Source: Promethearchaeati archaeon SRVP18_Atabeyarchaeia-1 | GTDB taxonomy: Archaea; Asgardarchaeota; Atabeyarchaeia; Atabeyarchaeales; Atabeyarchaeaceae | Length of the DNA stretch: 64,000 nucleotides | Reading direction: 5' to 3' | NCBI GenBank assembly: GCA_037308085.1 | Contig: CP147779.1 | Span: 2,144,001 to 2,208,000 of the forward strand | In this document: positions 1 to 64,000 of the stretch, one piece after another | Layout of the letters: each line of letters begins with the position of its first letter | Numbering within the stretch: the stretch's first letter is position 1 | Made by a program: the position numbers and the translations under genes | The notes under the pieces: generated by a model | The model's database searches: none | What the model saw: the letters and a program-made list of their open reading frames with translations, nothing else | Told to the model about the DNA's origin: nothing

Positions 1-1773
1 ATTGTTCGTCATTTCTTCGACGAGCCCTGGTGGGATATGGAACGGTTTATTGCCACTCCAGTCCCATCCAATGAACAACTCCGCGTTCTTGCTCTCGCCA
101 TCGATATACAGGCAGGCCGCTCGCAGTTCCTGGCTGTGGATCCCTCCGCTGGTTCTGTCCTTTAGCCATGAAGGAACATTAAGGGCCCTAACATTAAGGG
201 CGCTTAGAGTCCCCGCGGATCTCGTTTTCTTCTTGCTCTCGCGACTGTCGCTGCCAGTCTTTCCAATGTCATTGAACACTTGCAAACGATGAGTGTGCCC
301 GAAGACTAACGTTAGATTGTCAAGTGGACGCCACTTGTCGTGGCCGCTATGATTATTGGTTTTGCCGTCTGTGACGTTACTATCATACCACTGATCTATG
401 CCTCGAAGCACACTCGACTTAGGATCACTTATGCTGGCGTATCTTGTGCTGAAAGCGCGCCAAATGTTGATACCAGAATAGTAGAGTATGAATGGGAGCC
501 CTAGGATCAACCAGACTACTGCAAGTGCATCGACCATCAAAATAGCTAGTATATCGTGGAGAAGTGGGATCGCGAGAAATCCGTTCACAAGAAGAATACG
601 AAAACCAAGAAAATAGGCCGCCAAGGAAGTAAGGACTGCAGCTGAAATTGATGCCAGAAGGGACAAGGGCAAGAATATGCTATAGAGTCCGGGCTTTGTC
701 TCCCTAAGCAAGCAGAGAACGACAAGAACCACAACAATATTGGTGAGAGCGTCAGACACTACCGGGGGACCGAGTTGGCCAAGCAGGCCGAGATTCGCCC
801 CAACTTGCAGCACGATGGCGGATATGAGTAATACGATCAGAATCCAAAAGGTGGCTATTATTTCTCTCTTAGAGCCATTGAATGAGACTGCTAGGAAAAG
901 TGTAATTAGCCCTCCCAAGAAGATGCCGTCAGGCCCCGGAAGTCGTGTGAGAATGATCAGGAAGGATAGCGCCATAAAGATGTATCCATAGTCACCGAAT
1001 GCAAGTGCCCCCGACCTAAGGGTGCTGAAGTTATTCCAAGGTACTATGCGCGTTGTGAAACCCTTGCTGAATTGCTGGCCGTGGAGGAACAGGTAGTTTC
1101 GTTTGCCTTTCTTCACATGAGGAACCTGGTTCTCGTCTTCTTCCTGTCTAGGTTCCTCCTCTTTGCCTTTCCGAGCTGGTTTTGAGGCTTTGTCTCCATC
1201 AACTTGAGGCTGGTTGTTTTCAAGTGGGTAATGGTCTTCATAGACTGTGATCGGTTCCCTGCCAGATGGGTAAATCTGAGTGCGCGCACGCTCGAAGCCA
1301 TGGCTTGTTTCCTCGTGCGACGTTGCTTTCTCCGTATCTCTCCCTTTTTTAGTATCTTTCTTCTTCTGTTTCTCCGTATCCTTCTCGGTGAAAAGTCGAT
1401 GTGCTTCGTAGTCGTGGTTCCCCAAAACATAGATCTTCTCGCAATCAAGTTTCTCGAGCGCACTAAAGAGCGGTCTACTGGAAAACTCGACTTTGGCTTC
1501 TGTGCTGTCCCATAAGTCAACGATATCGCCCAGCAGAATGAGCATGCTGGGGGGCTCCAGCTTCTTGCTAGCATCGCCTCCCTCGTCATAAAGCTCTAAC
1601 TCGTTCTCAACTTTCTTGTTCTTGAGATCGACAAGCCAGTTGATGAACCCCACCAATGCTGCTGGATCACAGGTTTCGGCTTCTGCCAGCTTACCCGGAT
1701 CTGGCACCAGCCCAAGATGCGTATCTGCTATGACGATGCAGCTACCCTGATCCTTCTCTCTTCTCCCGTCCAC
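1..1773 (-). CDS. Calcineurin-like metallophosphoesterase with an inserted multi-pass membrane segment (3' end runs off the window)
   Basis: Manual translation from GTG at 1773 (AGGAG upstream) is open to the window edge. Motifs ADTHLG, GDIVDLW, GNHD, FLHG and GHTH are present, with about 6 hydrophobic helices between motifs IV and V. Missing from the ORF track because there is no stop in the window. Confidence 0.85.
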   Translation of the reverse strand, partial: MDGRREKDQGSCIVIADTHLGLVPDPGKLAEAETCDPAALVGFINWLVDLKNKKVENELELYDEGGDASKKLEPPSMLILLGDIVDLWDSTEAKVEFSSRPLFSALEKLDCEKIYVLGNHDYEAHRLFTEKDTEKQKKKDTKKGRDTEKATSHEETSHGFERARTQIYPSGREPITVYEDHYPLENNQPQVDGDKASKPARKGKEEEPRQEEDENQVPHVKKGKRNYLFLHGQQFSKGFTTRIVPWNNFSTLRSGALAFGDYGYIFMALSFLIILTRLPGPDGIFLGGLITLFLAVSFNGSKREIIATFWILIVLLISAIVLQVGANLGLLGQLGPPVVSDALTNIVVVLVVLCLLRETKPGLYSIFLPLSLLASISAAVLTSLAAYFLGFRILLVNGFLAIPLLHDILAILMVDALAVVWLILGLPFILYYSGINIWRAFSTRYASISDPKSSVLRGIDQWYDSNVTDGKTNNHSGHDKWRPLDNLTLVFGHTHRLQVFNDIGKTGSDSRESKKKTRSAGTLSALNVRALNVPSWLKDRTSGGIHSQELRAACLYIDGESKNAELFIGWDWSGNKPFHIPPGLVEEMTNN

Positions 1774-2217
1774 TCCAAACCGCTCCTTTCATCCAAGCCG
1801 CACATCTGGGGATAATGGTTGTGGGAACGCTTACTACTATCATCGTTACAAGTAGCAGTAGTATTGGCACTATTTGTGCTGTCGTGTTTTGCCTCTTATT
1901 GATTCATTCCTGGAGATAGTATGAGTTTATGACCTATTCCTTCCTATTCCGCCTTATTCCTCTAAGGAACGCGCGCACTTACTCGGCGCGTCTGAACATC
2001 GCATGGTGCCAAGTTACTCTTATAGTCTTCCATCGTGCGCTATGGGAGCCGTTGTCGTGAGCCATGTCATTAGCTGGAGTGCGTCTCCGCCTGCTTTCCT
2101 TCTCCCCTTCAAGAGGAGGCACCGAGAACACGGTTCATGACATAGTTAAGTACGTCAAGAGTAGATGCGACAGTTTGGAACCTAAACACCTAGTAGCTCG
2201 CAAATGCGATTATGGAT

Positions 2218-2366
2218 ATATCCGAGATCAAGTCTCTAGCCAGGGCGGTAGTCGGGGAGCTGAAGCACCAAAGGCTTCTTGGCAGTCAACAAAAAATCAA
2301 TGAGAAAAGTTAATTCGATGCGCGGAAACGTCAACAGCAAAAAAAAGCCAACCACCCCTCTTTTTT
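2218..2366. repeat. Dispersed ~150-bp repeat, copy A (most degenerate)
   Basis: ATATCCGAG...GAAGCA...AAGGCTT...AAGTTAATT...CGCGGAAACGTCAACAGCAAAAA aligns with the copies at 4754 and 8743. Confidence 0.7.
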
Positions 2367-2663
2367 GAGAAAGGTGCGACACTTGAGTCGTTTCAAACAA
2401 AGCATTCTCAGGTGGACAGAAAGGCAAAAGAAGGCGTTAAATGGGAGATAGGGAAGAATCGCCATAGACTACTCAGAACCATGAGTTCACCAACCTCACA
2501 CGCAATTGAGGGCGTCCCTTCCATCTCCAAAGACCTCATCATGTCTCTTGCATCTCTGAAACATAAGGCTTACACATGGTGTAACCGGTCCCATATTGCG
2601 TGATATGCGCGATTGCCTTCCATTACCAGGTTACAAAGGGAAATGTGACTCGCTCTTCTAGCT

Positions 2664-3254
2664 TCACTTTTCCTTTTCCCTGTCGTGTGCTCCATAGTAG
2701 ATATCCTTGTAGAACCCTGCTTCAGCTGCGTCAAGAATCGGCTTGAGAGATCGGTACTTGGCGTGCGTGTAAAGTGAGATCGACTCAGGGATGAGCGTCA
2801 ACGGAAGGGCGTAGACGAATAGAGTATACACGAGGAACGCTGCTCTGTTCGGTAAGATTTGGGCGATCGATGGTTCGAATTGATATGTAAAGAGAGAACT
2901 GAGGATCGCGTAGATCGTTATAGCTGCAAAGATCAACATGTTATGCAACCTGCTCATCTGCCTAAGCCCCACCTCCTCCTCTGGAAGCACCTTGAGAAAG
3001 CCTTCACTCTCCGCTTTCCTAATTACTAGGTCAACGTCCGCTGTGGAGAACAGAATTAGAGCGACCCCATCAATCATGAGCATCAACGAGGAAAGGATCA
3101 CCAGTAGGTGACTAGACAACAACTCAGGGAATGCAGCGAAGAAGATGATTATCAGCGAAGGCCCGGCGACTAGATACGCTAGGCCCGCGGCAACCATGAG
3201 TCGATGCCTATATTTGATGGGTCTGACCCTGCTCAAAGCCAGCACCTTCAACAA
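2664..3254 (-). CDS. Four-TM membrane protein (candidate immunity protein)
   Basis: 196-aa ORF with 4 hydrophobic segments, starting 26 bp after the stop of the upstream secreted gene. Confidence 0.65.
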   Translation of the reverse strand: MLKVLALSRVRPIKYRHRLMVAAGLAYLVAGPSLIIIFFAAFPELLSSHLLVILSSLMLMIDGVALILFSTADVDLVIRKAESEGFLKVLPEEEVGLRQMSRLHNMLIFAAITIYAILSSLFTYQFEPSIAQILPNRAAFLVYTLFVYALPLTLIPESISLYTHAKYRSLKPILDAAEAGFYKDIYYGAHDREKEK

Positions 3255-3280
3255 AAAAGGGGGAGAGTTCCTGAGGAATG

Positions 3281-4338
3281 CTAGATCGTCGGGCTATCAT
3301 CAACGTCGTTCCAATCTACATAGAGATTGTGTACGATCAACACGATGTTCAAGACGAGCCAAGGAATGTAGACTGGCGCACCCACAGAGAATTCTACTGC
3401 AAGTTCACAGACTATTGCGATGGCAGTTAAGGGATCAAGAAGAGTAGTTATCACATCATAGCAGAGATTCATGAGCCACTGGAAGATCCCGATTAGGAAG
3501 CCGCCCACATCTCCTTGAGTCAATAGATAGAGCCAACAGAGGATCCCGCTAGGGACGCTCATTAAGAATGCTCCCTCTATAACTTGTTCTGTGCTAGTAT
3601 AGAGCGGCCTGTTAAGCGCGGGCATTATGCTGAAGACGACGAAGAACACTACCGCTGCAATGAAGAAAAAGAACTCTAAAGTGCCAAGATGTGCGATGAC
3701 ATACGTTATACTGCTACCGCCACTGCCACCGCCACCACCGATGTCGCCGCCGTCACTAATCCTTAGGGTTGTGATTTTCTCTTTTCCACTGATTATGCCT
3801 CGGGCTTGTTGCATGAACTCTTGGATGACCGCCTCGCTGCCTGTCAGCGCGTATGAGACTACTAGGGCGCCGAGTTTTGCATCATCCCGTTGAATGTCAC
3901 TGGAACTTGGGCTTTAGGCGCGTAGTTGAGTATTTCTGCAGAGTAGCATGCTAGGATGATGTCTTTCGACGGAGCAACCTCGACCTTAGCAGCAAGGGCT
4001 TGCCATGTCTCCATTCCTTGCTGAGTCTGCACGCCTTCCTGCGAGCCGTGGCCGACCCAGACTACCCCGCCATATGCTCTGCCTATGATAAAGAGGTATG
4101 CCAGCGAATTGTAGTCTACAACCACTGAATTTGGATTGTTTTCTTTCACAGTATCCACGGATATGTTGACGCCAGGACTGTTGTCCATCTTGACTACTAC
4201 CGGCACCAATACTGGAGAACTCAGTCCGCCCTGCACTGTACCTAGGAACACTAGTACGCCGATGATCGCCACTGACGCAAGAAGAATCTTTCTACTTCTA
4301 TAATCCAATTGTTTCCCTCTCTCCTCCAACTTTTTCAC
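3281..4338 (-). pseudogene. Frameshifted secreted protein: signal peptide, caspase/CHAT-like HG...AC domain, Gly-rich linker, hydrophobic C-terminus
   Basis: ORFs 3862-4338 and 3281-3814 join through a frameshift near 3885 (FNGM / DAKLGALVVSYALTGSEAVIQEFMQQ). Motifs WVGHGS and ILACYSA; linker GGDIGGGGGSGGSS. Confidence 0.6.
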
Positions 4339-4753
4339 TGATGTGTAGACTTGTCGGATCTCTCATATTTAAGCTTCTCCACCTTGAGCTGAATTCGGGC
4401 AAGAAGACACCGGCGCCAACTGAGCCAATATACGCGTCAAGTCGGAAGCCTAGGTTGCCCGGGCCCCAAGCTAAGAGGAGTCCATCACTGCTTGACCGTT
4501 ACCTTGCAGCTTCGTTCTCGCCTTGGACATTCGTGACATTCTTTGACCCGCTCCCTGTCATTAGTGTGCTGAATAGTTCAATGGGGACATTGGCGAACTC
4601 GGGGTTTGCGTTCCTATTGTCGTGGATAATAACCAAGATAAAAAGGGCACTTGTGGGCGGCATGAGTGTGGCCAGTTGAGTACGCGCATAGCAGGGGCCA
4701 CAGCCTAGACCCCAAGGACCTTAAAGTTATTCATGGCATGAATAACTTCGGGG

Positions 4754-4900
4754 ATATCCGACCTGATCAGGGCCCTGGCTCAAACGGCCCTGGAGGAGTT
4801 GAAGCGTGAAGGGCTTTTTACTGTTGACAAAAGGCGAAGGTAGAAGTTAATTTGGCGCGCGGAAATGTCAACAGTAAAAAACCCAGTTTCTTCTTTTTAT
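4754..4900. repeat. Dispersed ~150-bp repeat, copy B, with a 19-bp inverted repeat
   Basis: GGGCTTTTTACTGTTGACA (4811-4829) and TGTCAACAGTAAAAAACCC (4866-4884) are 18/19 complementary, with a 36-bp spacer. Confidence 0.8.
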
Positions 4901-4973
4901 TCGGTTCTACTAGCACCCGCTAGGTGTACTGTGGGGCTTTGGTTGTTCACGTTTCTGTGGGCCTAATGGTCGT

Positions 4974-5918
4974 CTATTCGCGGATTCTTCTTTTGATCTC
5001 TTCGAGGCTGAGAGAGTTCTTCACCGTCTCAAGCAGGTTCGCCCTCCCCATTCCCGCCCTCGCCTTCTCCCCGAGCACGGTTCTCGCCAGCTTGAGGAGC
5101 TTCTCGTCGCTGAGCCTGCCCAGGATCTCCTCCTTCCTGTGCCGCCTGACCCTGCTCCTGCTCCTCGACGCGTATATCAGCACCGCCGCCAAGCCCAGGA
5201 TCGGCGGGAACACGACGTACCAGTACTGGGAAAGCAGGGCAAGCACCGGAGATGATGAGATGTGGGCCTCAACAAGAGACATGACGACTGACTCCACTTG
5301 TCCGTTGGCTTCCCTCGAGTACTCGAGTCTGGTCGCAACGCCAGTGCCTGCGTCAATCAATATCCTCGTAAATTCATAGTAGTAGTACTCGAACAAGCCG
5401 TCGCCCTCCACGGTCCAGTGGAGGAAGTTCTCGTGGACCAAGATGATCTGGTTGCCTGAGACAATGGCTTGCAGCTTCGGGAAGCAATCCTCCAGAGCCT
5501 TCCAAAGCCTTCCTGGACCTACAGGATAGAAGAAGGGACCCGGAGCGACCGTGGGAAAAACGTCCGTCAGCCTGAAGATGATCTGAAAGTCAATGCTCGG
5601 CAAGAATGGCGAGTCGTTGGCATACATTAGATAGAACGGCACTTCGTATCCGAGGATCTCGTTGCCCGCCTTGTCGATTAGCCTGATCACTAACTCGTGG
5701 TCTAGATAGACAGTTATTCTATCTCCCTGCCGAAAGTTTAGCCCCCACGTTGTGTTCTGCTGGTCGACGTTGTATACGACCCAGTCACCCGCGCTGACTC
5801 CGAGGTTGTAGGTCGGAGACGCTAGGGCGGAGGCGGTGGACACAGTAGCCGCTAGGCACCCGCAGCCGATTCCCAGCAATAGCAGAGCAACAACCAGATT
5901 CCTCTTTACTGACACCAT
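4974..5918 (-). CDS. Secreted, C-terminally membrane-anchored protein with a short basic cytoplasmic tail
   Basis: N-terminal signal peptide; mature domain starts GVSAGDWVVY; TM helix near the C-terminus; basic helical tail. Confidence 0.7.
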   Translation of the reverse strand: MVSVKRNLVVALLLLGIGCGCLAATVSTASALASPTYNLGVSAGDWVVYNVDQQNTTWGLNFRQGDRITVYLDHELVIRLIDKAGNEILGYEVPFYLMYANDSPFLPSIDFQIIFRLTDVFPTVAPGPFFYPVGPGRLWKALEDCFPKLQAIVSGNQIILVHENFLHWTVEGDGLFEYYYYEFTRILIDAGTGVATRLEYSREANGQVESVVMSLVEAHISSSPVLALLSQYWYVVFPPILGLAAVLIYASRSRSRVRRHRKEEILGRLSDEKLLKLARTVLGEKARAGMGRANLLETVKNSLSLEEIKRRIRE

Positions 5919-6218
5919 GTTTCTCGCACCTTCCTGACATCATGATAACCAGAAACGAGAACGACCTGTGATTTAACGATTTCTTGTGGCGGAGAGCCCC
6001 CCGCATCCGATTGAGTTTACCCCGGATCGTGGAACTCAGTAACCCTTTTAGGTCGCCCTTCTCGGATCGGTAACTGTCTGAAGTAGCAGCCATCCGAAGA
6101 TCCGAGTGCACAGAGAACTCGGCGGACAGTCCAATACTCTGCTTCAAGCATGAGGGGGGACTGGTACATGTTGCTGCACGCAGCCGATCTTGTCTATACT
6201 TAACTATCTCCATAGAGG

Positions 6219-8024
6219 CTATAACGTGGTGTACTTGTCAATCTCATAACCCGAAGAGGGATATCTCTGCGGATTGTCACCGCTTTTATCGTTCAACTTT
6301 GCATTCTCGAAGGCGTACCATAATGTGATGGTTCCCGGCGCTTTCCCGTATAGAGTGTTCGCAAAGTAGTACAGGAACGCGTCGTACTTGAAGTCGGGAC
6401 CAAGCCTCCAAGATTGGTTGGCTGGTCCGCAAGCCGTGTATATTACTCTCTTGCTGTTGCTGATCCAGTCTATGAATCCCCCGCTGAAGCACTGCCCCAT
6501 GACGATCAGCTCCAGGCTGTACGACGTGATCTTGCCGAGGTAGTTCGACCCGTTGAAATCCTGGTCGCTGATATCCGCGCCCCATGCACAGTAGTAGGAG
6601 TGGGGATCACTACGGTCGCCATGCCCTGCCGCGAAGACGTAGATGAAGGTCTCGCTGTCAGATGCGCCTGCTATGCTGGTAAAAACTGTCGACAGGTTGG
6701 CCGGGGTCGCGCTGTAGTCTATCACATTCGAATGGCTGACGATGCGACCATACTCCCCTTCCGCGAGGTTGCTGGGGCTCGGCTGGTTGCCATCCGCATA
6801 CAAGACGTAGATCTGCGAATCCGTGTAGCCGTAGTTGACCTTCAGCGTGTCGTACATAAACATGATGTCGTTGTAATAGCAGGCGTAGTTATTTACCCTG
6901 TCCCCGCCTGAGGCGGCGAGGACGGCGAAGGCCTTAAGCGTGTAAGTCACCTGGAGGTACGGGTGCAACGTCGCATTAGAGCCGGTCGCCTCCTTGCTGT
7001 AGAAGATCTTGCGGATGTTGCTGGGGGCCGTCGGCACGCCGCTCGTCTCGTACTCGTCCTTGAAGCACTCGCTAAAGACCCTCTTCTGGTTGCTGAGGAA
7101 CCCCTGCCTGGCGTCCGCCTTGACGCTCCAGGAGAACCAGCCAGCACCGGTCGAAACCCAAGTCACAGCCGTAGCAGATGCGGCAAAACCCGGTCCTGAA
7201 TTCCACGTTATGTCCTCCTCAGTCCAGCTGTTGTCGGCGGCGTAGTGGGCGCCGATGTACCTCCACTGGCTTGAAGACAAGTATAGGTATAGGTAGATCT
7301 TCGCTGAGGATATTGATGCGCCGGCGGGCAGGCTTACAAGGGAGAACTTGACGTAGAACCGCCACCTGTAGATGGTGCCATTCTCCTCCTTGTAGAGCAT
7401 CATCCGGATGGTTTCCGACGAGCCGAAGTTAGCATTTTTGTCTTCTTCCGTCACGCCAGCGTCATCCAAGTCATCCTTGGTTGTGACCGTAGGGTCTATG
7501 CGTACGCTTCTTGATCTGTTCAGCGTGAAGTTTCCGAAGGTGAGCGTTAAGGCCTTGCATACTGGATCCAGTGCCGCCCTTGCCACAGCCAGCCCCGCGT
7601 CTTCCCAATCCACCTTCATAGCCAAGCTGTCCGAACAGCTTGCGGTACACCCCTCGAGCGTTGTCTCTTCGCCGAGGCGGTAGAAACTGATCGAGGTCAC
7701 GGCTGCTTTGTCCGCTGATGATTGTAGAAGCCTCTCGGCGCTGGACCCGTTGGACGGCATCTGCATTAGTGCGCCGGCATAGCTATAGTAGTCTCCGCTG
7801 ATGCTGGAGATCCTCCAGGTGAGCTGAGCATCCTCCGCAGTCTCGCCGCCCAACCACTCCACCAGGAATCCGACTTTGAGCGGCGATCCGGGGAGGAAGC
7901 TATAAGTGACGCTGACCTTCATTTCGGGGGCGTCTGAGGGTTCGAAGACTTGCGTTACAAAGGCGCCTGTGGAGTTCTCCTCCAAAAGGGGGCGGGCACC
8001 TCCAAGATGTGGACATGAGGGCAT
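6219..8024 (-). CDS. DNRLRE (CBM96-like) domain plus C13/legumain-like (clan CD) cysteine peptidase; 5' part probably disrupted
   Basis: DNRLRE-type motifs DAGVTE..NANFG, YVKFSL..LPAGASISSAKIYLY, WTEEDITWN, FYSKE..PYLQVTY; peptidase motifs FAAGHG and MGQCFSGGF. Confidence 0.75.
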   Translation of the reverse strand: MPSCPHLGGARPLLEENSTGAFVTQVFEPSDAPEMKVSVTYSFLPGSPLKVGFLVEWLGGETAEDAQLTWRISSISGDYYSYAGALMQMPSNGSSAERLLQSSADKAAVTSISFYRLGEETTLEGCTASCSDSLAMKVDWEDAGLAVARAALDPVCKALTLTFGNFTLNRSRSVRIDPTVTTKDDLDDAGVTEEDKNANFGSSETIRMMLYKEENGTIYRWRFYVKFSLVSLPAGASISSAKIYLYLYLSSSQWRYIGAHYAADNSWTEEDITWNSGPGFAASATAVTWVSTGAGWFSWSVKADARQGFLSNQKRVFSECFKDEYETSGVPTAPSNIRKIFYSKEATGSNATLHPYLQVTYTLKAFAVLAASGGDRVNNYACYYNDIMFMYDTLKVNYGYTDSQIYVLYADGNQPSPSNLAEGEYGRIVSHSNVIDYSATPANLSTVFTSIAGASDSETFIYVFAAGHGDRSDPHSYYCAWGADISDQDFNGSNYLGKITSYSLELIVMGQCFSGGFIDWISNSKRVIYTACGPANQSWRLGPDFKYDAFLYYFANTLYGKAPGTITLWYAFENAKLNDKSGDNPQRYPSSGYEIDKYTTL

Positions 8025-8460
8025 CCCTACTTCAGCTCTTCCGACTTGCAGCGCAAAATCTTGTGAGTAGAAGGTTGCGCCGTAGTCGTCTATGCATGCC
8101 CAAACCCTTGATGTCGCCGCGAAGCAGCCACTGCTGTTACGCGTGAAGAGCCAGTCACACCATGAGCTGTTCCATGTGCTGAAGACGTAGCGCCCAGCCG
8201 GTTATATGTTCCTCAAGCGGGTTCCATTGCCGTAGCTCCATTCTTCCCAGTCACTGCTGCGAGCGTACCCGACGCAGCCGGATGAATGCTGGCTCACGCG
8301 GCCAGTATTTGAATCAGTGTTTGGTGGTGTGCCGCGTTGGCCGAATCCTGCCCCCGTAAGAGCTGGTTGAAGAGCCGATGGTGCCACGAAGATGAAGATG
8401 ACTGCTAGGCAGACGGCATCGACCCATGTGATGTGATCTTCTCTCTTTCGCGCCCGAGCG
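8025..8460 (-). pseudogene. Disrupted N-terminal part (signal peptide region) of the DNRLRE/C13 gene
   Basis: Signal-like DAVCLAVIFIFVAPSAL, in-frame TAA at 8202-8204, then a frameshift near 8155 into the 6219-8024 frame. 5' boundary approximate. Confidence 0.5.
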
Positions 8461-8742
8461 CGTGCAAGCTTAGTCCTTGGCGTCAAGCCAAGTGTTGCCC
8501 TCCTTCGTTCCTCCTCCTGTAAGCTGCACTGGTTCAGGGCTATCAAGAAGGTTGTACTTAAGGCTCTCGACAAATGGTTCAGCAGGAAGGCACGGCAAAC
8601 ACTCGACCATAAGTGAAACTGAATGCGTAAAGACACCGCTATCCCAAAAGCAGGGAACATCAAAACGCGCAAAGCAGAGGGTACAGCTTAGATCCCAAAT
8701 ACCTGACGCCCTCTGTGCCGAATGCTACAGAGAGAATAGGGA

Positions 8743-8890
8743 ATATCCGAGCTGATCAAGACCCTAGCTCAAACAATCCTGGAAGAGTCGAAGCATGAAA
8801 GGCTTTTTACTGTTCACAAAAAGCGCAACTAAATGCTTTTTTGGTACGCTAAAATGTCAACAGCAAAAGAAACCACCCACCATCTTTTTT
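8743..8890. repeat. Dispersed ~150-bp repeat, copy C
   Basis: ATATCCGAGCTGATCAAGACCCTAGCTCAAAC...GGCTTTTTACTGTTCACA (ends 8818), 36-bp spacer, TGTCAACAGCAAAA (8855-8868). Confidence 0.8.
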
Positions 8891-9110
8891 CTGGTGGAAG
8901 TACGTTTAGCGCGCGCGACACAAAAATGATTACCTAAAAACCTCCCTCTTTTTATTTGGCGTACTAGAAACCGCGCGCTAAAGACCAAACCCGTTTCACT
9001 GCTTCCGGGAAAAAGGAAGTGTATTAGAAAAAAACGAGCCGCATCATTTGCGCGCGCGCTGACATATTAATTAGGCGAAATAGCAAGGTGTTATTTGAGG
9101 TAAATGTGAA

Positions 9111-9314
9111 ATGCCAATAGTTCAAGTCTCTGTTTGGGAGGGCATCAGCCCTGAGAACAAGAAGAAAACAGTCGAAGGGATAACTAAAGTTTTTGAAGAT
9201 TTAGGAGTTCCCAAGGAAGCAGTCGAGATCGTCATTTATGAAGCGCCAAAGAGCAATTGGGCAACGGGTGGACAATTGCATTCAGAAAGACACGCGCACA
9301 CGCGCTCGCTATAA
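9111..9314 (+). CDS. 4-oxalocrotonate tautomerase family protein
   Basis: N-terminal catalytic Pro (MPIVQV), 67 aa, C-terminal NWATGG. Confidence 0.92.
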   Translation: MPIVQVSVWEGISPENKKKTVEGITKVFEDLGVPKEAVEIVIYEAPKSNWATGGQLHSERHAHTRSL

Positions 9315-9520
9315 GCAGCGCCACTCCCCCAGCCATAAAACCAGTGTTAGAACCACATACATACTCATATCCACAGACCAACCACATGTCCCAAAGCCCC
9401 CAGTTTCTCTTTTTTGTCTGTTTTTTCTAAGAATCTGGAACATATTCACACAAAGGCTTTTTTTGGTTGACCCGCAAAGTAGCAGTATGTCTTCTACTGC
9501 TTTCACCGGAGCGAACTAAA

Positions 9521-10249
9521 GTGATAGACCAGTCCTATAGGCAAATACTGGAGAAGGACACTCAGGACTACAAGAGCTGCCCACTCAAGTGGGATTGCGA
9601 AAACTGCGACAAGTCACTATGCCTACGGATCGTGGCACTCGCTGATTTCCCAACAAAGCATGGCCACTTTAACATAATCGGGTTCCTCAATAATAAGGAT
9701 AAGAAGGACCACCTCATGGTGGTCAAAGGAAACGTTGCCCATGAAGAGGATGTCCTTACTCGACTGCACTCTTCATGCGTGACGGGCGACGCGCTCGGCT
9801 CTCTCAGGTGTGACTGTGGTCCCCAGCTTGCCAAGTCCTTAGACAAGATGGAGAGAGAAGGCCGCGGCATCCTGCTGTACATGCAGCAAGAGGGGAGGGG
9901 AATAGGGCTAACCAACAAGATCGTAACGTATATGTTGCAGGATCTCGGCGCTGACACGTATGAAGCAAATGTAGATCTAGGATTCAAACCGGATGAGAGA
10001 GACTACGAGTTGGCTGCAGCTATGCTGCGGAGCTTGGACGTGAAAAGCATTAGGCTGCTCACCAACAACCCCGAGAAGATCGTAGAGCTTCGGCGCTATG
10101 GAATAAAGATCAGTGAAAGGATCCCTCTCCAGATCCGCCCCAACAAGTACAATCGATCATACTTAGAGACGAAGAAGGCCCGTTTCGGTCACCTTCTTTC
10201 CCTCGAGTCTGCTTCCAGGCAATCAAAGCGCCCCACCAAGCATTCATAG
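9521..10249 (+). CDS. ribA: GTP cyclohydrolase II
   Basis: RLHSSCVTGDALGSLRCDCGPQL, QEGRGIGLTNK, LLTNNPEK, YLETKK..FGH. Start placed at GTG 9521; the ORF track extends to 9467. Confidence 0.95.
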   Translation: MIDQSYRQILEKDTQDYKSCPLKWDCENCDKSLCLRIVALADFPTKHGHFNIIGFLNNKDKKDHLMVVKGNVAHEEDVLTRLHSSCVTGDALGSLRCDCGPQLAKSLDKMEREGRGILLYMQQEGRGIGLTNKIVTYMLQDLGADTYEANVDLGFKPDERDYELAAAMLRSLDVKSIRLLTNNPEKIVELRRYGIKISERIPLQIRPNKYNRSYLETKKARFGHLLSLESASRQSKRPTKHS

Positions 10250-10390
10250 CAATCCTCATCTTCTTTAGGGATCGAGTGCGCCACCCATAGCCCCCTTTCC
10301 TAGAGTTCTTCTTTTGGAAGTCCGATACCTGACGCTGAGGCATCCAACCCGGTCTGACGGAACCAGCGGGTTGGGAAAAGGCAAAGCCGA

Positions 10391-10984
10391 TCACACGTAG
10401 TCTTCAACATTCAGGTATTGACTGCACAGCGGGCAAGCCTTCTTTTTTCTGAGCCACGCGACGAGATGGCCTCTGTGCGCCAGCCTCCCGCAGTGTAGGC
10501 ACCAAGCTACGTCATCCTTCTGGTTGAGCTCAAGGTTGCAGACAATACATTTTTCTTCCTGTGGCACGGTGGGAACCACGCGTTTCGACGTCCTTGACTT
10601 GGTCATGCCTCTCGCCTTATTCATGGTAGAGGCTTCTGCCTGTTGCCTGAGGGCTGCGCCGCACCTGGGGCAAAAATCTGGGTTGGCAATACTAATGCCA
10701 GTTTGGCAGATGGCACAGCGTGCAACTGGCGAGTAATACTGCGGGTGCTCACGCCTCCATCTCTCCTCTGCATCAGCTTCCGCAAGAGCGACTTCCCCAA
10801 GTTCTGTGGTGGACGGTGGTGATACGTCTACGTGTCCGACGACATGGAGGTACCCTCTGTAGAAGGTGTTACCTTCCTTGATCTCCTTTTGACGGACGAT
10901 GGCTCCACATTTAGAGCAGGTCTTCGATTTTCCGAGGGGCGGAGCTCCCCACATCCACGCCCCGCACCTTGGACACCTAGGCAT
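10391..10984 (-). CDS. Zinc-ribbon plus variant RING finger protein (soluble)
   Basis: Two CxxC...CxxC ribbons; C-terminal CIVC-x12-CLHC-x4-H-x2-H-x3-W-x6-CPLC. Confidence 0.8.
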   Translation of the reverse strand: MPRCPRCGAWMWGAPPLGKSKTCSKCGAIVRQKEIKEGNTFYRGYLHVVGHVDVSPPSTTELGEVALAEADAEERWRREHPQYYSPVARCAICQTGISIANPDFCPRCGAALRQQAEASTMNKARGMTKSRTSKRVVPTVPQEEKCIVCNLELNQKDDVAWCLHCGRLAHRGHLVAWLRKKKACPLCSQYLNVEDYV

Positions 10985-11190
10985 TCGCTTCCACCCTTGC
11001 CTGTTTATTACTTGCCCACCACAATGGAATCCTCATCTATTCTATTGAGGCTTCGATCCTTTATCACTGTTGCCAAAAACCAGCCTGCAAAAGCTGAATT
11101 TGGACGTAGATACCGTGGCTACAAAACACAAAGGAGGATGAAAGTCGGGGAGGCGCTCATACGATCAAGGCAAGGCGTATTCCCACTCGC

Positions 11191-12123
11191 TCACGAGCCA
11201 ATCTCCTTCGGTTTAAGGTGCTGACCACATATGGGACATGTTCCTTTTACGTGAAGCCATTCAAGCATGTGCGTTTTGTGAGCGGGGTTGCCACAGAGCG
11301 GGCAGTAAACAATTTGGTCTGAAGGTTGCAGACCTATCTTGCAGACCATACATATCCCAGTGTCCTCCTTGGATGACCTAGTGTTTTCTTCGGTGATGCT
11401 GCTGGCCGCGGCAGGCTGTCTTGATAGGCTCGCTCCGCACGTTGAGCAGAACTTCCAGTCCGGCATGGTGATGGCGGCGCCACAGCTACTGCAGTACCTG
11501 AGAACGTTCTCGCTCTCAAGAGGCCTGCTTTGAATAGGCGACGAGACTCTTTCGTTGCCTGGCACGGGAGGAGCAGGCTGAACAGTTTCAGGACCTTGAT
11601 TAGTACCCTGTGTGGATGGCGCGCTTTGGCGAGGTCGACGCCTCGGGCGTGCGTCATAGATTTTGGAGAATATGGAAACCGAGGCTACAGATACTATGAA
11701 AATGATGAGTAGACTCACGGCGACATTCGGGGTCGTGACGATCTTGACCAACGCAGTCAGCGGGTTGGAACCCTGGTTCTGGATGACAAAGTGGTAGTTG
11801 GAATCTAATGGAATATTAACGCTGGTGCTGCCTGGCTGTGAATTTAGAAAGACGTAGCCAGAGTACGAAGACCCAAGCGTAAAGAGTTGATAGTTCACCT
11901 CATCGACCACGATAATAGTAACAAGGTAAGGCAACGTTGACCCGCTCACGCTGATAGTGACGGTGGCACCCCCTTCCAGGAACCGAGAGTACTCGCATTG
12001 CCCATGACCGTTGATTAGCACGGTCTCATCGGCAATGGTTGAGGGGGCCGCATAAAGTACCGTAGTTGATGCTATAGATATAGTCAAAACTAGCAGCAGT
12101 AGCGAGATCTTGCGACGCTGCAT
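11191..12123 (-). CDS. Receptor-like RING protein: signal peptide, beta-sandwich (GOLD-like) ectodomain, TM, zinc ribbon, RING
   Basis: Hydrophobic N-terminus; beta-rich domain ending YHFVIQN; TM VAVSLLIIFIVSVASVSIF; CSSCG..CSTCG; CMVC..CPLC..HKTH..W..CPIC. Confidence 0.8.
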   Translation of the reverse strand: MQRRKISLLLLVLTISIASTTVLYAAPSTIADETVLINGHGQCEYSRFLEGGATVTISVSGSTLPYLVTIIVVDEVNYQLFTLGSSYSGYVFLNSQPGSTSVNIPLDSNYHFVIQNQGSNPLTALVKIVTTPNVAVSLLIIFIVSVASVSIFSKIYDARPRRRPRQSAPSTQGTNQGPETVQPAPPVPGNERVSSPIQSRPLESENVLRYCSSCGAAITMPDWKFCSTCGASLSRQPAAASSITEENTRSSKEDTGICMVCKIGLQPSDQIVYCPLCGNPAHKTHMLEWLHVKGTCPICGQHLKPKEIGS

Positions 12124-12452
12124 TTGCCCTCTCCCTCCACAACTTCAAGTCTAGAGTATCCTCATGATCCTCATAAATAGCTTACTTCATCAGTCGGGGC
12201 GCAGAGAAAACGGATTTGCCCGCGCCTAATCTCGACCTGCATACTTCTAGCCAATACTCTGTATGGCTTCTTGGAACCCCTTTCATTGCTAGACCCATCT
12301 AGCAGATAAGCTAATATTTAAGGTAATCGCTTCAATGCGATGCAACTCTTCCAAAATGGGGCTGCGTGCCCGTGGATAGTTGTACGGGCAAAGGGAAGTC
12401 TCCCATTGTTCAGTGTGATGCGAAGAAGGCATCCTCGGATTCCTTACACCGT

Positions 12453-13607
12453 TTACCGTGATCTTTCTTCTCCCATCAACGCGTGCACCTTTGGCATCCA
12501 TTCACTTACCAGTATTTTCTGTGGGCACTTCTCTTCGCATTTCCTGCATTGAAGGCATGCGCCCGCGCGTTCTTTCTCAGCCATAAACCTCGCGTACCTC
12601 ATGCGAGCCGTGTTGGGGTTATCATATATTATCGCGTCATTATACAACTCAAAGTTGACTAGTATGTTCACTCCATTCTCGCACGGCATGCAGTAACCGC
12701 ATCTCGTGCAGGGGATCGCTGTTCTCTCTCTGTATTTATCCTTGACGCGCTCAATCAACTGTAGCTCCTTGGACGCGAATGAATTTACGCTTGACGTGTT
12801 TGCCGATCGAATGTTCTCATAAACCTGTTTCATTGTACTCATACCACTCAACGCAACAGATACCTCTGGTTGGTTCCAGACCCACCGTAACCCCCAGTCA
12901 GCTGAGGATCGCCTCTTTTCGAAGCTGTCGAACACTTCTTGAATTGGTTTTGGCGGATTCGTCAGCCGTCCGCCTCTAAGTGGTTCCATCACGACAACGG
13001 CCAATCCCTTCGACGCGGCATACTTCAGTCCCTTTGTTCCTGCTTGGTTCTCAGTATCCATATAGTTGTACTGTATCTGGCACAAGGTCCAACCGCTGTA
13101 TGCATCAATGATCTCCCTGAAAACTTCATATTTGTCATGGAACGAGAATCCTAGGTTTCTGATTCTGCCGTCCCTGATGGCAGCTTCCGCCTTCTGCAAT
13201 AGATTTAGACCGAGAACGGTCTTCCATCTTTGTTCTTCCAGACCGTGGAAGAGGTAGATATCAACGTGATCCGTCTGCAGTTTCTTGAGCTGTTCATTCA
13301 GGTAGGTATCGAAGTCCTCAGGTCTGCGTAACGCCCACACTGGACACTTTGTGGCGAGCTTGACCTTGTCCCTGTATCCGTCACTCAATGCCTTTCCTAC
13401 GATGACTTCACCGTTCCCTCCGTGATAGGGATATGCCGTATCGATGTAGTTCACCCCTTGGTCAATGGCATAGCGGATCATCGGTATTGCTTCTTGCTCG
13501 TTTACATTTCCACTGGCGCCAACTCCATCGGTTGTGGGTAGACGCATGCAACCGAAACCAAGTGCCGAAACTCTCCAATCGAGCCGACCAAACTTCCTGT
13601 ACTGCAT
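12453..13607 (-). CDS. Aldo/keto reductase with C-terminal 4Fe-4S dicluster domain
   Basis: LGFGCMRLP, DTAYPYH, GFSFHD, QIQYNY, MEPLRGG, CTRCGYCMPC, CLQCRKCEEKCPQ. Start set at MQYRK. Confidence 0.93.
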   Translation of the reverse strand: MQYRKFGRLDWRVSALGFGCMRLPTTDGVGASGNVNEQEAIPMIRYAIDQGVNYIDTAYPYHGGNGEVIVGKALSDGYRDKVKLATKCPVWALRRPEDFDTYLNEQLKKLQTDHVDIYLFHGLEEQRWKTVLGLNLLQKAEAAIRDGRIRNLGFSFHDKYEVFREIIDAYSGWTLCQIQYNYMDTENQAGTKGLKYAASKGLAVVVMEPLRGGRLTNPPKPIQEVFDSFEKRRSSADWGLRWVWNQPEVSVALSGMSTMKQVYENIRSANTSSVNSFASKELQLIERVKDKYRERTAIPCTRCGYCMPCENGVNILVNFELYNDAIIYDNPNTARMRYARFMAEKERAGACLQCRKCEEKCPQKILVSEWMPKVHALMGEERSR

Positions 13608-13899
13608 CCTCTTCTCTCCTCGTGTCCTTGCGTATAATGTGGGATTCAATAGATCTTTTCAAGTGTTGAAGCCGCGAAGCCACGTTTCATGGTCTTCACA
13701 AGACTCTGGTTGTGATAAGTGTTGTCCTCCTCGCTTTTGAAACTACCATTGCCTCAGCAGTTGCGTGCAACTTGGGTTACTTGATTTGCATGGCACGCGA
13801 GGTTTCCCTCTACTACCCGGATCCAGGATGAGGGCCTTGTCTCAAGTCCCGTGAAAACTATATATTTACCGGCTTGGTATGTTGTTTGTGGTGAATTCT

Positions 13900-14484
13900 A
13901 TGCCAAGGACTCAGGTTAAGATGATTATGGAAATAGGAGGAAATGTTGAGCAATTTGCTGGCGAAGCTGTTAAGAAAAAAGTTATGGAGGGAAGCGAGAA
14001 GATAACTGGCAGCACGAGTGGGACCGAAGTCGCCCACTGGGTCAAGGGTGCAATGGATAGGCTGAACTCCCTCACCGATGAGGAGACGAGGACAAAGATC
14101 ATGGAGAATTGTGGCTTCAACTGCGCACTACATAACAAGGCGCCCCTTGAGAAGGCGAGAATAAGACGGAAGAAGTTCAAGACCCTAGACGACTTTCTTG
14201 ACGCTGAGCAGAAGAAGCCGATGCCAGGAACTAGATTTTCACGCGATGGTGACAGACTCCTCTGGTATTTTACGCCGCAATCGTTCAGGACGCCGATGAG
14301 ATGTTTCTGCGGGCTACTAAGAGCGCTGCCCCAAGATGAGACTGTATCTCGCACATACTGCAATTGCTCAAGGGGTTTTGTGAAGAAGTACTGGGAAGGT
14401 GTCCTAGGCAAGCCAGTTGACGTCGATGTTCTCCAGACAGCCGTGTCTGGCGCAAGGGAATGCAAGTTTGCGATTCACATATAG
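13900..14484 (+). CDS. DUF6144-like protein (V4R-related, Cys-containing)
   Basis: MENCGFNC, RCFC, YCNCSRGFVKKYWEGVLG, GARECKFAI. Confidence 0.7.
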   Translation: MPRTQVKMIMEIGGNVEQFAGEAVKKKVMEGSEKITGSTSGTEVAHWVKGAMDRLNSLTDEETRTKIMENCGFNCALHNKAPLEKARIRRKKFKTLDDFLDAEQKKPMPGTRFSRDGDRLLWYFTPQSFRTPMRCFCGLLRALPQDETVSRTYCNCSRGFVKKYWEGVLGKPVDVDVLQTAVSGARECKFAIHI

Positions 14485-14512
14485 GGCAGCCGCCACTGGA
14501 CTGAAAAAGTCT

Positions 14513-14878
14513 ATGGTGAGTAATATACTGAGATCAACCGAGAAGGCAAGCGTCGATGACGGGATAATAGATAAGGAAATCGAACTGGCTAAGATACATG
14601 TTTTCTCATAGCGAGCCCATACAAGATACACAACAATCGTTACAACCAGCTACGCCATCTTCGTGGGGTTTGCTGTCGTCTTCTATACGCTGTACTTTGA
14701 GAACGTGCTTACTCTTGACAAATTCCTCTTCAGCTTTGCAGTACTTACTGGTGGAACGGCCTACGAGTTATGTCGTGTACGTCGAGGATATCTAAGGGCT
14801 CTCAAGAAGCTTTCTGAAATGATAGAAGCAGTCAAGGAAGGCAAAGAGTTGCCAAAGCTAGAAGAAATGATAAAGTAA
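14513..14878 (+). pseudogene. Small two-TM protein interrupted by an in-frame TAG
   Basis: ATG at 14513; the frame continues past TAG 14609-14611 into ORF 14663-14878. Confidence 0.6.
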
Positions 14879-14947
14879 TGAGGTTCAAGCTCCAACCACT
14901 GGCACGACGCATAGGAGCTGAAGACTCTCCTGCTACTTGATCGGCGG

Positions 14948-15628
14948 TCATCCTATTTCCTGTTCATTTAGGTGTCGGGAGCACACAGGGCATTTTCCCC
15001 GAACATGAATCCACTCAAGCAAGTGCACTCTGTGAGCTGCGCTACCGCAGTGCGGACAATGGGCAATTTGGTCAGTGTCGAGTAGGCTGAATCCACAGAC
15101 CATGCATTGACCTGGATGGACTTCCCGAGCTGAAATACTGCTTCTCCCAGTTGGACTACCTGAATCCAGTTCAATTAGGCTCGCCCCGCAGTTTCTGCAG
15201 AATCTCCAATCTGACTTGCCAACGGTCGCGCCGCAGTACTTGCAGTACCCTAAGGCGCCGCGTTCCTGTGGCATGCTGGTCAGCGCGTCTACCCTGCTCT
15301 GCCGCTGGTCAGCGCGAGTGGGCCTTGCCTGCAATCCCCTGCGAGCGGTTTCCTCAGGCGAGGTCGGCGTGGGTCGCCTGACTATCTCCAACTTCCTTGA
15401 AGATCCTAGAATTGCGAAGAAGGATGGGAAGAGAAGCCAGAGGAACAACAATGATGCGTTTATGGCGATGAACACGAAGAGCCCGCAGAATAGGATGGCA
15501 AGGGCAAACGGTGCTGCGCCCCCAGATGCTGAGCATCGGAGTGTGGCGTGACACCTTGAGCAGGAGAAGTCTTCGTAGCGTCTCGCCCTCACAGCTATCC
15601 AGTTGCCGCAGTTTGGGCATCTTGGCAT
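14948..15628 (-). CDS. Zinc ribbon, two TM, zinc ribbon, variant RING protein
   Basis: CPNC..CSRC; hydrophobic hairpin; CKYC..CRNC; CMVC..CPHC..HRVH..W..CPVC. Confidence 0.8.
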   Translation of the reverse strand: MPRCPNCGNWIAVRARRYEDFSCSRCHATLRCSASGGAAPFALAILFCGLFVFIAINASLLFLWLLFPSFFAILGSSRKLEIVRRPTPTSPEETARRGLQARPTRADQRQSRVDALTSMPQERGALGYCKYCGATVGKSDWRFCRNCGASLIELDSGSPTGRSSISAREVHPGQCMVCGFSLLDTDQIAHCPHCGSAAHRVHLLEWIHVRGKCPVCSRHLNEQEIG

Positions 15629-16020
15629 GTTTCTTTCTCACCACCAAAAGACTCCTAGGTGTTCTCGTCTATTTAAGGAAATCGCTTTCATGTTATGGAA
15701 TACACGGTGCCTTGCTCGCTCAGCCAGTTCAGCAGGTACGTTCCTCAGGAGAGTCTATCGTCGTCTTTTCTATGGTGCATTTTGCTTACAATGCCTCCAG
15801 CTCTGTGTGTTCCGTGATACCGCCTTGGCGCTGACGGGCCTTCCGGTTGGAGAAGCGATCACTCCTGCTCTCGATTCACGTTGAGAGTACTTCCTTTCGG
15901 TGAATGCCGATTACTTGCATCTAACTCTCCATATGTCGAAACAGGATGCTTCACGTTGTTGTAAAGTATTTTAGGTCGGAGCGAATGAGCAGACAGCAAC
16001 AAGCTGTTCTGGTGAGGGAA

Positions 16021-18741
16021 ATGCCAAGTAGGGGACTTCTTACTATTAACCTGGGAGAGATCGCGAAGAATGACCTGAAGGACGTCGGCGGAAAAGCGGC
16101 AAATCTTGCCGAACTCGTCAACCGATTCTCAGTGCCCAAAGGATACGTCCTCACGACAAGCGCATACAACCAGTTTCTAGAATACAACAAGCTTCAGAGT
16201 TTTATTGATGAATCTTTGAGCAAAGTTGATTATTCTGACTACTCATCGGTTGAGAGTCGCGCAAGGGTCATTCAAGAGCGTATCCTGAAATCCCAGCTTC
16301 CGCCGAGATTAGCGGATGAGATCAAGAGTAAGTACTTAAGCTTGGGTTTCCGCAGTGTTGCCGTTCGGTCATCTGCGACAGCGGAGGATCTGCCGACTGC
16401 GTCTTTTGCTGGCCAGTACGATTCGTTCCTGAATGTTAAGAGTTCAGAGCAGCTTCTTCAATCTGTAAGGCAGTGTTACGCATCTCTTTGGTCGAGTAGG
16501 GCGATCTCTTACCGGCATAGGGTTGGGATCCCGCACGATAAGGTTCAGCTCGGCGTAATCGTACAGGAGATGGTGCCTGCACGGAGCGCCGGTGTACTCT
16601 TCACGCAGAATCCCGTCTCCTCGGAGCCAGACCAGCTGCTAATCGAATCAAATTTCGGTCTCGGAGAGTCCATCATGTCTGGGCGGAGCAGCCCCGATCA
16701 ATTCATAGTCCGCAGGGAGGGCAAGCCTGGTCGCGAGAAGTTCAGCATCGTTGATAAACGGATAGCCAGGAAGGGTGTGGCCGTCGAAGAGAAGAAACTG
16801 AAAAGCGAAAGCGGCACTGAATACGTTCAACTCTCGGATGACGAGAACGAGGCATCTTCTCTTTCGAATCAACAGATCCTGGATTTGTCACGATTCGGCT
16901 CTCAGATTGAGAGCCATTTCGGAAGCCCACAGGACATAGAATGGGCGTTCGATCAGAAAGACAAGCTCCATATTCTCCAATCTCGCCCAATAACCTCGCG
17001 CAGGAAGCCCGCCCCAGAGGATGATGTGCTTTGGAGCAGGGGATATGCAGACGACTACTGGAACGATCCAGTAACGCCCCTATACTTTGAGCTTCTCGGC
17101 GATCCTCTCACCAAGGTCGTCAACATGGAGCTCAATAGCATCATGGGTTACAAGCGCATGGACGACCAACTACTGAAGCTTTATCATGCCCACGCATATT
17201 TCAACTTGAAGGTTCTGAGGCGCAAAGTTGAGAACGAGATACCGGGCTTCGTCAGAAATGAAGATGTGTTGAACTACTTCCCAGAGGGTTATGGGTTATA
17301 CGGTAAACGAACCGTCAGGAAATTGCCTTTCCATATATTCACCTATCTGATTGCGAATCTGCGAATCATGTTTAATGATCCTAATGGGTCTATGGGGAAA
17401 ACGGCGAAAGCCTACGAGAAGTGGACTAGGGACGTATTCTCCCCCTACTGTGAGAAATTCGACGCAGAGTTGGCTGAACTTACCGGGACTAGCAACTTGA
17501 AGGCGCTGCAGAAGCTGGCTGACGACATAGACAGTAAGATGGTTGCACACTACAGGCTTGTAAGGTATGGGATACCTGTCCACAATATCGGTATGAATCT
17601 GATAGCTCAATACATACTGAAGAGATTCCTTGGAGTAAAGGATCAACAGAGGTACTATCCCATCCTGATTTCTGGACTGGAGCACAAGTTGACTGAGACA
17701 AATGACAGGATCTATTATCTTGTTTCGACTATACAGGAATCTCCTGAGTTGAAGAGAGCAGTCCTAGAGGAGAAATCGGAAGACCTCTACAAATACCTCT
17801 CGAAGAGTGACAGCCCACCCTTGAAGAGCTTCTTCGTTGAATTCAAGAACTTCCTCGATGAATACGGCGACCGCGGTTTCACAAGAGAGGCTTACTATCC
17901 AAGGTGGCGAGAGGCACCCCAATACGTGTTCGATGTGCTGAAATCCTTGGCAAAGGATAGCAACATCGATCCGAAGAGAAGCAAAGAACTGAGTTCCCAG
18001 ACAAGGGAGAGAATTGAGAAGATAGTGGAGAGCAAGCTTAGGCGGCAGCACCTCGGATTCGTCAAGTGGTTCATATTCACCAAGATTCTTGGTGCCGCCC
18101 GCACATACATCATCTTCCGCGAGAACCAGCGGTTCAACCTAGATCGATGGATAACGAGAATCAGGAGCGCCTACTTGGAGATCGGAAGAGAGCTTGCTAA
18201 GAAGGGAATACTGGGAAGCAAGGAGGACATCTTCTTCCTGCGGAAGAAGGAAATCAAGAACCTGATCTACGGTAAGAATGGCGCCGACGATGTCAGGAAG
18301 CTCACTTTCCTGGTGAAGGAGCGTCGTGAGGATTTCCTGAAGTATGAGAACACGATTCCCCCGAAGTTCCTTCACGGCGGTAGCGAATTCAACGACACAC
18401 TGCGATTCACTAGGGATAGTGCGGAGTTTCAAGGGATTCCGGCAAGCCAAGGGGTTATCACAGCTTCCGTCAGAGTGATAGATAGGATCGACTTCATGTC
18501 AACCGTGAAGAAAGGAGAGATCCTCGTAGTTCCAAGAACTGACCCGGGTTGGAGCCCCGTCTTCTCCAAGATAGGTGGCTTGATCACCGAGACCGGCGGC
18601 ATACTTTCCCACGGAGCTGTCATTTCCCGTGAGTATGGTATTCCCGCAGTCACGAATGTGCCTAATGCTTGTAAGGTGTTTAGAACTGGCCAAGTCATCA
18701 CGATCAACGGGTCGAATGGAGTTATTACGCTCTCAGGCTGA
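16021..18741 (+). CDS. PEP-utilising enzyme (PEP synthase / rifampin phosphotransferase-like: ATP-grasp, central domain, His swivel)
   Basis: VGGKAANL, VAVRSSATAEDLPTASFAGQYDS, PQDIEWA, LQSRPIT, GGILSHGAVISREYGIPAV. Start placed at ATG 16021 after GGTGAGG. Confidence 0.9.
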   Translation: MPSRGLLTINLGEIAKNDLKDVGGKAANLAELVNRFSVPKGYVLTTSAYNQFLEYNKLQSFIDESLSKVDYSDYSSVESRARVIQERILKSQLPPRLADEIKSKYLSLGFRSVAVRSSATAEDLPTASFAGQYDSFLNVKSSEQLLQSVRQCYASLWSSRAISYRHRVGIPHDKVQLGVIVQEMVPARSAGVLFTQNPVSSEPDQLLIESNFGLGESIMSGRSSPDQFIVRREGKPGREKFSIVDKRIARKGVAVEEKKLKSESGTEYVQLSDDENEASSLSNQQILDLSRFGSQIESHFGSPQDIEWAFDQKDKLHILQSRPITSRRKPAPEDDVLWSRGYADDYWNDPVTPLYFELLGDPLTKVVNMELNSIMGYKRMDDQLLKLYHAHAYFNLKVLRRKVENEIPGFVRNEDVLNYFPEGYGLYGKRTVRKLPFHIFTYLIANLRIMFNDPNGSMGKTAKAYEKWTRDVFSPYCEKFDAELAELTGTSNLKALQKLADDIDSKMVAHYRLVRYGIPVHNIGMNLIAQYILKRFLGVKDQQRYYPILISGLEHKLTETNDRIYYLVSTIQESPELKRAVLEEKSEDLYKYLSKSDSPPLKSFFVEFKNFLDEYGDRGFTREAYYPRWREAPQYVFDVLKSLAKDSNIDPKRSKELSSQTRERIEKIVESKLRRQHLGFVKWFIFTKILGAARTYIIFRENQRFNLDRWITRIRSAYLEIGRELAKKGILGSKEDIFFLRKKEIKNLIYGKNGADDVRKLTFLVKERREDFLKYENTIPPKFLHGGSEFNDTLRFTRDSAEFQGIPASQGVITASVRVIDRIDFMSTVKKGEILVVPRTDPGWSPVFSKIGGLITETGGILSHGAVISREYGIPAVTNVPNACKVFRTGQVITINGSNGVITLSG

Positions 18742-18765
18742 GAGCGACAGTCGAGAGATGCAGCC

Positions 18766-19755
18766 ATGGAGCCTATAATCAACAAGACAACTTCAAAGCA
18801 TCCTGAGTGGAATGAGTCATACTACTTCGCCTTCTACTCCAAAGAGCACAAACTCGGAGGGGTCTCTCGAATAGGCTTCAAGCCAAACAAGCCTGAGAGT
18901 ATGACATTCTTCTTTCTCTTTCTCCCTGACGGATCGGCTGCCGGATATCATCTCACAAACAAGGCAAAGGAATACTCCAGGATCCTGCAGGTTGGCGGCA
19001 TGGCTCACCTTCCCCAGGGCAATGAGGTGTGGAAGTATGAGTTCAAGGGAAACATGATCCTTGTTAAGAACCCTGAAAATCTTCCAAAAGCGCGCGAGCA
19101 GCCAGAAATAATCTCAGGCACACCAAAGGTTGAGATGGAGTTTACCTTCAACCCAATCAACGAGCCGTATGAATACGCCAAGCACATGACGCCTGAATCT
19201 CTGGAGCTCGGAAGGAAGGCTGGAGACAGACACTGGGAGCAGATCGCGAGGGTTAATGGAAAACTCATCGTCGACGAGAAGACCTATGAAGTCAAAGACA
19301 TGATAGGTCAGAGGGACCACACGTACGGGATCCGCGATTGGACAGGGGTTGGCGACTGGCTCTACTATGTGGTCTGGTTCAATGAAGGACTAGCGATTAA
19401 TCCCGCAGCGATCGTGGCGGACGATGGGCGAATGAGCACCGGTGGATTCCTCTTCAAGGACGGAAAGAACATTCCACTTAAGACAATAAAGATCCGCGAT
19501 CAGCGCTTCCGAGAAGATGGGGTGTTTCCTGTCAGCTCCGAGCTGGAAATTGTTGATGAGTCGGGTAAGAAGCATGTTCTGAAGGCTCGCGTCGGACCAA
19601 TCGTCCCAGTTCCTTTCCAAGACAAAGATGGGAAGCAATCCATTCTGATTCAGTCCTTTGGAAACTTTGAGCTAGATGGAATTAAAGGAGGCTATGGGAC
19701 TTTCGAGACGCTGCGAAAGGCCAAAAGAATCTGGGGCGGTAAGGAGGAGGGATAG
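18766..19755 (+). CDS. Uncharacterised beta-barrel protein (DUF7064/AttH/tocopherol-cyclase-like)
   Basis: WNESYYF, HWEQ..V.G, GQRDHTYGIRDW motifs; 24 bp downstream of the PEP-utilising gene. Confidence 0.65.
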   Translation: MEPIINKTTSKHPEWNESYYFAFYSKEHKLGGVSRIGFKPNKPESMTFFFLFLPDGSAAGYHLTNKAKEYSRILQVGGMAHLPQGNEVWKYEFKGNMILVKNPENLPKAREQPEIISGTPKVEMEFTFNPINEPYEYAKHMTPESLELGRKAGDRHWEQIARVNGKLIVDEKTYEVKDMIGQRDHTYGIRDWTGVGDWLYYVVWFNEGLAINPAAIVADDGRMSTGGFLFKDGKNIPLKTIKIRDQRFREDGVFPVSSELEIVDESGKKHVLKARVGPIVPVPFQDKDGKQSILIQSFGNFELDGIKGGYGTFETLRKAKRIWGGKEEG

Positions 19756-20108
19756 TGACTAGCCGATATGACTGGCTAAAGGAGAACTGCCACTCCTGTG
19801 GAGCTAAGGTGGGAGACCTACACACGTTCGGATGTAGAATGGAGACCTGCCCAACCTGCGGCAGGCAACTGATAACCTGCGGCCACTACGGTGATGTGAA
19901 GAAAGGCAATATGCCCCGAATACCATTCATACCGCGGATTCTTGTATGTGCAGTGTGCGGTCGCCCGTTTCCTCGATTCTTCAAAGTCGAGGAGGATGAC
20001 TGGGTGAAATTCGTCATCCCGCCTCTGCATCACAGGGTTCTATGCCGCAGGTGCTACGACGAGATGAGAGAGCTGTTCCCGGAAGGTTGGAATAAGTCTG
20101 TAGTGTAA
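19755..20108 (+). CDS. Small Cys-rich zinc-binding protein
   Basis: CHSCG...H..GC..E.CPTCG.QLITC, CAVC, CRRC; start overlaps the upstream stop. Confidence 0.7.
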   Translation: MTSRYDWLKENCHSCGAKVGDLHTFGCRMETCPTCGRQLITCGHYGDVKKGNMPRIPFIPRILVCAVCGRPFPRFFKVEEDDWVKFVIPPLHHRVLCRRCYDEMRELFPEGWNKSVV

Positions 20109-20111
20109 GCT

Positions 20112-21431
20112 CTAGGAGTCGCGGTAGTGTTCCCATTCCCAGTCTGTTACAGCCTCGCTGATGTAATTGCTCCACTCCCTGCGTTGGACATCAACGTACG
20201 TGTCAACCAGTTCCCTCCCCAGAGCCTTCATAAGACATTCGTCATTAGCAAGGTTATCGAGCGCTTCAACAAGTGATATTGGAAGCGGCCTAATTCCCAG
20301 TTGTTCTCTCTGCTCAGCTGTCAGGCGGAAGACATCCTCACTTGTTGGGTCGGGTGGCGCCAATTTTCTGTTTATGCCGTCCATCCCAGCTGCGACTAGG
20401 GCCGAGAATAGTAAGTATGGGTTTGTTGTTGGGTCGGGAGACCTGATCTCTATGGCCGCCTTTTGGCTGGAAGTGAATAGAGGAACTCTCACCAAGACTG
20501 TTCGGTTCACTGGACCCCATGATACGTAGACTGGCGCCTCATGGTTTGGAACTAGCCTTTTATAGGAATTGATGGTTGGATTCGCTACAGCTGTAATGGC
20601 TGGTGCATGCTCCAATAGGCCTGCGGCAAACATCTTCGCAGTGTTAGAGAGCCCGTTTGTGCTCTGGTCACCGAAGAGGTTTTTTCCACCCTCCCAAAGT
20701 TGAAGGTGGCAGTGGAGCCCACTCCCTGCGCCACCCTGAAATGGCTTGGGCATGAAAGTAACACCAAAGCCAGCCTTCCTTGTTATCGCATGGGCGACGC
20801 TCTTGAATAGAACTACATTGTCAGCCATTTTCATGGCATCATCATATTCGATCTCTATCTCATGTTGTGCTGCCCCCGCCTCATGGTGAGCCACGTGTGG
20901 CCTCATCCCCACTTTCTGGATCCCGCTCGCGATTCCCAGTAAGACATCCGCTGCCGGATCTGCTGGGTAGGTTTCAGCGTATCCGCCTTGGTCGAAGGGC
21001 ACGCCATCTTCCGTGATGAAGTAGAATTCAGGCTCGACCTTCGTTCTTAGTGTCGCACCATCGGAAAGATATTCCTTGCATACGCGGTGCAGCACACCCC
21101 GAGTATCTCTTGGATGGTATGTCTGACCTCTGGCCTTTCCCCCCTTCTCGTGGACAAAACACATTGTGGCTGCTCGTCTCTGCGGTGTGTACGGGAGTTC
21201 TACCAGTGAGCTGGGATCGGGGTCAAGCCTAAGGTCGGAATGTTCTACACTCGCAAACCCCAGAACTGAACTGCCGTCGATGCTGGTCCCTTCAGTCATC
21301 GCAGGGTCTAATTGCAGTTCATCAATCGTATCTGCAGGCTTGCAGGGAACGATCATTGCTCTAAGTCGCCCCAAGATGTCGACAGTCCGCATCTCGATAT
21401 ATTCGATCTTTTCGGACATTATGCCGGGCAC
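20112..21431 (-). CDS. glnA: Glutamine synthetase family protein (type I)
   Basis: DGSSV, EPEFY, HHEAGAAQHEI, TFMPKPF..GSGLHCH, PTINSYKRLVP..EAP, NRTVLVRVP, IEIRSPD..NPYL. Confidence 0.88.
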   Translation of the reverse strand: MPGIMSEKIEYIEMRTVDILGRLRAMIVPCKPADTIDELQLDPAMTEGTSIDGSSVLGFASVEHSDLRLDPDPSSLVELPYTPQRRAATMCFVHEKGGKARGQTYHPRDTRGVLHRVCKEYLSDGATLRTKVEPEFYFITEDGVPFDQGGYAETYPADPAADVLLGIASGIQKVGMRPHVAHHEAGAAQHEIEIEYDDAMKMADNVVLFKSVAHAITRKAGFGVTFMPKPFQGGAGSGLHCHLQLWEGGKNLFGDQSTNGLSNTAKMFAAGLLEHAPAITAVANPTINSYKRLVPNHEAPVYVSWGPVNRTVLVRVPLFTSSQKAAIEIRSPDPTTNPYLLFSALVAAGMDGINRKLAPPDPTSEDVFRLTAEQREQLGIRPLPISLVEALDNLANDECLMKALGRELVDTYVDVQRREWSNYISEAVTDWEWEHYRDS

Positions 21432-21679
21432 CAGCCTGGAATTCTAGTTTTCATGGTCACTGATTTCTACAAGATCCTGAGTTTCTCTCTGTGCACAGTT
21501 TGTGGGGTAGAAAACTAATCGCATCATTCCCTTAACTCTTTCGATTGAGAAAAGATAGCTGACCAGAGACGAACATGGATCTATCAGTTCCAACGGATCG
21601 TAGATGCTGGCTTCCTTCTCTCGGTCAGGTTTGTGTGCAATTCTCCGCGGATTGGTGTGCTCCAAGCGGGCCTATTCGC

Positions 21680-22189
21680 CTAACTGATTTGCTTCAACTT
21701 CAGCTCTGTGACTGCCGCCTTTACTGCCTGCTGGATCTTCGCTGCTTCTTCTGGGCTAGCGTAGTTCTGCCGGGGGTAGAAGAATCCTCTGAGTCCATCG
21801 CCAGATCTGCGTGGGACTATGTGCACATGGAGATGAGCTACGCTTTGGCTTATCTTGTTGTTTATGCCTAGGAATGAACCGTCCGCATGCAGACCCTTCT
21901 CAACGGCGATGGCCAGCAGCTTAACGTTTATGAAGAAGGGTCCGACGAGGTCCAGCGGGAGTTCTGAGATGGTCACATAATGCTCGTTGGGCACAAGGAG
22001 GCAGTGACCTGGGAAAAGTGGTCTCTTGTCCAGGAACGCCGTAGAGATTTCATCCTGAAACACGATTAGGCTGTCCGTTTTCTCCTTGGCTATCTGGCAG
22101 AATACGCATTGCTGTCCTAGTTTTCCTCGTCGCGGGTTCTCCTCGACAAGTGAGGTCTGCTTTATTGTCCTCTTTTCAGTCATATCCAT
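21680..22189 (-). CDS. HIT family nucleotide hydrolase
   Basis: CVFCQI, PGHCLLVP, HLHVHIVPR. Start uncertain (22189 or 22183). Confidence 0.92.
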   Translation of the reverse strand: MDMTEKRTIKQTSLVEENPRRGKLGQQCVFCQIAKEKTDSLIVFQDEISTAFLDKRPLFPGHCLLVPNEHYVTISELPLDLVGPFFINVKLLAIAVEKGLHADGSFLGINNKISQSVAHLHVHIVPRRSGDGLRGFFYPRQNYASPEEAAKIQQAVKAAVTELKLKQIS

Positions 22190-22293
22190 CCCCGCCTGAA
22201 CGCTGAAACGCGAATCCTGACACAACCCATCGAATCTTCGTCTGGAGCTTGTAGCAGAAAGCTCCCAAGCTTGATCTCTCGCGGAGATTAACG

Positions 22294-23208
22294 TCACTTC
22301 TTGTATTTGATGAAGGTTCCGTTCTCGTACTCTTCGAATGCTATTCTGAGTTCTTCCTGCGTATTCATGACGATGGGGCCATACCAGGCAACCGGCTCAA
22401 GGATGGGTTTTCCCGATACCAAGAGAAACCTCGCCTTGTCACTCATCGTACTGATCTCGAGCTGAACGCCATCGTCGAAGATGATCAAGTTTTCCGGTGC
22501 GATCATGGCTTTGCGCTCCAAGTCGAAGTAGTTGGCACCTTCCACTTCGAAAGTGTACGGATCCCTCCTGTCATCGAAGTACCCCTTTCCTTCAATCACG
22601 TAGGCGAAAACTGTGTGACCGCGCTTGACATCAAGCTTGAGATCTGATTTGGCAGGAACTGTGACATCCAGGTACCTGGGCTCGGTCACAATATCCTGAA
22701 CCGGTCCCTTTGCTCCATTCACTTCGCCGCAGATGATCTTAGCCTTGGAGCCCCCCTTAAGAGTCACTTCCGGTATCTGGTTGGCTTTGACTTCTCGGTA
22801 GCGAGGGTCCATCATCTTGTGTGAGGCTGGGAGATTTGCCCAGAGCTGGAAGCCCCACATCAGTCCATCCTTCTGTCCCTTGGGCATTTCCTGGTGGATG
22901 ATCCCGCTTCCCGCAGTCATCCATTGTACATCCCCTGAACCGATAACACCCTTGTTGCTCATGCTGTCGCCGTGCTCGACTCGTCCGTGCAGAACGTAAG
23001 TGACCGTCTCGATACCTCGGTGTGGGTGCCAAGGAAATCCGCTCAGATAGTCCCTAGGATTGCTGGAGTGGAAGTCATCAAGCAACAAGAAAGGATCGAG
23101 TTGGGGAACGTGGTAGGATCCGAAGGCCCGCTTCAGGTTTACGCCCGCCCCCTCAATTGTGGGCTTGCTTCGCATTACTCTCTTGATTCTTCTCGTGCCG
23201 CTCATCAT
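22294..23208 (-). CDS. Pirin family protein
   Basis: DPFLLLD, GFPWHPHRGIETVT, WMTAGSGIIHQE, QLWANLP, GPIVMNT. Confidence 0.95.
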   Translation of the reverse strand: MMSGTRRIKRVMRSKPTIEGAGVNLKRAFGSYHVPQLDPFLLLDDFHSSNPRDYLSGFPWHPHRGIETVTYVLHGRVEHGDSMSNKGVIGSGDVQWMTAGSGIIHQEMPKGQKDGLMWGFQLWANLPASHKMMDPRYREVKANQIPEVTLKGGSKAKIICGEVNGAKGPVQDIVTEPRYLDVTVPAKSDLKLDVKRGHTVFAYVIEGKGYFDDRRDPYTFEVEGANYFDLERKAMIAPENLIIFDDGVQLEISTMSDKARFLLVSGKPILEPVAWYGPIVMNTQEELRIAFEEYENGTFIKYKK

Positions 23209-23416
23209 GAGCCCCCGCTTGGTGGGAGCTCGGATTCTCGTATAAGAATTCCGCTGCCTCATTCAGCATAAGTGTGGTTCACGAGTTTGACTGCCTCTGC
23301 GACAACCGCAACCGCGCCCCATGATTTTTATCTCAGGAGTCCAAAATACATAGAGACGCTCATAGCTGACCGCAGTATCGAGACTGCGGCTTAAGGTCTG
23401 CAGGGTTGCGCTGGAA

Positions 23417-24991
23417 ATGGGGTATTCTGAAATGAGGGAGAAAGTGCTACTTCTAGGTGCGTCTGGCTCTATGGGCTTTGCTGCATTCAAAGAGCTCTGG
23501 AACCGCAGGAACGGAAATGGCGAACGCAAATACGACATCGTCCTTCTGCTGCGTCCCTCCTCGAAAAATAAGGAGCTATTGAGACCATATGAGAAATCCA
23601 GCGGGATCAGACCAATACATGGCGCTGGCATCACGGAGGACGACAAGAAGTCGTTCAGGATTGTATGGGGAGACGCCACGATTTACAGTGACATGCTGGA
23701 AGCTGTGAGAGGGGTTGACTGGATACTCTGTCCAATGGCATTTATCGCGCCAGAGGCGGATCACAAGCCAGACATGGCCAAGGCTGTCAACACCACGGCC
23801 ATCGAATACGTCATCAAGGCAATCTACGAAGTCGGCGGACAGACCCACATCAAGTTCATCTACACTGGATCAGTTGCTGAAACCGGTGACCGGCTCCAGG
23901 CCATTCACCTGGCCAGAGTAGGGGACCCACTCAAACCCTCCGCCTTCGATTTCTATGCGACCACAAAGATAGCTGGAGAACGAGCAGTCATCGAATCAGG
24001 GCTGAAATACTGGGTCTCCCTGCGACAAACCTACATTGCTCTCCCTGACGCGATGTCGCTAATGGATCCCATCATGTTTCACCAGCCCATTGATACTCAT
24101 ATCGAGCTCAACACTAATCATGATGCAGGTCGCGGCCTAGTGAATTGCTTGGATGTGCCAGAAGACTCGGATTTCTGGCGACGAGTGTACAACATGAGTG
24201 GAGGACCTTCTTGCCGCGTTATCTTCCTCGACTACCTTGACACAATGATGAGACTACTGGGAATGGGAGACTACCGCAAGATAATGGATCGTAGGTGGTT
24301 CGCCCTGCGTAACTTCCATTGCCAGTACTTCGAGGACTCCTATATATTGAACAACTACATCCACAACTGGGGAGAAACGCTTGTCGATCACTATCGCCAG
24401 GTGAAAAAGAATGCGCCTCGACGCGTAAAGCTAGCTTCAAAGCTGAGCAAGATACCAGGGCTTCGCCGGATCATACGGCGCACTGCCTACAAGATGATGA
24501 GAAGAATGGTCTCGGGAAAAGACGGAACGCTCTATTGGTTTGAACAGCACAACGACAAGCGGATTGCGGCATTCTACGGGTCATATGCCACCTACGAAGC
24601 CATCCCAGACTGGGACTTGGGCATGCCTGAGAACGGGACCCAGCCGGTCAGACTTGACCACGGGTACGACGAATCAAAGGAGAAGCTGGATGTCGAAGAT
24701 CTTCAAGGCGTCGCAGAATTTAGGGGAGGTAAGCTCCTCGCCAATAGATGGAACGGAGACTTATACGAGAAGCTACGCTGGAAATGTGCTTTGGGCCACG
24801 AGTTTGATGCAAGCCCGTATCTGGTCCTGAAAACCGGGCACTGGTGCCCGATCCCACCGTGTACTCCGCCACCCTGGAACTACGATGAAATCGCGAAGGT
24901 CAATCCATTCTTCGCGCAGGTCTGGTACAAGAATCATAGCAAGAATGAACACAACTACTTCGACGAGAATTGCTATCGGGACATCCTGTAG
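23417..24991 (+). CDS. NAD-dependent epimerase/dehydratase (extended SDR) with C-terminal zinc-finger-like domain
   Basis: GASGSMG, YATTK (YxxxK), C-terminal WKCALGHEF...WCP. Confidence 0.85.
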   Translation: MGYSEMREKVLLLGASGSMGFAAFKELWNRRNGNGERKYDIVLLLRPSSKNKELLRPYEKSSGIRPIHGAGITEDDKKSFRIVWGDATIYSDMLEAVRGVDWILCPMAFIAPEADHKPDMAKAVNTTAIEYVIKAIYEVGGQTHIKFIYTGSVAETGDRLQAIHLARVGDPLKPSAFDFYATTKIAGERAVIESGLKYWVSLRQTYIALPDAMSLMDPIMFHQPIDTHIELNTNHDAGRGLVNCLDVPEDSDFWRRVYNMSGGPSCRVIFLDYLDTMMRLLGMGDYRKIMDRRWFALRNFHCQYFEDSYILNNYIHNWGETLVDHYRQVKKNAPRRVKLASKLSKIPGLRRIIRRTAYKMMRRMVSGKDGTLYWFEQHNDKRIAAFYGSYATYEAIPDWDLGMPENGTQPVRLDHGYDESKEKLDVEDLQGVAEFRGGKLLANRWNGDLYEKLRWKCALGHEFDASPYLVLKTGHWCPIPPCTPPPWNYDEIAKVNPFFAQVWYKNHSKNEHNYFDENCYRDIL

Positions 24992-25134
24992 CCCAATCGA
25001 CTTGAGCAGGTTTCATCTTCCACCGAGGTCCAGCTCTTGGGCGATGCGGCCAGCAAACATCCGCCAACTATATAACCCAATAGCCAACAAACAGAACAAC
25101 AGCAATCGATTCTGAAGAGCAAAGGTGAATCATA

Positions 25135-25467
25135 ATGTCAGAGACAGCGAAGAATGGTGATACAGTCCGAGTCCACTATGTTGGTAAGTTCCCTGGCGGG
25201 AAAGTATTCGACACGTCCATGGAGAAGGAAGCAGTCCGCGCAAGCATACTGCAGAAGGGGCGCGACTACAAGCCACTTACTGTCACGCTAGGTGCAGGTC
25301 AGGTCATAAAGGGGTTCAACGATGCGATTATCGGCATGAAGAAGGGTGAAGAGAAGACGGTGACGTTACCACCTGAGCTGGCCTATGGCAAAACTGGCAA
25401 GCATCCCATGGCCGGCAAGACGCTTCAATTTCGGATTATCTTGGTTGACTTTGCTGGCAAGGCATAG
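25135..25467 (+). CDS. FKBP-type peptidyl-prolyl isomerase (short form)
   Basis: [39 protein letters not shown]. Confidence 0.93.
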
Positions 25468-25534
25468 GCTTGCGCCCAAGGGATGAATCATATTTTAGTA
25501 GAATACACTCAAAAAGAGCCAAGCATAGATCAGG

Positions 25535-26284
25535 TTACGTGTAATACTCCTCGCTGAGTCCTTCTCCGCAGGCTGGGCAACTCTTCCTTTCACGGATCCA
25601 TCCAATAAGATCGGCTCTATGTGCTAGCCTGCCGCAGTGCGGGCACCAAACTACATCATCTCTCTGTTTAAGCTCCAGGCCACACACCATGCATTTCTCC
25701 GTCTCCTGCGTCTGCGCCACGAGTGTTTGCCTTGATTTCCCCTTTTCTTCCATTTGCTGTGGTTCAGCTCGGCCAGCTCCGGCCTGCAGTTTTGACCCGC
25801 AGTGGTAGCAGAACTTCGCGCCTGCTGGGGCTACCGTAGCATGACAGTGTGGGCAGGCTGCTTGTTCGAAGCCATTTCTCACGGAGATCTTTGAAGGCCC
25901 CCTCTGAGTTTAGGTTGGTCCCTCTTGATCCGCTTCTTGTCTCGCAGTTTCCTCAAGGCGATCCGCGTAGAGAGGTCGGTACGAGTCATCCTTTGGCTCC
26001 TCCTCATCCTCGTCCTCATTATCCTCGGTCTCGGGTAGAGTTGCTTCACCCAGCTCTCGGCTCGGTGTCTGCGGCACGATCTCATCGGACCTGTAGGAAG
26101 GATCTCTTACGTAAGTGCTGTGTCGCGACGCGCGCGGGCAGTCAACAACTTCCACCGAATTAAGGAAGAATCCACCCAGGCTCGCCTTCCTCTCCAGTAT
26201 TGCTCCGCAGCCAGGACAAACCACCTCCTGAGAATAACGCGTGGGATGCCAGAGCCAGATCCCACAGTTCGGACACCTAGCCAT
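25535..26284 (-). pseudogene. Zinc ribbon, acidic linker, zinc ribbon, variant RING gene split by one in-frame TAA
   Basis: ORFs 25910-26284 and 25535-25882 share a frame (EGPT*TQRGPSKISVRNG). Same layout as 32431-33108. Confidence 0.75.
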
Positions 26285-26342
26285 ATGTACCTCTCACCGC
26301 CTCACTTCTGCCAGGATTAGTCAGCAAACCCGGTTCTACGAA

Positions 26343-27143
26343 TTATATTCCTTCAACGTAATGCTCATCAAGATGCTTCTCGCAGACCGGGCAGTAGTCA
26401 TGAGTGTGCAACCATTCCAGCATGTGTTCCCTGTGTGCTGGACTTCCGCAGTGGGGGCAAAACACCACCTCATCCGCCTTGGAGATAGCAAGATTGCATA
26501 CGATGCACTTCCCAGCAGAACCGGAGGCTGCAGATATACTTGTCAGCGATCCCACTTCCACATATTGCTCCAAGTCTCCAACTGAAGTTCCTCGGCCACG
26601 AGCGAATATCGCCACGAAAACAATCATAATGAATATCATAAAAAAGCCAGGAACAATCAGGAGCGGTGCCAGAAACGAAGAGCCCCCCATAAATGACATC
26701 GGGCCGACGAATAAGAATATGACGATGAACCCGAAGAAGATGCAAAAGAATACTGGTATGAGGAGAGCTGCGCCCGAGGCTCCCCTTCCCGAGGGATGTA
26801 TTTCGCCAGTCTCATCGCAAGCTAGCCTCTTAACGTCAACTGATTCAGGTAGATTGCTGCCTGCTTTCCACACTCTCGCTCTGCCCCAGATGGTGACATT
26901 GTTACCGGGCATGATTCCAATGTTTCGGGTCTGCATATCTATAAGGCAGGTTACGGGTTTCCCTCCGATTCTCACAGTTATGGCCCCGACCTGCGATATC
27001 CAGCTAGATACCGATCCCGCGGTGGAGCCGCCTGCATAGCCCCTTACGTGTGTTTCAGGGTTCAGGCGAACTTCAGTTACCTCACCGCTAAACTTCACTA
27101 GCTCAGGCCGAGTAGCAGTATTGCTTCTTGAAGCTGGCGGCAT
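26343..27143 (-). CDS. OB-fold-like domain, two TM, variant RING protein
   Basis: Beta-rich N-terminus (FSGEVTEV..GNNVTIWG); two TM helices; CIVC..CPHC..HREH..W..CPVC. Confidence 0.78.
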   Translation of the reverse strand: MPPASRSNTATRPELVKFSGEVTEVRLNPETHVRGYAGGSTAGSVSSWISQVGAITVRIGGKPVTCLIDMQTRNIGIMPGNNVTIWGRARVWKAGSNLPESVDVKRLACDETGEIHPSGRGASGAALLIPVFFCIFFGFIVIFLFVGPMSFMGGSSFLAPLLIVPGFFMIFIMIVFVAIFARGRGTSVGDLEQYVEVGSLTSISAASGSAGKCIVCNLAISKADEVVFCPHCGSPAHREHMLEWLHTHDYCPVCEKHLDEHYVEGI

Positions 27144-27441
27144 TACCGATCTCCTCCATCTTCCTTCTTTTTACCCTTGCGATAGTCTCTCTTGATTTGC
27201 CCAACCATAATATATTTTTCGCTCCAAAAGAACCCCGCGTGATGACAGCCCAGGCGGGCGCTCTACTACGCTCCGACCCAACACTCGGTTGAAGCGACCA
27301 CGCGCACGGGAATAACAATACGGCACCAGAAGACCTTTAGGCAGGAATCCCCCAAAATGGGGAAGTGTATGGCAAAGATTTGGCAGAAGTTTTGACCGCA
27401 ATTCGCCTATAACAAAGGGTGAACCCCCTCGAGGTGATAAC

Positions 27442-27981
27442 TTGACAGCCAGAAGCGCTCTAGAGGGATTATTCCTAAGAAAAGGATTCAACGACTTTAA
27501 GTGGATCGACCCGGCGAAGATCATTGTATCCCAATGGGTCAGGATGAAATGCACCTTCGGATGCCCGGAATATGGCAGGAATGCTTCGTGCCCTCCGAAT
27601 ACGCCGTCAGTCCCGGAGTGCGAGAAGTTCTTCAAGGAATACAAGGAGTCAGTGGTCTTCCACTTCCCGAAGAAAGTCGACAAGCCTGAAGACCGCCACG
27701 CATGGACCAAGAAGGTAAGCCTCAGCCTCCTGGAACTCGAGAGAGAGGTTTTCCTCTCGGGCTACCGAAAAGCGTTCCTCCTCGTCATGGATAGCTGTGG
27801 GCTCTGCGAGGAATGTACTGGGAATAGACAGACATGCAAGCAACCGAGGCTCTCGCGCCCTACTCCTGAAGCGCTGGCCGTCGATGTCTTCGCAACAGTC
27901 AGGCAGATAGGGTACCCTATCGAGGTTCTCAGGGACTACTCCGAGACAATGAATCGCTACGCTATCATGCTGATTGAGTAG
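27442..27981 (+). CDS. DUF2284 family metal-binding protein
   Basis: WVRMKCTFGCPEYG..SCPP, CGLCEEC, RPTPEALAVDVF. Confidence 0.85.
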   Translation: MTARSALEGLFLRKGFNDFKWIDPAKIIVSQWVRMKCTFGCPEYGRNASCPPNTPSVPECEKFFKEYKESVVFHFPKKVDKPEDRHAWTKKVSLSLLELEREVFLSGYRKAFLLVMDSCGLCEECTGNRQTCKQPRLSRPTPEALAVDVFATVRQIGYPIEVLRDYSETMNRYAIMLIE

Positions 27982-28056
27982 GAGCAGTCACTCAGATACT
28001 GCCAGCGATCTGAAAATGCAGTGGAAAACTAGTAGTTCGCCGCACGCGATTGGGTT

Positions 28057-29163
28057 CTACCCCATGGTCATCTCTTCTACTTGAATGCCTCTCCTCTGGA
28101 GTTCTCGGAGGACCAGTTTGGAAACCTTGTCGTCCATGCCAAGAACCTCAAGTGGTAGGACACCCCTCCGTTGTATCTGCTTCCGGGCTACAAGTAGCGA
28201 CATGATGGCTATTGGATAACCCGTCGTGCGAGACATGGAGGATATCTTGTTCCTATCGTCGTACCTGTCGAGCATGCGATACCTTACAGACTCTGCTTCT
28301 CCTTTTACTTCTACTTCTAGTATTGTGATGTCTCTTTCTCCCTTTTCCAGTGCCAGCGTCGAGGAGATGAAGGCCTCCATGAAGTCTCTTGGTCTTATTC
28401 CAAGGATCTTTGGCTCCTTCGCGAAGAGACCCATGTGAACCATAGTCTTGATTTTCTCCACATGCCCGGGGTACCTGATCGTCTTCTCGTCCATTTCCTT
28501 GAGCTTCAGGGTATCCACCAGAGTTCTGAGGCCATCCGTGTAGAAGCACTCGAGTTTTCCGATGCCCGGGAAGTCGAAGGTTTCAAGACCCGTTAGGGCA
28601 TCGACCTCGACCGTCACTCCGTTCTTCACTATCCGCGCCTTGCGGGTGTACTCATCAACCAGCGCTTCCGCTGAGAAGACAAGTCTGTAGTTCAGAGGGG
28701 GTGTAGGTTTCTCTGGCAGGCCGCCAACCTTTATGTGGGCTTCAGTTGGATTCTTCACCTTGGTCATTCCCAGTCCAACCAGGAAGTTGCTGAATCCAGG
28801 GGCGACCCCACAATCTGGCACGATGATAACCCCTGCGCCTTTTGCCTTCTCGTCGAGAGTCAGGGGATTCTCTTCTCCGAAGGAGACATCAACAAGATCC
28901 ACTCCCGCCCTGATCGCCGTCTCCATCACCCCGAACCCCAAGTTACCCGGAACTGCTGACGCCACAACGTTGTACCCACTCTCCATGACCTTCAACAGCG
29001 TCTTTTGGTCCTTGAAGTCCATCTTCACCACTCGGCAACCTGGGATAGTCTTCGCTTCTCGGTCTCCAACTATCACCTCTGCGCCGCTCCTCGCCAACTC
29101 TCGTGCCAAGACGCCACCTATCATTCCCGCACCAAGCACCAGTATCTTCGGATGTTGGCTCAT
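28057..29163 (-). CDS. Saccharopine dehydrogenase / lysine 6-dehydrogenase family oxidoreductase
   Basis: GAGMIG, DCGVAPG, VGGLP, FYTDGLRTL, KTIRYPGH, MSRTTG. Confidence 0.9.
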   Translation of the reverse strand: MSQHPKILVLGAGMIGGVLARELARSGAEVIVGDREAKTIPGCRVVKMDFKDQKTLLKVMESGYNVVASAVPGNLGFGVMETAIRAGVDLVDVSFGEENPLTLDEKAKGAGVIIVPDCGVAPGFSNFLVGLGMTKVKNPTEAHIKVGGLPEKPTPPLNYRLVFSAEALVDEYTRKARIVKNGVTVEVDALTGLETFDFPGIGKLECFYTDGLRTLVDTLKLKEMDEKTIRYPGHVEKIKTMVHMGLFAKEPKILGIRPRDFMEAFISSTLALEKGERDITILEVEVKGEAESVRYRMLDRYDDRNKISSMSRTTGYPIAIMSLLVARKQIQRRGVLPLEVLGMDDKVSKLVLRELQRRGIQVEEMTMG

Positions 29164-29231
29164 GAGAAACCACCGTGATACCCTCTTGAATGAATAGCGA
29201 CTTACCCCGAGGGTAATATATTACTTCCTCT

Positions 29232-29360
29232 GGTTCTGTTATCTCTGCGGTTGATAACCGTTTGGGTTAACTTCTCCGCTCTGGCTCACCGCCTTATTTA
29301 GGGGTCGGATCACGGCTACATGTGCGGGGCGATCCAGCCTGAACCGCAGGCTTTCATCTT
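29232..29360 (-). ncRNA. Putative reRNA/omegaRNA scaffold overlapping the tnpB 3' end
   Basis: Hairpin AGCCTG-CGGTT-CAGGCT (29352-29336), whose GGTTC is complementary to the terminal GAACC; homologous to the MITE interior. 5' boundary approximate. Confidence 0.6.
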
Positions 29361-30465
29361 GGGTTTTGAGCAGGTTTAAGCAGGCGTTTACATGTCGATC
29401 TGTTCCGCACCATCCTAGGGTTTTCGCTTTCGGGTCTTGCATGATGCACCCACACACCGCGCAAATCCTAGAAGTGTTCCACGGACTGACTTTGACGGTT
29501 TGGACTCCCGCCCAGAGAGCCTTGTACTCGATGAAGCCCTGCAGCTTGCGGAAGCTCCACGAGTTCAACCTCCGCTTCAGTTTCCTGGAGTGTTTGCTTA
29601 TCTTCTGAATCCTCCCGTTGAAGCTGTTGACGCCCAAGACCTTCCTGTTAATCGCCCTGCGGATATGTCTAAGATCCTCGAGGATAATGCCTTGCTCCCT
29701 GGCTTTTGCTTGTCTAACTATCGCTGAACTCACCTGGTGCAGGACTGTGTTGACCTTGTTGTTCTGGTTGGTGAACCATCTTCTCTGAATCTTCTTGGCT
29801 ACCCGCTTGTCCTTAGCGTACTTGGCTTGAACCTTTCGTACACGCTCGAAGTATCCGTGCCTCGCCTCTGAAACCCTCTACAGATCGTGGCTTTCAATAG
29901 TTAGCTGTCCATCTTCTTTTGCGCTTGCTCCGTCCAACGAGCGTTCATTCGTGTCGTACGCGATGTAACCCTTTGGTTCGGCGACCTCAGCGGTCTTCGA
30001 GAAAACCAGCGAAACCGTGCAGGCAGCCAAGGACACTGAACCCAACTTGAGCGCGGCATCCGATAGGAACTGCGCAGCCCTCTTATGCAGGGGAACGTAG
30101 AAGTACTCTCTGGGCTTGATCGGTATTCTCAGTTTGCCGTCAACGAATCTGTAGGCCTGGTTTCCCAGTTTGGCCGTGAGTTTCTTGGCCCTCGGCGCTC
30201 TAACAATCCGGCGCCTTCTTTTCGCTTTCCGGTAGTTCTTCAGGATGGCGGTGGCAGCCTCGATGGCTGAGAGGCTTTACCAGGTGTGGAGACCGAAGCC
30301 GCTTAGCTGGTCGTACGTCTCGCTCTGCAGGCTGAGCCTGGAAGTTGCATTCCTCTCCAGGCCGACGCGGATGCAGTGGTTAACCATGGTTCTGAAGGTT
30401 TCAAGGAGGCTGAGAACACCACTTGTAGGCTCGTATGGTACCTGCACCGCTTTAACTGCCTGCAT
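29239..30465 (-). pseudogene. tnpB: TnpB/Cas12f-like RNA-guided nuclease (408 codons, two in-frame stops)
   Basis: Single frame from ATG 30465, with stops TAA 30277-30279 and TAG 29878-29880. RuvC-I YIAYDTNERS, RuvC-II IILEDL, WSFRKLQGFIEYKA, NTSRICAVCG, DRHVNACLNL. Confidence 0.92.
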
Positions 30466-30717
30466 AAAACTAAATAAGCCAAAAATCCCATTTAAACTCA
30501 CCAACCGCAGAGGTAACAGATCCCTTGCTCTGAAAAGAACGCTTTCTGAGACAGAGAAAGCTGGACATTCCGCACATATAGGCACGGACGCAATACGGAC
30601 TGCGATAGCGAAGGAAGAGTTGACGGATCCTTCTTGTTCACCTCGTTTCCTAGCCCCGCATTTGGATTGATTAATACGCACCTGAGGCGAGCCTCAAGCC
30701 AAGTTGGACCCCAGTAC

Positions 30718-31248
30718 TCATTTCGATCGCAGGGTGTGTCTATATGCCTTCCAAGTCCCTCTCGAAGGTACAGAATCATACCACATATTCCAATAGTCGT
30801 CTAGGTAGGGTCGCACCGCCCCGTAGAGCATATCTGTGCCAATCTTGATGCGCTTTTCGCTCCTCCACCACTTGATGCCAAGCTTGTCGAGGACTGAGTG
30901 AAGCGTCTCGTGCAACTCTATCTCAAGTAGCCGGCGGATGAAGTTGCTCTTCGGCGAGTTCTTCGTGTATATGCTTTCAATGTAGATTGTGACCTTCTCA
31001 TAGCTAGCCACCCCGAGTGTCCTCTTGCAGTTCCGCAGGGAGAAGTCGTACTTCGTCTCGGCGTCCACTTTCTCCGGTCTATTGCGCCACATCATCTCCT
31101 GTTTACGGTAACACTGGTCGGAGCGAATGTATCCTCTGCGCATTGCCTCTTGTCTTCTCGGGCAGGAGCGAGCGGAGCCATACTGGCAACCAATGCAGAC
31201 ACTTGGATCCTCAGGTTCGATGAGTACCATGTCTGTCGCGACCAACAA
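30718..31248 (-). CDS. Hypothetical protein with HExxH zincin-like motif and N-terminal Cys cluster
   Basis: IELHETLHSVL; CIGC..C..C at the N-terminus. Confidence 0.55.
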   Translation of the reverse strand: MLVATDMVLIEPEDPSVCIGCQYGSARSCPRRQEAMRRGYIRSDQCYRKQEMMWRNRPEKVDAETKYDFSLRNCKRTLGVASYEKVTIYIESIYTKNSPKSNFIRRLLEIELHETLHSVLDKLGIKWWRSEKRIKIGTDMLYGAVRPYLDDYWNMWYDSVPSRGTWKAYRHTLRSK

Positions 31249-31387
31249 TCGGATAGGTACAATGATGATTCGATGAGAAATTTCTGTGCCGCACTTCCCC
31301 TCTGTATTTCATCTTATGTAATAAAACTCTTGTGGCTCCGCGCCGCCGTCGAGCATCCTAATGCGGGACTCCAAGATTCAGGTGCTG

Positions 31388-32368
31388 CTAAGTATTCTTT
31401 TTCGATGCAGTTCGGGTATTGGCTGAGTGCATCTCGCTCAGTTCAAAGATCATGTCGGCGTATTCCTGAATGAGCCGGCTTCTGTAGATTCTCTGTAACC
31501 ATTTCCTGGGTATATCTTCCAAGCCGTAGAATGCACCCGCTAGTTGCCCGTATACGGCGCCAGTCGTGTCCGCGTCGTCACCGAGGTTCACAGCAAGTAG
31601 GCAACCCTCTTGGAAGGAACTGCTCTTGTGGAAAGCCCAGAGTGCCGCCTCAAGAGACTCGACTACGTACCCACTGCCCTTGATCTCTGGTGGCTCCTTT
31701 CGCTTGAAGCTTCCTCTGGCAACAGCGCTTATCCTTGGACAGAGCTCGTTCCTCTCCCAGTAGCGGGGCGATGGGGAGTAGCATGCTGAAAGTAGTGCCT
31801 CCTTCTGGACGCCACTCGCTGCGCCACAGATGAGTCCTCCGAAATACCTGCAGGCATCGATAGCTTCCCTCACCTGGTGGGTCGTTCGTGAGCTTTCGCC
31901 AGACTTCTCGATTGCTTCAACGGGGTCTTGCGCGTAAAAGAGGGGGACGGGTGCGAGTCGCATGAGGGAGCCATTGCCCGCGCTTTGCTCATCGTCTGGT
32001 CCACAATACGCCCGAGGATTCCTCTCGAAGCTTTGTAGCGCTGCTCGAACGACGTTGCCCACATCAAAGGATTTTCCAGTGCTGCTGAGATGCCCTTCCC
32101 TGTACCAGCTGATGTATCTTCTCAGTTGATCCATGAGGTCAAAGCCTCTGCAGTTGATCAGGCTTTCTGCTAGGCAAAGGGCCATTGATGTATCATCGGT
32201 CCACTGTCCAGGTCGTAGGTGAAAAAATCCTCCTCCGACAATGTCCCTGACCGGAGGGAATGTTCCGGGGGACTTGAACTCTACTGTGGCGCCAAGGGCA
32301 TCACCCACTGCCAATCCCAGGAGGCTCCCCCTGTAGCGCTGAACCCTCTTCATCGTATCTAGCTCCAC
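31388..32368 (-). CDS. ADP-ribosylglycohydrolase (DraG/ARH family)
   Basis: [47 protein letters not shown]. Confidence 0.95.
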
Positions 32369-32430
32369 CCGTCATGGCCAATCCCCGATGCGCCATCCAG
32401 TTCTCGCTTTTCTTGGGTGGGTGTCAATTT

Positions 32431-33108
32431 CTACTGCTGCAGCTCTTGTTGGGTTGTTTTCTGTTTGCATGCTGGGCAGTATCCCTTGTCGCGTACCCAT
32501 TGCAGGAAATGCGTTCTATGTGCGAGGCGCCCGCAGTGAGGGCAGCGTATCGCTACGTCACCGTCCCTGAAGTTCGCGTCGCAGACCATGCAATGCTCCG
32601 CCTGCTCATCCAAGTCCAAGAGGCTCTCACCCTTTGACCCACGTCTTAGGTTCGCGCCGCAGGCTGTGCAGAAGTTGGCGTTCGGATGCATGTTTATTGC
32701 TCCACAGGCGTTGCACATTTTCCAGCTCACCTTGAGAGGCTTCGAGTAGGGCACCTCTGTCGTGGATTCAGCATTCTCTGCTGGACTCACGCTCTGTGAG
32801 GCTTCTTCTTGCGGAGTCTCAGCCTGGTCTTGGCGGTCGCGCATCCACCTGCTCCTTGCTTCATCCTCGCTCAAGTCGACTTCTCCAGGTTCGATTTGGG
32901 GTTCATTCCACTCTTCTTGATCAATTGTTGTGGTTTCTCCAAGGACTTTTCCCCTTATGCCATGCTTCAGCTTCACGCCAGCCCCACAGTGAGGGCAGTA
33001 GATCACTTCTTCGGGGGTTGGCAGTACTATTTTCCCCCCACACTTCGGGCAATGCTGGTAGAACTCCTCGGTAGATGGCGGTACATGTCCGTGACCTAGG
33101 TACGGCAT
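32431..33108 (-). CDS. Zinc ribbon, acidic linker, zinc ribbon, variant RING protein
   Basis: CPKC..CPHC, CNAC..CTAC, CMVC..CPHC..HRTH..W..CPAC. Confidence 0.8.
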   Translation of the reverse strand: MPYLGHGHVPPSTEEFYQHCPKCGGKIVLPTPEEVIYCPHCGAGVKLKHGIRGKVLGETTTIDQEEWNEPQIEPGEVDLSEDEARSRWMRDRQDQAETPQEEASQSVSPAENAESTTEVPYSKPLKVSWKMCNACGAINMHPNANFCTACGANLRRGSKGESLLDLDEQAEHCMVCDANFRDGDVAIRCPHCGRLAHRTHFLQWVRDKGYCPACKQKTTQQELQQ

Positions 33109-33189
33109 GCTCTCAACCTCCTTTATGTGGCTTGATTCTCATTCCATCTAGGAGTGACGTTATGTTGTCGGTTCATTGCCTCTGTTGCC

Positions 33190-34005
33190 CTATCCCTCGT
33201 TCAGGATGTCCAGTTCGCCTAGGCGCCTTCTACATGCCGGGCAGTATCCCCTGGCGCGCACCCAGTCGAGAAGATGATCCCTGTGGTAAGCTATTCCGCA
33301 ACGCGGGCACCGTGAGAAGGGCTCACCCTCCTCGAGTCGCAAGTTGCACACGGCGCACCTTTTCTCACTGGGGTCGGTAATTACTATGTAGTGCAAACTG
33401 TGCGGTGCGGTTGCGATAACGTCTGGCAAGATGTCAAGGTCCCCGCGTAGTTCTACGATTTCTGGCTGGATTGGCATAGGGTGTTGACCATACCAAACGG
33501 CGCCAAGCGCGATCAACAGGGAAGATAGCGTGATAACGACACCCTCCAACGGTACCCAATCGACCGCCCAAGCGGCCCTAATTCCGAGGGTCGTGTTCAC
33601 GTGGTTTGGATTCTCAGCGATAAAGAAGTACGTGCGGTTGGCTAGGATATGGTAATTGATGTTGAGGTCTGACACTACACTGAGGGACAGCAGATAGGAG
33701 TACCCCGGATCACCATTCACCATGAGATGGTAGTTGAGGGGATCCATGACGCGGAAGAAGATCTGCTCACCCGAACTTGAATTTAGCCCTCCGAGCACCC
33801 TCAAATCAATATTCAAGGTCCCCCCGGTTGGCAATGTCTGATTTTGAACGTACAGTCCATGGGGGGCTATGGTTACCGTGGCATCAATCGGTGTCTCCGG
33901 CGTAGCGACGTAGGCTACAAATCCCATGGAAGCGAGCAACAGGGGTATCAGCACGACTAACGCTACCTGGCTCCACTCGCCAAAATAAGCTGCCTCTCTC
34001 TGCAA
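33190..34005 (-). CDS. Receptor-like RING protein: TM/signal, GOLD-like ectodomain, TM, RING
   Basis: N-terminal hydrophobic helix; beta domain ending YFFIAEN; TM; CAVC..CPRC..HRDH..W..CPAC. Confidence 0.78.
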   Translation of the reverse strand: MQREAAYFGEWSQVALVVLIPLLLASMGFVAYVATPETPIDATVTIAPHGLYVQNQTLPTGGTLNIDLRVLGGLNSSSGEQIFFRVMDPLNYHLMVNGDPGYSYLLSLSVVSDLNINYHILANRTYFFIAENPNHVNTTLGIRAAWAVDWVPLEGVVITLSSLLIALGAVWYGQHPMPIQPEIVELRGDLDILPDVIATAPHSLHYIVITDPSEKRCAVCNLRLEEGEPFSRCPRCGIAYHRDHLLDWVRARGYCPACRRRLGELDILNEG

Positions 34006-34180
34006 GTTCTAGACCCTCCTAACTGCTGTCATACGAAGCTATCGTCGAAACTTCCATTAATAGGTTACGCTTACAGCACGCGAAGAAAGGCACTCAATGA
34101 ACTGGAATCCCCTAGACTCGCCCTATCTCCGATTGAGTATCACTGGGAGTCCGTGGCCAAGAAGCCTGCCACGCGGCATG

Positions 34181-36343
34181 CTAGTCCAGCTTCTTCTTGC
34201 CTGTTGGTTCTGGTTGGGGCTCGGTCTGCTTCTTGACCTCCGCTTCGTCCAGATGCCTACCACACGTTGGGCAGTAATCCTTCACGTGTAACCACTCCAG
34301 GAAGTCGTCCCTGTGAGCCAGACCACCGCAATAGGGACAGAAGAGGATCTCATCGCTATTCTCCAATCCTCTCTTGCAGACCATGCAAACCCCTGATCTA
34401 GGGCGCATCCCCGTCTTCCGACCTGCAACAGAGGACACCGCCAAGCTGCCTTTCACAGGCGCGCCGCAGTTCCAGCAGGTTTCGTCAGTTGATTTCAAAG
34501 AAGCGCCACAGCTCCGGCACCGCACGGAACGAATAGGGGCGATGCGTTCCCGTCTCTCTCCCAGCATTCCCGGTTGGCTTGAGGGAACTTCCGGCGGGCG
34601 GTAATTCGATCCACCCGTAGGTCTCCCGGTCCCGCCTCTGCTTGAAACTGCTAGCACGACGGCGAAAAAGAGAACAACGAACAGAATCACCACAGCGTAG
34701 AACTCCATAGGGGGATTGGGTTGATTCCCACCGCCAAAGTCCACCGTCACAGTAAGGAGGTAAGCTCCACTGCCATGGGATGAGTAGACCATAATGTACC
34801 AATCGCCGTAGTAGGGATTGGGATAGTTGACGTCTTCGTCGCCGCTTGCAGTTCCGCTCCAGTAGTAGGATAACGTTGTTGGGTATGATCCGCACGCCCC
34901 GTAGAGATCAAAGTCAGCGCCTGACGGGCAAGTAAGAACAGCGTGCATGTTCACAGCGCTATTGTAGAGATACATGTACCAGAGATCGTACTCGCCAGTT
35001 CCGCTCAGGTTGCCACTGACAGTGTAGCCATTATAGAGGGACTGCGGGGTGAGAGGGGCTCTCACTGTCACAGTCAGCCGATATGTCCCATTGCCATGGA
35101 GCGACTCGACCATGATGTACCAGGTGCCAGAGGAAGGATTGTTATATGTGGTGTTTTCGTCGCCGCTTGCAGTTCCGCTCCAGGCGTAGAATGTCGTTGT
35201 TGGGTAAGATCCATAGGCTCCATAGAGATTGAAATCCGCGTTTGCCGGGCAAGTTAGGACCGAGTGCATGCTCGTGGCTCCGTAGGCAACGTATATGTAC
35301 CACAAGGCATAGTCTCCATTTCCATTCAGGGTGCCCGTTGCAGTCATGCCGTTCGATAGGTACTGGAGGACGGGGGCGTATGCTACGTAGACGGTTAGTT
35401 GATAGGTGCCGTTTCCGCTGTACGAGAAGGGCATTATGTACCACGCGCCGGCACCAGGATAACTGTATATGACGTCCTCGTTACCAGCCTGGTTTCCACG
35501 CCAGTAGTAGCCCGTCAACGTTGGATATCCCCCGTTCATCCCGTAGAGATCGAAGTCGGCGCCAGAAGAACAAGTGAGAACAGCCCGCATACTCGTTGCC
35601 CCACCCAAGATATATATGTACCAGAGGTCAGAGTCGGCGGTGGCATTGAGGCTACTGGTTGCAGGAGTCCCACTCGTAAGTGGGAGTTGAGCGCTCGTGT
35701 ACAGTACGGTGACAGTCAGAAGATAGTTCCCTTTGGAGAGGTCGGAATAAGCCATGATGTACCATGTGCCAGCCGAAGGATTGTAGTAGCTCATATCCTC
35801 AGTGCTTCCATAATATGTGGCGCTCCAGCTGTATGATGTGGTGGTTGGATAGACCCCGACTTGACCGTACAGATAAACGTAATTGCCGGGGTTGCCTGTG
35901 ACGACGGCGCGCATGAACCTTGCTCCACCGGTGACGTTGATGTACCACATCTCCGAGTCTCCGGTGCCATTCAGAAACCCGATGCTTGATACTCCATTAG
36001 TAAGAGGCCGTACTGCATCGCTGCTTCTGTACTCCGAGGGACTCCTACTGGACGCGTACTTGCCCACGCGGTAGTCAGTTCCCAGTCTATTAGAATCGGT
36101 CCCTTTCCCTCCCGGCGTGGGCGTCGCAGTTCGAAGATGTGTGAGCGTCGGCAAAGAAACGTTTGGTGAGTGCGCCTGCGCCGGAGCTACGTCGCCAGCT
36201 CCGGTCAATGGGCTCTGGGTGCCACGGCTTGCCGACATCAACCCAGCAGACGGAGACAAAACGGTTAAGAACAGCAGTAGAGCGAGGAGTCCTTCCGCGA
36301 ATCTTAGCTCAAGTTTGCTCCTTGTATTCGCCCTACCGTTCAT
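34181..36343 (-). CDS. Receptor-like RING protein: signal peptide, four PPC domains, TM, zinc ribbon, RING
   Basis: Four ~105-aa repeats with ADFDLY..G.YPT and G.WYIMV (pre-peptidase C-terminal domain); TM FYAVVILFVVLFFAVVLAV; CRSC..CWNC; CMVC..CPYC..HRDD..W..CPTC. Confidence 0.85.
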   Translation of the reverse strand: MNGRANTRSKLELRFAEGLLALLLFLTVLSPSAGLMSASRGTQSPLTGAGDVAPAQAHSPNVSLPTLTHLRTATPTPGGKGTDSNRLGTDYRVGKYASSRSPSEYRSSDAVRPLTNGVSSIGFLNGTGDSEMWYINVTGGARFMRAVVTGNPGNYVYLYGQVGVYPTTTSYSWSATYYGSTEDMSYYNPSAGTWYIMAYSDLSKGNYLLTVTVLYTSAQLPLTSGTPATSSLNATADSDLWYIYILGGATSMRAVLTCSSGADFDLYGMNGGYPTLTGYYWRGNQAGNEDVIYSYPGAGAWYIMPFSYSGNGTYQLTVYVAYAPVLQYLSNGMTATGTLNGNGDYALWYIYVAYGATSMHSVLTCPANADFNLYGAYGSYPTTTFYAWSGTASGDENTTYNNPSSGTWYIMVESLHGNGTYRLTVTVRAPLTPQSLYNGYTVSGNLSGTGEYDLWYMYLYNSAVNMHAVLTCPSGADFDLYGACGSYPTTLSYYWSGTASGDEDVNYPNPYYGDWYIMVYSSHGSGAYLLTVTVDFGGGNQPNPPMEFYAVVILFVVLFFAVVLAVSSRGGTGRPTGGSNYRPPEVPSSQPGMLGERRERIAPIRSVRCRSCGASLKSTDETCWNCGAPVKGSLAVSSVAGRKTGMRPRSGVCMVCKRGLENSDEILFCPYCGGLAHRDDFLEWLHVKDYCPTCGRHLDEAEVKKQTEPQPEPTGKKKLD
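34740..36003 (-). repeat. Four tandem intragenic PPC-domain repeats
   Basis: Visible at protein and DNA level, e.g. TCGTCGCCGCTTGCAGTTCCGCTCCAG near 34836 and 35157. Confidence 0.85.
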
Positions 36344-36710
36344 TTCCCCCGCCTCACGTAGCTAAGCAGCCGAGCGAAATCGTTTTCATCCCGTGCCGAG
36401 TATATTTATCGGGTTAATTTGCCTTATAAGCTTGACGTAAGTCACGACTATTGCAGCGTGCGCCTCGCCCGATAAAAAGTTCCTAGGATCATAGGATTCG
36501 GAAACGAGCTTCCGCTCTCGCTTGTAGGCTAGCTCCTAAAGCTTCCCCTAAGGCAAGAGTAAATGCAGGCTCAGGAGATGTCTTGGCTTGACCTCTCGTT
36601 TGTTGATGAGGGTCCTAGCAAGCGCTCCAGTTTCACATTTCCTTGTGATCCAGGCAAATAGTATATACTGAGCTTACTCCATCCAATGATTAGGACCCCC
36701 TTGAGGGAAG

Positions 36711-37547
36711 GTGATGGAACTGGCAGGGGACGAGCTGGGGGAACTACCAGGAACAGGAAGAATGCCAGTCTTGTTCGTTGGCCATGGTTCCCCTATCAAC
36801 CTCGTCTTGATGAATGACTTCACCCGCCACCTGTTAAAGCTGGGAAAAGAGATCCCGAAACCGAAGGCAATAATGGTTGTCTCAGCGCACTGGTTAACAG
36901 ACGGTTCCTACGTCACATGCATGAAGAAGCCCAGGACTATCTATGATTTCTACGGCTTCCCTGACCAATTGTATGGGATCAGCTATCCGAGTCCTGGCGC
37001 ACCACGCTATGCCAGACTTGCCGCAAACTCGGTTAAGGCTGCGAAGGGCAGCTGTGACACCGGATGGGGTCTTGACCACGCCTCCTGGTCCATTCTGCAC
37101 CACATGTATCCGAAGGCAGATATCCCGGTATTCGAAATGAGCCTCGATTACTCATTCAACGATTGGCATCCGAAGCCGATGCAATACCACCATGACCTGG
37201 CGAAAGAACTTGTCGCGCTTAGAGAGAAGGGCGTCCTGATTATTGGAAGCGGGAACATCGTGCATAACCTGCAGTTGGTAGACTTCCAGAAGATTGATGC
37301 GACCCCCTATGACTGGGCGACTGAGTTCGACGAGGAAGTGAGATCAGCACTTCTAAGCGGGAGCATCAGAGAGCTAATCAATTACCAGAACCTTTCGCGG
37401 AAAGCGTATTTGGCGGTTCCAACTCTCGACCACTACCTCCCAATGATATACGCAGTAGCTCTGCAACAACAGGGCGAGACGCTCAGATTCACCTATGAAG
37501 GTTTCCAGAACGGCTCCATTTCCATGCGTTGTTTTCGGATAGGATGA
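36711..37547 (+). CDS. ygiD: 4,5-DOPA extradiol dioxygenase (LigB/YgiD family)
   Basis: FVGHGSP, VSAHW, IYDFYGFP, GLDHASW, GSGNIVHNL, PTLDHYLP. Confidence 0.92.
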   Translation: MMELAGDELGELPGTGRMPVLFVGHGSPINLVLMNDFTRHLLKLGKEIPKPKAIMVVSAHWLTDGSYVTCMKKPRTIYDFYGFPDQLYGISYPSPGAPRYARLAANSVKAAKGSCDTGWGLDHASWSILHHMYPKADIPVFEMSLDYSFNDWHPKPMQYHHDLAKELVALREKGVLIIGSGNIVHNLQLVDFQKIDATPYDWATEFDEEVRSALLSGSIRELINYQNLSRKAYLAVPTLDHYLPMIYAVALQQQGETLRFTYEGFQNGSISMRCFRIG

Positions 37548-37741
37548 TGGCGCAAGGATCTGGACCTGCCAACGGAATCCAGAAGGATAGCCAGGCTCTG
37601 TGGCTGTGAGGCGCATGTGGGCAAGCTTTTTATGCCCTTGCCATTCTTACCTCTGCTGGAGGAGCTGCTGGGCGAATTGCCGTGTGTTCACGCTGAGGCG
37701 CCCGAAAAAGCAGGTACGCCCAGGCAACTGGGACGTGAGGT

Positions 37742-38182
37742 GTGCAGAGCTTGAACAGACCGATAAAGAAAAGGCAGTCAGAGGAACCAGCTGACGAGGC
37801 ACGTAACGTTCTCCCGAAGGCGGCTCAGGAAGCCCTGAAGAGGCTTGATGCAGAGGTGGAGGAGGCTCTGGAGAAACTCAAGGCACTGAGACCTGTCGAC
37901 CCGAAAGTGACGAAGTCCGCTAATGAGGTGACGAAGGATTTCGAAAAGAATGTGGAGCGGGTTCGATCCGAGTTGGACAAATGCTTGGAAAACCAACAGG
38001 TCTGTTCGGAACTGGAGCCCGACTTGAAGAGACTGAAGGACCAACTCCAAGACCTTGTCGCCAAGCTCAAGGACTCCATACAGAGGGGAGTGCCCGCGGT
38101 TTACGGAAGCGTGATCAAGGCGCTAATTGATGCGTTCAGGGCAATGCTGAAGCGGCTGCGCGACATGCTCAATCGCAAATAA
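37742..38182 (+). CDS. Coiled-coil hypothetical protein
   Basis: Amphipathic helical 146-aa ORF, 41 bp upstream of the next gene. Confidence 0.6.
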   Translation: MQSLNRPIKKRQSEEPADEARNVLPKAAQEALKRLDAEVEEALEKLKALRPVDPKVTKSANEVTKDFEKNVERVRSELDKCLENQQVCSELEPDLKRLKDQLQDLVAKLKDSIQRGVPAVYGSVIKALIDAFRAMLKRLRDMLNRK

Positions 38183-38223
38183 GCCATCAACAGATACAGG
38201 ATGCACCGAGGGCGTGAACGCAA

Positions 38224-38895
38224 GTGGAAGACAATACGATCAAGTATAAGGTCATGCCCACGCTTGTCTGGCTGATACTCCTAATGTTCGCCGGGGCAAA
38301 GCTTGTTTCTTTGGCTATCGAAGGCGCGTTCGGATTCCACCTAGCTCAGCTCACAATATCCTTCTTCATGGATCCGATCAGTCTGATTGTGGTCATAGTG
38401 TTGTACTTCGTGTTCTTCTTGCTTGCTTATCTCACTGTGAGCAGGACGGCGCTCAGCATTGTATTCGCGAGCCTCTTCGCCATCGTGTGTGGTGCGGGCC
38501 TCTTTAGCACGACTTTCTATATCGCGGATATTGTGGGCGCAGATATAGTACCTGAGGCACTGCTTCTGACAACCGGTGTCTTCGTCATCGCCATGCTGTG
38601 GGAGTGGATAACAAAGAAGGATCTCGTTAGCTGGGGCTTCTGGCTCTTCTTGTTCTTGTTGGCAGCGATCGTTCTCACTATTGCCGAGGTTTTCATACCT
38701 TTGACCATCTTCAGAGTGGCTGTTGACTTGGGTGTAGTTCTTCTCTTCGCCATCATAGTTGCTTATGACACATATTGGGCGAGGCAACATGCTCCAGATG
38801 ATAGGTGGATGATGGCAGCTCTGAAATTCTTCATAGATTTCATAAACATATTGATTAGGATAATCCTTCTGCTAATAGAAACCAGGAGGAGATAG
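38224..38895 (+). CDS. Bax inhibitor-1 / YccA family membrane protein
   Basis: About 7 TM; ALLLTTGVF, KKDL..WG, IVAYDT, AALKFFIDFINILIRII. Confidence 0.82.
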   Translation: MEDNTIKYKVMPTLVWLILLMFAGAKLVSLAIEGAFGFHLAQLTISFFMDPISLIVVIVLYFVFFLLAYLTVSRTALSIVFASLFAIVCGAGLFSTTFYIADIVGADIVPEALLLTTGVFVIAMLWEWITKKDLVSWGFWLFLFLLAAIVLTIAEVFIPLTIFRVAVDLGVVLLFAIIVAYDTYWARQHAPDDRWMMAALKFFIDFINILIRIILLLIETRRR

Positions 38896-39016
38896 CCAAG
38901 ATCTCCCTCACTGGACCTAACCTTTTTCTAGCAAGTGGCTCTCGGCACTATTGATGGAAATATCGTTACAGTTGTCGGATCAGAGGATCAACTCAATACG
39001 TCGAGGTGAACCCGCT

Positions 39017-39634
39017 TTGGATTTATACGAAGCTGTAGGGAGGAGAAGAAGCGTAAGGGAATTTGAGTCTTCACTGGTAGAAGAAGAGAAGCTCAGAAGA
39101 GTCCTTGAGGCTGGCCTGAGAGCGCCCTCTCACAATCACCTGAGGGAATGGGAATTCATTCTAGTTAGGGATCCTGCTCAAAGGAGGAGAGTCGTGGAGA
39201 TTGGCGCCAGGGCAAGGAACATGACGAACCAAAAGGAGCTGGAAGAAGCAACTACTGGCATGAAGGACGAACTACAGCAAGAGATGTACCTGAAAGCACT
39301 ATCAGTCCAGAAGAGAATGCTAGTCAGCGCGCCCGAGCTCCTAGTGGTCTGCTTCAAGATGAGAAAGCCCTTGGAAGAGTGCACCACGCTGTACGACCTG
39401 AACTGCTTTGCCTCCATCTGGACTTGCATCGAGAATATTCTGCTAGCAATGGCTTCAGAAGGGCTCTACGGGGTGACCTATGTCCCAAATGGGACTTCCT
39501 CGCTGAGGGACATATTGGGTGTGCCAGAAGACTACGAGATAGCAGCGCTCATCCCCATAGGATATCCAAGGGAATGTCTCATAAAGCAAAAAGAAATATC
39601 ACTGAGAGATAAACTGCACACAGATGAATGGTAG
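39017..39634 (+). CDS. Nitroreductase family protein
   Basis: RRRSVREF, APSHNHLREWEF, IENILLAMASEGL, LIPIGYP. TTG start after GAGGTGA. Confidence 0.92.
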   Translation: MDLYEAVGRRRSVREFESSLVEEEKLRRVLEAGLRAPSHNHLREWEFILVRDPAQRRRVVEIGARARNMTNQKELEEATTGMKDELQQEMYLKALSVQKRMLVSAPELLVVCFKMRKPLEECTTLYDLNCFASIWTCIENILLAMASEGLYGVTYVPNGTSSLRDILGVPEDYEIAALIPIGYPRECLIKQKEISLRDKLHTDEW

Positions 39635-40530
39635 AGAAAGTGGGACGATTGAACATTCAGGAAATAGGAAGACGAGGGGTCCTCTTTACGTTCGAGAAAC
39701 CCTTCAAAACAAACGTATTCATCATCACAGGTAATAACCACGTTTTCCTCCTGGACACATTCTTGGGAAACGAACCAATGATGGAGATAAAACGGTACCT
39801 AGAGGAGAAAGGGCTCCACTCACGACCAGTGGTCGTTTTCAATTCTCACGCGGACTATGACCACTACTGGGGAAATGGCAGTTTCGGGACTTCCATCATC
39901 ATCGGCCATGAGCTATGCCTAAAAAGGATAGAAAAGGAAAGCTCGGAAGCACTGAGCAGCTTCGAGGGCGAAAAACAAGGCGATGTGGAGATAGTCCCTC
40001 CAAACCTCGTTTTCAGTGAGAGGATCGTCTTCGTGGATGAAGGCGTGGAGTTCTACTATACGCCTGGACACACGACCGACTCAGCTTCATGCTTCGATCA
40101 TGTTGACAGAACACTCTTCGTTGGGGACAATATTGAGTCACCTATTCCCTACCTCAACGAACTGGATTTTCGAACATACAAATCCACACTACAGGAGTAC
40201 CTAATCCGGGAAGCAAAAACTGTGCTATGCGGTCACAGTGGCGCTATGAATGACGCCAATTTGATCAAGGACTGCCTCGACTATGTGAACAGATTTGAGT
40301 GGCAGCGAGTTGAAACGGACAAGCTCGATAGAAAAGGCAAGATCACTCACTTCATGAACATCTCGAATATCGCCGACAAGCTCAAGGATCGGCGACTGCT
40401 AAAGGAAGCGCTAAGCTACTACAAACAGGGACGGGCTCTACTCGATCAAATGCCGGACGATGTGCAGGGGAAAGAGCAGCAGAAGAAGAGAATCGACGAG
40501 ATCATAACTCTCCTGTCAAGTCAGCAATAG
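39628..40530 (+). CDS. Metallo-beta-lactamase-fold hydrolase
   Basis: NSHADYDHYWGN, TPGHT, FVGD, CGH. Confidence 0.9.
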   Translation: MVEKVGRLNIQEIGRRGVLFTFEKPFKTNVFIITGNNHVFLLDTFLGNEPMMEIKRYLEEKGLHSRPVVVFNSHADYDHYWGNGSFGTSIIIGHELCLKRIEKESSEALSSFEGEKQGDVEIVPPNLVFSERIVFVDEGVEFYYTPGHTTDSASCFDHVDRTLFVGDNIESPIPYLNELDFRTYKSTLQEYLIREAKTVLCGHSGAMNDANLIKDCLDYVNRFEWQRVETDKLDRKGKITHFMNISNIADKLKDRRLLKEALSYYKQGRALLDQMPDDVQGKEQQKKRIDEIITLLSSQQ

Positions 40531-40543
40531 GAGGGAAGAAGTC

Positions 40544-41683
40544 ATGGTGACCTTCGTCGAGAAAGAGTTCAAGTCTGTCCTAAATGTGAAGAAGTTCATA
40601 GACAGCTGGTTCTGGGTCAAGTATGGCATAAACCCCTACAATGGATGCCAGTTTGGCTGCATCTACTGTGACTCGCGCAGCGCAAAGTACCACTTGCCGA
40701 CTGACTTCGAGAGCACCATACTTGTCAAAAAGAACGTTGGTGCAATGCTCGACAGAAGAATAGCCAACGCACGAACCTTGCTGCCTGACGTTACTGGAAC
40801 AGGGGGGACAACTGATCCCTACCAACCTGCAGAGAAGAAATACGAGAACACAAGGCAGTGCCTGCAAGTTCTCGCGAAACACCGTTATCCCGTTCTCATC
40901 GGTACAAAATCCAACCTCGTCCTCCGAGACCTTGAACTGCTCGAAGCGATCGGCATGAACAACTGGTGCACCGTCGGCATAACGATCACAACCACTGATC
41001 CTGAGAAGGCGAAGTTTCTTGAGCGGTCTGCTCCCTCACCTGAGGAAAGACTTGACACAATAAGATCGATAAAAGAGCAGACGGAGCATGTGCAGGCAGG
41101 AGTTTGGCTCATCCCCGTAGTGCCGTTCATCACTGACTCAGACAATGACCTTGAGGATGTAGTTAGAGCATCCAAGGAAGCGGGTGCCGACTTTGTCCTC
41201 TTCGGAGGCGGCATGACTATGAGGGATATGCAGGCAAATTGGTTCCTGAAGCATCTCCAGGAGAAGCACCAAGCGCTGCTCAAGAATTATGAGGAACTGT
41301 ACCAGTTCAAGTACGACCCAAATATATACGGCGGACAGTACGAGCCATCCAGAAAATACTCAACGGCAATAACCAAGAAGTTCTTCGCCTTAGCTGAGAA
41401 GTACGGGATATCCACCAGAATGAGAAGATACATACCACAGGATTTCAGAAGAGACAACTACATAATCGCTGAGAAACTTCTTAACGAGTCTTACCATTCT
41501 CAAGCGATTGGAAAAGCCTGGAGCGGCAAGTTCTGGGCCGGCCAGAACATACAGAATCTCAAGGAACCTATCAGCAACATTGCAGAGAGAGGCGAGTTGC
41601 AGAAGATCAGAAGCGTCAACGGGCTAGTGGAATCACTTGTCAAAGAGTACTTCAAGCCAGCCCAGGGACGTGGGCTTTCCTGA
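40544..41683 (+). CDS. Radical SAM protein (SplB-like / Rv2578c family)
   Basis: NPYNGCQFGCIYCD, TDPYQPAE, TKS.LVLRD, PVVPFITD. Confidence 0.9.
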   Translation: MVTFVEKEFKSVLNVKKFIDSWFWVKYGINPYNGCQFGCIYCDSRSAKYHLPTDFESTILVKKNVGAMLDRRIANARTLLPDVTGTGGTTDPYQPAEKKYENTRQCLQVLAKHRYPVLIGTKSNLVLRDLELLEAIGMNNWCTVGITITTTDPEKAKFLERSAPSPEERLDTIRSIKEQTEHVQAGVWLIPVVPFITDSDNDLEDVVRASKEAGADFVLFGGGMTMRDMQANWFLKHLQEKHQALLKNYEELYQFKYDPNIYGGQYEPSRKYSTAITKKFFALAEKYGISTRMRRYIPQDFRRDNYIIAEKLLNESYHSQAIGKAWSGKFWAGQNIQNLKEPISNIAERGELQKIRSVNGLVESLVKEYFKPAQGRGLS

Positions 41684-41835
41684 CTGCATTTGCGATTTTA
41701 GTGAGCAGACCAGCTGAGGATTCTGCAACATGGACGCAAATGTGTGGAATTCGGTTTCCACCTTAACATTCTACTATTTCCACCTTACTATTAGTATTGT
41801 AACAACATGAAATTAGGATAGGAGAAAGAAGGAAC

Positions 41836-43515
41836 TTGTATAACAAAAGGAACAAGCTGATCACCTTTGCACTTCTAAGCGTAGTGTTGATCGGAGTTAC
41901 ATTTGTGTCAGCTTCGCCGGCTGCAGCAGTGAACACGCAGGGAGCACCAGGCGTCGAAGGCAACTTCAAGGGACAGCTTCCCAACGGCGTCTGGTATAAC
42001 GTGGAGAACGTAACTTCCAACTTCCCACTTCAAAACGCCACTGGGACTGACGTACAGTACCATCTCTTCTCGTTCGGTAATCAATTGTACGCGATCAAGG
42101 AGAACAACAACTGGGGACTAAACATCACCGTTAAATTCTGGTTCTACAGAGTGACCTTGGTATCAAATCCAGATGGATCCGCAAGGCCATCAGGTGACGA
42201 AGTTAGAGTCACTACCACCGCAATACTAGTTAACGGATCCTATTCAGCGAGTCACCAGAGAACATTCGAGTGGTACAACGTTACAACTACTGGCCTTACC
42301 GCTGCACCCACCTTCACTAGACTCGACAACAGCAGCATGAGGAACCTGAAAACTGCCGCCTCCATCTTGTGGCTGGCAGCAGTACTTACGGGTAACCTGG
42401 TTGCTTTCGTGTACCTTAGTTGGGGGCTCGGCTTGATGTCTAACGACACGAGTCCCGTCGTCCAAAGCGTGCCCTTTGCATACTTCAACTATGCGATCGC
42501 CGAAGACTTCTTCCCGTACTTTACGAGTACCATGAGCGGCACCGCCGAATTCGACATGATGAAGATCAGGCACGACCTACTAGGCTTAGTTGTGTACAAC
42601 GACACTAACGGCGACCACGTGATGGGTCTCAAATATAATCAATTACATGACGCCAATACTGGAACAAGCTATCCTGGAATTCCTCTCACCGAGGCGACAT
42701 ATGTTTTCGGAGCAGCCTCTGTACATCGTGTTGGAACTGATTGGGGAGCCATACCCACCTACAACGCAACCTCTGGTTCCATCGACTGGAGCTTTTCGCT
42801 CTTTGGTGTAAAGGGAACCCTGATCCCTGTTGCAGCGATCATGCCGTCTGTTGGCACATCAATTGACCAAGTCAAGTTCGCATTCCACTTCATCCGACCT
42901 GGTAATGGCGATGAGGCGGGGGTCAAGGTCGATGAGCACATCGGCACCTTCGCGGGTATTGCATACAATAATTCTTTCAGCAAGCTTTCGCTCGCAATAG
43001 TCTATTTCTCATACGTTGAGAATCTCCAACACGGCCGCTACAAACTTGACATGACGACTGATAGCGGCGCATCCCTAGACTCAGAGAGCAACGCGACAGC
43101 TCCACAGCCCACGCTGAAGTTCCGTGGAGGCAGCTTTGACTCAGGCTACATCAAGATCGGAGGAGACACTTATTACTGGGGTAGATATGGTCTTTCAGAC
43201 AACGCGGCGTACTCGAACGTTGTGCCATGGTTCTTCTTCGGTGAACACTTTGCACTTGCCGGCAATTACTCTGTAACCGGAATAGCGTTCAACAAGTACG
43301 TGTTCTTCTATGAGGCATGTTTCCCCGAGTGGGCGGGCTACAGCATAACGCACGACCCGTACTTCGCAGTGTTTCCAGCCTCGGCTCCTGGTGAAGGAAT
43401 ACCGACAATGTTGCTCATCGTCGCTGGTGCGGGGATAGGAATTCTCGCAGCTGCAGTCGTGGTGATTTCTAGGCGTAGAAGGGTGACTGAAACTGGTGTG
43501 ATCAAGACTCCTTGA
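41836..43515 (+). CDS. Secreted, C-terminally anchored cell-surface glycoprotein
   Basis: Signal peptide, many N-x-S/T sites, ITHDP before the C-terminal TM, RRRR stop-transfer. Confidence 0.75.
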   Translation: MYNKRNKLITFALLSVVLIGVTFVSASPAAAVNTQGAPGVEGNFKGQLPNGVWYNVENVTSNFPLQNATGTDVQYHLFSFGNQLYAIKENNNWGLNITVKFWFYRVTLVSNPDGSARPSGDEVRVTTTAILVNGSYSASHQRTFEWYNVTTTGLTAAPTFTRLDNSSMRNLKTAASILWLAAVLTGNLVAFVYLSWGLGLMSNDTSPVVQSVPFAYFNYAIAEDFFPYFTSTMSGTAEFDMMKIRHDLLGLVVYNDTNGDHVMGLKYNQLHDANTGTSYPGIPLTEATYVFGAASVHRVGTDWGAIPTYNATSGSIDWSFSLFGVKGTLIPVAAIMPSVGTSIDQVKFAFHFIRPGNGDEAGVKVDEHIGTFAGIAYNNSFSKLSLAIVYFSYVENLQHGRYKLDMTTDSGASLDSESNATAPQPTLKFRGGSFDSGYIKIGGDTYYWGRYGLSDNAAYSNVVPWFFFGEHFALAGNYSVTGIAFNKYVFFYEACFPEWAGYSITHDPYFAVFPASAPGEGIPTMLLIVAGAGIGILAAAVVVISRRRRVTETGVIKTP

Positions 43516-43552
43516 AGACAGCTAGACGTTAGGAATGCTGAGTACTGCACTC

Positions 43553-43577
43553 TTCCCTTCCTTTTTTTCTTTTTTTC
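43553..43577 (+). terminator. Archaeal T-rich terminator
   Basis: Pyrimidine/oligo-T tract CCTTTTTTTCTTTTTT about 45 bp after the stop at 43515. Confidence 0.55.
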
Positions 43578-43778
43578 GACATCGCTTGATGAAGGCAAGT
43601 CGAGACTTACCCCGCGGGTCTTGCTAAGAAACCTGAGTCAGCGCGCAGGGTAGATTTATCTTCACTGGTCTTGCGCACAATTGATCTGATTCCGCGATTT
43701 GATCTGAAGTACGCTGCGTTTCTCGAAAAAAAAAGAATGGAATGGTAAGGGTCCGCCGAGGGTATGAGCCCGTGTCCC

Positions 43779-44792
43779 TTATTCTTTGGGTCTGAATGGT
43801 GACGACCATGTTAGCAAGTTGAACAGTATGTACCACACGATGGTGTAGATCACCATTGATATTACTGCTATCCCGCCAATCCCGCCAAGCCCGCCTACTA
43901 TTACTACGGGTAGGAGCAGAACACTTGCGAAGTCTTCGAAGAGCGTGAAAAGTATATCGCGGTTATAGTTGTAATCGCGGGTTTCGATTTGTAGTACTGC
44001 GAAGACTACGGTCATGACGAGGAGTATAAGTGCTGAGACTCCTTCTGGGGTGGCCTGTATGTTGACGAATCCTGTGAGGAACAGTGGAACGAAGACTCCG
44101 ATCTTCACGCCATAGCCGAAGAGCCTAGCTCTGAAGCTGCACTTGAATTTCCCTTTCTCCACTTTGACTTTTAGCGCCCTAAGCAGGTTTGGTTCTTTCT
44201 CGATTGTGATGTCCTTGAGGTAGATCTCCCATCCTACTTGGAATATCAACGTGAACACGATGTAGGTAATTGAAGGCAAGAATAGCGATAGCGATGAAGC
44301 GGGAGTTGCGTAGAGGAAGAAGCTAGCAGAGCAAAGCGAGCTGTAAGCCAAGGTGAATGGTATGAAGGCCAGAACCGTGCTTTTGTTCATTCCGTCGCTG
44401 TAGGCGTGCCCAGCCACTATGAATAGAATCATGAAGCTCAAAGAAACAACCTGCTGCCCTGGAGAAGTGAGAACTAGGAGCAGTCCAGCGAAAGCAGCGA
44501 ATATCAGTAGCCAGTTGACATACTTGTGTGCTTCATCTATCTGAATAGCACCTGAAACCAAGGGATCGTGTTTCCTGTGTGGATTCTCCTTGTCGAAGCC
44601 GCGCGTTGTGTCCATCACCGTGTTGTGACCGAATGTTACCCAGTGGACCAAGGTTGCCCAGAGAACAAGCCAGACGTTGTACCATGAGAGGAATGACCCT
44701 CCGCCTATCAAGAAGAACACTTCAACAAGTATTACAGTCATTGGCGATTTGTTTACCCGGAAAAGTCTAAGCCAATCTAGAAACTTAGCCAT
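43779..44792 (-). CDS. UbiA-superfamily prenyltransferase
   Basis: Multi-TM; N..MD...FD..NPHRK..PLVSGAI; second motif KD. Confidence 0.7.
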   Translation of the reverse strand: MAKFLDWLRLFRVNKSPMTVILVEVFFLIGGGSFLSWYNVWLVLWATLVHWVTFGHNTVMDTTRGFDKENPHRKHDPLVSGAIQIDEAHKYVNWLLIFAAFAGLLLVLTSPGQQVVSLSFMILFIVAGHAYSDGMNKSTVLAFIPFTLAYSSLCSASFFLYATPASSLSLFLPSITYIVFTLIFQVGWEIYLKDITIEKEPNLLRALKVKVEKGKFKCSFRARLFGYGVKIGVFVPLFLTGFVNIQATPEGVSALILLVMTVVFAVLQIETRDYNYNRDILFTLFEDFASVLLLPVVIVGGLGGIGGIAVISMVIYTIVWYILFNLLTWSSPFRPKE

Positions 44793-44967
44793 AGCTATCT
44801 GTCGCCTCTGAATTGAGACGTATTATCTTATCCCTAATAAACCAACTCGCCTAATAAACCTTCATTTCCCCGATACCGCCTATTTTACGGTTGTGCGGTT
44901 CTGACGCGGGTCTCTACTAAGCAAAGTCTTTATGTTGACGGAAGCCGCGTTATTGCGGGTGATTAAC

Positions 44968-45564
44968 TTGTTTGATGACGACTGGTGGGAACGATGGTTC
45001 AGGAAGGGTATGCCTCCATTCTTCAAGGGATGGGACACGGACGAGATGGATGAGGCTTTCGAGGAAATGGATAAGATGTTCGAGGACATAATGAGAAAAG
45101 CCCCGAAGGATCTCATACGTGAGCGCAGGCTGCCTGACGGGACAATGAGGCAAGAGTGGGGTCCCTTCGTCTATGGGTACAGTATAACGATAGGCCCGGA
45201 CGGGAAGCCTGAGATAAGAGAATTCGGCAACATGAAACCCGAGCTCAGCCCCAAGCCGGGCAGGCCGCGCCTCGATGTAAAGAAGGCTAGAGAACCTCTT
45301 GTGGACGTCACGATGACTGATGGTGAAGTCAAAGTAATCGCTGAGCTTCCTGGGGTGGAGAAAGATGACATCAAGCTCGCAGCAACTGAGGATGAGCTGA
45401 CAATCTTGGTTGACAATCCAATACGAAAGTACCAGAAGGCAATCGATCTGCCAACGGAGGTCAATCCCAAGCAACTTAAGTGGACCTACAAGAACGGTAT
45501 TCTGGAGGTCACTCTGCCAAAAAAGGGTGGAGAGGTGCCATCGGGTAAACCCAGACTAGTTTGA
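44968..45564 (+). CDS. hsp20: Archaeal small heat-shock protein Hsp20
   Basis: GPFVYGYSITIGPDGKPEIREFGN, EPLVDV, AELPGVEKDDI, YKNGILEV. TTG start after GGGTGA. Confidence 0.95.
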   Translation: MFDDDWWERWFRKGMPPFFKGWDTDEMDEAFEEMDKMFEDIMRKAPKDLIRERRLPDGTMRQEWGPFVYGYSITIGPDGKPEIREFGNMKPELSPKPGRPRLDVKKAREPLVDVTMTDGEVKVIAELPGVEKDDIKLAATEDELTILVDNPIRKYQKAIDLPTEVNPKQLKWTYKNGILEVTLPKKGGEVPSGKPRLV

Positions 45565-45601
45565 GCTCTGCTTTCCATTGTTGAACTTGGAGGGTCGCTT
45601 G

Positions 45602-47314
45602 TCACTTGAGCATCTTCAGGAACTCTTCGACCTTTCTTGTGTTAACTATGTTCTCTGCTGTCGCCCATCCCCTGCGGGCTTGGGCTACTCCGAGTTCCAG
45701 ATAGTGGAGGTGCAGGGTGCTGTGGGCGTCTGAGCTTATGCCAAGCTTTGCTTTGCTCTGCACTGCTTTCTTTATGTATTCGTCCTTAAGATCCAATCTG
45801 TCCGGATAGGAATCTATATCTAGTACGGTTCCCGTATCCTTTGCCTTGCTGATTACCTGTTCTACATCAAGCTGAACCGCTTCCCTTTTCTGGATCTGCC
45901 TTTCGGTTGGATGGCAGAGGATGTCCAGGTTTGGGTTCTCCAGCGCCTTGAGGATCCTCTCAGTCATCTCATCTTTCGGTAGGTTTAGGTTGGAGTGGAC
46001 TGCTCCGCCGACTACGTCGAGATTCTTCAGGGCGTCGTCGGATATGTCCAGGCTGCCGTTCTTCTGTATGTTCAGCTCAACGCCTTTGAGGATCCTTATT
46101 CCTGATAGTTCTTTGTTCGTCTCTTCTATCTCCTGGGCTTGCTTGAGTAGCATCTTCTCATCGAGTCCGCCGGTCATCGCGAGACCCTTTGAGTGGTCTG
46201 ATATCACGATGTAGCTCAAACCCATCTTCTTCGCTTCAAGAGCCATTTCCTTTATCGAGTTTGCACCGTCCGTCCATTTGGTGTGGGCCTGCGTGTCTCC
46301 GTGCAGGTCCTTGTACTCGACAAGTTTAGGCAAGCTGTGTTTTACCGCAGCTTCAATTTCACCAGTATTCTCCCTGAGTTCGGGTGGCATCCAGTCTAGA
46401 CCCAGCTTTTCGTAGACCTCCTCCTCGGTTCTACCCGCAACCTGCAAGTTTTCTTTGAAGAGACCGTACTCGCTGAGCTTCAGCCCCTTCTCCTGCGCGA
46501 TTCTCCTCAGAGCGACGTTGTGGTCTTTTCCGCCAGTGAAGTATTGAAGGGCAGCGCCGAAACTCTCGTCTTGCAGGACTCTAATATCCGCGTCCAATCC
46601 GTTCTTCAGCTTCACAGTGGACTTCGTCGTTCCTTTACTTATTACGTCGACAACATCAGGCATCGACACGAAGAAGTCCATGACCTTCGCGGCGTCCTTG
46701 GATATGACGAGGAAGTCAGCATCACCTATGGTTTCTTTCCATCTTCTCACTGAGCCGCTTGCAACAACCCTGCTTACCCCGGGCACAGATCTCAGCCGGC
46801 CCTCTATTTCACGTATTTGTGGCAGGATGAAGCCGAGAATGAACCTGCCTTTTCCCTTCTTCGCGAATTCGATTCCCTTTAGTATGTTCTGTTCAGTTTT
46901 CTCCTTGAAGCCCGGAAGCTTCGATATTCTGTGCTCCTGTGCCACCTTCTCGAGGTCGTCCATGTTCTTGACGCCGAGCTGCTCGTAGAGCTCCTTGATG
47001 GTTTTGGGACCCATGCCCTCGATCTTAGACAAGCTTTCCAGGTCGACTGGAACCTTCTTCTTCAACGTGTCGTAATACTCGAGCTTTCCGCTTTTCAGGA
47101 GCTCCTCGATCTTCTCGGCTATGCTCTTCCCGACGCCCGGGATGCCCATAAGGGCTTTGAGTCCGCCCTTCCCGTAGATGTCCTCGGCCTCCTCCTCCAA
47201 AGCCTCTATAGATCTCGCAGCCTTCTCGTAGGCGCGTGGCTTGAACTGAACGTTATCCATCTCTAGGAGCATGGCGATCTCATTCAGGATTCTGACGATT
47301 TCATAGTTCCTCAT
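45602..47314 (-). CDS. polX: DNA polymerase X / PHP 3'-5' exonuclease
   Basis: FKPRAY, IPGVGKSIA, GSVRRWKETIGDADFL, YFTG.KDHN; PHP motifs HTKWTDG, SDHS, CHP, SSDAH. Start at MRNYEI overlaps the upstream stop. Confidence 0.95.
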   Translation of the reverse strand: MRNYEIVRILNEIAMLLEMDNVQFKPRAYEKAARSIEALEEEAEDIYGKGGLKALMGIPGVGKSIAEKIEELLKSGKLEYYDTLKKKVPVDLESLSKIEGMGPKTIKELYEQLGVKNMDDLEKVAQEHRISKLPGFKEKTEQNILKGIEFAKKGKGRFILGFILPQIREIEGRLRSVPGVSRVVASGSVRRWKETIGDADFLVISKDAAKVMDFFVSMPDVVDVISKGTTKSTVKLKNGLDADIRVLQDESFGAALQYFTGGKDHNVALRRIAQEKGLKLSEYGLFKENLQVAGRTEEEVYEKLGLDWMPPELRENTGEIEAAVKHSLPKLVEYKDLHGDTQAHTKWTDGANSIKEMALEAKKMGLSYIVISDHSKGLAMTGGLDEKMLLKQAQEIEETNKELSGIRILKGVELNIQKNGSLDISDDALKNLDVVGGAVHSNLNLPKDEMTERILKALENPNLDILCHPTERQIQKREAVQLDVEQVISKAKDTGTVLDIDSYPDRLDLKDEYIKKAVQSKAKLGISSDAHSTLHLHYLELGVAQARRGWATAENIVNTRKVEEFLKMLK

Positions 47315-48084
47315 GTCTCTGTCTCCTTCTTCTGCTCTGGGCCTATTCTTCTCTGCACTTTCCTCCATGTCTCTGTGACGAGGAAACTCTCTTCCATGTT
47401 TTCGATCATTCGAGTGAATCGACTCATTGGCACCGAGAATGTCAAGATATTTCTTGGAACGTAGGGGCGGGCTGAGGGATCGAACATTCCGATGACGCCC
47501 CGTGGGCGGCTCGAGTTCCTCTCCGAATAGGGGTATAGCACAATCGTTGAGCATCCTGATCCGTGCGGGGCGAAGACCGAGTTTGGCTCTGCCTCATCGT
47601 AGCTTGCGAGAGTGCAGAGGCCGGACAGAACATCCGGCTCCGTATAGAAGATGACCACTTCCGGCTCGTCTACCTCCTCAAGCATGTCCCACCTCTTGAA
47701 TATGATGAACTTTGCTGGAGCCTTGAAGTCGGGCACGTACTTCATCGATTCCTTGACAACTTCAGGGGACTTCTTGTAGCGCTCACCCTGCAGCTTGCTT
47801 GGTATGCCACATGATAGGAAGTAGTCGAAGTCCGGCATTAGCTTATCCGAGAAGCCTAGGTACTTCCTTCCGCCGAAACACCGAATTGACTCGGCGTCAA
47901 AGCAGAGAGACGTGCCTTTTCTTACGCTGGACAGTGCCCACAATACACATCTTGGCACCGAATCGGGTTCGACAGGTGCGACGCGCCCTTCTTCGTCAGT
48001 GTAGTAGAATATGATGGGAAGCTCGGAGTTGTTGAAATACTTCTTCCAGAGCTCAATGAATCTCAACTTCATCTTAATGTCCAT
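47311..48084 (-). CDS. DUF169 family protein
   Basis: CFGGRKYLG, FLSCGIP..GERYKKSPE, GSGCSTIV.YP, GMFDPSARP. Confidence 0.85.
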   Translation of the reverse strand: MDIKMKLRFIELWKKYFNNSELPIIFYYTDEEGRVAPVEPDSVPRCVLWALSSVRKGTSLCFDAESIRCFGGRKYLGFSDKLMPDFDYFLSCGIPSKLQGERYKKSPEVVKESMKYVPDFKAPAKFIIFKRWDMLEEVDEPEVVIFYTEPDVLSGLCTLASYDEAEPNSVFAPHGSGCSTIVLYPYSERNSSRPRGVIGMFDPSARPYVPRNILTFSVPMSRFTRMIENMEESFLVTETWRKVQRRIGPEQKKETET

Positions 48085-48159
48085 AGAAAATCCTCCAGTC
48101 CCTGTTCCCTTCCGACAAATGCATACTGCACATTTCAGGTAATTAAGTTTGACACGTTC

Positions 48160-48939
48160 CTACCGCCGGCGGTCGGCGTCCAGGCGAGATGCCCTCACCA
48201 GTTCGATTGCCTCCTCTTCCGGCACATCATACCATTCCTCATATGCGTCCGCGACTGCAAAAGAGTATCCACTCCTCACATTCAGGCAGAGCAGTTCGTC
48301 GACGCTTGGTGAGACCAGGTTGATCGCCTTCAATGATCCAGTAGGGGCAGCCACTACTATTCTGCCTGGCCTTCTCTTCTTTATGGATTCAGCTGATGCC
48401 AGCATTGTATACCCGGAGGCTATTCCGTCGTCGACCAGAATAACCGTCCTGCCTTGAACGTCCTGCAACAGCCCATCTTTCCCCTCGGTGAGGAACTTCC
48501 TCGCCCTCTCATCAAGCCCCTCCTTCGATTTCCTAATGCTCTGATCGATCTGGGTTTTGGACAAGCCTAGAGTCCTCACCAGGGAGTCGTTGAGGAAGAT
48601 CGAGCCATCGAAAGTCACCGAGCCAAAACCGGCTTCAGGCTCCCACGGAATAGGTATCTTTCTAACCAAGATGACATCTAAAGGAACCTGCATTTTCCCT
48701 GCAATCACGTAGCCTACTGGAACTCCACCTGAAGGGATCGCGACGACCATTGCTGATTGATCAAGCCACGCGTTTCTGCGAAGTCTTTCGGCTAGTAGCT
48801 CACCAGCATGAGTCCGGCTCTTGAATACCCCAGCCCTGTCTCTCAGTGAGGGATCATCTTCAACATTCGGAGGAAACAAATGAACATCATCACGGCAACA
48901 TGGGAGGATGACTCCTATTACGTTATGCCCACAAAACAA
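48160..48939 (-). CDS. Phosphoribosyltransferase family protein
   Basis: F.SR.HAG..LA, AIPSGGVPV, VRKIP.P..PEAGFG, VILVDDGIASG. Start uncertain. Confidence 0.9.
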   Translation of the reverse strand: MFCGHNVIGVILPCCRDDVHLFPPNVEDDPSLRDRAGVFKSRTHAGELLAERLRRNAWLDQSAMVVAIPSGGVPVGYVIAGKMQVPLDVILVRKIPIPWEPEAGFGSVTFDGSIFLNDSLVRTLGLSKTQIDQSIRKSKEGLDERARKFLTEGKDGLLQDVQGRTVILVDDGIASGYTMLASAESIKKRRPGRIVVAAPTGSLKAINLVSPSVDELLCLNVRSGYSFAVADAYEEWYDVPEEEAIELVRASRLDADRRR

Positions 48940-49012
48940 TATACGTAAATAAAAAGAAGGGAAGGATGCATCACCATCACGGGATCGGCGTCTGCTTTTC
49001 GCCTAATAGGGC

Positions 49013-49645
49013 TTACTTAGACTTCTTCTTACTTACACGAAATGCCTTCAACATGTTTATGACCAGCAGCCCAGCGTAGCCTAGGGCAGTAAACACCGTG
49101 AACCATTCAGTTATCGAGATAGTACCGACTATGACGTATGCGAGATTAATGATGGCAACAATGAAACCATAGATGGCAATAAGTCTGATGAATTTCGGAT
49201 GGGTTAACAGCGAGACGTTCGCGAAGATCAATACCAAGAGATTCAGCAAAAAGAAGACATACGACCAGAGGTGGTGAGCGCCAACCGGGAGCGAATTCTC
49301 ATAAAAGACCCCGATCATGATCAGAGAGAAAGCCGACATCATGCCGACTACCTGGGTGATGACTATGAGAATCTTCCTCCACGTCTCCTTAGTGTACCAC
49401 TTGTACAAGCCGATGTAGAACGGGAACAGCATTAGTCCTGTCAGGATGCAAGCTAGGTTGTAGAAGGTGGCGCCGTTTGGGTTGAACAGTGCGCCAGTGT
49501 TTCCAAAATCACTTAAGTAGGGCCAGGGATTCCAAGGTCCAACATACATTACAGCTGATATGAGTGTGAAGATGCAGTAGAACAATATGACGAAGATGCC
49601 CGAAATGCTGGTCAGTGGCCACTTCAATCTATCAAGAAAACTCAT
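49013..49645 (-). CDS. DUF998-like membrane protein (paralog 1)
   Basis: YLSDFGN, FYN..CILTG, LIMIGVF.E, H; multi-TM. Confidence 0.75.
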   Translation of the reverse strand: MSFLDRLKWPLTSISGIFVILFYCIFTLISAVMYVGPWNPWPYLSDFGNTGALFNPNGATFYNLACILTGLMLFPFYIGLYKWYTKETWRKILIVITQVVGMMSAFSLIMIGVFYENSLPVGAHHLWSYVFFLLNLLVLIFANVSLLTHPKFIRLIAIYGFIVAIINLAYVIVGTISITEWFTVFTALGYAGLLVINMLKAFRVSKKKSK

Positions 49646-49761
49646 TTGTTGCTCCTCCTGCGTTCTCTCCAAAATCGATTATGTTTGTTAGGGCTACTCA
49701 TATGATGCTCCTAATATAGTATTTCAAAGAAGGGGAGGAGTATGCGGCGGGAGAGCAGGTC

Positions 49762-50382
49762 TCAGGGAGTTTTTTTCGCTGCGCCGAAGACTTTCAGCAT
49801 GTTGATGACGAGGAGTCCAGCGAAGCTTAGGGCGGTGAATACCGTAAACCACTCGGTGAGCGGCCCATCGATTGTAAGATCGAAGACTAGGCTCAGCAAA
49901 GTCACTGCGTAGCCGTAGAGGGCGATCGGCTTCATGAACTTCGGATGTGTCAACAGCGAAGTGCTTGCCAATATCATTACGAAGAAGTTCACTGTGAAGA
50001 ATGCAGCCGATGAGATACCGTGCATCCTGCCAGCATCCTCCGAGTAGATACCGATCATGATTAGAGCACACGCTGAGATGAATCCGAGCACTTGTGTTAT
50101 TTGGATTAGAACAAATCTCCATTTTTCCTCATACGTATACCACTTGCTGAGGCCAAAGTAGAACAAGAATAGCGCGATGCCTGTGAGTATGCACCCTGCG
50201 TTGTAGAAGAAAGCGCCCACGGGGCTAATACCCCAGTTTCCAAAGTCGCTCAGGTAGCGAGTTGCCGGGCTAACCGCTCCAGGGTATAAGAGGATCGATG
50301 TGAGAGTAAAGACACAGTAGAATACGATGACAAGGAGCCCTCCTAGGCACCCAATTGGCCATCTTAGTGGGTTGCGTTCCAT
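49762..50382 (-). CDS. DUF998-like membrane protein (paralog 2, tandem duplicate)
   Basis: Shares YLSDFGN, CILTG, SLLTHPKF and TEWFTVFTAL with 49013-49645. Confidence 0.75.
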   Translation of the reverse strand: MERNPLRWPIGCLGGLLVIVFYCVFTLTSILLYPGAVSPATRYLSDFGNWGISPVGAFFYNAGCILTGIALFLFYFGLSKWYTYEEKWRFVLIQITQVLGFISACALIMIGIYSEDAGRMHGISSAAFFTVNFFVMILASTSLLTHPKFMKPIALYGYAVTLLSLVFDLTIDGPLTEWFTVFTALSFAGLLVINMLKVFGAAKKTP

Positions 50383-50483
50383 TACTCAGTCCTCCTCTAC
50401 TTCTCTTATGTTGCTAAGTGGCATTTTGTATTCTTGATCCCTATATACTATTTCCCATGCGGCAGACTCCCGCTTGACGCAAA

Positions 50484-51089
50484 TCAAATGCTCTTGCCGG
50501 GTTCACTTCTGCGCTCCTTTTCTCCCTTACGTTCTTCTGTGAAGGATGTGACCGTTGATTTGCGCGACTCTGCCTCTCTTAACACATCATCTTTGATCTT
50601 GATGCGGCGCGCCAGCTTGGTGAGTCTCCTGGCCAGATTGTGCTTTCGAGTCCTACCCTCAGGTCTACGTGACCTCGATAGCAGAAGGCAGAGCGAGAGC
50701 AATTCCAATTCCTCCCTCAGTTCGCTGGCGAGCAAAGCTTTTTCGAATCCACAAGTTTGAACTGAGAACTCCCCCAAGTTGCTTTGGATCGAAGAGAGAA
50801 TGTCGACCTCAGGATGCTTCTGCTTTGCAAAGGTTATCCGCTTTGAGAAGCTCTCGGTTTCCTGGATTATGACCTGCAAATCCTTCATCGCACATTCGCC
50901 CGCCTCGCGTAGGTGCAGCAAACCAGCTACGAGAACTATGTCTCGAAAAAGTCTAGAGAAGTTGGTGGAGTCGATGCGGTCAAGTAGATCAACCCATGGC
51001 TCTTCTCTTTCAATTTCTCCAGAGAAGTCTTCATCTTTCCTCTCGGACAAAGAATCAAGAACCACCCAGAACGCGGTAGTGCCGTACAC
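50484..51089 (-). CDS. Hypothetical helical protein
   Basis: 201-aa ORF in a co-directional gene run; no family recognised. Confidence 0.5.
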   Translation of the reverse strand: MYGTTAFWVVLDSLSERKDEDFSGEIEREEPWVDLLDRIDSTNFSRLFRDIVLVAGLLHLREAGECAMKDLQVIIQETESFSKRITFAKQKHPEVDILSSIQSNLGEFSVQTCGFEKALLASELREELELLSLCLLLSRSRRPEGRTRKHNLARRLTKLARRIKIKDDVLREAESRKSTVTSFTEERKGEKERRSEPGKSI

Positions 51090-51153
51090 TTAAATGGAAC
51101 TGATAGAAAAGGATTTGGACAAAATCGCGAAACGGTGGGTCTCCTTACTCGGG

Positions 51154-52800
51154 TCATGCTGACTTCTTGGATCCCAGCGAATTCTTTCGCCGCTCCCGGA
51201 TCGTTCCGAGCGCCGATATCGGCAACCCTGCGGCTAGAAACGCCACGAAACCATAAACCGCCACTACCGCACCTGCCGGTACTGGTTCCAGTCTAGGTCC
51301 TGGCCCAGGAATCGTTAAGTTGATCCAGCTTATTAGCAGAGTCTTTGTTCCGTTGCACTCTATCCCAGTGGCTATTAGGATATTGGAAACGTTGTCATAG
51401 GTCCATGAAGATAGACCGAGGACTGTTAAGGGTGAACCCTTGGTTGCGCAGTAGACGTTAAGCGTGCTACTTGTACCGTTGGAGGCGCTCATGGTTACCG
51501 TGATATTATCGTCGGTGAGAATAGGGGGCTTCGTCATATTCGCATTCTGCACCTTGACATAGACCCCGTTTTGGAAGTCCCAGTATTTCATAGGACTGTA
51601 AAGCCAAAAGCTGTCAAATGTGCTTCCCGTGGGGTTCTTGGCCTCCAGGTGCAATGAGCCATTCCTGTAAACGGTTGCCAGGACAAAGTGATACTGGGCG
51701 CTCCCCGTAACGAAATATGATTGCGGATTATCGTAGGCGACTAGGGGTGCGCCCCACCCTCCTGCCGTCACGTACACCGTTCCTAGCCGGTTGGACCATA
51801 CGGGGACACCATTGTTCATGGGCTCGCTGCGGGCATAATTGTGAGTGTGGCCTTGCACGACAAGATCAACATGGTACTTGTCAAAAAGTGGAACCCAGAA
51901 GGCCTGTATGTCAGGTGCCCCTCCGTGCGCCAGGCTAGATTGGTAGACATTGCGATGGAGCATTACAATCTTCCACACATAGGATGGAGTAGAGTTCAGG
52001 ACATTCTCCAGCCATGTTACTTCGTCTCCCGAGACTTGTGATGGGAAGGCCTCATCGTTGAGTACTATGATCCGCAGAGTTGGACCCCAATCGTAGTAGT
52101 ACCATTGCTCATTGCCAGGCAGAGCAAACTGCCCATAATAGTTGGTCGCGTTATTTTCGTGGTTGCCCAGACTTGGGATAATGGGGATTGTGAGACCGTT
52201 GTCGCCTATCCAGTTGTCATTAAGATCTTGGAACCATGGATCCCAGTAAGCCTGATTCCCCCCATCATCTACCATGTCGCCCACGTGCATTACAAAAGAG
52301 GGATTGAAGTGTCTCATCGCTTGGGAAACTTGAGTGCGGGCTGCCACATTTGTTCGAGAGTCTCCGCCGAATACGAAAGTGAAGTCGGTGGCGGCAGCAG
52401 GAGCTGTTCTGAATGAGCGCTCGCCGCTGTAGTTACCTATCCCGCCGCAGACGAAGTAGTACGTGGTGTCTGGGGTCAGGCTGGTGAGTTCGACATCATG
52501 AATGTAGCCCGTGGCACCAGGATAGGTGTGACTGGAGCCTGAAGCCGTCAAGCCGTACTCTGAGGGGTTTCCGCCACGAGGCACCGTGTCATATAGAACC
52601 ATATCTCCAGATGAAGAGTAGGCCGTCTGCCAAGTCACAGTTATGGCAGAAGCGGGGCTGTGTTGGTAGGTTAAGTGTAGGTGTTGAGGATCGTCAGTAC
52701 CAGGACTGGCTCTTGCCATCTGAGCCTGGAAAGACATTACAGTGAAGAGAGCTGCAATTAGGACTATGCAAAGGGCAGATGCCCGAGCACCTCGCTTCAA
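51154..52800 (-). CDS. Purple acid phosphatase family metallophosphoesterase, secreted and membrane-anchored
   Basis: Signal peptide; PAP N-domain (HDVELTSLTPDTTYYF); GDSR, GDMVD, GNHE, GHTHNY; C-terminal TM. Confidence 0.9.
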   Translation of the reverse strand: MKRGARASALCIVLIAALFTVMSFQAQMARASPGTDDPQHLHLTYQHSPASAITVTWQTAYSSSGDMVLYDTVPRGGNPSEYGLTASGSSHTYPGATGYIHDVELTSLTPDTTYYFVCGGIGNYSGERSFRTAPAAATDFTFVFGGDSRTNVAARTQVSQAMRHFNPSFVMHVGDMVDDGGNQAYWDPWFQDLNDNWIGDNGLTIPIIPSLGNHENNATNYYGQFALPGNEQWYYYDWGPTLRIIVLNDEAFPSQVSGDEVTWLENVLNSTPSYVWKIVMLHRNVYQSSLAHGGAPDIQAFWVPLFDKYHVDLVVQGHTHNYARSEPMNNGVPVWSNRLGTVYVTAGGWGAPLVAYDNPQSYFVTGSAQYHFVLATVYRNGSLHLEAKNPTGSTFDSFWLYSPMKYWDFQNGVYVKVQNANMTKPPILTDDNITVTMSASNGTSSTLNVYCATKGSPLTVLGLSSWTYDNVSNILIATGIECNGTKTLLISWINLTIPGPGPRLEPVPAGAVVAVYGFVAFLAAGLPISALGTIRERRKNSLGSKKSA

Positions 52801-52979
52801 CTACCTCAAGCCTCACGTCATAGTATTCCTCTGGAAATAATAAATGTCTTCCTAGAAAGAAAGGAGCTATGAATAACAATCCCACGCCTGCCCAATTGTG
52901 GCTCTTGTGGATCCTGCAGTCGAGATCGCATGGCGACGCCAGAAGACAAAAAAAAGGAAAATTGAGAGTAGCTTATTCT

Positions 52980-54680
52980 TCACGGTTTGCCCGTCTTCTT
53001 CTTCTCTTCTTCTCTGAGAGGTCGCTTCAAGACTTTTCCAACTAGCGTCGTAGGTAGCTCTTTTCTGAATTCTATTTCCTTTGGGATCTTGTATGGGGCC
53101 ATTGACTTCTTAGCGAAATCAATGATGCTCTTCTTAGTTTCATCGTTTTCTGGAACGCCGGGTTTCAAGATTACGAACGCCTTCACAATTTCACTGCTGG
53201 GGTTCTTGGGGTCAGGTATTCCGACTGCTGCAGCCATAGCTACCTGGGGGTGTTCGAACAGCTTGTCATCAACTTCCCGAGGATAAACCTTGAAGCCACT
53301 AACGTCGATCATGTCCTTCTTTCTGTCAACAATGGTGAAGTACCCTTCTTCGTCCATCTTGGCTATGTCTCCTGTGAGCACCCATGGACCAGTCTCACCG
53401 ACGAGTTTGCTCTTCAGTTGGCTCTTTGTTTCCTCGGGCTTGTTCCAGTAGCCCTTCATGACTTGCGGGCCTCTGATGGCAAGTTCTCCTGGTTCGCCAA
53501 CGGGCATTAGCTTTGTTCCTGTCTCTATGTCAACTATTCTGCAATCAGTGTTTGGTATCGGCAGCCCGATTGAGCCTATTTTCCTGGTTTCCTTGTCTGG
53601 GTTTATGTGGGTTACTGGGCAGCACTCTGTCAGGCCGTACCCTTCAAGAATGGAGCCTCCGGTTACGTTTTCAAACTGCTTAATGACTTCTGGAGGCATT
53701 GGAGCTGCGCCAGAGTTGCACATTCTGATCGATTTGAGGTCTTCGTAGTACTTCTCTACACCCTTTGTCTGAAGCAGACGCATGTAGAGTGTTGGAACAC
53801 CTGGGAAGAAACTTGGCTTAGTGCTTTTGATCAATGAGAGTAGTGAGGCAAAGTCTCTTGCGTCAGGATTAAGAGCCATACAGTAGGCCATGCTGACGGA
53901 GGAGTTCATGCAGCAACTCATCCCGTAAATGTGGAATAGCGGTAAGTTGACCATGCATGTTTCTTTTCCTTCCTTTAGATCCCAAATGAACCAGTTTATT
54001 TGCTGCGTGGCATTCGCTACGAGGTTGTAGTGTGTGAGCATGGCGCCCTTCGGCACTCCTGTTGTTCCGCCTGTGTATTGCAGTGCCGCGATGTCTTCCT
54101 TCGGGTTGATCTTCACTCTGGGAGGATTCGGTTGATGGTCTGCTATTAGGTTTACCATCTGGTGAGCTCCTTCTTTTTCCTGAGCTCTCCGCGGTTTCCC
54201 GGGCAGGTAATCGACGAGTGATGCCACTATGACGTGTTTTAGTTGCGTTTCGTTCTTCACGCTGTTGACTATCTGGAGGGGTTGCCCGTCCATCGTGACA
54301 ATTGCGCTTGCCTGCGCGTCGTTCAGCTGGAACTTGACCTCAGGCGCAGTCAGCAAAGCGCTTATACAGGTCACCGCCGCGCCTGCTTTCATGGCTCCGT
54401 AGTACGCAATTATGAATTGGGGGAAGTTCGGTAAGTGTATCGCAACTACATCGCCCTTCTTGATACCCAAGTCTGCGAGAGCTGCCGCAAATCTGTCAAC
54501 GTGATCCTTGAGCTCTCTGTAGGATATCTTGCGCCCCATGAAATAGATCGCATTACTCTCAGGAAACTTCGCCGCCGTCCGGTCAAGCATCTCAGGGAGT
54601 GATATCTCTGGTATGTTCAGTTTCTCGGCTACTCCCTCATGGTAGTGTTTCAACCATGGTTTATCTGCATATGTCACCAA
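52980..54680 (-). CDS. fadD: Long-chain fatty acid--CoA ligase (paralog 1)
   Basis: QYTGGTTGVPKG, EGYGLTE, TGDIA, DRKKDMI, PTTLVGKVLK. Confidence 0.93.
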   Translation of the reverse strand: MVTYADKPWLKHYHEGVAEKLNIPEISLPEMLDRTAAKFPESNAIYFMGRKISYRELKDHVDRFAAALADLGIKKGDVVAIHLPNFPQFIIAYYGAMKAGAAVTCISALLTAPEVKFQLNDAQASAIVTMDGQPLQIVNSVKNETQLKHVIVASLVDYLPGKPRRAQEKEGAHQMVNLIADHQPNPPRVKINPKEDIAALQYTGGTTGVPKGAMLTHYNLVANATQQINWFIWDLKEGKETCMVNLPLFHIYGMSCCMNSSVSMAYCMALNPDARDFASLLSLIKSTKPSFFPGVPTLYMRLLQTKGVEKYYEDLKSIRMCNSGAAPMPPEVIKQFENVTGGSILEGYGLTECCPVTHINPDKETRKIGSIGLPIPNTDCRIVDIETGTKLMPVGEPGELAIRGPQVMKGYWNKPEETKSQLKSKLVGETGPWVLTGDIAKMDEEGYFTIVDRKKDMIDVSGFKVYPREVDDKLFEHPQVAMAAAVGIPDPKNPSSEIVKAFVILKPGVPENDETKKSIIDFAKKSMAPYKIPKEIEFRKELPTTLVGKVLKRPLREEEKKKTGKP

Positions 54681-54748
54681 TTCCTATTCCCTCTTTCCCT
54701 CGGTCTAGGACTGTATTCTATTCGACTACCTTATTGATCTCGTATATG

Positions 54749-55010
54749 GGTTCTGTCAAGTCTTCGGTAGGTGACTCGACTGGCTCGCATCGACTTTCAG
54801 GATTGCCTTTCCTTCTGTTCCGGGGGTTCCTGTACCATCGCCTCACCTGCGAGCCCCTTCAGGCCGAACCACAGCCCTGCGTCTGCTTCTACACGGGTTC
54901 TCCTTTCCCCTCCGCCTTCGGCTATAAAGCCACATACCGCGGAGCGGGGAGACTCTTAGGCTCACTATTCCGTTCCCAATATATAAATCAACCACAGACT
55001 TTACAGAGCC
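54749..55010 (-). mobile_element. MITE, 262 bp, carrying a TATA box and omegaRNA-like structure (copy 1, no TSD)
   Basis: Ends GGTTCTGTCAAGTCTTCGGT and ACCACAGACTTTACAGAGCC are 16/20 inverted; ~93% identical to 61592-61851 in opposite orientation. Confidence 0.88.
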
Positions 55011-55120
55011 GCCTATCCTAGGCTTTAAGAAGAGGGAATAGGTCGCCTGTCTCAGAGAGACGATCACCCAACGACATCAGGCTGGCTCAAAAGAAAAAGG
55101 TGGTATGGTTAGCACGCCAC

Positions 55121-56821
55121 TCATGGCTCTCCTGCTTTCTGCTTCTCTTCTTCCCTAATGTGTCTCTTCAGGACTTTGCCGACCAGGGTTGTTGGTAATT
55201 CTTTTCTGAATTCGATTTCCCTAGGAACCTTATACGGCGCGAGTTTTGTCTTGGCGAATTCGATGATGCTTCTTTTTGTTTCATCGTCCTCAGCAATGCC
55301 TGGCTTTACCACCACGAAGGCTTTGACCCGTTCGCTTCCTGGCGTCTTTGGATCTGGGACTCCGATTGCCGCTGCCATGGCAACAGATGGGTGTTCGAAG
55401 AGCACATCATCAACCTCACGTGGGTAGACTTTGAAGCCACTAACGTCGATCATGTCCTTCTTTCTGTCGACTATGTAGAAGAATCCGTCTTGGTCCATCT
55501 TCGCGATATCGCCAGTAAGCAGCCAGGGACCTAGATCGCCCGCAATCTCTTTTCTCAGCTGGTTCCTTGTCTCCTCAGGTTTATTCCAGTATCCCTTCAT
55601 TACCTGCGGGCCCTTGATCGCTAGCTCACCTGCTTCGCCGACTGGCATGAGTTTCGTTCCGGTTTCAATATCCACAATCCTGCAATCAGTGTCAGCTATC
55701 GGTGGTCCAATTGAGCCAATCTTTCTTCCCTCTTTTGAGGGGCTGATGTGCGTGGCGGGGCAAGTCTCAGTTAGTCCGTAGGCTTCGAGGACAGTTCCTC
55801 CTGTTGTTTGCTCGAATTGCTTCATGACCTCAGGCGGCATAGGCGCTGCACCAGACAAGCAGATCTTGATAGACTTCAAGTCATCGTAGTACTTCTCCAC
55901 ACCTTTGACCTGAAGCAGTCGCATGTATACTGTGGGAACCCCTGGGAAGAAACTGGGCTTCGTGCTTCTTATTATGGAGAGTAGCGAAGGGAGGTCCCTT
56001 GGATCTGGGTTGAGTGCCATGCACCAACCGAAGGCGACTGGAGCATTCATGCAGGCTGTCATAGCATATATGTGGAACAATGGTAAATTGACTACGCCCG
56101 TCTCTTTTCCGAATTCGTAGAACCAGCTGATCCATGAAATTGCCTGTGTTGCATTAGCAACGAGGTTACGGTGTGTGAGCATAGCGCCTTTTGGTATTCC
56201 TGTTGTTCCGCCTGTGTACTGTAGCACTGCGACTTCTTCTTTTGGATCGATCTTGAACTTCGGTGGATTTGGTTGATGGTCTGTTATGAGATTTAGAAAC
56301 TGCTTTGTTCCTTCTTTCTCTGCTGGTCTCCTAGGTTTTCCAGGGAGGTAGTCCATCAAGGCTGTGACAATGACATGTTGTAGTTTGGTTTCGCTTCTGA
56401 TGCTGTTGACTACTTGGAGTGGTGCACCATCCATTGTGACTATGGCTTTCGCCCCAGAGTCGTTCAACTGAAACTTGACCTCTGGTGGGGTGAGGAGCGC
56501 GCTTACGCAAGTCACCCTTGCGCCCGCCTTCAAGGCAGCGTAGTATGCTATGATGAACTGAGGCAGGTTTGGCAAGTGTATTGCGACCACGTCGCCTCTC
56601 TTGATGCCCAACTCTACTAGAGCGGTTGCCAATCGATCTACGTTGTCCTTCAATTCCCTGTAGGGGATCTTTCTTCCCATGAACCAGATCGCATTGTTAT
56701 CTGGAATCTTGGCCGCAGTTCGATCCAACATCTCTGGAATAGAAATCTCAGGAATATCCACATGCGTAGGCACTCCCTCGTGATAGTGCTTCAACCATGG
56801 TTTGTCTGCATATGTCACCAA
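55121..56821 (-). CDS. fadD: Long-chain fatty acid--CoA ligase (paralog 2, tandem duplicate)
   Basis: Same length (566 aa) and motifs as 52980-54680. Confidence 0.93.
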   Translation of the reverse strand: MVTYADKPWLKHYHEGVPTHVDIPEISIPEMLDRTAAKIPDNNAIWFMGRKIPYRELKDNVDRLATALVELGIKRGDVVAIHLPNLPQFIIAYYAALKAGARVTCVSALLTPPEVKFQLNDSGAKAIVTMDGAPLQVVNSIRSETKLQHVIVTALMDYLPGKPRRPAEKEGTKQFLNLITDHQPNPPKFKIDPKEEVAVLQYTGGTTGIPKGAMLTHRNLVANATQAISWISWFYEFGKETGVVNLPLFHIYAMTACMNAPVAFGWCMALNPDPRDLPSLLSIIRSTKPSFFPGVPTVYMRLLQVKGVEKYYDDLKSIKICLSGAAPMPPEVMKQFEQTTGGTVLEAYGLTETCPATHISPSKEGRKIGSIGPPIADTDCRIVDIETGTKLMPVGEAGELAIKGPQVMKGYWNKPEETRNQLRKEIAGDLGPWLLTGDIAKMDQDGFFYIVDRKKDMIDVSGFKVYPREVDDVLFEHPSVAMAAAIGVPDPKTPGSERVKAFVVVKPGIAEDDETKRSIIEFAKTKLAPYKVPREIEFRKELPTTLVGKVLKRHIREEEKQKAGEP

Positions 56822-57077
56822 TTCTGTCGTACCTCCTTTCCTCCGTTTAGTCTCGAATCTGGATTCTAGCTATCTCCTAAGGATCTCGTCTAGTGGTTAT
56901 TTGTCTTTTCGATGCGAGCACGGTTCTCGGAATTTCTTGGTCTCAATAGCAGCGTGAACAGGGTTTGAGCTATCTCAATCTTGGAGATTTCTTTCAAACA
57001 GTGGCATTGGGCTCGGAACAAGGCGCGGCGGACGTTAGCAATTGATCTTAAATAGACCATCGACTAACTAAGTGCTC

Positions 57078-58811
57078 ATGATTCTCCTTAATCCAAAGAA
57101 CCATAGTCGCGAGTACCCTGATGAAAGATCCAGGGGAATTATGCTGAAGACGATTGAATTCTTCGAAAGTAGAGGCAAGACTAGGCTAAAAGAAATGGAT
57201 CATAATAGGGTCTGGTATTCCGATTTTCTCGATTTTGTCAAGAAAGAGGGGATTTTCTCCACGCTTCTGACTCCGTCTGAGTATGCTGAGGTAGGCGATG
57301 GTGATACTCGCTGGGACACGTGGAGAAATTGCGAGTTTAATGAGATACTCGCCTTCTATGGCTTGTGCTACTGGTACACATGGCAGGTCTCTATTCTCGG
57401 CCTCGGTCCGATCTGGATGAGCAAGAATGAGGTAGCCAAGAAGAAAGCCGCGAAACTCCTAAGAGATGGGGCAGTATTCGCTTTCGGCCTCTCCGAGAGG
57501 GAGCATGGCGCAGACATATATTCCACTGAAATGAAGCTCGTACCCCAAGCGGATGGCAGCTATAGGGCCAACGGGGAGAAGTATTACATAGGCAACGCAA
57601 ATGCTGCTCCAATGGTCTCCACTTTCGGAAGAATAACTGATGCTAAGGGAGAAATATCTGGGGTTAAGGACAAGAGCGACTATGTCTTCTTCGTCGCGAA
57701 CTACGGTAACAGGAGCTACGACCTAGTGAAAAACGTCGTAAGTAGCCAGAACTATGTGGGTCAGTATGCGCTCCACGACTATGCAATATCGGCTTCCGAT
57801 ATCCTCTCAAAGGGGGCAGCTGCATGGGATACTGCTCTCAACACGGTCAATATTGGCAAGTTCAACCTTGGATGGGCTTCGGTCGGTATCTGCACCCACG
57901 CTTTCTATGAAGCCCTTAACCATGCTTCAAAACGCAGGCTCTACAACACTTATGTGACCGATTTTCCGCACGTAAGGCAATTCTTCGTTGATGCTTACTG
58001 CCGCCTTGTGGCGATGAAGCTCTTTTCATTGAGAGCCGCGGATTACATGCGCTCCGCTTCGCCAAGTGATAGACGGTACCTCCTCTATAACCCGATTGTG
58101 AAGATGAAGGTAACCACTCAAGGCGAAGAGGTAATAAACCTCCTCTGGGATATCATCGCCGCGAAGGGCTTCGAAGGGGACACTTATTTCGAGATGGCAG
58201 CAAGAGACATTAGGGCACTGCCGAAACTTGAAGGAACAGTCCACGTCAACATGGCGCTCGTCATCAAGTTCATACCGAAGTTCTTCTTCGGTCATGGCGA
58301 ATTCCCTGAGCTGCTGAAGAGAAACGACGCGGCAAACGATGACTTCCTCTTTGCCCAGGGACCAGCGAAGGGTCTGGGTGACATACAGTTCCACGACTAC
58401 AACCTCGCCTACAGAAGCGTTGACCTCCCCAATGTCAATCTGTTCAGGGAACAGATAGAGCTCTTCAAGGAATTCGGTCTCAAGGCACCTCCTTCCCAAA
58501 AACAGTCAACAGATATCGACTTTCTTCTAACAATTGGCGAGCTATTCACCCTAGTAGCTTATGGCCAACTCATCATTGAAAACTCAAAGATCTACAATAT
58601 TGAGGACGATCTTCTCGATCAGATTTTCGACTTCATGGTTCGAGACTTCTCGAAGTTTGCACTCCAGCTTTATTCGAAGCCAAGTAGCTCAAAAACGCAG
58701 ATGGAGTACGCAATGAAGATGATCAAGAGACCTATTGCCGATGAAGCCCGCTTCAGAAGGGTTCTCGACAGGATCTATGAACTAAAAGGCGTCTACGAAA
58801 TGAATCCTTGA
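57078..58811 (+). CDS. Acyl-CoA dehydrogenase family protein
   Basis: AFGLSEREHGAD, ANGEKYYIGN, TVNIGKFNLG, KLEGT. Confidence 0.9.
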   Translation: MILLNPKNHSREYPDERSRGIMLKTIEFFESRGKTRLKEMDHNRVWYSDFLDFVKKEGIFSTLLTPSEYAEVGDGDTRWDTWRNCEFNEILAFYGLCYWYTWQVSILGLGPIWMSKNEVAKKKAAKLLRDGAVFAFGLSEREHGADIYSTEMKLVPQADGSYRANGEKYYIGNANAAPMVSTFGRITDAKGEISGVKDKSDYVFFVANYGNRSYDLVKNVVSSQNYVGQYALHDYAISASDILSKGAAAWDTALNTVNIGKFNLGWASVGICTHAFYEALNHASKRRLYNTYVTDFPHVRQFFVDAYCRLVAMKLFSLRAADYMRSASPSDRRYLLYNPIVKMKVTTQGEEVINLLWDIIAAKGFEGDTYFEMAARDIRALPKLEGTVHVNMALVIKFIPKFFFGHGEFPELLKRNDAANDDFLFAQGPAKGLGDIQFHDYNLAYRSVDLPNVNLFREQIELFKEFGLKAPPSQKQSTDIDFLLTIGELFTLVAYGQLIIENSKIYNIEDDLLDQIFDFMVRDFSKFALQLYSKPSSSKTQMEYAMKMIKRPIADEARFRRVLDRIYELKGVYEMNP

Positions 58812-58872
58812 TCTAGGCTTTGATGGTATCCCTTGTGCGAGGCTATTAGACAAGAGAGTTAGGTAGCCAGTT

Positions 58873-59808
58873 ATGATTGAACCAAGATCAGCGAAGCCAG
58901 ACTATGGAAATTGGGTTTCCAAGAGACTAATCTACGTACCGGGCGCTGCGGGTGTTTTCCTACTCTGCCTATCATTTGCCTTTCTCATACTCACAGTCGG
59001 AACGACCGCCGCGCTCCCTTTCGATCTGTCTTTCATATTCCTAACCTTGATGGTCGGTTCGGTAGGGGTTATTCTTGTTGGCTGGGCTTTCATCTTCCCT
59101 GTATCGATAATTGGCGCAGTTGGTATTCCATTTCTTGTTTCGTCTTTTCTGCTTCCTCCACTGGCATTCGGCGCAACCTTGTTAGTCTCGATGTCCTTCT
59201 ACTTTGCATACGCTCGTCACAAGTTCTCGCCCCGAGGCGGAAAGATACAAACCAAGATCCAAGAACTGGTTCTCCGGAGCCTGGATTGGGATGGAAAGGG
59301 GGAGGCGCTGGACATAGGATGCGGAAATGCACCCCTTACCATAAGGATGGCGAAGAAGTTCTCGGATGCTCGCATTACTGGAACGGATTATTGGGGTGGA
59401 GCCTGGGAGTACTCAAAAGCTGTCTGTGAAAGAAATGCAGAAATTGAAGGCGTAGCCAGCCAAGTGAAGTTCCAGAAAGCTAGCGCCTCCCACTTGCCCT
59501 TTAAGGATGGATTCTTCGACGCGGCAATCAGCAATCTCGTGTTCCACGAGGTTAAGGACACCAAAGACAAGCGGGACGTCATTAGAGAAGCTCTGAGAGT
59601 CGTTAAGAAAGGCGGCAAGTTTGCATTTCAAGACCTGTTCCTCATGAAAAGAGTCTATGGCGAACTCGACGATCTACTTAGGGCAGTTAGAAGTTGGGGG
59701 ATCCAGAAAGTCGAGTTTCTGGACACAAGCCATTCTGACTTCATTCCAAGAGCGCTCAAGCCTCAATTCATGGTTGGCGCAATCGGAATTCTCCACGGAA
59801 AGAAATGA
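58873..59808 (+). CDS. Class I SAM-dependent methyltransferase with N-terminal TM segments
   Basis: LDIGCGNA, LPFKDGFFD...SNLVFHEV, RVVKKGG. Confidence 0.88.
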   Translation: MIEPRSAKPDYGNWVSKRLIYVPGAAGVFLLCLSFAFLILTVGTTAALPFDLSFIFLTLMVGSVGVILVGWAFIFPVSIIGAVGIPFLVSSFLLPPLAFGATLLVSMSFYFAYARHKFSPRGGKIQTKIQELVLRSLDWDGKGEALDIGCGNAPLTIRMAKKFSDARITGTDYWGGAWEYSKAVCERNAEIEGVASQVKFQKASASHLPFKDGFFDAAISNLVFHEVKDTKDKRDVIREALRVVKKGGKFAFQDLFLMKRVYGELDDLLRAVRSWGIQKVEFLDTSHSDFIPRALKPQFMVGAIGILHGKK

Positions 59809-59966
59809 CAAAACTGAAGAGGAACCCATCTGCAAAAAGGGAGAGTCTCATGAAAACAGAAGTGGGCATAGGGATTTCGACAATATATTAGTTCTGGAAG
59901 TCTGCTGACTTCTTCTGTTCTCTACTGACTTTCCCTATCCCAAGTGAATCGAATACTTAATGGCTC

Positions 59967-61502
59967 TCAGAATATGTCCTCTGACCTAAACCACGACGGG
60001 TACCATCGATAATGGTCGAGCGGGTAGGCCTTCTTGAGTCCGGCGTAGGTGGCTTTCCCGAGTTCCACCGTCCCCTTCTTGTCCCTGAACAAAGCTACTA
60101 GGTTCTTTTCTTCTAGCTTAAGCAGCGCATTGCTTAGTGTTGCAGTATCCCTCGACCCGAATTCCTCCTTCATGTCGTCAATGGTCATGTACGCGCCTGG
60201 GATGCTTCGATAGTTCTCGGCCAACACCTTCAAGACGTTATCCTCAGTCACCGGCTTTCCGCTGAACTCTGATGGCTTCGTTGACAATACGGGAACCTTC
60301 AGCTCTGGGTGGAACCTCAGCTTTGCCTTGGGTTTCAGGTCCATCTTCATGGACATCAGGTACATTCTATAGATGACGTACTTCTGTATCTCTGTGGTTC
60401 CAGCGATTATCTCGCCGATCTTCGAGTCTCGGAGCAACCGCTCAACCTGGAAGAACTTTGTGCATCCATCGCCGCCCATGATCTGTATGGCGTCAAGCCC
60501 GACATCGCGTGCATACTCGGAGTTTATGAGTTTGGCTATTGATGACTCAATAACGGGCTCCCTCCCCAAGTCAAGCATGTAGGCAGTGTAGAATGATACG
60601 AGTCTAGCTATTTTCAGCCTTGTAATTATGTCAGCGATCTTGAACTGGTTGTTGACAAGCCTATTCGTCCGCTCACCGAACTGAATTCTCCTCTCTGAAT
60701 AGAAGGTGACTATTCTCAGCACGTCCATGATCGGGCCAGTCACAACAGCTGAACCGATAAGCCGCTCATAGTTCAAGCCGCCGGTCATGATCTCCCAGCC
60801 TTGACCTTCCTTGCCTATTCTGTTTGATTCAGGCAGTCTGACTTCATCGAAGTCTAGGACGCCGTTAGGAACATTGTCGAAACCTATCAGCGTATTGATC
60901 TTCTCCAACGAAAAGCCAAGCGTGCCCCTCTCAAGCACAAAGGCGGTCAGGTGGCGGTACGCCTTGACATCCTCGGCTTTGTCGCTTGTCCTGGCGTATA
61001 CGAAGTACCTTCCTGCCACCCCCGCGCCAGTTATGAATCGCTTCTTGCCGTTCAGAACATAGTCGTTTCCTTCCTTGCGGGCTCTGAGCATGACGCTTGC
61101 GGCGTCCGATCCCGCGAAGGGTTCCGTTATGCACAGGGCGCCGAGCACTTCCCCTTTCGCGGTCTGTGTCAACCACTTCTGCCTCTGCTCCTCAGTCCCA
61201 TGTGAAAGAAGCTGGTGTAATCCCGCAAGCATGCTGACGACAAAGACATGCCCGACAGCGTACAGCCGACCCAGCTGCTCAGCGGCTACGCACGCGCCGG
61301 TTGCCCCCAGCTCTAAGCCACCGTATTTCTTTGGAACCCCAACCCCGAAGATGCCTTTCGCTGCAACCTTCCCCATCAGCTCCTTCGGAAACTCCATTTT
61401 CCACCATGATTCCTCAGCTTCCGGGATATGCTCATCAACAAACTTCTCAATATCCGCAGCGAACCTCTTCTGAGCATCTGTCCACCATGGAAAAGTCTCC
61501 AT
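59967..61502 (-). CDS. Acyl-CoA dehydrogenase with C-terminal extension
   Basis: CITEPFAGSD, LNGKKRFIT, R.QFG, AIQIMGGDG, RDSKIGEIIAGTTEIQK, plus about 115 extra C-terminal residues. Confidence 0.92.
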   Translation of the reverse strand: METFPWWTDAQKRFAADIEKFVDEHIPEAEESWWKMEFPKELMGKVAAKGIFGVGVPKKYGGLELGATGACVAAEQLGRLYAVGHVFVVSMLAGLHQLLSHGTEEQRQKWLTQTAKGEVLGALCITEPFAGSDAASVMLRARKEGNDYVLNGKKRFITGAGVAGRYFVYARTSDKAEDVKAYRHLTAFVLERGTLGFSLEKINTLIGFDNVPNGVLDFDEVRLPESNRIGKEGQGWEIMTGGLNYERLIGSAVVTGPIMDVLRIVTFYSERRIQFGERTNRLVNNQFKIADIITRLKIARLVSFYTAYMLDLGREPVIESSIAKLINSEYARDVGLDAIQIMGGDGCTKFFQVERLLRDSKIGEIIAGTTEIQKYVIYRMYLMSMKMDLKPKAKLRFHPELKVPVLSTKPSEFSGKPVTEDNVLKVLAENYRSIPGAYMTIDDMKEEFGSRDTATLSNALLKLEEKNLVALFRDKKGTVELGKATYAGLKKAYPLDHYRWYPSWFRSEDIF

Positions 61503-61591
61503 CTCAGTACCACCACTATGCAATAACCAAGTATGACATTGTTCCTGCGTGAGGTTTAATGCCCACTTATCAGATATACTTTACTTAACTC

Positions 61592-61851
61592 GGCTCTGTG
61601 AAGCCAGTGGTTGATTTATATTGGGAACGGAATATTGATTCCAAGAATCTCCCCGCTCCGCGGTATGTGGCTTTATAGCCGAAGGCGGAGGGGAAAGGAG
61701 AACACGTGTAGAAGCAGGCGCAGGGCTGTGGTTCGGCCTGAAGGGACTCGCAGGTGAGGCGATGGTACAGGAACCCCCGGAACAGAAGGAAAGGCAATCC
61801 TGAAAGTCGATGCGAGCCAGCCAAGCCATCAACCGAAGACTTGGCAGAACC
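61592..61851 (+). mobile_element. MITE, 260 bp, carrying a TATA box and omegaRNA-like structure (copy 2, perfect 8-bp TSD)
   Basis: Ends GGCTCTGTGAAG... and ...CTTGGCAGAACC; CTTAACTC duplicated at 61584-61591 and 61852-61859. Confidence 0.92.
61648..61851 (+). ncRNA. Putative stand-alone TnpB-type guide RNA scaffold
   Basis: TTTATA box at 61615-61620. Stems CTCCGC/GCGGAG, GGCT/AGCC, GGGCTG/CGGCCT, CTCGCA/TGCGAG and CAGGA/TCCTG. GGTTC (61730-61734) is complementary to the terminal GAACC (61847-61851). Confidence 0.6.
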
Positions 61852-62168
61852 CTTAACTCCGCGTGGGCACAGAAAGCGCCGGCGCCCCTTTTCCCTAGGA
61901 ACTATTTGAATTCGCGGTCGTTCCGTTGCTCTCCTCTCCTCCAACACCTGCTGGGTAGTCTTGCCCGAGATCAGACCCACGCCTCGGCTCTCCAATTCCG
62001 CCTTTTTCTCTACTGATGAAACTTGCACTTCACTTTAGGTGATCATGCCCGCCGGTTTCTTGTGAAACTCACAAAAAATTGTTGCGAATATCGTGAGACC
62101 ACCATCAACCTTATAAGAGGAGATCTTGAGATGAACGATTAGGAATATAATAGGAGAGAAAATGGGGA

Positions 62169-62477
62169 ATGTCGACCTCGATTGAAGACGAAGCTTGCCT
62201 AACCGAGGTAATGGGGAAAGAATACGCACTGAACATCCCGTGCGTCCTGTTGTACTCAGATGGAGAAGAAGTAAGGCTCTGGACAGGATCCTTCATACAA
62301 AGCAAGACCTTCGAAGCCGTAACCTTACGAGGTAAGGCTCTGCTCATCAAGTTCGCCGTCGGGGACTCTGAGGTCGAGTACTGGGTAAGGAAGTACCCAG
62401 CTATCAAGACGCAGTGGCAACGCGATGGCAAATGGCGAGAATGGGTGCACAGAAAGCTCTCCAGTCTGAGAGAATAG
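62169..62477 (+). CDS. Hypothetical protein
   Basis: 102-aa ORF with a purine-rich upstream region and a TATA-like AATATATAA. Confidence 0.55.
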   Translation: MSTSIEDEACLTEVMGKEYALNIPCVLLYSDGEEVRLWTGSFIQSKTFEAVTLRGKALLIKFAVGDSEVEYWVRKYPAIKTQWQRDGKWREWVHRKLSSLRE

Positions 62478-62597
62478 TGGTCGACCTACGAACAAAAAAG
62501 GCGAAGCGGAAACAAAGGGAGAGACCAACCACTACCTCTATTCCACGCTACTCCGCGGGTAGAGATTGCTGGATGTAGCGATTCCTGCGGATTCCAC

Positions 62598-64000
62598 TTA
62601 CCTGCTTTTCATTTTTTGCCTAAGTTTCTCTGCCGCCTTGTCTATTTCAGTGAGCATCTTCTCGTCGACATTTTCGAGGGATTTCTCTCTCTTCAATCTC
62701 TTGGCAACCGCGTCTTCGTCTAGCATCGCCTTGAGGCTCTCGACTTCCTGCTGAAGCTCCTTCTCAGCAATCGCCGTTGCTTTCTCAGGTCGCTCTGCTT
62801 GTCTCGCTGCTTCCGGCGCTTTCTCCGTGATCTTCTCTCTCGCAACTTGGGGTTGCGGAGGCACTGTGATCTCCTGTGGCTTAAATCTGGTGATTGTTTC
62901 AGGCTCTGCCGGTCTCGTTTCTACAACTTTCGGCTCTTCGACCTTCATTACGCCCGGCTTAATAGTGAATCCTCCCTCAGTGGGTGTCAGAGCCTGTGTG
63001 GGCAATGTGGTGGTCTTGGCTTTGGCAGACTTCCAGGATGTCAGCTCAAGGAAGTACCTCAGCCTATCCGTATGCAAAGCTTCGTCTGAGCTTATCTTCA
63101 GCTCGGCCGCTACGACCTCAGAGACTCTGTCGATGACGTCTGGTGTCAGCCTATCTGAGGTTATGACTGGATCCTGCGGGCTCCTCCCTGTGAGGTTGTA
63201 GATCAGAGCTATGAGCGCCGCTCTGTTGTCCATCATCTGCACTGCCTGAAGATCGCTCTCTGCCAGCACCCTGGCCTTCAGTTCAACGACATGTCTGTCG
63301 CGGTCAACCGCAAACTCTGAGGCGACAGCCACGATTCTACCGTTCTCGTCATAGACCTTTATTGGACCAGAGGACATCAGCATGACTGATAGCTCCTCAA
63401 TCAGCTTCTTGTCTTTATCCTGGATTTCTCCAATGAGCTTGTTTGATTCGACCTTCAGCCTCTCACTTTCCTTTCTGCCAATGTCGCCAAGGGTTGCCTT
63501 CGTGTCCAAAATGGATAAGTCATCCTTGATCTTGGCCCTTGTCCGCGAAAGATCTTCAAGTTGTCTGGAGTTCTCAAGAAACTGCGTAAGAAGTCTCCTA
63601 GTTGCCTCGGCAAGCAAGCCGTCGTACTCCTTCTTGAGTGTTTCGAAGGCCTGCTGCGTGATCCTCTTTTGGGCGAAGAACTCTCTCAGCCTGTCGTTCT
63701 TTTCGTTCACCGCGTCATACTCATTCACTATCTGATCTACGAGTGTTGCTGACTTGACCCTATCAGCAAGAGCTACCTTGAGCCTGTCGAGGTTCCTAGA
63801 CTCGAGTCCGTCAGTCCATTTCAGGAATGCGCTTATTTTATAGTGTCTTTCGCCAGACCAGTGCAGGACAATACTAAGAAGCTTATCATAATCCCTTCTG
63901 GCAACCTCTGCGATTGCCTTTGATGCTGTTTCTCTAACACCTTCATCAGCACTACCGAGCGACGAAACTAGGTCGAAGGCTGCAATCTCATCCCGAAGGG
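62598..64000 (-). CDS. HEAT-repeat plus CdvA-like coiled-coil protein (5' end beyond the window)
   Basis: The frame of ORF 62598-63728 stays open to the window edge. LVSSLGSADEGVRETASKAIAEV is HEAT-like; RITQQAFETLKKEY...LGDIGRKESERLK resembles a CdvA-type coiled coil. Confidence 0.65.
   Translation of the reverse strand, partial: LRDEIAAFDLVSSLGSADEGVRETASKAIAEVARRDYDKLLSIVLHWSGERHYKISAFLKWTDGLESRNLDRLKVALADRVKSATLVDQIVNEYDAVNEKNDRLREFFAQKRITQQAFETLKKEYDGLLAEATRRLLTQFLENSRQLEDLSRTRAKIKDDLSILDTKATLGDIGRKESERLKVESNKLIGEIQDKDKKLIEELSVMLMSSGPIKVYDENGRIVAVASEFAVDRDRHVVELKARVLAESDLQAVQMMDNRAALIALIYNLTGRSPQDPVITSDRLTPDVIDRVSEVVAAELKISSDEALHTDRLRYFLELTSWKSAKAKTTTLPTQALTPTEGGFTIKPGVMKVEEPKVVETRPAEPETITRFKPQEITVPPQPQVAREKITEKAPEAARQAERPEKATAIAEKELQQEVESLKAMLDEDAVAKRLKREKSLENVDEKMLTEIDKAAEKLRQKMKSR

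Follow-up and report, generated by a model that had tools for sequence, protein, structure and literature searches.

Results and discussion

RING finger genes in the analyzed window

The 64-kb window, that is, the whole stretch of DNA analyzed here, contains eight genes for proteins with a common C-terminal motif. All of them are located on the minus strand and form four groups, at positions 10391-12123, 14948-15628, 25535-27143 and 32431-36343, which agrees with the arrangement described in the original prediction. The zinc ligands and membrane topologies listed below were derived from the protein sequences and a simple hydropathy script, and should be read as predictions. The eight genes and one adjoining open reading frame (P0009) are as follows:

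P0001, 10391-10984, minus strand, 197 aa: N-terminal zinc ribbon, acidic linker, second zinc ribbon and C-terminal RING finger (about 10400-10564)
P0002, 11191-12123, minus strand, 310 aa: signal peptide, ectodomain, transmembrane (TM) helix followed by an Arg-rich stretch, zinc ribbon and RING finger (11203-11367)
P0003, 14948-15628, minus strand, 226 aa: P0001-type protein with a hydrophobic (TM) insert after the first zinc ribbon, then second zinc ribbon and RING finger (14957-15121)
P0004, 25535-25882, minus strand, 115 aa: zinc ribbon and RING finger (25544-25708), Asp as ligand 6
P0009, 25910-26284, minus strand, 124 aa: N-terminal zinc ribbon and acidic linker
P0005, 26343-27143, minus strand, 266 aa: conserved all-beta N-terminal domain not assigned to a family, two TM helices (hairpin) and RING finger (26358-26522), without a zinc ribbon
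P0006, 32431-33108, minus strand, 225 aa: zinc ribbon, long acidic linker, zinc ribbon and RING finger (32443-32607), as in P0001
P0007, 33190-34005, minus strand, 271 aa: N-terminal hydrophobic anchor, P0002-related ectodomain, TM helix and RING finger (33208-33372), without a zinc ribbon
P0008, 34181-36343, minus strand, 720 aa: signal peptide, four PPC (pre-peptidase C-terminal) domains, TM helix, zinc ribbon and RING finger (34238-34402), Asp as ligand 6

As claimed earlier, a CxxC...CxxC zinc ribbon precedes the RING finger in six of the eight proteins (P0001, P0002, P0003, P0004, P0006 and P0008) and is missing from P0005 and P0007. P0001 has no TM segment and is predicted to be cytosolic. 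The ectodomain of P0002, a beta-rich region of about 100 aa, has 28% identity to that of P0007 and matched no known family. Full-length orthologues of P0005 were found at 53-74% identity, including one in the sister genome G002. P0001, P0003, P0004 (together with P0009) and P0006 are full-length paralogues of one common architecture. P0004 lies in frame with P0009, the open reading frame upstream of it, and only a single TAA codon (25910-25912) separates them. The two are the 3' and 5' parts of one P0001-like gene; one of the eight counted genes is thus split and perhaps no longer intact.

The genes located between the RING finger genes encode glutamine synthetase, a PPDK-like enzyme, aldo-keto reductase, pirin, HIT and FKBP proteins, and saccharopine dehydrogenase. 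They are ordinary genes of metabolism and offer no clue to the function of their RING neighbors. A TnpB-type fragment is present at 29239-29733, and the GC content is even throughout the window.

A family of 28 proteins with an invariant C-terminal motif

All eight proteins end in C-x2-C-x12-C-x2-C-x4-H-x2-[H/D]-x3-W-x6-C-P-x-C. The invariant spacing originally proposed for this motif holds across the genome: 28 copies align without gaps over 55 columns, and the eight ligand columns are invariant or near-invariant. Chance is ruled out as the source of the motif, since 28 matches were obtained in the 2.8 Mb genome, compared with none in the reversed genome and none in three codon-shuffled genomes. 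The genome-wide count suggested as a check thus gave a family of 28 proteins containing 29 RING domains, of which the eight window genes are a part and not a self-contained set. The common C-terminal unit is a RING-H2-like finger of about 50 residues. Most members carry a homologous zinc ribbon in front of this finger, and a TM helix is frequent there too. Within one 700-kb sector of the chromosome lie 24 of the 28 copies; in 20,000 random placements, neither eight copies per 64-kb span nor 24 of 28 copies per 700-kb span was ever observed. The expansion is real and chromosomally clustered.

This clustering, the TnpB-type fragment between the window members and the rapid lineage-specific change in copy number could point to a mobile or defence island, in which the RING proteins would serve an antiviral or conflict system instead of housekeeping ubiquitin signalling; bacterial ubiquitin-like conjugation systems are described as acting in defence (PMC10557695). 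However, the metabolic character of the intervening genes and the uniform GC content argue against such an island, and we regard this explanation as highly improbable.

Assignment of the domain to RING-H2-like fingers

All eight window proteins match zf-RING_2 (PF13639) end to end (model positions 2-43/44), with scores of 19.1-26.8 bits, which are below the gathering cut-off of 27.3; a shorter paralogue encoded in the ubiquitin operon of the same genome (described below) scores 29.6 bits and some other paralogues 27.5-34.6 bits. For Prok-RING_1 (PF14446; gathering cut-off, 29.1 bits), the cut-off is exceeded by P0002 (32.0), P0004 (37.4) and P0005 (35.9), while P0001, P0003, P0006, P0007 and P0008 score 18-25; in all eight proteins, the match is confined to roughly positions 3-33 of the 54-position model. 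The C-terminal half of the domain is RING-H2-like, as captured by zf-RING_2.

In a search of the PDB, the family profile retrieved RNF24 (E = 3.3e-10), EL5 (3.7e-8) and Arkadia (4.9e-8), and the H-x3-W-x6-CPxC half of the domain aligns residue by residue with these three proteins. The AlphaFold2 model of the RING finger (pLDDT 89.4) superposes on RING-H2 E3 ligases with TM scores of 0.74-0.85 and rmsd of 1.1-2 Å; the superposed structures include RINGs solved with E2~Ub (RNF165, RNF38, RNF13 and TRAF6). Among the Foldseek matches listed, all are RING or RING-like (U-box) fingers. The best matches by sequence and structure are RNF24, EL5, Arkadia, RNF165, RNF38 and RNF13. The eight ligands occur in a fixed order that, in the model, is compatible with a two-zinc cross-brace, in which site 1 would be formed by C1, C2, H5 and H/D6 and site 2 by C3, C4, C7 and C8.

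The C-x2-C-x4-H-x2- spacing of ligands 3-6 is also the established consensus of PHD fingers. A binuclear treble-clef reader, PHD-like or of another kind, that binds peptides, lipids or nucleic acids and is unrelated to ubiquitin transfer would be in line with this spacing, with a weak profile match to KMT2D (E = 5.7e-3) and with a faint PHDvar_NSD match for P0007. However, KMT2D was the sole PHD match in the PDB search and covers only positions 4-30, i.e., half the domain, whereas the RING-H2 E3 ligases score better by seven orders of magnitude; ligand 6 is His or Asp, not Cys; and the same domain constitutes the E3 of the ubiquitin operon and co-occurs with E2. The PHD assignment was rejected, and a reader of this kind is extremely improbable. 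The domain resembles RING-H2 ligases, not PHD fingers, in both fold and sequence profile and is therefore assigned to E3-type RINGs, as originally predicted.

The ligand pattern differs from the canonical C3-x-H4-x2-H5-x2-C6 spacing, being C-x2-C-x4-H-x2-[H/D]. In the HMM alignment to RNF24 and EL5, the canonical H4 column is occupied by a non-ligand residue, and a Cys located three residues before the canonical C3 replaces it. This set had been thought to be distinct from the known RING classes. It is not a new class: the motif is that of the operon-encoded small RING finger protein, it is covered by PF14446 and PF13639, and the displaced ligand has already been described for the Caldiarchaeum E3 (PMC5654768). 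Prokaryotic RINGs have been summarized as C4HC3 (PMC11354881), in contrast to the His or Asp at ligand 6 of this family.

Ubiquitin pathway genes and their co-occurrence with the RING family

Neither ubiquitin nor E2 is encoded in the window, as noted originally, and no ubiquitin-system genes adjoin the eight RING genes; ubiquitin and E2 are located about 1.8 Mb away. There, a complete gene cluster was identified that encodes a JAB protein, a small RING protein, pro-ubiquitin (...GG-ND), a UQ_con E2 (107 bits, with the HPN motif and the invariant catalytic Cys) and a ThiF E1, so that the ubiquitin system stated earlier to occur in Asgard archaea is present in this Asgard genome with all four components that the earlier analysis proposed to look for, and the refuting condition of a genome lacking E2 does not apply. 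The cluster adjoins genes for Vps28 and UEV-Vps23. The genome has one E1, one E2, one pro-ubiquitin and a JAB, and thus the layout looks like the eukaryote-style arrangement of many (here, candidate) E3s with one E2.

The small RING protein of the operon (83 aa) has the identical motif and spacing, aligns without gaps and is nested within the tree of the paralogues. Its homologues are experimentally proven E3s in Caldiarchaeum subterraneum (PMC5654768) and in a Helarchaeia system (bioRxiv 10.1101/2023.07.25.550441). The association of Prok-RING_1 with ubiquitin genes consists of one member in the operon and of co-occurrence with E2 at the genome level. In a set of 41 genomes, the RING family and E2 are missing from the same 8, and the two co-occur across 332 Asgard genomes. 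At the phylum scale, families f5, f6 (0/71), f16 and f31 lack both RING and E2, and all other families except f19 have both.

Conservation of the predicted E2-contact residues

The equivalents of the E2-contacting residues of RING-H2 ligases are present in all 28 copies: Val or Ile after C1, an aromatic residue (Trp, Tyr or Phe) in the helix, and Pro after C7. This conservation is consistent with the original statement that the W-x6-CPxC helix is the E2-contacting surface of RING E3 ligases. The canonical linchpin position (C8+1) is occupied by Arg or Lys in 4 of 28 copies, P0006 with its Lys among them, by Gly in 13 of 28, and by Asn in the operon RING. Since the linchpin Arg or Lys is mostly absent, these RINGs may be poor allosteric activators of E2~Ub or may rely on a different residue for this purpose.

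We consider it probable that the window genes belong to a 28-gene paralogous family of candidate RING-type E3 ubiquitin ligases. Alternatively, the domains could be RINGs structurally while most paralogues are not ligases but zinc-stabilized modules for protein interaction or dimerization, or decoys or regulators of the single E2, with the operon RING alone working as an E3. Many eukaryotic RINGs are inactive partners, and the lack of the canonical linchpin in 24 of 28 copies, the stop codon that splits one copy and the very high ratio of 28 E3s per one E2 for a 2.8 Mb genome would all fit this explanation. Nevertheless, the E2-contact positions are conserved in every copy, the multi-domain ones included; the operon RING, too, lacks the canonical linchpin, having Asn there, and branches within the family, not apart from it; several members have conserved orthologues; and the family is restricted to where E2 occurs. 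On balance, a largely non-ligase family seems unlikely.

Diversity of N-terminal modules

The N-terminal modules are genuinely unrelated by Pfam assignment: four PPC domains in the window, and arrestin, solute-binding, propeller and HEAT domains elsewhere in the family. Similar diversity was found among 144 global relatives, in which the RING finger is C-terminal in 137, accompanied by a TM helix in 90 and by an upstream zinc ribbon in 108. Other Asgard genomes contain 20-35 copies, several such lineages having a single E2; thus, the expansion is not peculiar to this genome. The original view of modules shuffled onto one RING cassette is borne out for the family as a whole and applies less to the window, where four full-length paralogues share one architecture; the "sensor" function attributed to these modules is purely conjectural.

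In the mechanism that we propose for the candidate ligases, JAB would process pro-ubiquitin and the single E1 would charge the single UQ_con E2 with ubiquitin. The RING finger would dock the charged E2 through Val/Ile of loop 1, Trp/Tyr/Phe of the helix and Pro of loop 2, and the variable N-terminal part would determine which substrate is chosen or where the protein acts. For this purpose, soluble members in the window would use paired zinc ribbons, type-I membrane members PPC or beta-rich domains exposed outside the cell, and the member with a TM hairpin a beta domain in the cytoplasm. The family probably grew as copies arose by local duplication and then acquired new N-terminal modules or exchanged those they had.

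Comparison with known RING proteins

The small RING finger protein (srfp) of archaeal ubiquitin operons belongs to the same RING family as the window proteins. Both are RING-H2-like with a displaced site-2 ligand, which corresponds to the extra Cys "C3B" of the Caldiarchaeum protein, and both conserve the Trp helix and CPxC. However, srfp is defined as a small single-domain protein encoded beside ubiquitin, E2 and E1 (83 aa in the operon copy), whereas the window proteins are multi-domain, have 115-720 aa, are encoded outside the operon about 1.8 Mb away, and are extended by zinc ribbons, TM helices and modules predicted to lie outside or inside the cell.

Eukaryotic RING-H2 E3s (RNF24, EL5/ATL, Arkadia/RNF165, RNF38, RNF126) are the closest profile and structure matches. 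They share the helix Trp, the loop-1 Val/Ile, CPxC and the position of the RING at or near the C-terminus. The archaeal domains differ in having C-x2-C in place of C3-x-H4, with the fourth ligand moved upstream, His or Asp at C6, and mostly no linchpin Arg.

The predicted layout of P0002, P0007 and P0008 (signal peptide or anchor, ectodomain, one TM helix, basic residues and cytoplasmic C-terminal RING, according to hydropathy) resembles that of the PA-TM-RING ligases RNF13, GRAIL/RNF128, RNF43/ZNRF3 and plant RMR, and the family RING also matched those of RNF13 and ZNRF3. However, no PA domain was found in the eight window proteins, the ectodomains being four PPC domains (P0008) or beta-rich (P0002 and P0007), and P0002 and P0008 have an extra zinc ribbon before the RING. 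The resemblance is best regarded as an analogy of layout that does not imply common descent.

Evolutionary implications

Specificity of eukaryotic ubiquitylation is achieved with hundreds of E3s and few E2s, and the family bears on the question of when this many-E3/few-E2 layout originated. In a modular radiation, the same RING has been joined to scaffolds of the arrestin, solute-binding, propeller, HEAT, PPC and membrane-receptor-like types; every such fusion points to a candidate substrate-recognition module, and together they bear on whether E3 diversification and receptor-type ligases preceded eukaryogenesis. A possible, though rather doubtful, extension is that ubiquitylation in Asgard archaea was already organized as a eukaryote-like hierarchy, with a single E1 and a single E2 serving dozens of RING E3s that differ in substrate specificity. 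Among these, type-I membrane "receptor" ligases would control cytoplasmic ubiquitylation by means of their extracellular domains, and the modified membrane proteins would be passed to the adjacent UEV-Vps23/Vps28 ESCRT components; E3 diversification and ubiquitin-dependent sorting would then predate eukaryotes.

To our knowledge, biochemical study of archaeal RING E3s has been limited to the single operon-encoded one. In the literature outside subscription journals, no paper analyzing the expansion or its architectures was found. The family itself appears in the asCOG tables, where 10 "RING finger domain" proteins are listed for a 2.81-Mbp Atabeyarchaeia-1 genome that is consistent with this one (PMC11291895, Supplementary Data 5), compared with the 28 counted here.

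A modular repertoire of candidate RING E3 ubiquitin ligases

The original prediction of a modular repertoire of RING E3s is well supported by the fold of the domain, its pathway context, its phyletic coupling and the architectures of the proteins. The claim of a new ligand class is not supported, and the expansion is not peculiar to the window. As candidate ligases, the window proteins represent multi-domain and receptor-like versions of the archaeal RING E3 encoded in the operon. ORF listing and translation confirmed the eight proposed minus-strand genes with a common C-terminal motif (TM, transmembrane segment):

P0001, 10391-10984, minus strand: zinc ribbon, acidic linker, zinc ribbon, RING
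P0002, 11191-12123, minus strand: predicted type-I membrane protein
P0003, 14948-15628, minus strand: plan of the P0001 type with a TM insert
P0004, 25535-25882, minus strand: counterpart of the C-terminal half of P0001
P0005, 26343-27143, minus strand: conserved N-terminal beta domain, TM hairpin, RING
P0006, 32431-33108, minus strand: plan as in P0001
P0007, 33190-34005, minus strand: predicted type-I membrane protein
P0008, 34181-36343, minus strand: signal peptide, four PPC domains, TM, zinc ribbon, RING

The motif C-x2-C-x12-C-x2-C-x4-H-x2-[H/D]-x3-W-x6-C-P-x-C closes all eight proteins, 10-26 residues ahead of the stop. The CxxC...CxxC zinc ribbon predicted upstream of the RING in six of them was likewise found, being absent from P0005 and P0007. 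The count of eight needs qualification: eight ORFs are present, but P0004 is in frame with P0009, a 124-aa ORF just upstream (25910-26284, minus strand), from which a single TAA (25910-25912) separates it. Since P0009 and P0004 align to the N- and C-terminal halves of P0001, respectively, the pair represents one split or broken gene of the P0001 type, with the same full-length plan; the TAA could mean that the gene is a pseudogene or truly split, or it could stem from an error in the assembly.

Identity of the RING finger

All eight proteins match the Pfam model PF14446 (Prok-RING_1), three of them above the curated cut-off, over model positions 3-33 of 54 only, and all match PF13639 (zf-RING_2) from end to end, slightly under its cut-off; an NCBIfam scan of the eight gave no match at any cut-off. 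The Prok-RING families were reportedly defined in a 2011 study. A profile of the 28 RING domains of the genome, searched against all PDB sequences, ranked the RING-H2 E3s RNF24 (3.3e-10), EL5 (3.7e-8) and Arkadia (4.9e-8) first, followed by RNF126, RNF165, ZNRF1, gp78, RNF4, RLIM, HRD1, RNF38, RNF13 and Rbx2; the sole PHD finger scored 5.7e-3 with half of the domain covered. An AlphaFold2 model of the domain, based on the alignment of all 28 sequences (pLDDT 89.4), has two short strands and a central helix, and Foldseek superposed it on the same RING-H2 ligases (TM 0.74-0.85, rmsd 1.1-2 Å), several of which are structures solved bound to E2~Ub. Both searches thus favour a cross-brace RING, as predicted, over a PHD-like fold.

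Residue alignment to RNF24 and EL5 accounts for the odd ligand pattern. The fourth Cys of the family corresponds to canonical C3; the column of the canonical His4 varies and holds no ligand, and His or Asp takes the place of canonical Cys6. The missing His4 ligand is, on this alignment, predicted to come from a Cys three residues upstream of canonical C3. The same displaced ligand, together with an extra "C3B" Cys, was described for the Caldiarchaeum operon RING by Hennell James et al. (PMC5654768), and prokaryotic RINGs have been summarised as C4HC3 in a review (PMC11354881). The proposal that the ligand set defines a new RING class was therefore rejected on the basis of Pfam coverage, the RNF24/EL5 alignment and the earlier description in Caldiarchaeum.

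All 28 domains conserve the positions at which RING-H2 ligases contact the E2 (Val/Ile in loop 1, an aromatic residue in the helix, Pro following C7), and the canonical linchpin Arg/Lys at position C8+1 is found in only four. A RING-E2 complex prediction, supplied with an E2 alignment, two Zn and the RING alignment, scored 0.00 in a run without controls and counts neither way.

Genome-wide copies and clustering

The genome, assembled as one contig, measures 2,808,651 bp, with the window at 2,144,001-2,208,000. All six frames were scanned with a regular expression, which detected 24 exact copies of the motif and four with Tyr or Phe in place of Trp, with no matches in the reversed genome or in three codon-shuffled genomes. 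The alignment of the 28 domains is gapless across its 55 columns. It shows no variation at seven of the ligands or at the Pro that follows C7; at ligand 6, 23 domains have His and five have Asp. Four of the Asp-bearing members (P0008 and those at loci L006, L009 and L015) form one supported clade (94/96), and P0004 gained its Asp independently. The L009 member (G000:C1:1326843-1327937) carries two tandem RING domains, with HMM matches at 1327506-1327661 and 1327785-1327940. Eight of the 28 copies fall in the 64-kb window and 24 in one 700-kb sector, and neither degree of clustering was attained in 20,000 random placements.

Domain architectures

The RING-adjacent zinc ribbon is homologous across most members, so the duplicated unit is an optional TM followed by zinc ribbon and RING, with unrelated modules in front. 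P0002 and P0007 have beta-rich ectodomains that are weakly related (28% identity) and belong to no known family; a homologue search with the P0002 ectodomain returned only itself. P0005 has full-length orthologues in other genomes; its full-length fold from a four-sequence alignment outlines an N-terminal region of beta structure only, a pair of TM helices and the RING, at a mean pLDDT of 43 that makes the model unusable. Elsewhere in the genome, Pfam matches placed the RING behind Arrestin_N/C (three tandem genes, a genome-specific clade in the tree), SBP_bac_5, an FG-GAP propeller, HEAT repeats (three genes) and CarboxypepD_reg.

The RING-domain tree, built on 55 columns, is poorly resolved (23 of 44 forks unresolved), and only its few supported nodes were therefore used. 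The adjacent P0006 and P0007 group together (90/60) despite their different N-termini, a weakly supported arrangement that would fit duplication followed by module replacement.

The ubiquitin pathway in the same genome

Searches of the whole genome located one match to ubiquitin and two to UQ_con, near 329-332 kb, where the ubiquitin, E2, ThiF-type E1 and JAB/MPN genes sought as a check on the prediction are all located. The operon and ESCRT-I genes span L005:3517-9301 (G000:C1:327516-333300) and encode:

Vps28 (ESCRT-I)
UEV-Vps23 fusion (ESCRT-I)
JAB/MPN protease
small RING protein, 83 aa
ubiquitin, pro-form ending GG-ND, L005:7446-7700
E2, 107 bits, L005:7840-8256
ThiF-type E1, L005:8363-9301

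This region is the Asgard/Aigarchaeota ubiquitin operon adjoining ESCRT-I. The E2 retains the HPN motif, and its catalytic Cys is invariant across 25 Asgard orthologues. The operon RING carries exactly the family motif and, in the domain tree, pairs with its sister-genome orthologue (99/86), nested inside the family. Operon RINGs of the same kind are proven E3s (PMC5654768; bioRxiv 10.1101/2023.07.25.550441). A 266-aa gene without assignment lies between JAB and the operon RING, and a 420-aa TnpB-like gene (L005:2172-3434, minus strand) adjoins the cluster.

Distribution among Asgard archaea and coupling to E2

With all candidates scored, domain matches numbered 29 in the source genome, 10 in the same-genus genome, 12 in the same-family genome and 1-16 in most others. 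A uniquely large expansion in the source genome was rejected, since other lineages reach 35 (G118), 29 (G100), 28 (G107), 25 (G075) and 23 (G130) copies. Most high-copy lineages have a single E2 of the same type, with two in G075 and three in G130, and several contain tandem RING arrays. The family is Asgard-wide and its expansion a recurrent Asgard feature. Among 1.84 billion representative proteins, searched exhaustively with the profile, 636 clusters reach E <= 1e-10 and 4,766 reach E <= 1e-3. Among the best 144 non-window matches, the exact motif spacing and a RING no more than 45 aa from the C-terminus were each found in 137, an upstream zinc ribbon in 108 and at least one predicted TM segment in 90; recurring modules were PPC, FG-GAP propeller, CarboxypepD_reg, TPR and arrestin.

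Two sister genomes, of which the same-genus assembly is fragmented, contain clear full-length orthologues of few window members, and all five paralogues of the zinc ribbon-zinc ribbon-RING type have their best match in one and the same sister gene. These comparisons suggest that the local expansion may be recent, as far as a fragmented same-genus assembly allows.

Of 41 related genomes, 33 encode both the RING family and E2, and the same eight lack both. A survey of the phylum, covering 332 genomes of at least 80% completeness and scoring E2 at a strict threshold, found the RING in 253 and E2 in 237. Families f5, f6 (0/71), f16 and f31 have neither, and the few genomes with RING and no E2 belong mostly to f9 and f27, lineages with E2 scores right at the cut-off. 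Because related genomes are not independent, this coupling is supportive rather than statistical proof. Many of the 71 f6 genomes, without RING family and E2, are >95% complete, and f6 may be the Asgard lineage for which absence of a ubiquitin system has been reported.

The published "Atabeyarchaeia-1" genome is listed with 10 "RING finger domain" asCOG members in a supplementary ESP table (PMC11291895). The publications found cover operon E3 work, a UEV-Vps23 study and asCOG counts; in the openly accessible literature, no study was found that examines how multi-domain or membrane-anchored RING proteins have expanded in Asgard archaea, and an earlier description may exist. The family makes the origin of E3 diversification approachable by experiment.

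Gene neighbourhood

Ordinary metabolic genes lie between the RING genes, interspersed between the RING clusters with two conserved genes of uncharacterised families (DUF6144, 13879-14484, plus strand; DUF7064/DUF7065, 18766-19755, plus strand). Inference of substrates from the neighbourhood was rejected, as the neighbours are unrelated metabolic genes. A 164-aa ORF (29239-29733, minus strand) has only the Cas12f1-like/TnpB TNB domain and is thus likely a truncated TnpB. The gene that follows P0006 downstream, at a distance of 62 bp, encodes an ADP-ribosylglycohydrolase (PF03747, 272 bits; 31388-32368, minus strand). It shares its strand with the run P0008-P0007-P0006 and may be co-transcribed with it; a connection of ADP-ribosylation with ubiquitylation would be conceivable.

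Follow-up and report, generated by a model that had tools for sequence, protein, structure and literature searches.

A tnpB gene and a candidate omegaRNA within IS6-like inverted repeats and 8-bp target duplications in an Asgard archaeal genome

Introduction

How does a tnpB gene come to lie between true terminal inverted repeats (TIRs) and an 8-bp target-site duplication (TSD), and which enzyme moves it? The ends of IS200/IS605 elements are subterminal hairpins processed by a Y1 TnpA, while each IS607 unit encodes its own TnpA, a serine recombinase; to our knowledge, neither group has TIRs or duplicates its target. The accepted role of TnpB is to restore the transposon after scarless excision by these Y1 or serine enzymes, a role not obviously applicable to elements moved by DDE transposases, and reviews point out that TnpB is seldom linked to DDE elements. 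The locus considered here lies in a 64,000-nucleotide stretch (hereafter the window) of the genome of Promethearchaeati archaeon SRVP18_Atabeyarchaeia-1 (contig CP147779.1, positions 2,144,001 to 2,208,000). A sequence-only reading of the window had proposed that a full-length tnpB, and nothing else, is mobilized there in trans by an IS6-like DDE transposase.

Results

The outline of the element given by that reading was recovered in nearly all respects (Table 1). The proposed 22-bp TIRs are complementary at 20 of 22 positions, a match equalled in none of 100 shuffles, and the proposed flanking duplication agrees at 7 of 8 positions (CTTCCTCT vs CTTGCTCT). On the minus strand, tnpB runs from an ATG at 30463-30465 to a terminal TAA at 29239-29241, which does fall inside one TIR, and the TTTAAA box lies at the predicted distance from the ATG. 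Of the 11 F1 copies shown, 10 keep this box and one has CTTAAA; by its conserved sequence, the box may serve as the archaeal TATA box of a leaderless tnpB mRNA. The description of the cargo as a full-length tnpB and nothing else held for its length and for its being the sole gene, but not for the frame, which is broken by two in-frame stops (TAA at 30277-30279 and TAG at 29878-29880). Recoding of these stops was considered and rejected, as sister copies have sense codons there (Tyr, Ser). Judged by its sequence, the window copy is a pseudogene, and its two nonsense codons, degenerate motif and 79-86% identity to sisters mark it as old and dead.

Table 1. Features of the window element (window positions) and of the two transposase-bearing elements encoded elsewhere in the genome
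Feature	Position	Strand	Remarks
Window element	29232-30523		1,292 bp; TIR to TIR; sole gene tnpB
TSD copy, tnpB-3' (guide-RNA) end	29224-29231	.	CTTCCTCT; 7/8 vs other copy
TIR, tnpB-3' end	29232-29253	.	22 nt; starts GGTTCTGTT; tnpB stop codon inside
OmegaRNA-like scaffold (putative)	29232-29359	-	128 nt; covariation model R1
tnpB pseudogene, family F1	29239-30465	-	408 codons; RuvC residues D-E-H
TTTAAA box	30491-30496	-	25 nt upstream of tnpB ATG; sequence conservation
TIR, tnpB-5' end	30502-30523	.	22 nt
TSD copy, tnpB-5' end	30524-30531	.	CTTGCTCT
TAM-like triplet position	30532-30534	-	TTC in window copy; TTA in 6/11 F1 copies
Transposase element	549276-555829		TSD TGGAGAAC, 8/8
Transposase element	614149-618567		TIRs identical to family consensus

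Approximately 24 related elements were found in this Atabeyarchaeia-type Asgard genome, falling into two tnpB families and a group of ~260-bp miniatures that keep the guide-RNA scaffold without tnpB; besides the window copy itself, 15 BLAST pieces in the genome start or stop at its boundaries. Flanking repeats of most genome copies match at 7/8 or 8/8 positions, with a sequence that varies by copy, and perfect TSDs were seen in elements of relatives. All sub-families have ends of the form GGTTCTGTT..., nearly symmetric between the two sides, with the GG tip and internal CTGTT of IS6-type ends. Other copies thus gave no refutation of the boundaries drawn there: the TIRs and 8-bp TSDs recur at the same positions in dozens of copies from three phyla, and the TIR/TSD structure is far beyond chance. 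A tabulation of empty sites, suggested by the earlier reading, yielded two insertions that are missing at the orthologous sites of relatives, where a single 8-mer preceded by TTA is present. No empty site was found for the window copy, whose flanks are non-syntenic in relatives. Exact-protein look-ups of neighbouring genes yielded no polymorphic empty sites, as the contigs broke off within the element or the protein had no entry.

The autonomous transposase sharing these TIRs, which the sequence-only reading had called for, was also found. Only two DDE_Tnp_IS240 genes are present in the genome, and each resides in an element that shares these TIRs and has an 8-bp TSD (Table 1). The pairing recurs in two relatives and one Nitrososphaerota chromosome; transposase elements having these ends and an 8-bp TSD comprise the two of the source genome, one each from relative G002 and the Nitrososphaerota chromosome, and 12 more found in addition. 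They measure 4.4-6.5 kb in the source genome and 2.2-6.5 kb overall, and hold 1-4 further ORFs, with cargo such as an Eco57I-like methylase. The transposase (370-400 aa) scored 65.4 bits against Pfam DDE_Tnp_IS240 (PF13610; cut-off 27) and 120.7 bits, just under the cut-off of 125, against the NCBIfam IS6 equivalog; SWIM and zinc-ribbon domains are also present in the protein. None of 80 TnpB loci had an IS6-type gene within 1.5 kb, and none of 20 transposase loci had a tnpB within ~8 kb of the transposase gene. A DDE transposase acting in trans, as originally proposed, is the best-supported mobilizer of the tnpB elements.

An intact sister TnpB, to which the window TnpB is 75% identical, matched PF07282 (46.9 bits, cut-off 26.3) and TIGR01766 (60.6 bits, cut-off 32), and reached 78 bits against NF040570, under the cut-off of 100. 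In the TnpB alignment, D171 is invariant and E263 is present in 51 of 52 sequences, while position 358 (RuvC-III) is occupied by His in F1, within DRHVN, and by Asp in the DRDEN of F2/F3; the zinc finger of F1 TnpB is degenerate. With the substituted residue and degenerate finger, cleavage by F1 TnpB may be altered or absent. Altae-Tran et al. 2023 (PMC10691335) regard a conserved D-to-H TnpB clade as probably active. A relocated acidic residue (QDE insertion) replacing the RuvC-III Asp was rejected, being missing in many His variants. The AlphaFold model of TnpB (pLDDT 87, pTM 0.78) has residues 372-408 disordered, and its best Foldseek matches were Cas12f, ISDra2 TnpB and Fanzor2 (E down to 4e-14, TM 0.56-0.67). 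In a tree from a quick search, the TnpBs whose TIR and TSD are confirmed, 29 in all, form a single clade (SH-aLRT 95), and the TnpBs linked to Y1 or serine enzymes in the source genome fall elsewhere; the hosts of the clade are Asgard archaea, Bathyarchaeia and Nitrososphaerota.

The last ~130 nt of the element, TIR included, are occupied by a structured RNA with strong covariation, which supports the presence of an omegaRNA scaffold in this region. In the predicted consensus, 17 of 22 pairs show compensatory changes and 97% of cells are paired, compared with 25-43% in slid-partner controls; none of 500 shuffles reached 97%. The window scaffold scored 53.4 bits against covariation model R1 over model positions 1-133 (E = 1.1e-8 for the whole genome, 1.1e-10 for 28 kb), and the fold is preserved in the F1 family. 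It overlaps the last ~37 tnpB codons and stops exactly at the element tip, the 3' arm of its last hairpin being the tnpB-3' TIR itself. R1 matches 25 genome sites, and all 24 of those at E ≤5e-5 end exactly at a TIR tip. The same model detected no omegaRNA in transposase-bearing elements, whose tips scored only 9-18 bits, and an Rfam search of the element returned no family at E up to 1. Since the reading frame of tnpB and the omegaRNA both extend into the TIR, tnpB is not nested in an unrelated shell.

Of 24 elements, 18 carry the motif YTTR directly 5' of the tnpB-proximal TSD copy and 3 have it at the mirrored position (p = 1.5e-23 for TTR; two of the element boundaries used were placed by hand); the spacing between motif and TSD is always zero, on the tnpB-5' side. 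The motif was present in all four cases from relatives and in 11 of 21 from other phyla. Eight of 11 F1 copies end the motif with A; among the F2 and miniature copies, 12 of 13 end it with G. TTG is also what G001 elements with F1-type TIRs and F2-type TnpB carry, which shows that the motif goes with the type of TnpB. YTTR is a candidate TAM of TnpB, and the guide would begin at the element boundary.

Discussion

Overall, we consider it probable that the window element belongs to a group of non-autonomous, IS6-like DDE elements that carry an OMEGA module, take the guide from the TSD and the flank beside it, and use it for homing or retention. The cargo, tnpB plus omegaRNA, would form a complete module. 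The SWIM, zinc-ribbon and DDE_Tnp_IS240 transposase, encoded only on separate elements, would recognize the GG..CTGTT ends and insert the element through an 8-bp staggered cut, both steps being largely established by the shared ends and duplications. The omegaRNA scaffold would be embedded in the codons of the disordered TnpB tail and in the TIR; because it reaches the element tip, read-through transcription out of the element would append the 8-bp TSD and the adjoining flank as the guide. For the window copy, AGAGGAAG, the tnpB-orientation reading of the TSD copy at 29224-29231, would be the first 8 nt of that guide. As the other TSD copy is preceded by YTTR, the unoccupied allele would read motif, 8-mer and flank in succession, and this is what the RNP may recognize; the occupied site would match for 8 nt only. 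TnpB might then cut empty alleles, upon which the element would be copied in, resulting in homing or retention. Classical IS6 elements form replicative cointegrates and do not excise, so that homing of the restorative kind would have nothing to restore. The motif itself has probably co-evolved to match an intrinsic preference of the transposase for TTG flanks.

This last step touches on the alternative that survives best, namely that the transposase alone sets the one-sided YTTR by favouring TTG-flanked targets and distinguishing the two ends of the element, the TnpB motif having evolved to fit as in IS605/IS607, and that selection of insertions driven by TnpB is superfluous. Part of the motif signal needs no TnpB, because TTG also flanks one TSD copy of transposase elements free of tnpB and omegaRNA (5 of 19 free sides vs a background of 2.6%, p = 1e-4), and two of the four transposase elements of the first set, G000-A (TTA) and that of G002 (TTG), show the motif beside the TSD. 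The transposase has targeting habits as well: five sides of transposase elements abut the TIR tip of another element at exactly 8 bp, and locus L196 is an array of the order duplication-E1-duplication-E2-duplication. However, sides with TTG amount to ~26%, against 75-92% of omega-bearing elements, and the orientation of the motif relative to the transposase gene is inconsistent. The TIRs show near symmetry, and the choice between A and G tracks the TnpB/omegaRNA type rather than the TIR type. We therefore regard transposase-only specification as rather unlikely, both for the origin of the one-sided motif and for the claim that selection through TnpB is superfluous.

Alternatively, TnpB, with or without omegaRNA, might pick the site, binding a TAM and opening the DNA so that the DDE transposase inserts there; newborn copies would thereby already hold a usable layout of motif, TSD and guide. 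The invariable position of the motif is what such a process would produce, TTG is enriched for tnpB-less elements in genomes that possess TnpB, and Cas12k is among the fold matches of the TnpB model, RNA-guided or Cas12k-assisted transposition being a known principle. Cas12k systems, however, insert tens of bases from the PAM rather than at it, a motif of 3-4 nt would be weak targeting, the two genes are never adjacent at any of the loci surveyed (80 TnpB, 20 transposase), and a contact between TnpB and the transposase is hypothetical. Site selection by TnpB, and with it the ready-made layout of newborn copies, thus seems improbable to us. The remaining alternative, in which an ordinary IS200/IS605 (IS1341-type) or IS607 element is moved by a Y1 or serine TnpA, with TIRs and 8-bp repeats that are incidental or come from a miniature element invaded by tnpB, draws on the 3 Y1 TnpA, 3 serine recombinase and ~45 tnpB-like genes of the genome and on homologous locus L121, which adjoins a serine recombinase, but is scarcely credible in either part and already contradicted by the same-boundary TIRs and TSDs across phyla, by the single 8-mer at empty sites, by the exclusion of the Y1- and serine-linked TnpBs from the clade, and by the loci themselves, where the search for such neighbours found a Y1 TnpA within 1.5 kb at 0 of 80 and a serine recombinase at 1 of 80, that of L121 lying on the opposite strand with its own same-strand downstream ORF (an IS607-like unit).

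Returning to the OMEGA-bearing, IS6-like element as the preferred explanation, its most far-reaching form is that an archaeal TnpB-omegaRNA rides a TSD-making DDE transposon with the 8-mer as guide start, working either as a gene drive that converts unoccupied chromosome copies or by directing the transposase to sites beside the recognition motif; this we offer as a tentative possibility. Because the transposase gene never adjoins tnpB, shared ends are all that reveals the link between TnpB and DDE transposase in this widespread archaeal clade. The layout raises the questions of whether TnpB drives or retains a target-duplicating transposon, whether its motif has co-evolved with the target bias of the transposase, and whether the miniatures propagate as genes for guide RNAs. 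The same clade is a source of compact archaeal TnpBs for which a scaffold is defined and YTTR is the candidate motif.

Comparison with known systems

The general idea of TnpB in DDE elements with inverted ends, with solo copies inferred to have moved in trans, is already published by Altae-Tran et al. 2023 (PMC10691335), who describe branches DDE-1 to DDE-6. As in those branches, tnpB lies here inside inverted terminal repeats with its 3' end near the transposon end, and solo tnpB shares ends with transposase-bearing elements. The DDE partners named in the main text are IS630, ISL2 and IS1031, with no IS6, and unlike in those branches as described there, the transposase was beside tnpB at 0 of 80 TnpB and 0 of 20 transposase loci; methods based on gene neighbourhood would miss a link between genes that are never adjacent. 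Our clade may equal one of DDE-1 to DDE-5. In the texts consulted, we found no description of the motif, TSD and guide layout, nor of omegaRNA-only miniatures in the main text on those branches.

Inverted repeats of the IS6/IS26 family are tipped by GG and contain cTGTt further in (Varani et al. 2021, PMC7986276), and the elements reported here share with that family the GG tip and CTGTT, 8-bp direct repeats, a DDE_Tnp_IS240-type transposase and miniature derivatives. Classical IS6 members, however, measure 0.7-0.9 kb, have a single ORF (213-254 aa) and, with one exception, lack passenger genes (PMC7986276), whereas the transposase here is 370-400 aa with SWIM and zinc ribbon in cargo elements of 2-6.5 kb, and the non-autonomous relatives bear tnpB and omegaRNA.

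With IS200/IS605 and IS607 elements (ISDra2, IS608), the window family has in common an omegaRNA whose sequence overlaps the 3' end of tnpB and terminates at the boundary, as well as the predicted arrangement of a guide from the flank, a motif outside the opposite end and a full target at the empty site only; its miniature derivatives retain the ends, like PATEs. Unlike them, it is without a Y1 or serine counterpart and has true TIRs, the 8-bp TSD would supply the first 8 guide bases, and excision may never occur.

A natural parallel exists in the TIR transposons of eukaryotes that captured Fanzor. In Fanzor1/Fanzor2*, too, a TnpB-family nuclease was captured by TIR/TSD elements of the cut-and-paste type, the TIR is part of the guide-RNA scaffold and many copies are non-autonomous (Bao & Jurka 2013; Yoon et al. 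2023, PMC10711439). The elements described here differ in their archaeal hosts, their IS6-like partner and their arbitrary 8-mer, which, being arbitrary, would have to be part of the guide. If true, the reading of the TSD as guide would make them the prokaryotic equivalent of Fanzor capture and perhaps an intermediate on the way to RNA-guided transposition.

Elements and their insertion sites

The window tnpB had been placed by the sequence-only reading in an IS6-like element, bounded by terminal inverted repeats (TIRs) and an 8-bp target duplication, that a DDE transposase would mobilize in trans. The TIRs, flanking 8-mers, position of the tnpB stop and TTTAAA box it described were all borne out by the coordinates (see table), and a comparable inverted-repeat match was absent from shuffled sequence. 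The frame called full-length proved so in length but not in intactness, being interrupted by two stops; the window copy is a pseudogene.

Features of the window element, miniature elements and transposase-bearing elements (window coordinates unless stated)
Feature	Position	Strand	Details
Element with 22-nt inverted repeats at both ends	29232-30523		repeats 20/22 complementary
8-mers immediately flanking element			CTTCCTCT and CTTGCTCT, 7/8 identical
tnpB, sole long frame of element	ATG 30463-65; stop TAA 29239-41	minus	stop within TIR
TTTAAA box	30491-96		25 nt upstream of tnpB ATG
In-frame stops in tnpB	TAA 30277-79; TAG 29878-80		Tyr and Ser there in sister copies
omegaRNA-like scaffold	29232-29359	minus	53 bits to covariance model
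Miniature elements, ~260 bp	54749-55010; 61592-61851		same IS6-like TIRs; TIR and omegaRNA scaffold without tnpB
Transposase element 1	genome 549276-555829 (L017 501-7054)		6,554 bp; TGGAGAAC duplicated 8/8
Transposase element 2	genome 614149-618567		4,419 bp; duplication 7/8; transposase degraded
G002 transposase element	L054 6671-12829		6.2 kb; different cargo; TGGATTTC duplicated 8/8
Nitrososphaerota chromosome transposase element			4.6 kb; different cargo; CGACAGCG duplicated 8/8

The window spans positions 2,144,001-2,208,000 of a single 2.81-Mb contig. The genome-wide search that the earlier reading had called for (BLAST and TIR scan) recovered ∼24 elements with the same ends, most with flanking repeats matching at 7/8 or 8/8 and unrelated in sequence among copies. 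Family F1, which includes the window copy, comprises eleven copies of ∼1.29 kb (79–86% identity to the window copy; five intact, 407–409 aa), family F2 four copies of ∼1.26 kb (three intact; about 40% protein identity to F1), and nine elements are miniatures of 257–381 bp. The same arrangement, with perfect duplications, was found in two relatives, Promethearchaeati archaeon LC30 (G001, same genus) and Candidatus Atabeyarchaeum deiterrae (G002, same family). These relationships mark the host as an Atabeyarchaeia-type Asgard archaeon, in line with the Asgard-like host of the sequence-only reading.

Unoccupied orthologous sites, also proposed as a check, were found for two insertions. Both relatives lack the F1 copy at 655 kb, and their orthologous intergenic site reads a single (G/A)TAGCTTT followed by TAA(G/A)TAG, and the copy at 54 kb is absent in G001, where the site reads ..CCTTTA AAGTGTTA.. 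once. Read in the direction of tnpB, each empty site has TTA directly before the 8-mer, and the single 8-mer at each is direct proof that insertion generates the 8-bp duplication.

Transposase in separate elements

The transposase expected to share these TIRs was located: the genome holds only two DDE_Tnp_IS240 genes, each within a larger element that has these TIRs and an 8-bp duplication. That of element 1 is intact (383 aa; SWIM, zinc-ribbon and DDE domains), and both TIRs of element 2 equal the F1 consensus exactly. The transposase scored above the cut-off for Pfam PF13610 and slightly below that of the NCBI IS6 model (120.7 bits; cut-off 125); IS6 ends are characterized by GG tips, an internal CTGTT and 8-bp repeats (PMC7986276). 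At 80 homologous loci no transposase gene lay within 1.5 kb of tnpB, and at 20 transposase loci no tnpB lay within about 8 kb. Twelve more Nitrososphaerota transposase elements measured 2.2–5 kb.

Element 1 also carries a 995-aa Eco57I/MmeI-type N6 methyltransferase fusion, possibly mobile restriction-modification or defence, along with 219-aa and 156-aa ORFs without Pfam match. Cargo differs among related elements (L054 6671-12829 in G002, L175 8537-13162 in another genome, G042, and L184-L199), examples being a ParB-like 447-aa ORF, an 804-aa ORF and groups of 120–300-aa ORFs. The SWIM-IS6 transposon acts as a general cargo carrier.

Homologues beside TnpA-Y1 or a serine recombinase, named beforehand as evidence against a DDE partner, were nearly absent: no locus of 80 has a Y1 gene, and one adjoins an IS607-like unit that lies on the other strand. 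The genome does encode TnpA of both types, Y1 and serine, and the TnpBs that go with them fall outside this clade (quick tree). Overall, ∼45 tnpB-like genes of at least six deep families were counted in this 2.8-Mb Asgard genome, including IS605-type (Y1-adjacent), IS607-type (serine-adjacent) and several multi-copy solo families. Two window ORFs (26343-27143 and 32431-33108, minus strand) have similar C-terminal zinc-finger motifs (CPHCG...H....W......CP.C) resembling the Prok-RING type, one with a weak Prok-RING_1 Pfam match in a Logan contig.

Predicted guide RNA scaffold and nuclease

A conserved structure occupies the final ∼130 nt of the elements. In an alignment of 23 sequences from F2, miniature elements, Bathyarchaeia and Nitrososphaerota, the omegaRNA (TnpB guide RNA) consensus had 22 pairs, 17 with compensatory changes; paired cells reached 97%, versus 25–43% with slid partners, and were matched by 0/500 shuffles. 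In the final helix an upstream segment pairs with the inner TIR and covaries with TIR subtype. The resulting covariance model, R1, matched 25 genome sites, and all 24 at E ≤ 5e-5 end exactly at the TIR tip. The fold is kept in F1, where the alignment was fitted to the model and the count therefore favours it.

The first ∼132 nt of the miniature elements are 72–76% identical to the F2 3' end, and both window miniatures score 130–134 bits against R1; by sequence, they would in effect be TIR-bounded omegaRNA genes. Internally deleted derivatives of tnpB elements (genome 2135115-2135847, 1254037-1255002 and 763237-763617), in which the two TIRs and the omegaRNA end survive, look like intermediates towards them.

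In the AlphaFold prediction for F1 TnpB, residues 1–371 are modelled confidently, and the predicted fold matches Cas12f, TnpB and Fanzor2; residues 372–408 are disordered and encoded by codons overlapping the scaffold and TIR. The canonical motif, DRDEN, is found in F2 and F3, whose zinc finger has four cysteines; in F1, and so in the window copy, the motif reads DRHVN and the finger is degenerate. This D-to-H substitution is widespread in the clade; a conserved D-to-H TnpB clade is regarded as probably active (PMC10691335).

The TnpB query matched 58 cluster representatives at E ≤ 1e-30 and 316 at ≤ 1e-10 among 1.84 billion. TIRs and duplications were confirmed in copies from Bathyarchaeia, Nitrososphaerota (Nitrosopumilus, Nitrosotalea) and Asgard genomes, and in the tree earlier suggested (a quick one) these TnpBs form one clade. 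The transposase was present in 5/400 Asgard and 30/301 Nitrososphaerota genomes sampled.

A one-sided flanking motif

With every copy oriented by tnpB or omegaRNA (two boundaries in the genome under study were hand-set), a TAM-like YTTR lies directly 5' of the tnpB-proximal duplication copy. TTR occurred there in 18/24 elements of this genome versus 3/24 at the mirrored position (p = 1.5e-23), in 4/4 from relatives and in 11/21 from other phyla; miniature 61592-61851, with a perfect CTTAACTC duplication, has TTA on the motif side. The last base is A in 8/11 F1 copies and G in 12/13 F2 and miniature copies. The motif follows nuclease type, since G001 elements pairing F1-type TIRs with F2-type TnpB carry TTG. 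Given its position, an empty site therefore consists of motif, 8-mer and flank; such a site would match a guide that extends from the tnpB-3' end into the flank, and an occupied site would match it over 8 nt only.

Transposase-bearing elements carry neither tnpB nor omegaRNA. In those of Nitrososphaerota, TTG adjoins one duplication copy on 5/19 free sides (background 2.6%, p = 1e-4), and element G000-A of the genome under study (TTA) and the G002 element (TTG) also show the motif beside the duplication; its orientation relative to the transposase gene is inconsistent. On five further sides the distance to the TIR tip of another element is exactly 8 bp, which suggests targeting of sites beside a resident end. 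Such abutments were seen at L196 2344-10218 and in L186, L189, L192 and L193; L196 has the order duplication-E1-duplication-E2-duplication, two different elements with one 8-mer, TGTTTTAG, three times. The TTG excess and the abutments thus indicate that the transposase probably has target habits of its own, with which the TnpB motif probably co-evolved. In omega-bearing copies, however, the signal is far stronger and its orientation is strict, which points to the nuclease module or to end asymmetry as its source.

Comparison with known systems

In Altae-Tran et al. 2023 (PMC10691335), TnpBs associated with DDE transposases and bounded by inverted ends make up six branches, and solo TnpBs are described whose ends are in common with transposase-bearing elements; the present clade may equal one of the named branches. 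A 2026 review gives ISL2, IS630 and IS1031 as DDE partners of TnpB, and a review of IS6 makes no mention of TnpB and records a single passenger gene in the entire family (PMC7986276). The Fanzor RNA scaffold of Yoon et al. 2023 includes TIRs and target duplications (PMC10711439). In the present elements the 8-mer is arbitrary and would for that reason have to serve as guide.

Follow-up and report, generated by a model that had tools for sequence, protein, structure and literature searches.

We report here that positions 29232-29360 on the minus strand of the window, the whole stretch of 64,000 nucleotides that was analysed, would encode the omegaRNA scaffold of a TnpB element, which would itself be mobilised in trans by an IS6-type DDE transposase. 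The predicted scaffold would be built from stem 1, a covarying long-range stem 2, a terminal hairpin located in the 3' TIR and an H-type pseudoknot, in which GGUU(C) of the stem-1 loop would pair with the terminal GAACC of the element as a counterpart of the guide-proximal pseudoknot of ISDra2. Transcription through the TIR tip would then give a guide consisting of the 8-bp TSD followed by the flank, and the target would be the unoccupied site, in which a TAM would lie immediately 5' of the single TSD, with TTA as the predicted sequence in family A and TTG in family B and the MITEs. The right tip would thus serve both as a transposase substrate and as an RNA strand, whereas the left tip would serve as a transposase substrate only. 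From the sequence comparisons presented below, we consider this model as a whole, including the scaffold, the tip pseudoknot, the guide that starts from the TSD, the TAM and the doubly constrained right tip, to be probably correct, and we infer that the RNA exists and ends in the flank and that the pseudoknot forms.

The tnpB element and its predicted omegaRNA

The region lies in a tnpB copy, T0, that is best read as a non-autonomous element with IS6-type TIRs at both ends. The element and the predicted RNA have the following parts.

29232..30523, minus strand: tnpB-only element, family A copy T0, 1,292 bp, from TIR and TSD mapping
29239..30462, minus strand: tnpB frame with ATG at 30462, from translation
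30498..30523, minus strand: 5' (left) TIR, 26 nt, GGATCTGTTACCTCTGCGGTTGGTGA, tip GGATC
29232..29257, minus strand: 3' (right) TIR, 26 nt, read inward GGTTCTGTTATCTCTGCGGTTGATAA
30524..30531, minus strand: left copy of the TSD, 8 bp, AGAGCAAG
29224..29231, minus strand: right copy of the TSD, 8 bp, AGAGGAAG
30532..30534, minus strand: position of the TAM-like motif, where T0 reads TTC and the family-A consensus is TTA
29336..29352, minus strand: predicted omegaRNA stem 1, AGCCUG (29352-29347) with CAGGCU (29341-29336), loop CGGUU (29346-29342)
29341..29345, minus strand: predicted pseudoknot 5' strand GGUUC, -114 to -110 from the element end
29232..29236, minus strand: predicted pseudoknot 3' strand GAACC, the terminal five bases of the element, which are also the 3' TIR tip (GGTTC when read on the opposite strand)
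29238..29258, minus strand: terminal hairpin GUUAUC with GAUAAC, loop AACCGCAGA, inside the 3' TIR, from sequence and constrained fold

The position of the element end is set by the 8-bp TSD, and the right copy of this TSD, AGAGGAAG, would provide the first 8 nt of the guide. A TTTAAA box is found just internal to the 5' TIR. Translation reveals that the tnpB gene of T0 is a pseudogene, with an in-frame TAA at 30279-30277 and a TAG at 29880-29878, and that its stop codon TAA (29241-29239) sits within the 3' TIR. If this copy works at all, it would have to rely on the intact paralogues, one of which lies at 1251823-1253117 of the genome. The earlier note on this DNA had proposed that GGTTC in the first hairpin is exactly complementary to the terminal GAACC, and this complementarity is confirmed at 29345-29341 and 29236-29232. 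The 5' strand is made up of four loop bases and the first base of the stem-1 3' arm, and a single base, A29237, separates the terminal hairpin from the 3' strand. The pseudoknot is in competition with the G-C pair that closes stem 1.

IS6-type ends and the transposase

The hallmarks of IS6 elements are a TIR with GG at positions 1-2 and G at position 7 and an 8-bp TSD, and the TIRs of archaeal members are longer (PMC6807381, PMC7986276). The right ends read GGTTCTG and the TSDs of 36 non-redundant elements match at 7-8 of 8 positions, in agreement with these hallmarks. Two larger elements of the same genome (549276-555829 and 614149-618567) have the same TIRs and 8-bp TSDs, and they encode a 383-aa protein with SWIM and DDE_Tnp_IS240 domains and a truncated paralogue. 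The element that hosts the 383-aa transposase has a TSD matching at 8/8 positions, and the protein scores 120.7 bits against the NCBIfam IS6 model, just below the cut-off of 125. The two transposase paralogues share 78% identity; the element of one has A-type TIRs and that of the other B-type TIRs. Among the 41 relatives searched, close transposase homologues are confined to three Atabeyarchaeia genomes with TIR-type tnpB and one other genome, and homologous TIRs, together with an 8-bp TSD, are also found on a compact IS6-like IS of 1.23 kb from a further Asgard genome. Because the tnpB elements and the MITEs share their ends and TSDs with the transposase-bearing elements, they appear to be non-autonomous IS6-type elements that are moved in trans, and it is presumably the IS6-like transposase that uses these ends.

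It has been well recognized that IS200/IS605 and IS607, the usual hosts of TnpB, have neither TIRs nor TSDs (PMC13565253). Assignment of T0 to IS200/IS605, which is defined by the lack of TIRs and TSDs, by subterminal hairpins and by a Y1 TnpA, was rejected in view of its TIRs and 8-bp TSDs, and assignment to IS607 was rejected as well, since the element is without a recombinase and has TIRs and TSDs. The IS6 literature favours replicative cointegration as the way in which these elements move, which leaves no obvious place here for the classic role of TnpB, the restoration of an excised copy. Instead, TnpB in these elements would likely act in homing into unoccupied alleles rather than in repair of an excised donor.

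Genome copies, MITEs and the TnpB protein

The source genome, which is one contig of 2.81 Mb, contains 11 family-A tnpB elements with 79-86% identity to T0, four elements of a second family, family B, with about 40% protein identity, and about eight MITEs whose 3' half corresponds to the family-B 3' end. Two of these MITEs lie in the window.

54749..55010, minus strand: MITE 1, with a promoter-like box and a predicted family-B-type omegaRNA; loop strand GGTTC at 54869-54865, end GAACC at 54753-54749
61592..61851, plus strand: MITE 2, of the same family as MITE 1, with a perfect TSD CTTAACTC and a GAACC end

Both MITEs carry the hairpin GGGCTG-TGGTT-CGGCCT, the 3' end GAACC and the 5' tip GGCTC. 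The earlier note had described this hairpin together with its tnpB counterpart AGCCTG-CGGTT-CAGGCT, as well as a 3' TIR that ends in GAACC in all three elements and 5' tips that deviate from it (GGATC and GGCTC), and every one of these sequences was found as described when checked. If the model is true, the MITEs would be mobile cassettes that carry a guide RNA alone.

Intact paralogues and relatives of the T0 protein retain the RuvC triad D172/E264/D357 and the zinc-finger cysteines, and they show a RuvC-like D/E/D triad with a zinc ribbon between RuvC-II and RuvC-III, the arrangement by which TnpB is recognised. The family matches Pfam PF07282 at 52 bits (cut-off 26.3) and NCBIfam guided_TnpB at 89.7 bits (cut-off 100), and matches TnpB/Cas12f chains in the PDB with E = 1e-8 to 1e-5 in the TNB region only.

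Comparative evidence for the pseudoknot

In one element taken by itself, the chance of finding a 5-nt complement is about 0.1 anywhere in about 120 nt and a few per thousand within the loop, and shuffle P values for the terminal 6-mer at each locus are not significant individually. Because such a single-copy match is near chance, the case for the pseudoknot rests on comparison. Among the 22 genome copies in which both sites are readable, loop and terminus form five Watson-Crick pairs in 21 and include a G.U pair in the remaining one. The same relationship extends to about 115 relatives, in which the first hairpin downstream of RuvC-III has a loop complementary to the last 5-6 nt of the element, with one mismatch in three of them (C.A in L010 and L145, A.C in L039).

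A metagenome scan, in which the closer 6-sequence protein alignment was used as the 12-sequence alignment was too divergent, yielded 80 loci with 33-78% protein identity. Nearly all of them have a hairpin about 30 nt past RuvC-III whose loop reads N-GGUU followed by C, together with a terminal hairpin and the end ...CAGAACC. In an alignment of 23 sequences, stems 1 and 2 contain 98 double-changed cells and are 95-99% paired, and their covariation score is 0.65 versus 0.20 after shuffling, with none of 500 shuffles as high. These results suggest that a structured RNA with covarying stems overlaps the tnpB 3' end, as is expected of an omegaRNA. All sequences of this alignment pair at the five pseudoknot positions (100%), which are nearly invariant, with two G.U pairs and one sole G-C to A-U double change in L097 (AGUUC/GAACU). 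The pseudoknot scarcely varies within the IS6-type clade, and the bulk of its covariation comes from the IS607-type sister clades.

The IS607-type relatives are TnpB genes of other Asgard genomes with 25-35% identity, which show the same RNA layout with different termini and, in these sister clades, a serine recombinase (Resolvase plus MerR HTH) upstream. A search for TIRs around the distant relatives gave noise-level matches only, and when left ends of IS607-type elements were sought by pairwise homology, the homology continued into the upstream recombinase gene. Their right ends were set independently of the loop, at the point right past the paired strand where inter-copy homology stops, and the ends of the TIR elements are fixed by TSDs. 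The following combinations of loop and terminus were found.

Loop CCGUUC, terminus GAACGG: 10 loci
Loop CCGUUG, terminus CAACGG: 4 loci in 3 genomes
Loop GGGUUC, terminus GAACCC: L020 and L033
Loop GGGUUU, terminus AAACCC: L028
Loop CAGGCU, terminus AGCCUG: L024
Loop CAGGGU, terminus ACCCUG: L016, a degraded copy
Loop GUGAAU, terminus AUUCAC: L142
Loop GUGAGC, terminus GUUCAC: L034, which includes a G.U pair

When the roughly 250 nt upstream were searched for the single best complement of the terminal 6-mer, it proved to be the stem-1 loop in 20 of 22 non-IS6 loci, and in the two exceptions, L010 and L145, the best site also lies in the stem-1 loop with the C.A mismatch. In an alignment of 16 IS607-type sequences the pseudoknot is 97.9% paired, its variable pair being CG in 10 sequences, GC in 6 and unpaired in none, and pairing falls to 30-56% when the partner is shifted by 1-3 columns. 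Eleven loop/terminus haplotypes are paired at 63 of 64 positions, a value equalled in 0 of 20,000 shuffles, with the reservation that related sequences share descent and P values therefore overstate independence. Cross-pairing of loops and termini between haplotype groups fails, and the haplotypes include compensatory switches, from CCGUUC/GAACGG to CCGUUG/CAACGG and from GGGUUC/GAACCC to GGGUUU/AAACCC, as well as the AGUUC/GAACU of L097. The earlier note had held that independent variation of loop and terminus across homologues would speak against its proposal; these haplotypes and the CG:10/GC:6 pair reveal that the two do not vary independently. The comparative evidence points to a pseudoknot in which the stem-1 loop pairs with the bases that immediately precede the guide.

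Unequal tips, a one-sided motif and the predicted guide start

The right tip reads GGTTC in 34 of the 36 elements and the left tip in 9 of 36 (Fisher P = 1e-9, a value that shared descent inflates), and the left tips take 19 different forms. The stronger conservation of the 3' TIR, noticed earlier in three elements, thus holds generally. The transposase-bearing elements have GGTTC at both ends. This distribution fits an extra RNA constraint that may act on the right tip and that the left tip would be free of. Transposase asymmetry would give a similar pattern of tips.

If the guide starts at the TSD, a TAM must sit directly 5' of the single TSD in the unoccupied site. A clade-specific motif was found at -11 to -9 from the left tip, that is, directly 5' of the left TSD, and on that side only.

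Family A, TSD-verified elements: TTA in 6 of 10 (background 0.9%, P = 1e-10); in the larger left-tip-anchored set, TTA or CTA in 10 of 13
Family B and MITEs, TSD-verified elements: TTG in 10 of 12 (background 1.9%, P = 4e-16)
Family B, MITEs and B-like metagenomic relatives, left-tip-anchored set: TTG in 21 and ATG in 4 of 38
Third clade, left-tip-anchored set: TTT in 5 of 5, preceded by C in four (CTTT)

The reverse complement of the motif was seen on the right in 1 of 10 family-A elements and in 1 of 12 elements of family B and the MITEs. This lack of enrichment led us to reject a palindromic target preference. The third base of the motif tracks the TnpB/omegaRNA clade and not the TIR subtype: three elements that combine a B-type TnpB with A-type TIRs (L009, L022 and L031) have TTG, TTG and ATG, an element with an A-type TnpB and MITE-type TIRs (T5) has TTA, and TTG is also found at M_763, a MITE that combines an A-type TIR with a B-type omegaRNA. 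Because the third base follows the TnpB clade rather than the TIR subtype, the TTA/TTG motif would be a TAM rather than a transposase preference. A motif that is one-sided and clade-specific also lends indirect support to a guide that begins at the TSD.

Alternative explanations

A different explanation of the tips and the motif is that the pseudoknot is real, but that the tip asymmetry and TTA/TTG reflect the end and target preferences of an IS6-like transposase. Functional differences between left and right ends are known in many DDE systems, which counts for this explanation, and with one transposase paralogue in A-type and the other in B-type TIR elements, two target preferences are conceivable. 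We nevertheless consider it unlikely. Symmetric ends should yield a palindromic target preference, and the motif is one-sided; in L009, L022, L031, T5 and M_763 it goes with the TnpB clade instead of the TIR subtype; and the elements that bear the transposase themselves have perfect GGTTC at both ends. The pairing itself might also be explained away, if GGTTC were kept for a conserved C-terminal Arg-Phe and GAACC as an IS6 tip, with no pseudoknot and a complementarity that is coincidental. The hairpin does lie in the tnpB frame, where the peptide that it encodes in both families, A and B, and in the majority of metagenomic relatives is L-R-F, both strands are almost invariant within the IS6-type clade, and the 5-mer match of any one element is near chance. 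However, GGTTC persists in the MITEs, which are non-coding, and the base ahead of it varies (A, C or T, of which T gives a Trp codon). The Arg codon at the loop is always NGG and the Phe codon is TTC in 68 of 69 cases, a restriction that far exceeds codon usage elsewhere in the same genes, where NGG makes up 37% of Arg codons. Arg-Phe is encoded at the loop in the IS6-type clade, and the sister clades, with unrelated peptides and other termini at this place, are still complementary with compensatory changes; L097 is altered on both sides, AGUUC with GAACU. These observations point to a constraint that would act at the RNA level, beyond that of the protein alone, and make a coincidental match most improbable.

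The stem-1 region could, on the other hand, have the inner part of the 3' TIR and not its tip as its partner, with CUGCGGUU (29349-29342) pairing with AACCGCAG (29252-29245) in a long-range helix or through a loop-loop kiss of CGGUU with AACCG; in a DNA version of the same idea, the CTGCGGTT word would be an internal transposase-binding repeat. The earlier note overlooked this competing 8-bp helix in T0. The two segments of T0 are complementary at 8/8 positions, their duplex is worth -11.8 kcal/mol versus -4.7 kcal/mol for the pseudoknot, the 5' TIR contains the same 8-mer, and 5-7 of the 8 positions remain complementary across families A and B and the MITEs. Single-sequence MFE folding of T0 also chooses this helix and does not recover stem 1: the MFE structure, in which CUGCGGUU pairs with AACCGCAG from the loop of the TIR hairpin, has -36.8 kcal/mol versus -30.5 kcal/mol for a fold in which stem 1 and the TIR hairpin were enforced, the pseudoknot strands being left unpaired in the latter and the -4.7 kcal/mol of their duplex not counted. 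Against these points, only 5 of the 22 genome copies match at 8/8 positions, and the others have 1-3 mismatches that are uncompensated. Relatives with another inner TIR (e.g. CTTGTCGGCTC) are without the helix and keep the terminal pairing, IS607-type relatives are without any equivalent, and the helix would break stem 1, which is strongly backed by covariation. An inner-TIR partner therefore appears very unlikely to us, and pairing of the loop with the terminal GAACC remains the preferred reading.

Two other possible identities of the region were considered. A tRNA T-loop-like reading of GGTTC was dropped, since the loop has 5 nt and the motif crosses the junction of loop and stem. Rfam covariance models, including RAGATH-18, were compared with the window region at E <= 10 and with eight related loci at E <= 1, and neither comparison gave a relevant match.

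Possible origin and implications

How the pseudoknot strand may have come to coincide with a TIR tip is suggested by the right ends of the IS607-type relatives, which read CAGAAC followed by GG or CCC and are thus near the IS6 tip CAGAACC. With an end that is almost an IS6 tip, one inverted copy on the left would be enough to create an IS6 substrate, and the pseudoknot strand would then be fixed as the TIR tip. We speculate that the overlap of pseudoknot and tip was the adapter by which an IS607-type TnpB/omegaRNA module was captured by an IS6-type transposon, with TnpB providing a homing drive, a scenario that is conceivable and that we regard as rather doubtful. If this capture did take place, TnpB would be a homing drive on unoccupied alleles that are recognised through TAM, TSD and flank, and this would explain why the surviving insertions lie beside a clade-specific TAM and in one orientation even with a transposase that has no such preference.

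The guide-RNA pseudoknot itself is known biology, and its strand at the very tip of an IS6-type inverted repeat would be a new setting for it. The tnpB-only elements with TIRs and TSDs, together with the MITEs with omegaRNA only, form a large and previously undescribed clade. For an RNA that is covered by no Rfam family or structure, the analysis provides a testable model of an archaeal TnpB guide RNA, with scaffold boundaries, a pseudoknot, a guide start and the predicted TAMs TTA, TTG and CTTT. It also suggests that an RNA-guided nuclease module and an unrelated DDE transposon can have a few bases in common at the recognition end of the latter, and because the tip bases would be shared with the RNA module, the unequal conservation of the two inverted repeats could be understood. 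This bears on the spread of TnpB among transposon superfamilies, which has hitherto been documented mainly for IS630 and the eukaryotic Fanzors.

Comparison with known systems

The predicted RNA can be compared with that of ISDra2. In the ISDra2 omegaRNA, positions -6 to -2 pair with -102 to -106 in the stem-1 loop, and the pseudoknot stacks coaxially on stem 1, which is formed by -116 to -111 with -91 to -86 (cryo-EM, Nakagawa et al. 2023, PMC10097598). In T0, -5 to -1 would pair with -114 to -110, with one unpaired loop base before the pseudoknot strand and none after it, and since no spacer follows the loop strand, the classical H-type arrangement would permit coaxial stacking. Like ISDra2, T0 has a predicted scaffold of about 115-120 nt that overlaps the tnpB 3' end, a guide that would be flanking DNA, and a stem-1 loop (about -105 to -114) that would pair with the bases just before the guide. 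ISDra2 differs in that it has neither TIRs nor a TSD and is moved by a Y1 TnpA, and its 3' strand, at -6 to -2, is not the very last bases of the element. There is no detectable sequence similarity between the two RNAs, and the proteins match weakly, in the TNB/zinc-ribbon region. The guide-proximal pseudoknot is conserved among Cas12 guide RNAs as well (PMC10097598), but the pseudoknots of Cas12f sgRNA and Cas12 crRNA belong to CRISPR arrays or tracrRNA and not to a transposon end.

On the transposon side, the archaeal clades of IS6 (IS6/IS26) have GGTTCTG tips and an 8-bp TSD in common with T0, and the T0-type elements differ from them in having no transposase and carrying only tnpB or an omegaRNA. 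Reviews of IS6 name two MITEs and one passenger-carrying member and do not mention TnpB (PMC6807381, PMC7986276), and the paper on mobile elements of Atabeyarchaeia does not mention TnpB, IS6 or MITEs. The accessible parts of two studies (PMC10691335, PMC10432273) describe DDE-associated TnpB, such as the IS630-linked type with symmetrical ends, and Fanzor in TIR transposons. As far as these parts go, the IS630-linked TnpB and Fanzor systems resemble T0 in that the nuclease lies between DDE inverted repeats and the omegaRNA runs into the right repeat, and they differ in that the DDE branches named there are IS630, Mariner and others, not IS6, and that the SpuFz1 omegaRNA is without a pseudoknot. 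In the same portions of the literature on DDE-associated TnpB and Fanzor, we found no report of a pseudoknot strand that overlaps a TIR tip.

The closest protein relatives of T0 without TIRs are the IS607-type tnpB genes of other Asgard genomes (L119/L012, L011, L032, L033 and others). Their predicted RNAs have the same layout as that of T0: stem 1, whose loop holds one pseudoknot strand, is followed by a middle stem, then by a terminal hairpin and, after 1-3 nt, by the other pseudoknot strand at the extreme end of the element. What differs is the terminus itself, which is GAACGG, CAACGG, GAACCC or AAACCC in these relatives and GAACC in T0.

Alternative pairing and a possible self-match at the occupied site

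The omegaRNA hairpin that we call stem 1 and the loop of the hairpin in the 3' TIR can also pair with each other, as CUGCGGUU in stem 1 (29342-29349, minus strand) and AACCGCAG in the loop (29245-29252, minus strand) are complementary at 8/8 positions, and the 8-mer of this match is present also in the 5' TIR. Single-sequence minimum free energy folding of the window copy favours this helix, and a perfect helix of this type is kept in only 5 of the 22 genome copies. At the occupied site, the left TSD matches the first 8 nt of the predicted guide, and together with the TAM position (30524-30534) it lies ~35 nt upstream of a TTTAAA box (about 30485-30490) that precedes tnpB in the element. It is pure speculation on our part that such a partial guide match, adjoining the element's own promoter, could permit self-regulation.

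Related elements and their ends

Five tnpB elements with TIRs and TSDs (L045, L046, L064, L082 and L087) form a third clade, with the TIR ...TCTAATCTAGGG..., and TTT stands immediately 5' of the left TSD in all five, preceded by C to give CTTT in four. The TIRs of the tnpB elements recur, with 8-bp TSDs, in two larger elements:
L038, genome 548700-556400, larger element
L037, genome 613600-619100, larger element
One of these encodes an intact 383-aa IS6-like transposase and a passenger 995-aa Eco57I-like methylase/restriction protein, and in the other, whose transposase is truncated, there are also an HxlR-type regulator and an aspartyl-protease-like ORF. An insertion sequence of a different Asgard genome is bounded by TIRs (GGTTCTGGTGCCAAATACGGTTGGT; TSD AAAAGGGT) that share homology with the TIRs of the tnpB elements:
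L153:1339-2566, compact IS6-like insertion sequence, 1.23 kb

Other repeats in the window are a 321-nt unit in three to four tandem copies of about 70% identity (34742-35784) and a segment of about 1.3 kb that is present twice (52980-54281 and 55121-56422; spacing 2,141 nt, 71-73% identity), which adjoins MITE 1.

The nearest relatives of this TnpB that lack TIRs lie in IS607-type elements:
L119:2651-3286, minus strand, IS607-type locus
L033:671-1129, plus strand, IS607-type locus
These elements have a serine recombinase upstream, and CAGAAC stands at their right ends with GG or CCC after it, a near-match to the tip of the IS6 repeat.

Follow-up and report, generated by a model that had tools for sequence, protein, structure and literature searches.

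The gene P0001 of Ca. Atabeyarchaeum deiterrae encodes a predicted type-I single-pass surface protein, in which four PPC domains are joined by one transmembrane (TM) helix to a zinc ribbon and a RING finger. The ubiquitin operon of the same genome encodes a RING protein of this type, and we therefore consider P0001 probably to act as a membrane-anchored RING ubiquitin ligase (E3), to which the PPC array would give specificity or localisation. P0001 belongs to a large Asgard family, in which a constant chassis of TM helix, zinc ribbon and RING finger carries interchangeable ectodomains.

Gene integrity, topology and ectodomain

P0001 is a single unbroken open reading frame of 720 amino acids, which starts with ATG and contains no internal stop codon. 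Its features are given in Table 1, where positions refer to the window, i.e. the whole 64-kb stretch of DNA that was analysed. The initial annotation had claimed a signal peptide and a Ser/Thr/Pro spacer ahead of four PPC domains that lack a protease domain, followed by one TM helix and by a cytoplasmic zinc ribbon and RING finger; this architecture, with a signal-peptide-like N-terminus, was borne out by the reading frame, Pfam, the repeat HMM, hydropathy and composition, and the Pfam scan returned no peptidase family. Neither tRNA genes nor Rfam families were found in the window. Metatranscriptome contigs were uninformative on expression: none fell on P0001, and the only run containing part of the stretch, a small one, had two contigs (33370-33815), which lie inside the neighbouring gene P0002.

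Table 1 Features of P0001 and of the two genes downstream of it, with positions in the window.
Feature	Residues	Position	Strand	Basis
Whole gene P0001, PPC x4 - TM - zinc ribbon - RING		34181..36343	-	Single ORF and Pfam domains
Signal-peptide-like N-terminus: basic n-region, short hydrophobic core (about L19-L29), then SPSAG	1-36	36236..36343	-	Hydropathy, charge counts
Low-complexity spacer, 37% Ser/Thr/Pro	37-112	36008..36235	-	Composition
PPC domain 1	113-218	35690..36007	-	Repeat HMM 160.8 bits; Pfam PPC, best stretch 130-200; AF2 beta sandwich
PPC domain 2	221-325	35369..35683	-	Pfam, repeat HMM, AF2
PPC domain 3	328-434	35042..35362	-	Pfam, repeat HMM, AF2
PPC domain 4	435-540	34724..35041	-	Pfam, repeat HMM, AF2
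TM helix, basic flank C-terminal	about 546-568	34640..34708	-	KD peak 3.19, K/R counts
Cytoplasmic juxtamembrane linker, predicted disordered	569-608	34520..34639	-	Alignment: basic residues past TM, then variable sequence
Zinc ribbon (C609, C612, C623, C626)	609-630	34454..34519	-	Pfam DZR / Zn_Ribbon_1 above cut-off; four Cys at least 97% conserved in 87 tails
RING finger, C-x2-C-x12-C-x2-C-x4-H-x2-D-x10-C-x2-C	653-694	34262..34387	-	Pfam, genome scan, family profile, AF2/Foldseek, column statistics
P0002, next gene downstream, 271-aa TM - small ectodomain - TM - RING paralogue		33190..34005	-	Orthologue at same position in syntenic relative
P0003, second gene downstream, 225-aa soluble zinc ribbon - zinc ribbon - RING paralogue		32431..33108	-	Pfam, paralogue comparison

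The initial annotation had named an assembly chimera as a possible source of P0001, and a pseudogene in decay could likewise have fused a secreted PPC protein to an unrelated zinc-finger gene; nothing was found in favour of either. Both are contradicted by the intact reading frame and by the host genome, which is complete (2,808,651 bp), manually curated and verified by long reads. Moreover, the junction of PPC domain 4, TM helix and zinc ribbon is spanned, at an identity of at least 99%, by independent metagenome contigs that another study obtained in three further runs, and the same layout recurs in nine homologues from other metagenomes (P0004, P0005, P0007, P0010 and five tandem genes on a syntenic contig). 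On these grounds the chimera or pseudogene is refuted with near certainty, and the fusion is genuine.

The hydropathy profile of P0001 contains just two peaks, an N-terminal one (about residues 17-36) and the strong one of the TM helix. Four K/R lie within the first 16 residues, none within the 15 residues before the TM helix and three within the 15 residues after it, which by the positive-inside rule indicates a type-I protein with a single TM helix and a cytosolic C-terminal RING finger. The RING finger begins 85 residues past the TM helix, and all 10 cysteines of the tail sit in zinc-finger motifs. Based on the K/R distribution and the placement of these cysteines, the zinc ribbon and the RING finger are predicted to be cytoplasmic and the PPC array to lie outside the cell, i.e. 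the side of the membrane on which the initial annotation depended is the predicted one. The ectodomain contains 8 N-glycosylation sequons, which is no significant excess over the 6.4 ± 2.2 of shuffled sequences.

The four ectodomain units are PPC domains (PF04151) by profile and by fold. Pfam assigned the family over four stretches with an E-value of 3.9e-16 and 60.1 bits (cut-off 25.9), and the unit borders were set with an HMM made from the protein's own repeats. The AlphaFold2 (AF2) model of residues 105-545 has a mean pLDDT of 89.9 and displays four all-beta units, which in Foldseek match the tandem beta jelly-roll collagen-binding domains s3a-s3b of ColG (PDB 5iku, E-value 2.5e-10) and also resemble CUB arrays. 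In the nearest PPC relatives, among them Asgard PPC-caspase and PPC-S8 proteins, the PPC domains are joined to peptidases of the caspase (C14), S8 or M14 type and to CUB domains. In contrast to these PPC and collagen-binding domains of secreted peptidases, the array of P0001 comes without a peptidase, is tethered to the membrane and is joined to a cytoplasmic RING finger. The ectodomain evolves rapidly and varies in repeat number.

RING finger and putative E2 surface

All eight cross-brace ligands of a RING finger are present in P0001 (C653, C656, C669, C672, H677, D680, C691, C694), and their spacing is identical across all 28 genomic paralogues. Ligand 6 is an aspartate, whereas His occupies this position in 90% and Asp or Glu in 10% of 87 tails of the family. 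Prok-RING families were reportedly defined by Burroughs et al. in 2011. Although the P0001 sequence alone stays under the Pfam gathering thresholds (Prok-RING_1, 24.7 compared to 29.1 bits; zf-RING_2, 21.1 compared to 27.3 bits), the genome-wide scan gave its RING finger 31.9 bits when summed with neighbours in frame, and a profile of the 87 tails matches RING fingers in the PDB: RNF24 (7e-10), Arkadia (8e-8), ZNRF3 (1.7e-4) and RNF13 (4.5e-3), as well as the solved RING-H2 E3s RNF165, RNF126, EL5, RNF38 and gp78. Besides RNF24, more than 30 RING E3 chains are matched in this way.

In the AF2 model, the RING finger (pLDDT 88-93) is predicted to adopt the two loops and the central helix of the RING fold. 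Foldseek superposed it on RNF165 with an rmsd of 1.2-2.4 Å over 47-51 columns, on EL5 with 1.8 Å at 36% identity and on Rad18 with 1.4 Å. IFT-A and GATOR2 subunits, the top Foldseek matches of the tail, were rejected as fold matches (target TM-scores 0.04-0.06, rmsd 9-12 Å).

The residues of P0001 at the E2-contact positions of RING fingers are V655 between C1 and C2, W684 in the helix and P692 after C7. Among the 87 tails, the first is V/I in 100%, the second W/Y/F in 100% and the third P in 99%. Mutation of the residues at equivalent contact positions of the Caldiarchaeum srfp E3, I30 and W58, demonstrated that they are needed for ubiquitylation (PMC5654768). The Arg/Lys linchpin directly past the last Cys is absent from P0001, which has G695 there and R696 one residue further on; in the RING family, Gly makes up 53% at position +1, and basic residues make up 54% at +2 and 87% at +3. 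The operon-encoded RING finger of the same genome has the same shift, with Asn followed by Arg. Asp680, the glycine at the linchpin position and the sub-threshold Pfam scores were counted against a reading of the tail as an E3.

Ubiquitin system, family and known relatives

Asgard archaea possess ubiquitin, E1, E2, RING proteins and ubiquitin-binding ESCRT-I/II proteins. The genome of P0001 has a ubiquitin locus at C1:327-334 kb, which encodes Vps28, UEV-Vps23, JAB, an 83-aa RING protein, ubiquitin, E2 and E1; the ubiquitin ends in GG-ND, the E2, at C1:331842-332210, carries HPN and a catalytic Cys, and the E1 lies at C1:332.3-333.3 kb, so that the cognate E1, E2 and ubiquitin are all at hand. 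The operon RING finger aligns with that of P0001 without gaps, in the same 42-residue spacing and with 19 of 42 residues identical, and 28 proteins of the genome carry this 42-residue RING finger. In a set of 151 Asgard genomes, 111 carry the RING tail and 109 a UQ_con E2; 109 of the 111 RING-positive genomes have the E2, and the families without the RING tail are those without the E2 (e.g. f6, 0/26; f16, 0/5). The link to ubiquitin proposed in the initial annotation is thus supported on genomic grounds by the complete Ub/E1/E2/JAB/RING locus, the near-perfect co-occurrence of RING and E2 and the profile homology to eukaryotic RING-H2 E3s including ZNRF3 and RNF13. An Asgard E1/E2/RING cascade was reconstituted in vitro, and a Helarchaeial RING E3 directly binds a UEV domain (bioRxiv 10.1101/2023.07.25.550441). 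The distance of 1.8 Mb between P0001 and the ubiquitin operon was counted against the E3 reading, as was the missing PPC-ectodomain orthologue in the two closest sampled genomes (same-genus G023, which is 94% complete, and same-family G012), where the search found a match to the tail alone.

The zinc ribbon-RING tail is found in at least 753 protein clusters. A region-restricted word-index search with the tail returned just the three closest relatives, and an exhaustive phmmer search was needed. Of the top tail relatives, 104/145 are membrane-anchored (about 70% of the best 150 of the at least 753 clusters). The ectodomains on the tail include FG-GAP propeller, PPC, CarboxypepD_reg, fn3 and SBP_bac_5 domains, and soluble proteins with arrestin or HEAT modules bear the tail as well. 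The genome of P0001 encodes three arrestin - zinc ribbon - RING fusions, which point to membrane-cargo biology. A syntenic relative harbors five tandem PPC-RING paralogues, and PPC-RING genes diverge much faster than the genes next to them. Such proteins are hidden by their public annotation: the source names of the relatives that were checked include "predicted amidophosphoribosyltransferase", "BamB" and "RNA-binding Zn-ribbon protein". A non-exhaustive literature search returned no description of receptor-like RING ligases in Asgard archaea, and the main text of the Asgard preprint by Liu et al. does not mention RING, U-box or ubiquitin ligase.

P0001 shares its RING subtype with the srfp E3s of archaeal ubiquitin operons (Caldiarchaeum subterraneum, PMC5654768; the Helarchaeial E3, bioRxiv 10.1101/2023.07.25.550441; Prok-RING_1, PF14446), including the CxxC knuckle at ligands 3 and 4, the hydrophobic residue between C1 and C2, the helix Trp and CPxC. 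For the srfp RING finger, a two-residue displacement of C3/H4 and one additional Cys were noted (PMC5654768). Whereas the srfp proteins are soluble, about 80-100 aa long and encoded in the ubiquitin operon, P0001 is membrane-anchored and located far from it, and has a 500-aa ectodomain, an extra zinc ribbon, Asp at ligand 6 and Gly where srfp has R69.

The initial annotation had also compared P0001 with eukaryotic PA-TM-RING ligases. This likeness stands for the architecture but not for family membership. Like RNF13, RNF128/GRAIL, RNF167, plant RMR and ZNRF3/RNF43, P0001 combines a putative signal peptide, a beta-rich outer or luminal binding domain, a single TM helix and a cytosolic RING-H2-type finger, and the RNF13 RING-E2~Ub complex (5zbu) is a Foldseek match to its RING finger. 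However, its ectodomain consists of four PPC jelly rolls in place of a PA domain (PF02225), for which the Pfam scan gave no match in P0001 at E-values up to 1, its ligands are C4-H-(H/D)-C2 in contrast to C3H2C3, and a zinc ribbon precedes the RING finger. Because PPC is not PA, P0001 does not belong to the PA-TM-RING family, to which it is similar in architecture without being an orthologue.

Proposed function and alternatives

In the proposed mechanism, the RING finger would recruit the genome's ubiquitin-charged UQ_con-type E2 via the conserved Val, the helix Trp and the Pro past C7, and would promote ubiquitin transfer to lysines of its own tail or of the cytoplasmic parts of nearby membrane proteins. 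The ubiquitin-binding ESCRT-I (UEV-Vps23/Vps28), whose genes adjoin the ubiquitin operon, could then recognise the proteins marked in this way. The PPC array would set the specificity or localisation of the ligase through what it binds outside the cell, which may be a polymer, a partner on the surface or a ligand; that such binding is coupled to ligase activity we propose purely by inference.

Alternatively, the tail could be a non-catalytic binuclear zinc finger, i.e. an adaptor that activates no E2 but links the surface protein to a partner in the cytoplasm (e.g. the UEV of Vps23, the cytoskeleton or another RING protein). The Asp at ligand 6, the Gly at the canonical linchpin position, the RING scores below the Pfam thresholds and the direct UEV binding of the Helarchaeial E3 would fit this explanation. 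However, the linchpin shift is the same in the operon-encoded RING finger, conservation at the three hydrophobic E2-contact positions reaches 99-100%, nearly all genomes with the RING tail possess an E2, and every one of the closest solved relatives is an active RING-H2 E3, which renders an adaptor quite unlikely. An even smaller chance is given to a mainly structural or adhesive role, in which the PPC array binds polymeric substrates for the numerous secreted PPC-caspase and PPC-S8 peptidases of Asgard archaea, while the tail controls the protein's own stability or anchoring and P0001 is a ubiquitin substrate but not a ligase for others. The peptidase and CUB fusions of the nearest PPC relatives, the fold similar to ColG and CUB arrays, and the fast evolution and variable repeat number of the ectodomain speak for such a role, but it leaves unexplained why one and the same RING tail should also occur with unrelated ectodomains and on soluble arrestin or HEAT modules; moreover, it would allow for autoubiquitylation, itself an E3 activity.

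A membrane-anchored RING E3 is the reading that we favour. It could be extended to a receptor ligase, in which an extracellular polymer, a neighbouring cell or a virus would bind the fast-evolving PPC array and cause clustering, which in turn would switch on the RING finger, so that membrane proteins would be ubiquitylated for the Asgard ESCRT-I. We regard this extension as rather unlikely; if true, ubiquitin-dependent down-regulation of receptors, or surveillance of the surface, would have a prokaryotic forerunner in P0001, and the arrestin-RING fusions would be its soluble counterparts.

This large and diversified family, whose membrane-anchored RING proteins carry receptor-like ectodomains, provides concrete candidates for ligases that select membrane cargo; among the 28 RING proteins contributed by the genome of P0001 alone are fusions to SBP, propeller, PPC and arrestin domains. 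Should the RING proteins of this family be active, the control of surface proteins through ubiquitin would be older than eukaryotes.

Domain structure, topology and integrity of P0001

P0001, the 720-residue protein at the centre of this analysis, had been described in the initial annotation as carrying four PPC repeats without a protease domain, and Pfam, a profile built from its own repeats and an AlphaFold2 model agree on the four repeats. Pfam recognised four PPC stretches (E 3.9e-16; 60.1 bits, cut-off 25.9), its scan found no peptidase domain in the protein, and residues 105-545 were modelled as four all-beta units with a mean pLDDT of 89.9. According to Foldseek, the ectodomain model matches tandem extracellular jelly-roll arrays, and it resembles the tandem collagen-binding domains of ColG, which are themselves PPC-type, as well as the CUB arrays of cubilin and neuropilin. 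The annotated zinc ribbon was likewise recovered by Pfam; the RING (residues 653-694) scored slightly below the cut-offs (Prok-RING_1, 24.7 bits; zf-RING_2, 21.1 bits) and is backed by the profile of the tail family, i.e. the C-terminal zinc ribbon and RING region, and by the AlphaFold2 model.

Only two hydrophobic segments are present, in line with the signal peptide and single transmembrane helix noted before. At the N-terminus, four K/R among the first 16 residues form a basic n-region, the hydrophobic core is short (about 12 residues) and SPSAG comes next, a pattern that fits a cleavable signal peptide. The second segment (residues ~546-568) is a strong transmembrane helix whose preceding 15 residues contain no K/R and whose following 15 contain three. 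All 10 cysteines of the C-terminal 152 residues lie inside CxxC motifs. From the segments, their charged flanks and the cysteine placement we conclude that the ectodomain is predicted to be extracellular and both zinc fingers cytoplasmic, and the objection raised earlier, an extracellular RING, falls away. The ectodomain shows no enrichment of sequons, which add nothing on topology.

An assembly chimera as the origin of P0001 is ruled out. The window lies within one contig of 2,808,651 bp, the complete genome of Atabeyarchaeia-1 (Ca. Atabeyarchaeum deiterrae) was curated manually and checked with long reads (PMC11291895), and Logan contigs of three runs from another wetland study agree with the region at ≥99%, pieces X2 (34516-34749), X4 (34518-34778) and X3 (34659-34954) bridging PPC4, the transmembrane helix and the zinc ribbon. 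In addition, the same layout with two to five PPC units recurs in proteins from other metagenomes (P0004, P0005, P0006, P0007, P0010). The proposed likeness to PA-TM-RING ligases holds for the architecture, which P0001 shares, but not for family membership, because PPC is not PA.

Features of the P0001 locus and related genes of the genome (window coordinates unless a contig is named)
Feature	Position	Strand	Remarks
P0001 ORF	34181-36343	-	single intact ORF, 720 aa, ATG start
P0001 PPC units 1-4	aa 113-218, 221-325, 328-434, 435-540	-	HMM from own repeats
P0001 zinc ribbon, DZR / Zn_Ribbon_1	residues 609-630	-	Pfam
RING genes of the window	10391-10984, 11191-12123, 14948-15628, 25535-25882, 26343-27143, 32431-33108, 33190-34005, 34181-36343	all -	
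ADP-ribosylglycohydrolase gene	31388-32368	-	Pfam E 1e-80
164-aa ORF	29239-29733	-	Cas12f1/TnpB-like TNB zinc-finger domain, E 3e-13
Ubiquitin-ESCRT-I locus (L007)	G000:C1:327000-335000 (genes at C1:327-334 kb)		complete; Vps28; UEV-Vps23 (UQ_con + Vps23_core); JAB/MPN protease; 83-aa RING; ubiquitin ending GG-ND, a pro-form needing processing; E2 with HPN motif and catalytic Cys; E1 with a weak ubiquitin-like match in its reading frame
SBP_bac_5 - TM - zinc ribbon - RING paralogue (L003)	G000:C1:1849898-1852381		827 aa; SBP_bac_5 E 7e-41
HEAT/PCI - RING protein (L006)	G000:C1:1675269-1677248		soluble, 659 aa; HEAT repeats, weak PCI match, same C-terminal RING
Three tandem arrestin - zinc ribbon - RING genes (L008)	G000:C1:2026880-2031514		444, 464, 433 aa; arrestin_N E down to 1.5e-24
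FG-GAP - TM - RING paralogue			691 aa
Unassigned ectodomain - TM - zinc ribbon - RING paralogue			726 aa
CarboxypepD_reg - TM - zinc ribbon - RING paralogue			416 aa

Identity of the RING

The RING follows the ligand pattern C-x2-C-x12-C-x2-C-x4-H-x2-(H/D/E)-x10-C-x2-C. Searched against solved structures, a profile of 87 tails matched RING-H2 ligases and nothing else notable (RNF24 at 7e-10, Arkadia, RNF165, RNF126, EL5, RNF4, RNF38, gp78, ZNRF3 at 1.7e-4, HRD1 and RNF13 at 4.5e-3). In the alignment, RING-H2 ligand 3 corresponds to the second cysteine of the CPxC knuckle and His4 is replaced by the first, a peculiarity also of the Caldiarchaeum small RING finger E3, srfp (PMC5654768). The AlphaFold2 RING (pLDDT 88-93) superposes on those of RNF165, EL5, gp78, Rad18 and RNF13 at 1.2-3 Å (Foldseek); confidence is moderate for the zinc ribbon, the stretch linking the fingers is disordered, and in this model the two fingers look like independent modules.

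The E2-contact positions are conserved across the 87 tails (V/I 100%, W/Y/F 100%, P 99%), and mutation of the equivalent srfp residues I30 and W58 abolishes or impairs ubiquitylation (PMC5654768). As caveats, ligand 6 of P0001 is Asp680, a site with His in 90% of the family, and Gly occupies the canonical linchpin site after C8, the Arg being shifted one residue downstream, as it is in most of the family and in the RING of the genome's ubiquitin operon. The operon RING has the same 42-residue spacing and is identical to the P0001 RING at 19/42 positions, compared with 25-26/42 for other membrane-anchored paralogues. From these results we conclude that the finger of P0001 is a genuine RING, of the type found in archaeal ubiquitin operons.

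For the tandem of both fingers (residues 596-720), the best Foldseek E-values were to C-terminal zinc-finger regions of IFT-A and GATOR2 complexes, with poor TM-scores, and the tail profile weakly matched WDR19, WDR24 and WDR59 (E 0.003-0.02), which is only a hint of protocoatomer-type proteins ending in a similar tandem.

Local evolution of the PPC-RING genes

A syntenic 73-kb metagenome contig (L056) shares with the window the genes for lactamase_B, nitroreductase, Bax1-I and LigB on one flank, and ADP-ribosylglycohydrolase, a 164-aa ORF and saccharopine dehydrogenase on the opposite flank. It encodes five tandem PPC - TM - zinc ribbon - RING proteins (494, 652, 511, 801 and 489 aa) and an orthologue of P0002, the adjacent TM/RING paralogue, whereas A. 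deiterrae carries a single PPC-RING gene together with P0002 and the soluble P0003. Sequence identity is 71-88% for the flanking orthologues, at best 54-56% for the PPC-RING genes, 39% for P0002 and 67-69% for the tail alone. Among the paralogues, PPC units 1 and 2 are orthologous by position and units nearer the membrane were gained and lost; no PPC-bearing orthologue was found in the two closest sampled genomes. The lower identity, unit turnover and copy differences therefore indicate fast-evolving ectodomain genes of variable copy number, which is what one would expect of recognition proteins exposed on the surface.

The ADP-ribosylglycohydrolase gene directly follows the RING cluster on the same strand in both the window and L056 (14882-15823; 73% identity), which may be mere synteny between close relatives. 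The 164-aa TNB ORF is without counterpart in L056 and is probably a TnpB fragment.

Ubiquitin machinery and the tail family

Archaeal E1/E2/RING cascades have been reconstituted (PMC5654768; bioRxiv 10.1101/2023.07.25.550441), and the cognate system is encoded in a complete locus of this genome. The tail profile matched 111 of 151 Asgard genomes (1-30 matches each; 29 in A. deiterrae, near the upper end) and Pfam UQ_con 109. At the family level the patterns coincide almost exactly: both are absent from f5, f6 (0/26), f11, f16 (0/5), f22 and f26, f19 is mixed, and a RING without E2 occurs in only two genomes, each <80% complete. This is what a functional link predicts, read as a pattern and not as a statistic, given that the sampled genomes are related and hence not independent.

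With the tail as query, exhaustive phmmer searching gave 753 clusters at E ≤1e-3 and 152 at E ≤1e-10. The RING pattern is present in 145 of the best 150 and lies ≤40 residues from the C-terminus in 142; at least one transmembrane helix precedes the RING in 104 of the 145, and 34 have an extracytoplasmic segment of ≥150 residues. Among the ectodomains of 31 large members are FG-GAP propellers (8), PPC (6), CarboxypepD_reg (6), fn3 (3) and PEGA. The A. deiterrae genome encodes 28 finger-bearing proteins, eight of them in the window, where they share one 42-residue C-terminal RING (five with transmembrane helices, three soluble). Public names of the family members P0004, P0007, P0132, P0159 and P0183 are misleading (e.g. 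'predicted amidophosphoribosyltransferase', 'outer membrane protein assembly factor BamB', 'RNA-binding Zn-ribbon protein'), none mentioning a RING. In the genome paper, 'RING finger domain' appears in a list of eukaryotic signature proteins, with no further analysis (PMC11291895), and the literature searched yielded no account of receptor-like RING ligases from Asgard archaea.

Elsewhere in the genome the L003 protein carries the same tail on a ligand-binding periplasmic-binding-protein fold, the L006 protein resembles a scaffold-type E3, and each L008 protein is a single chain that combines a cargo-adaptor fold with a ligase finger; eukaryotic alpha-arrestins recruit a HECT ligase as a separate protein.

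P0001 is the PPC-headed variant of a membrane-anchored zinc ribbon-RING class, and its best-supported reading is a predicted membrane-anchored RING E3 working with the genome's E1, E2 and ubiquitin. As such it would bind E2 and catalyse ubiquitylation of its substrates, which may be handed over to ESCRT; the PPC array would confer localisation or specificity on the ligase, and extracellular binding might regulate it. The arrestin fusions and the ESCRT-linked ubiquitin locus point to membrane-cargo biology.
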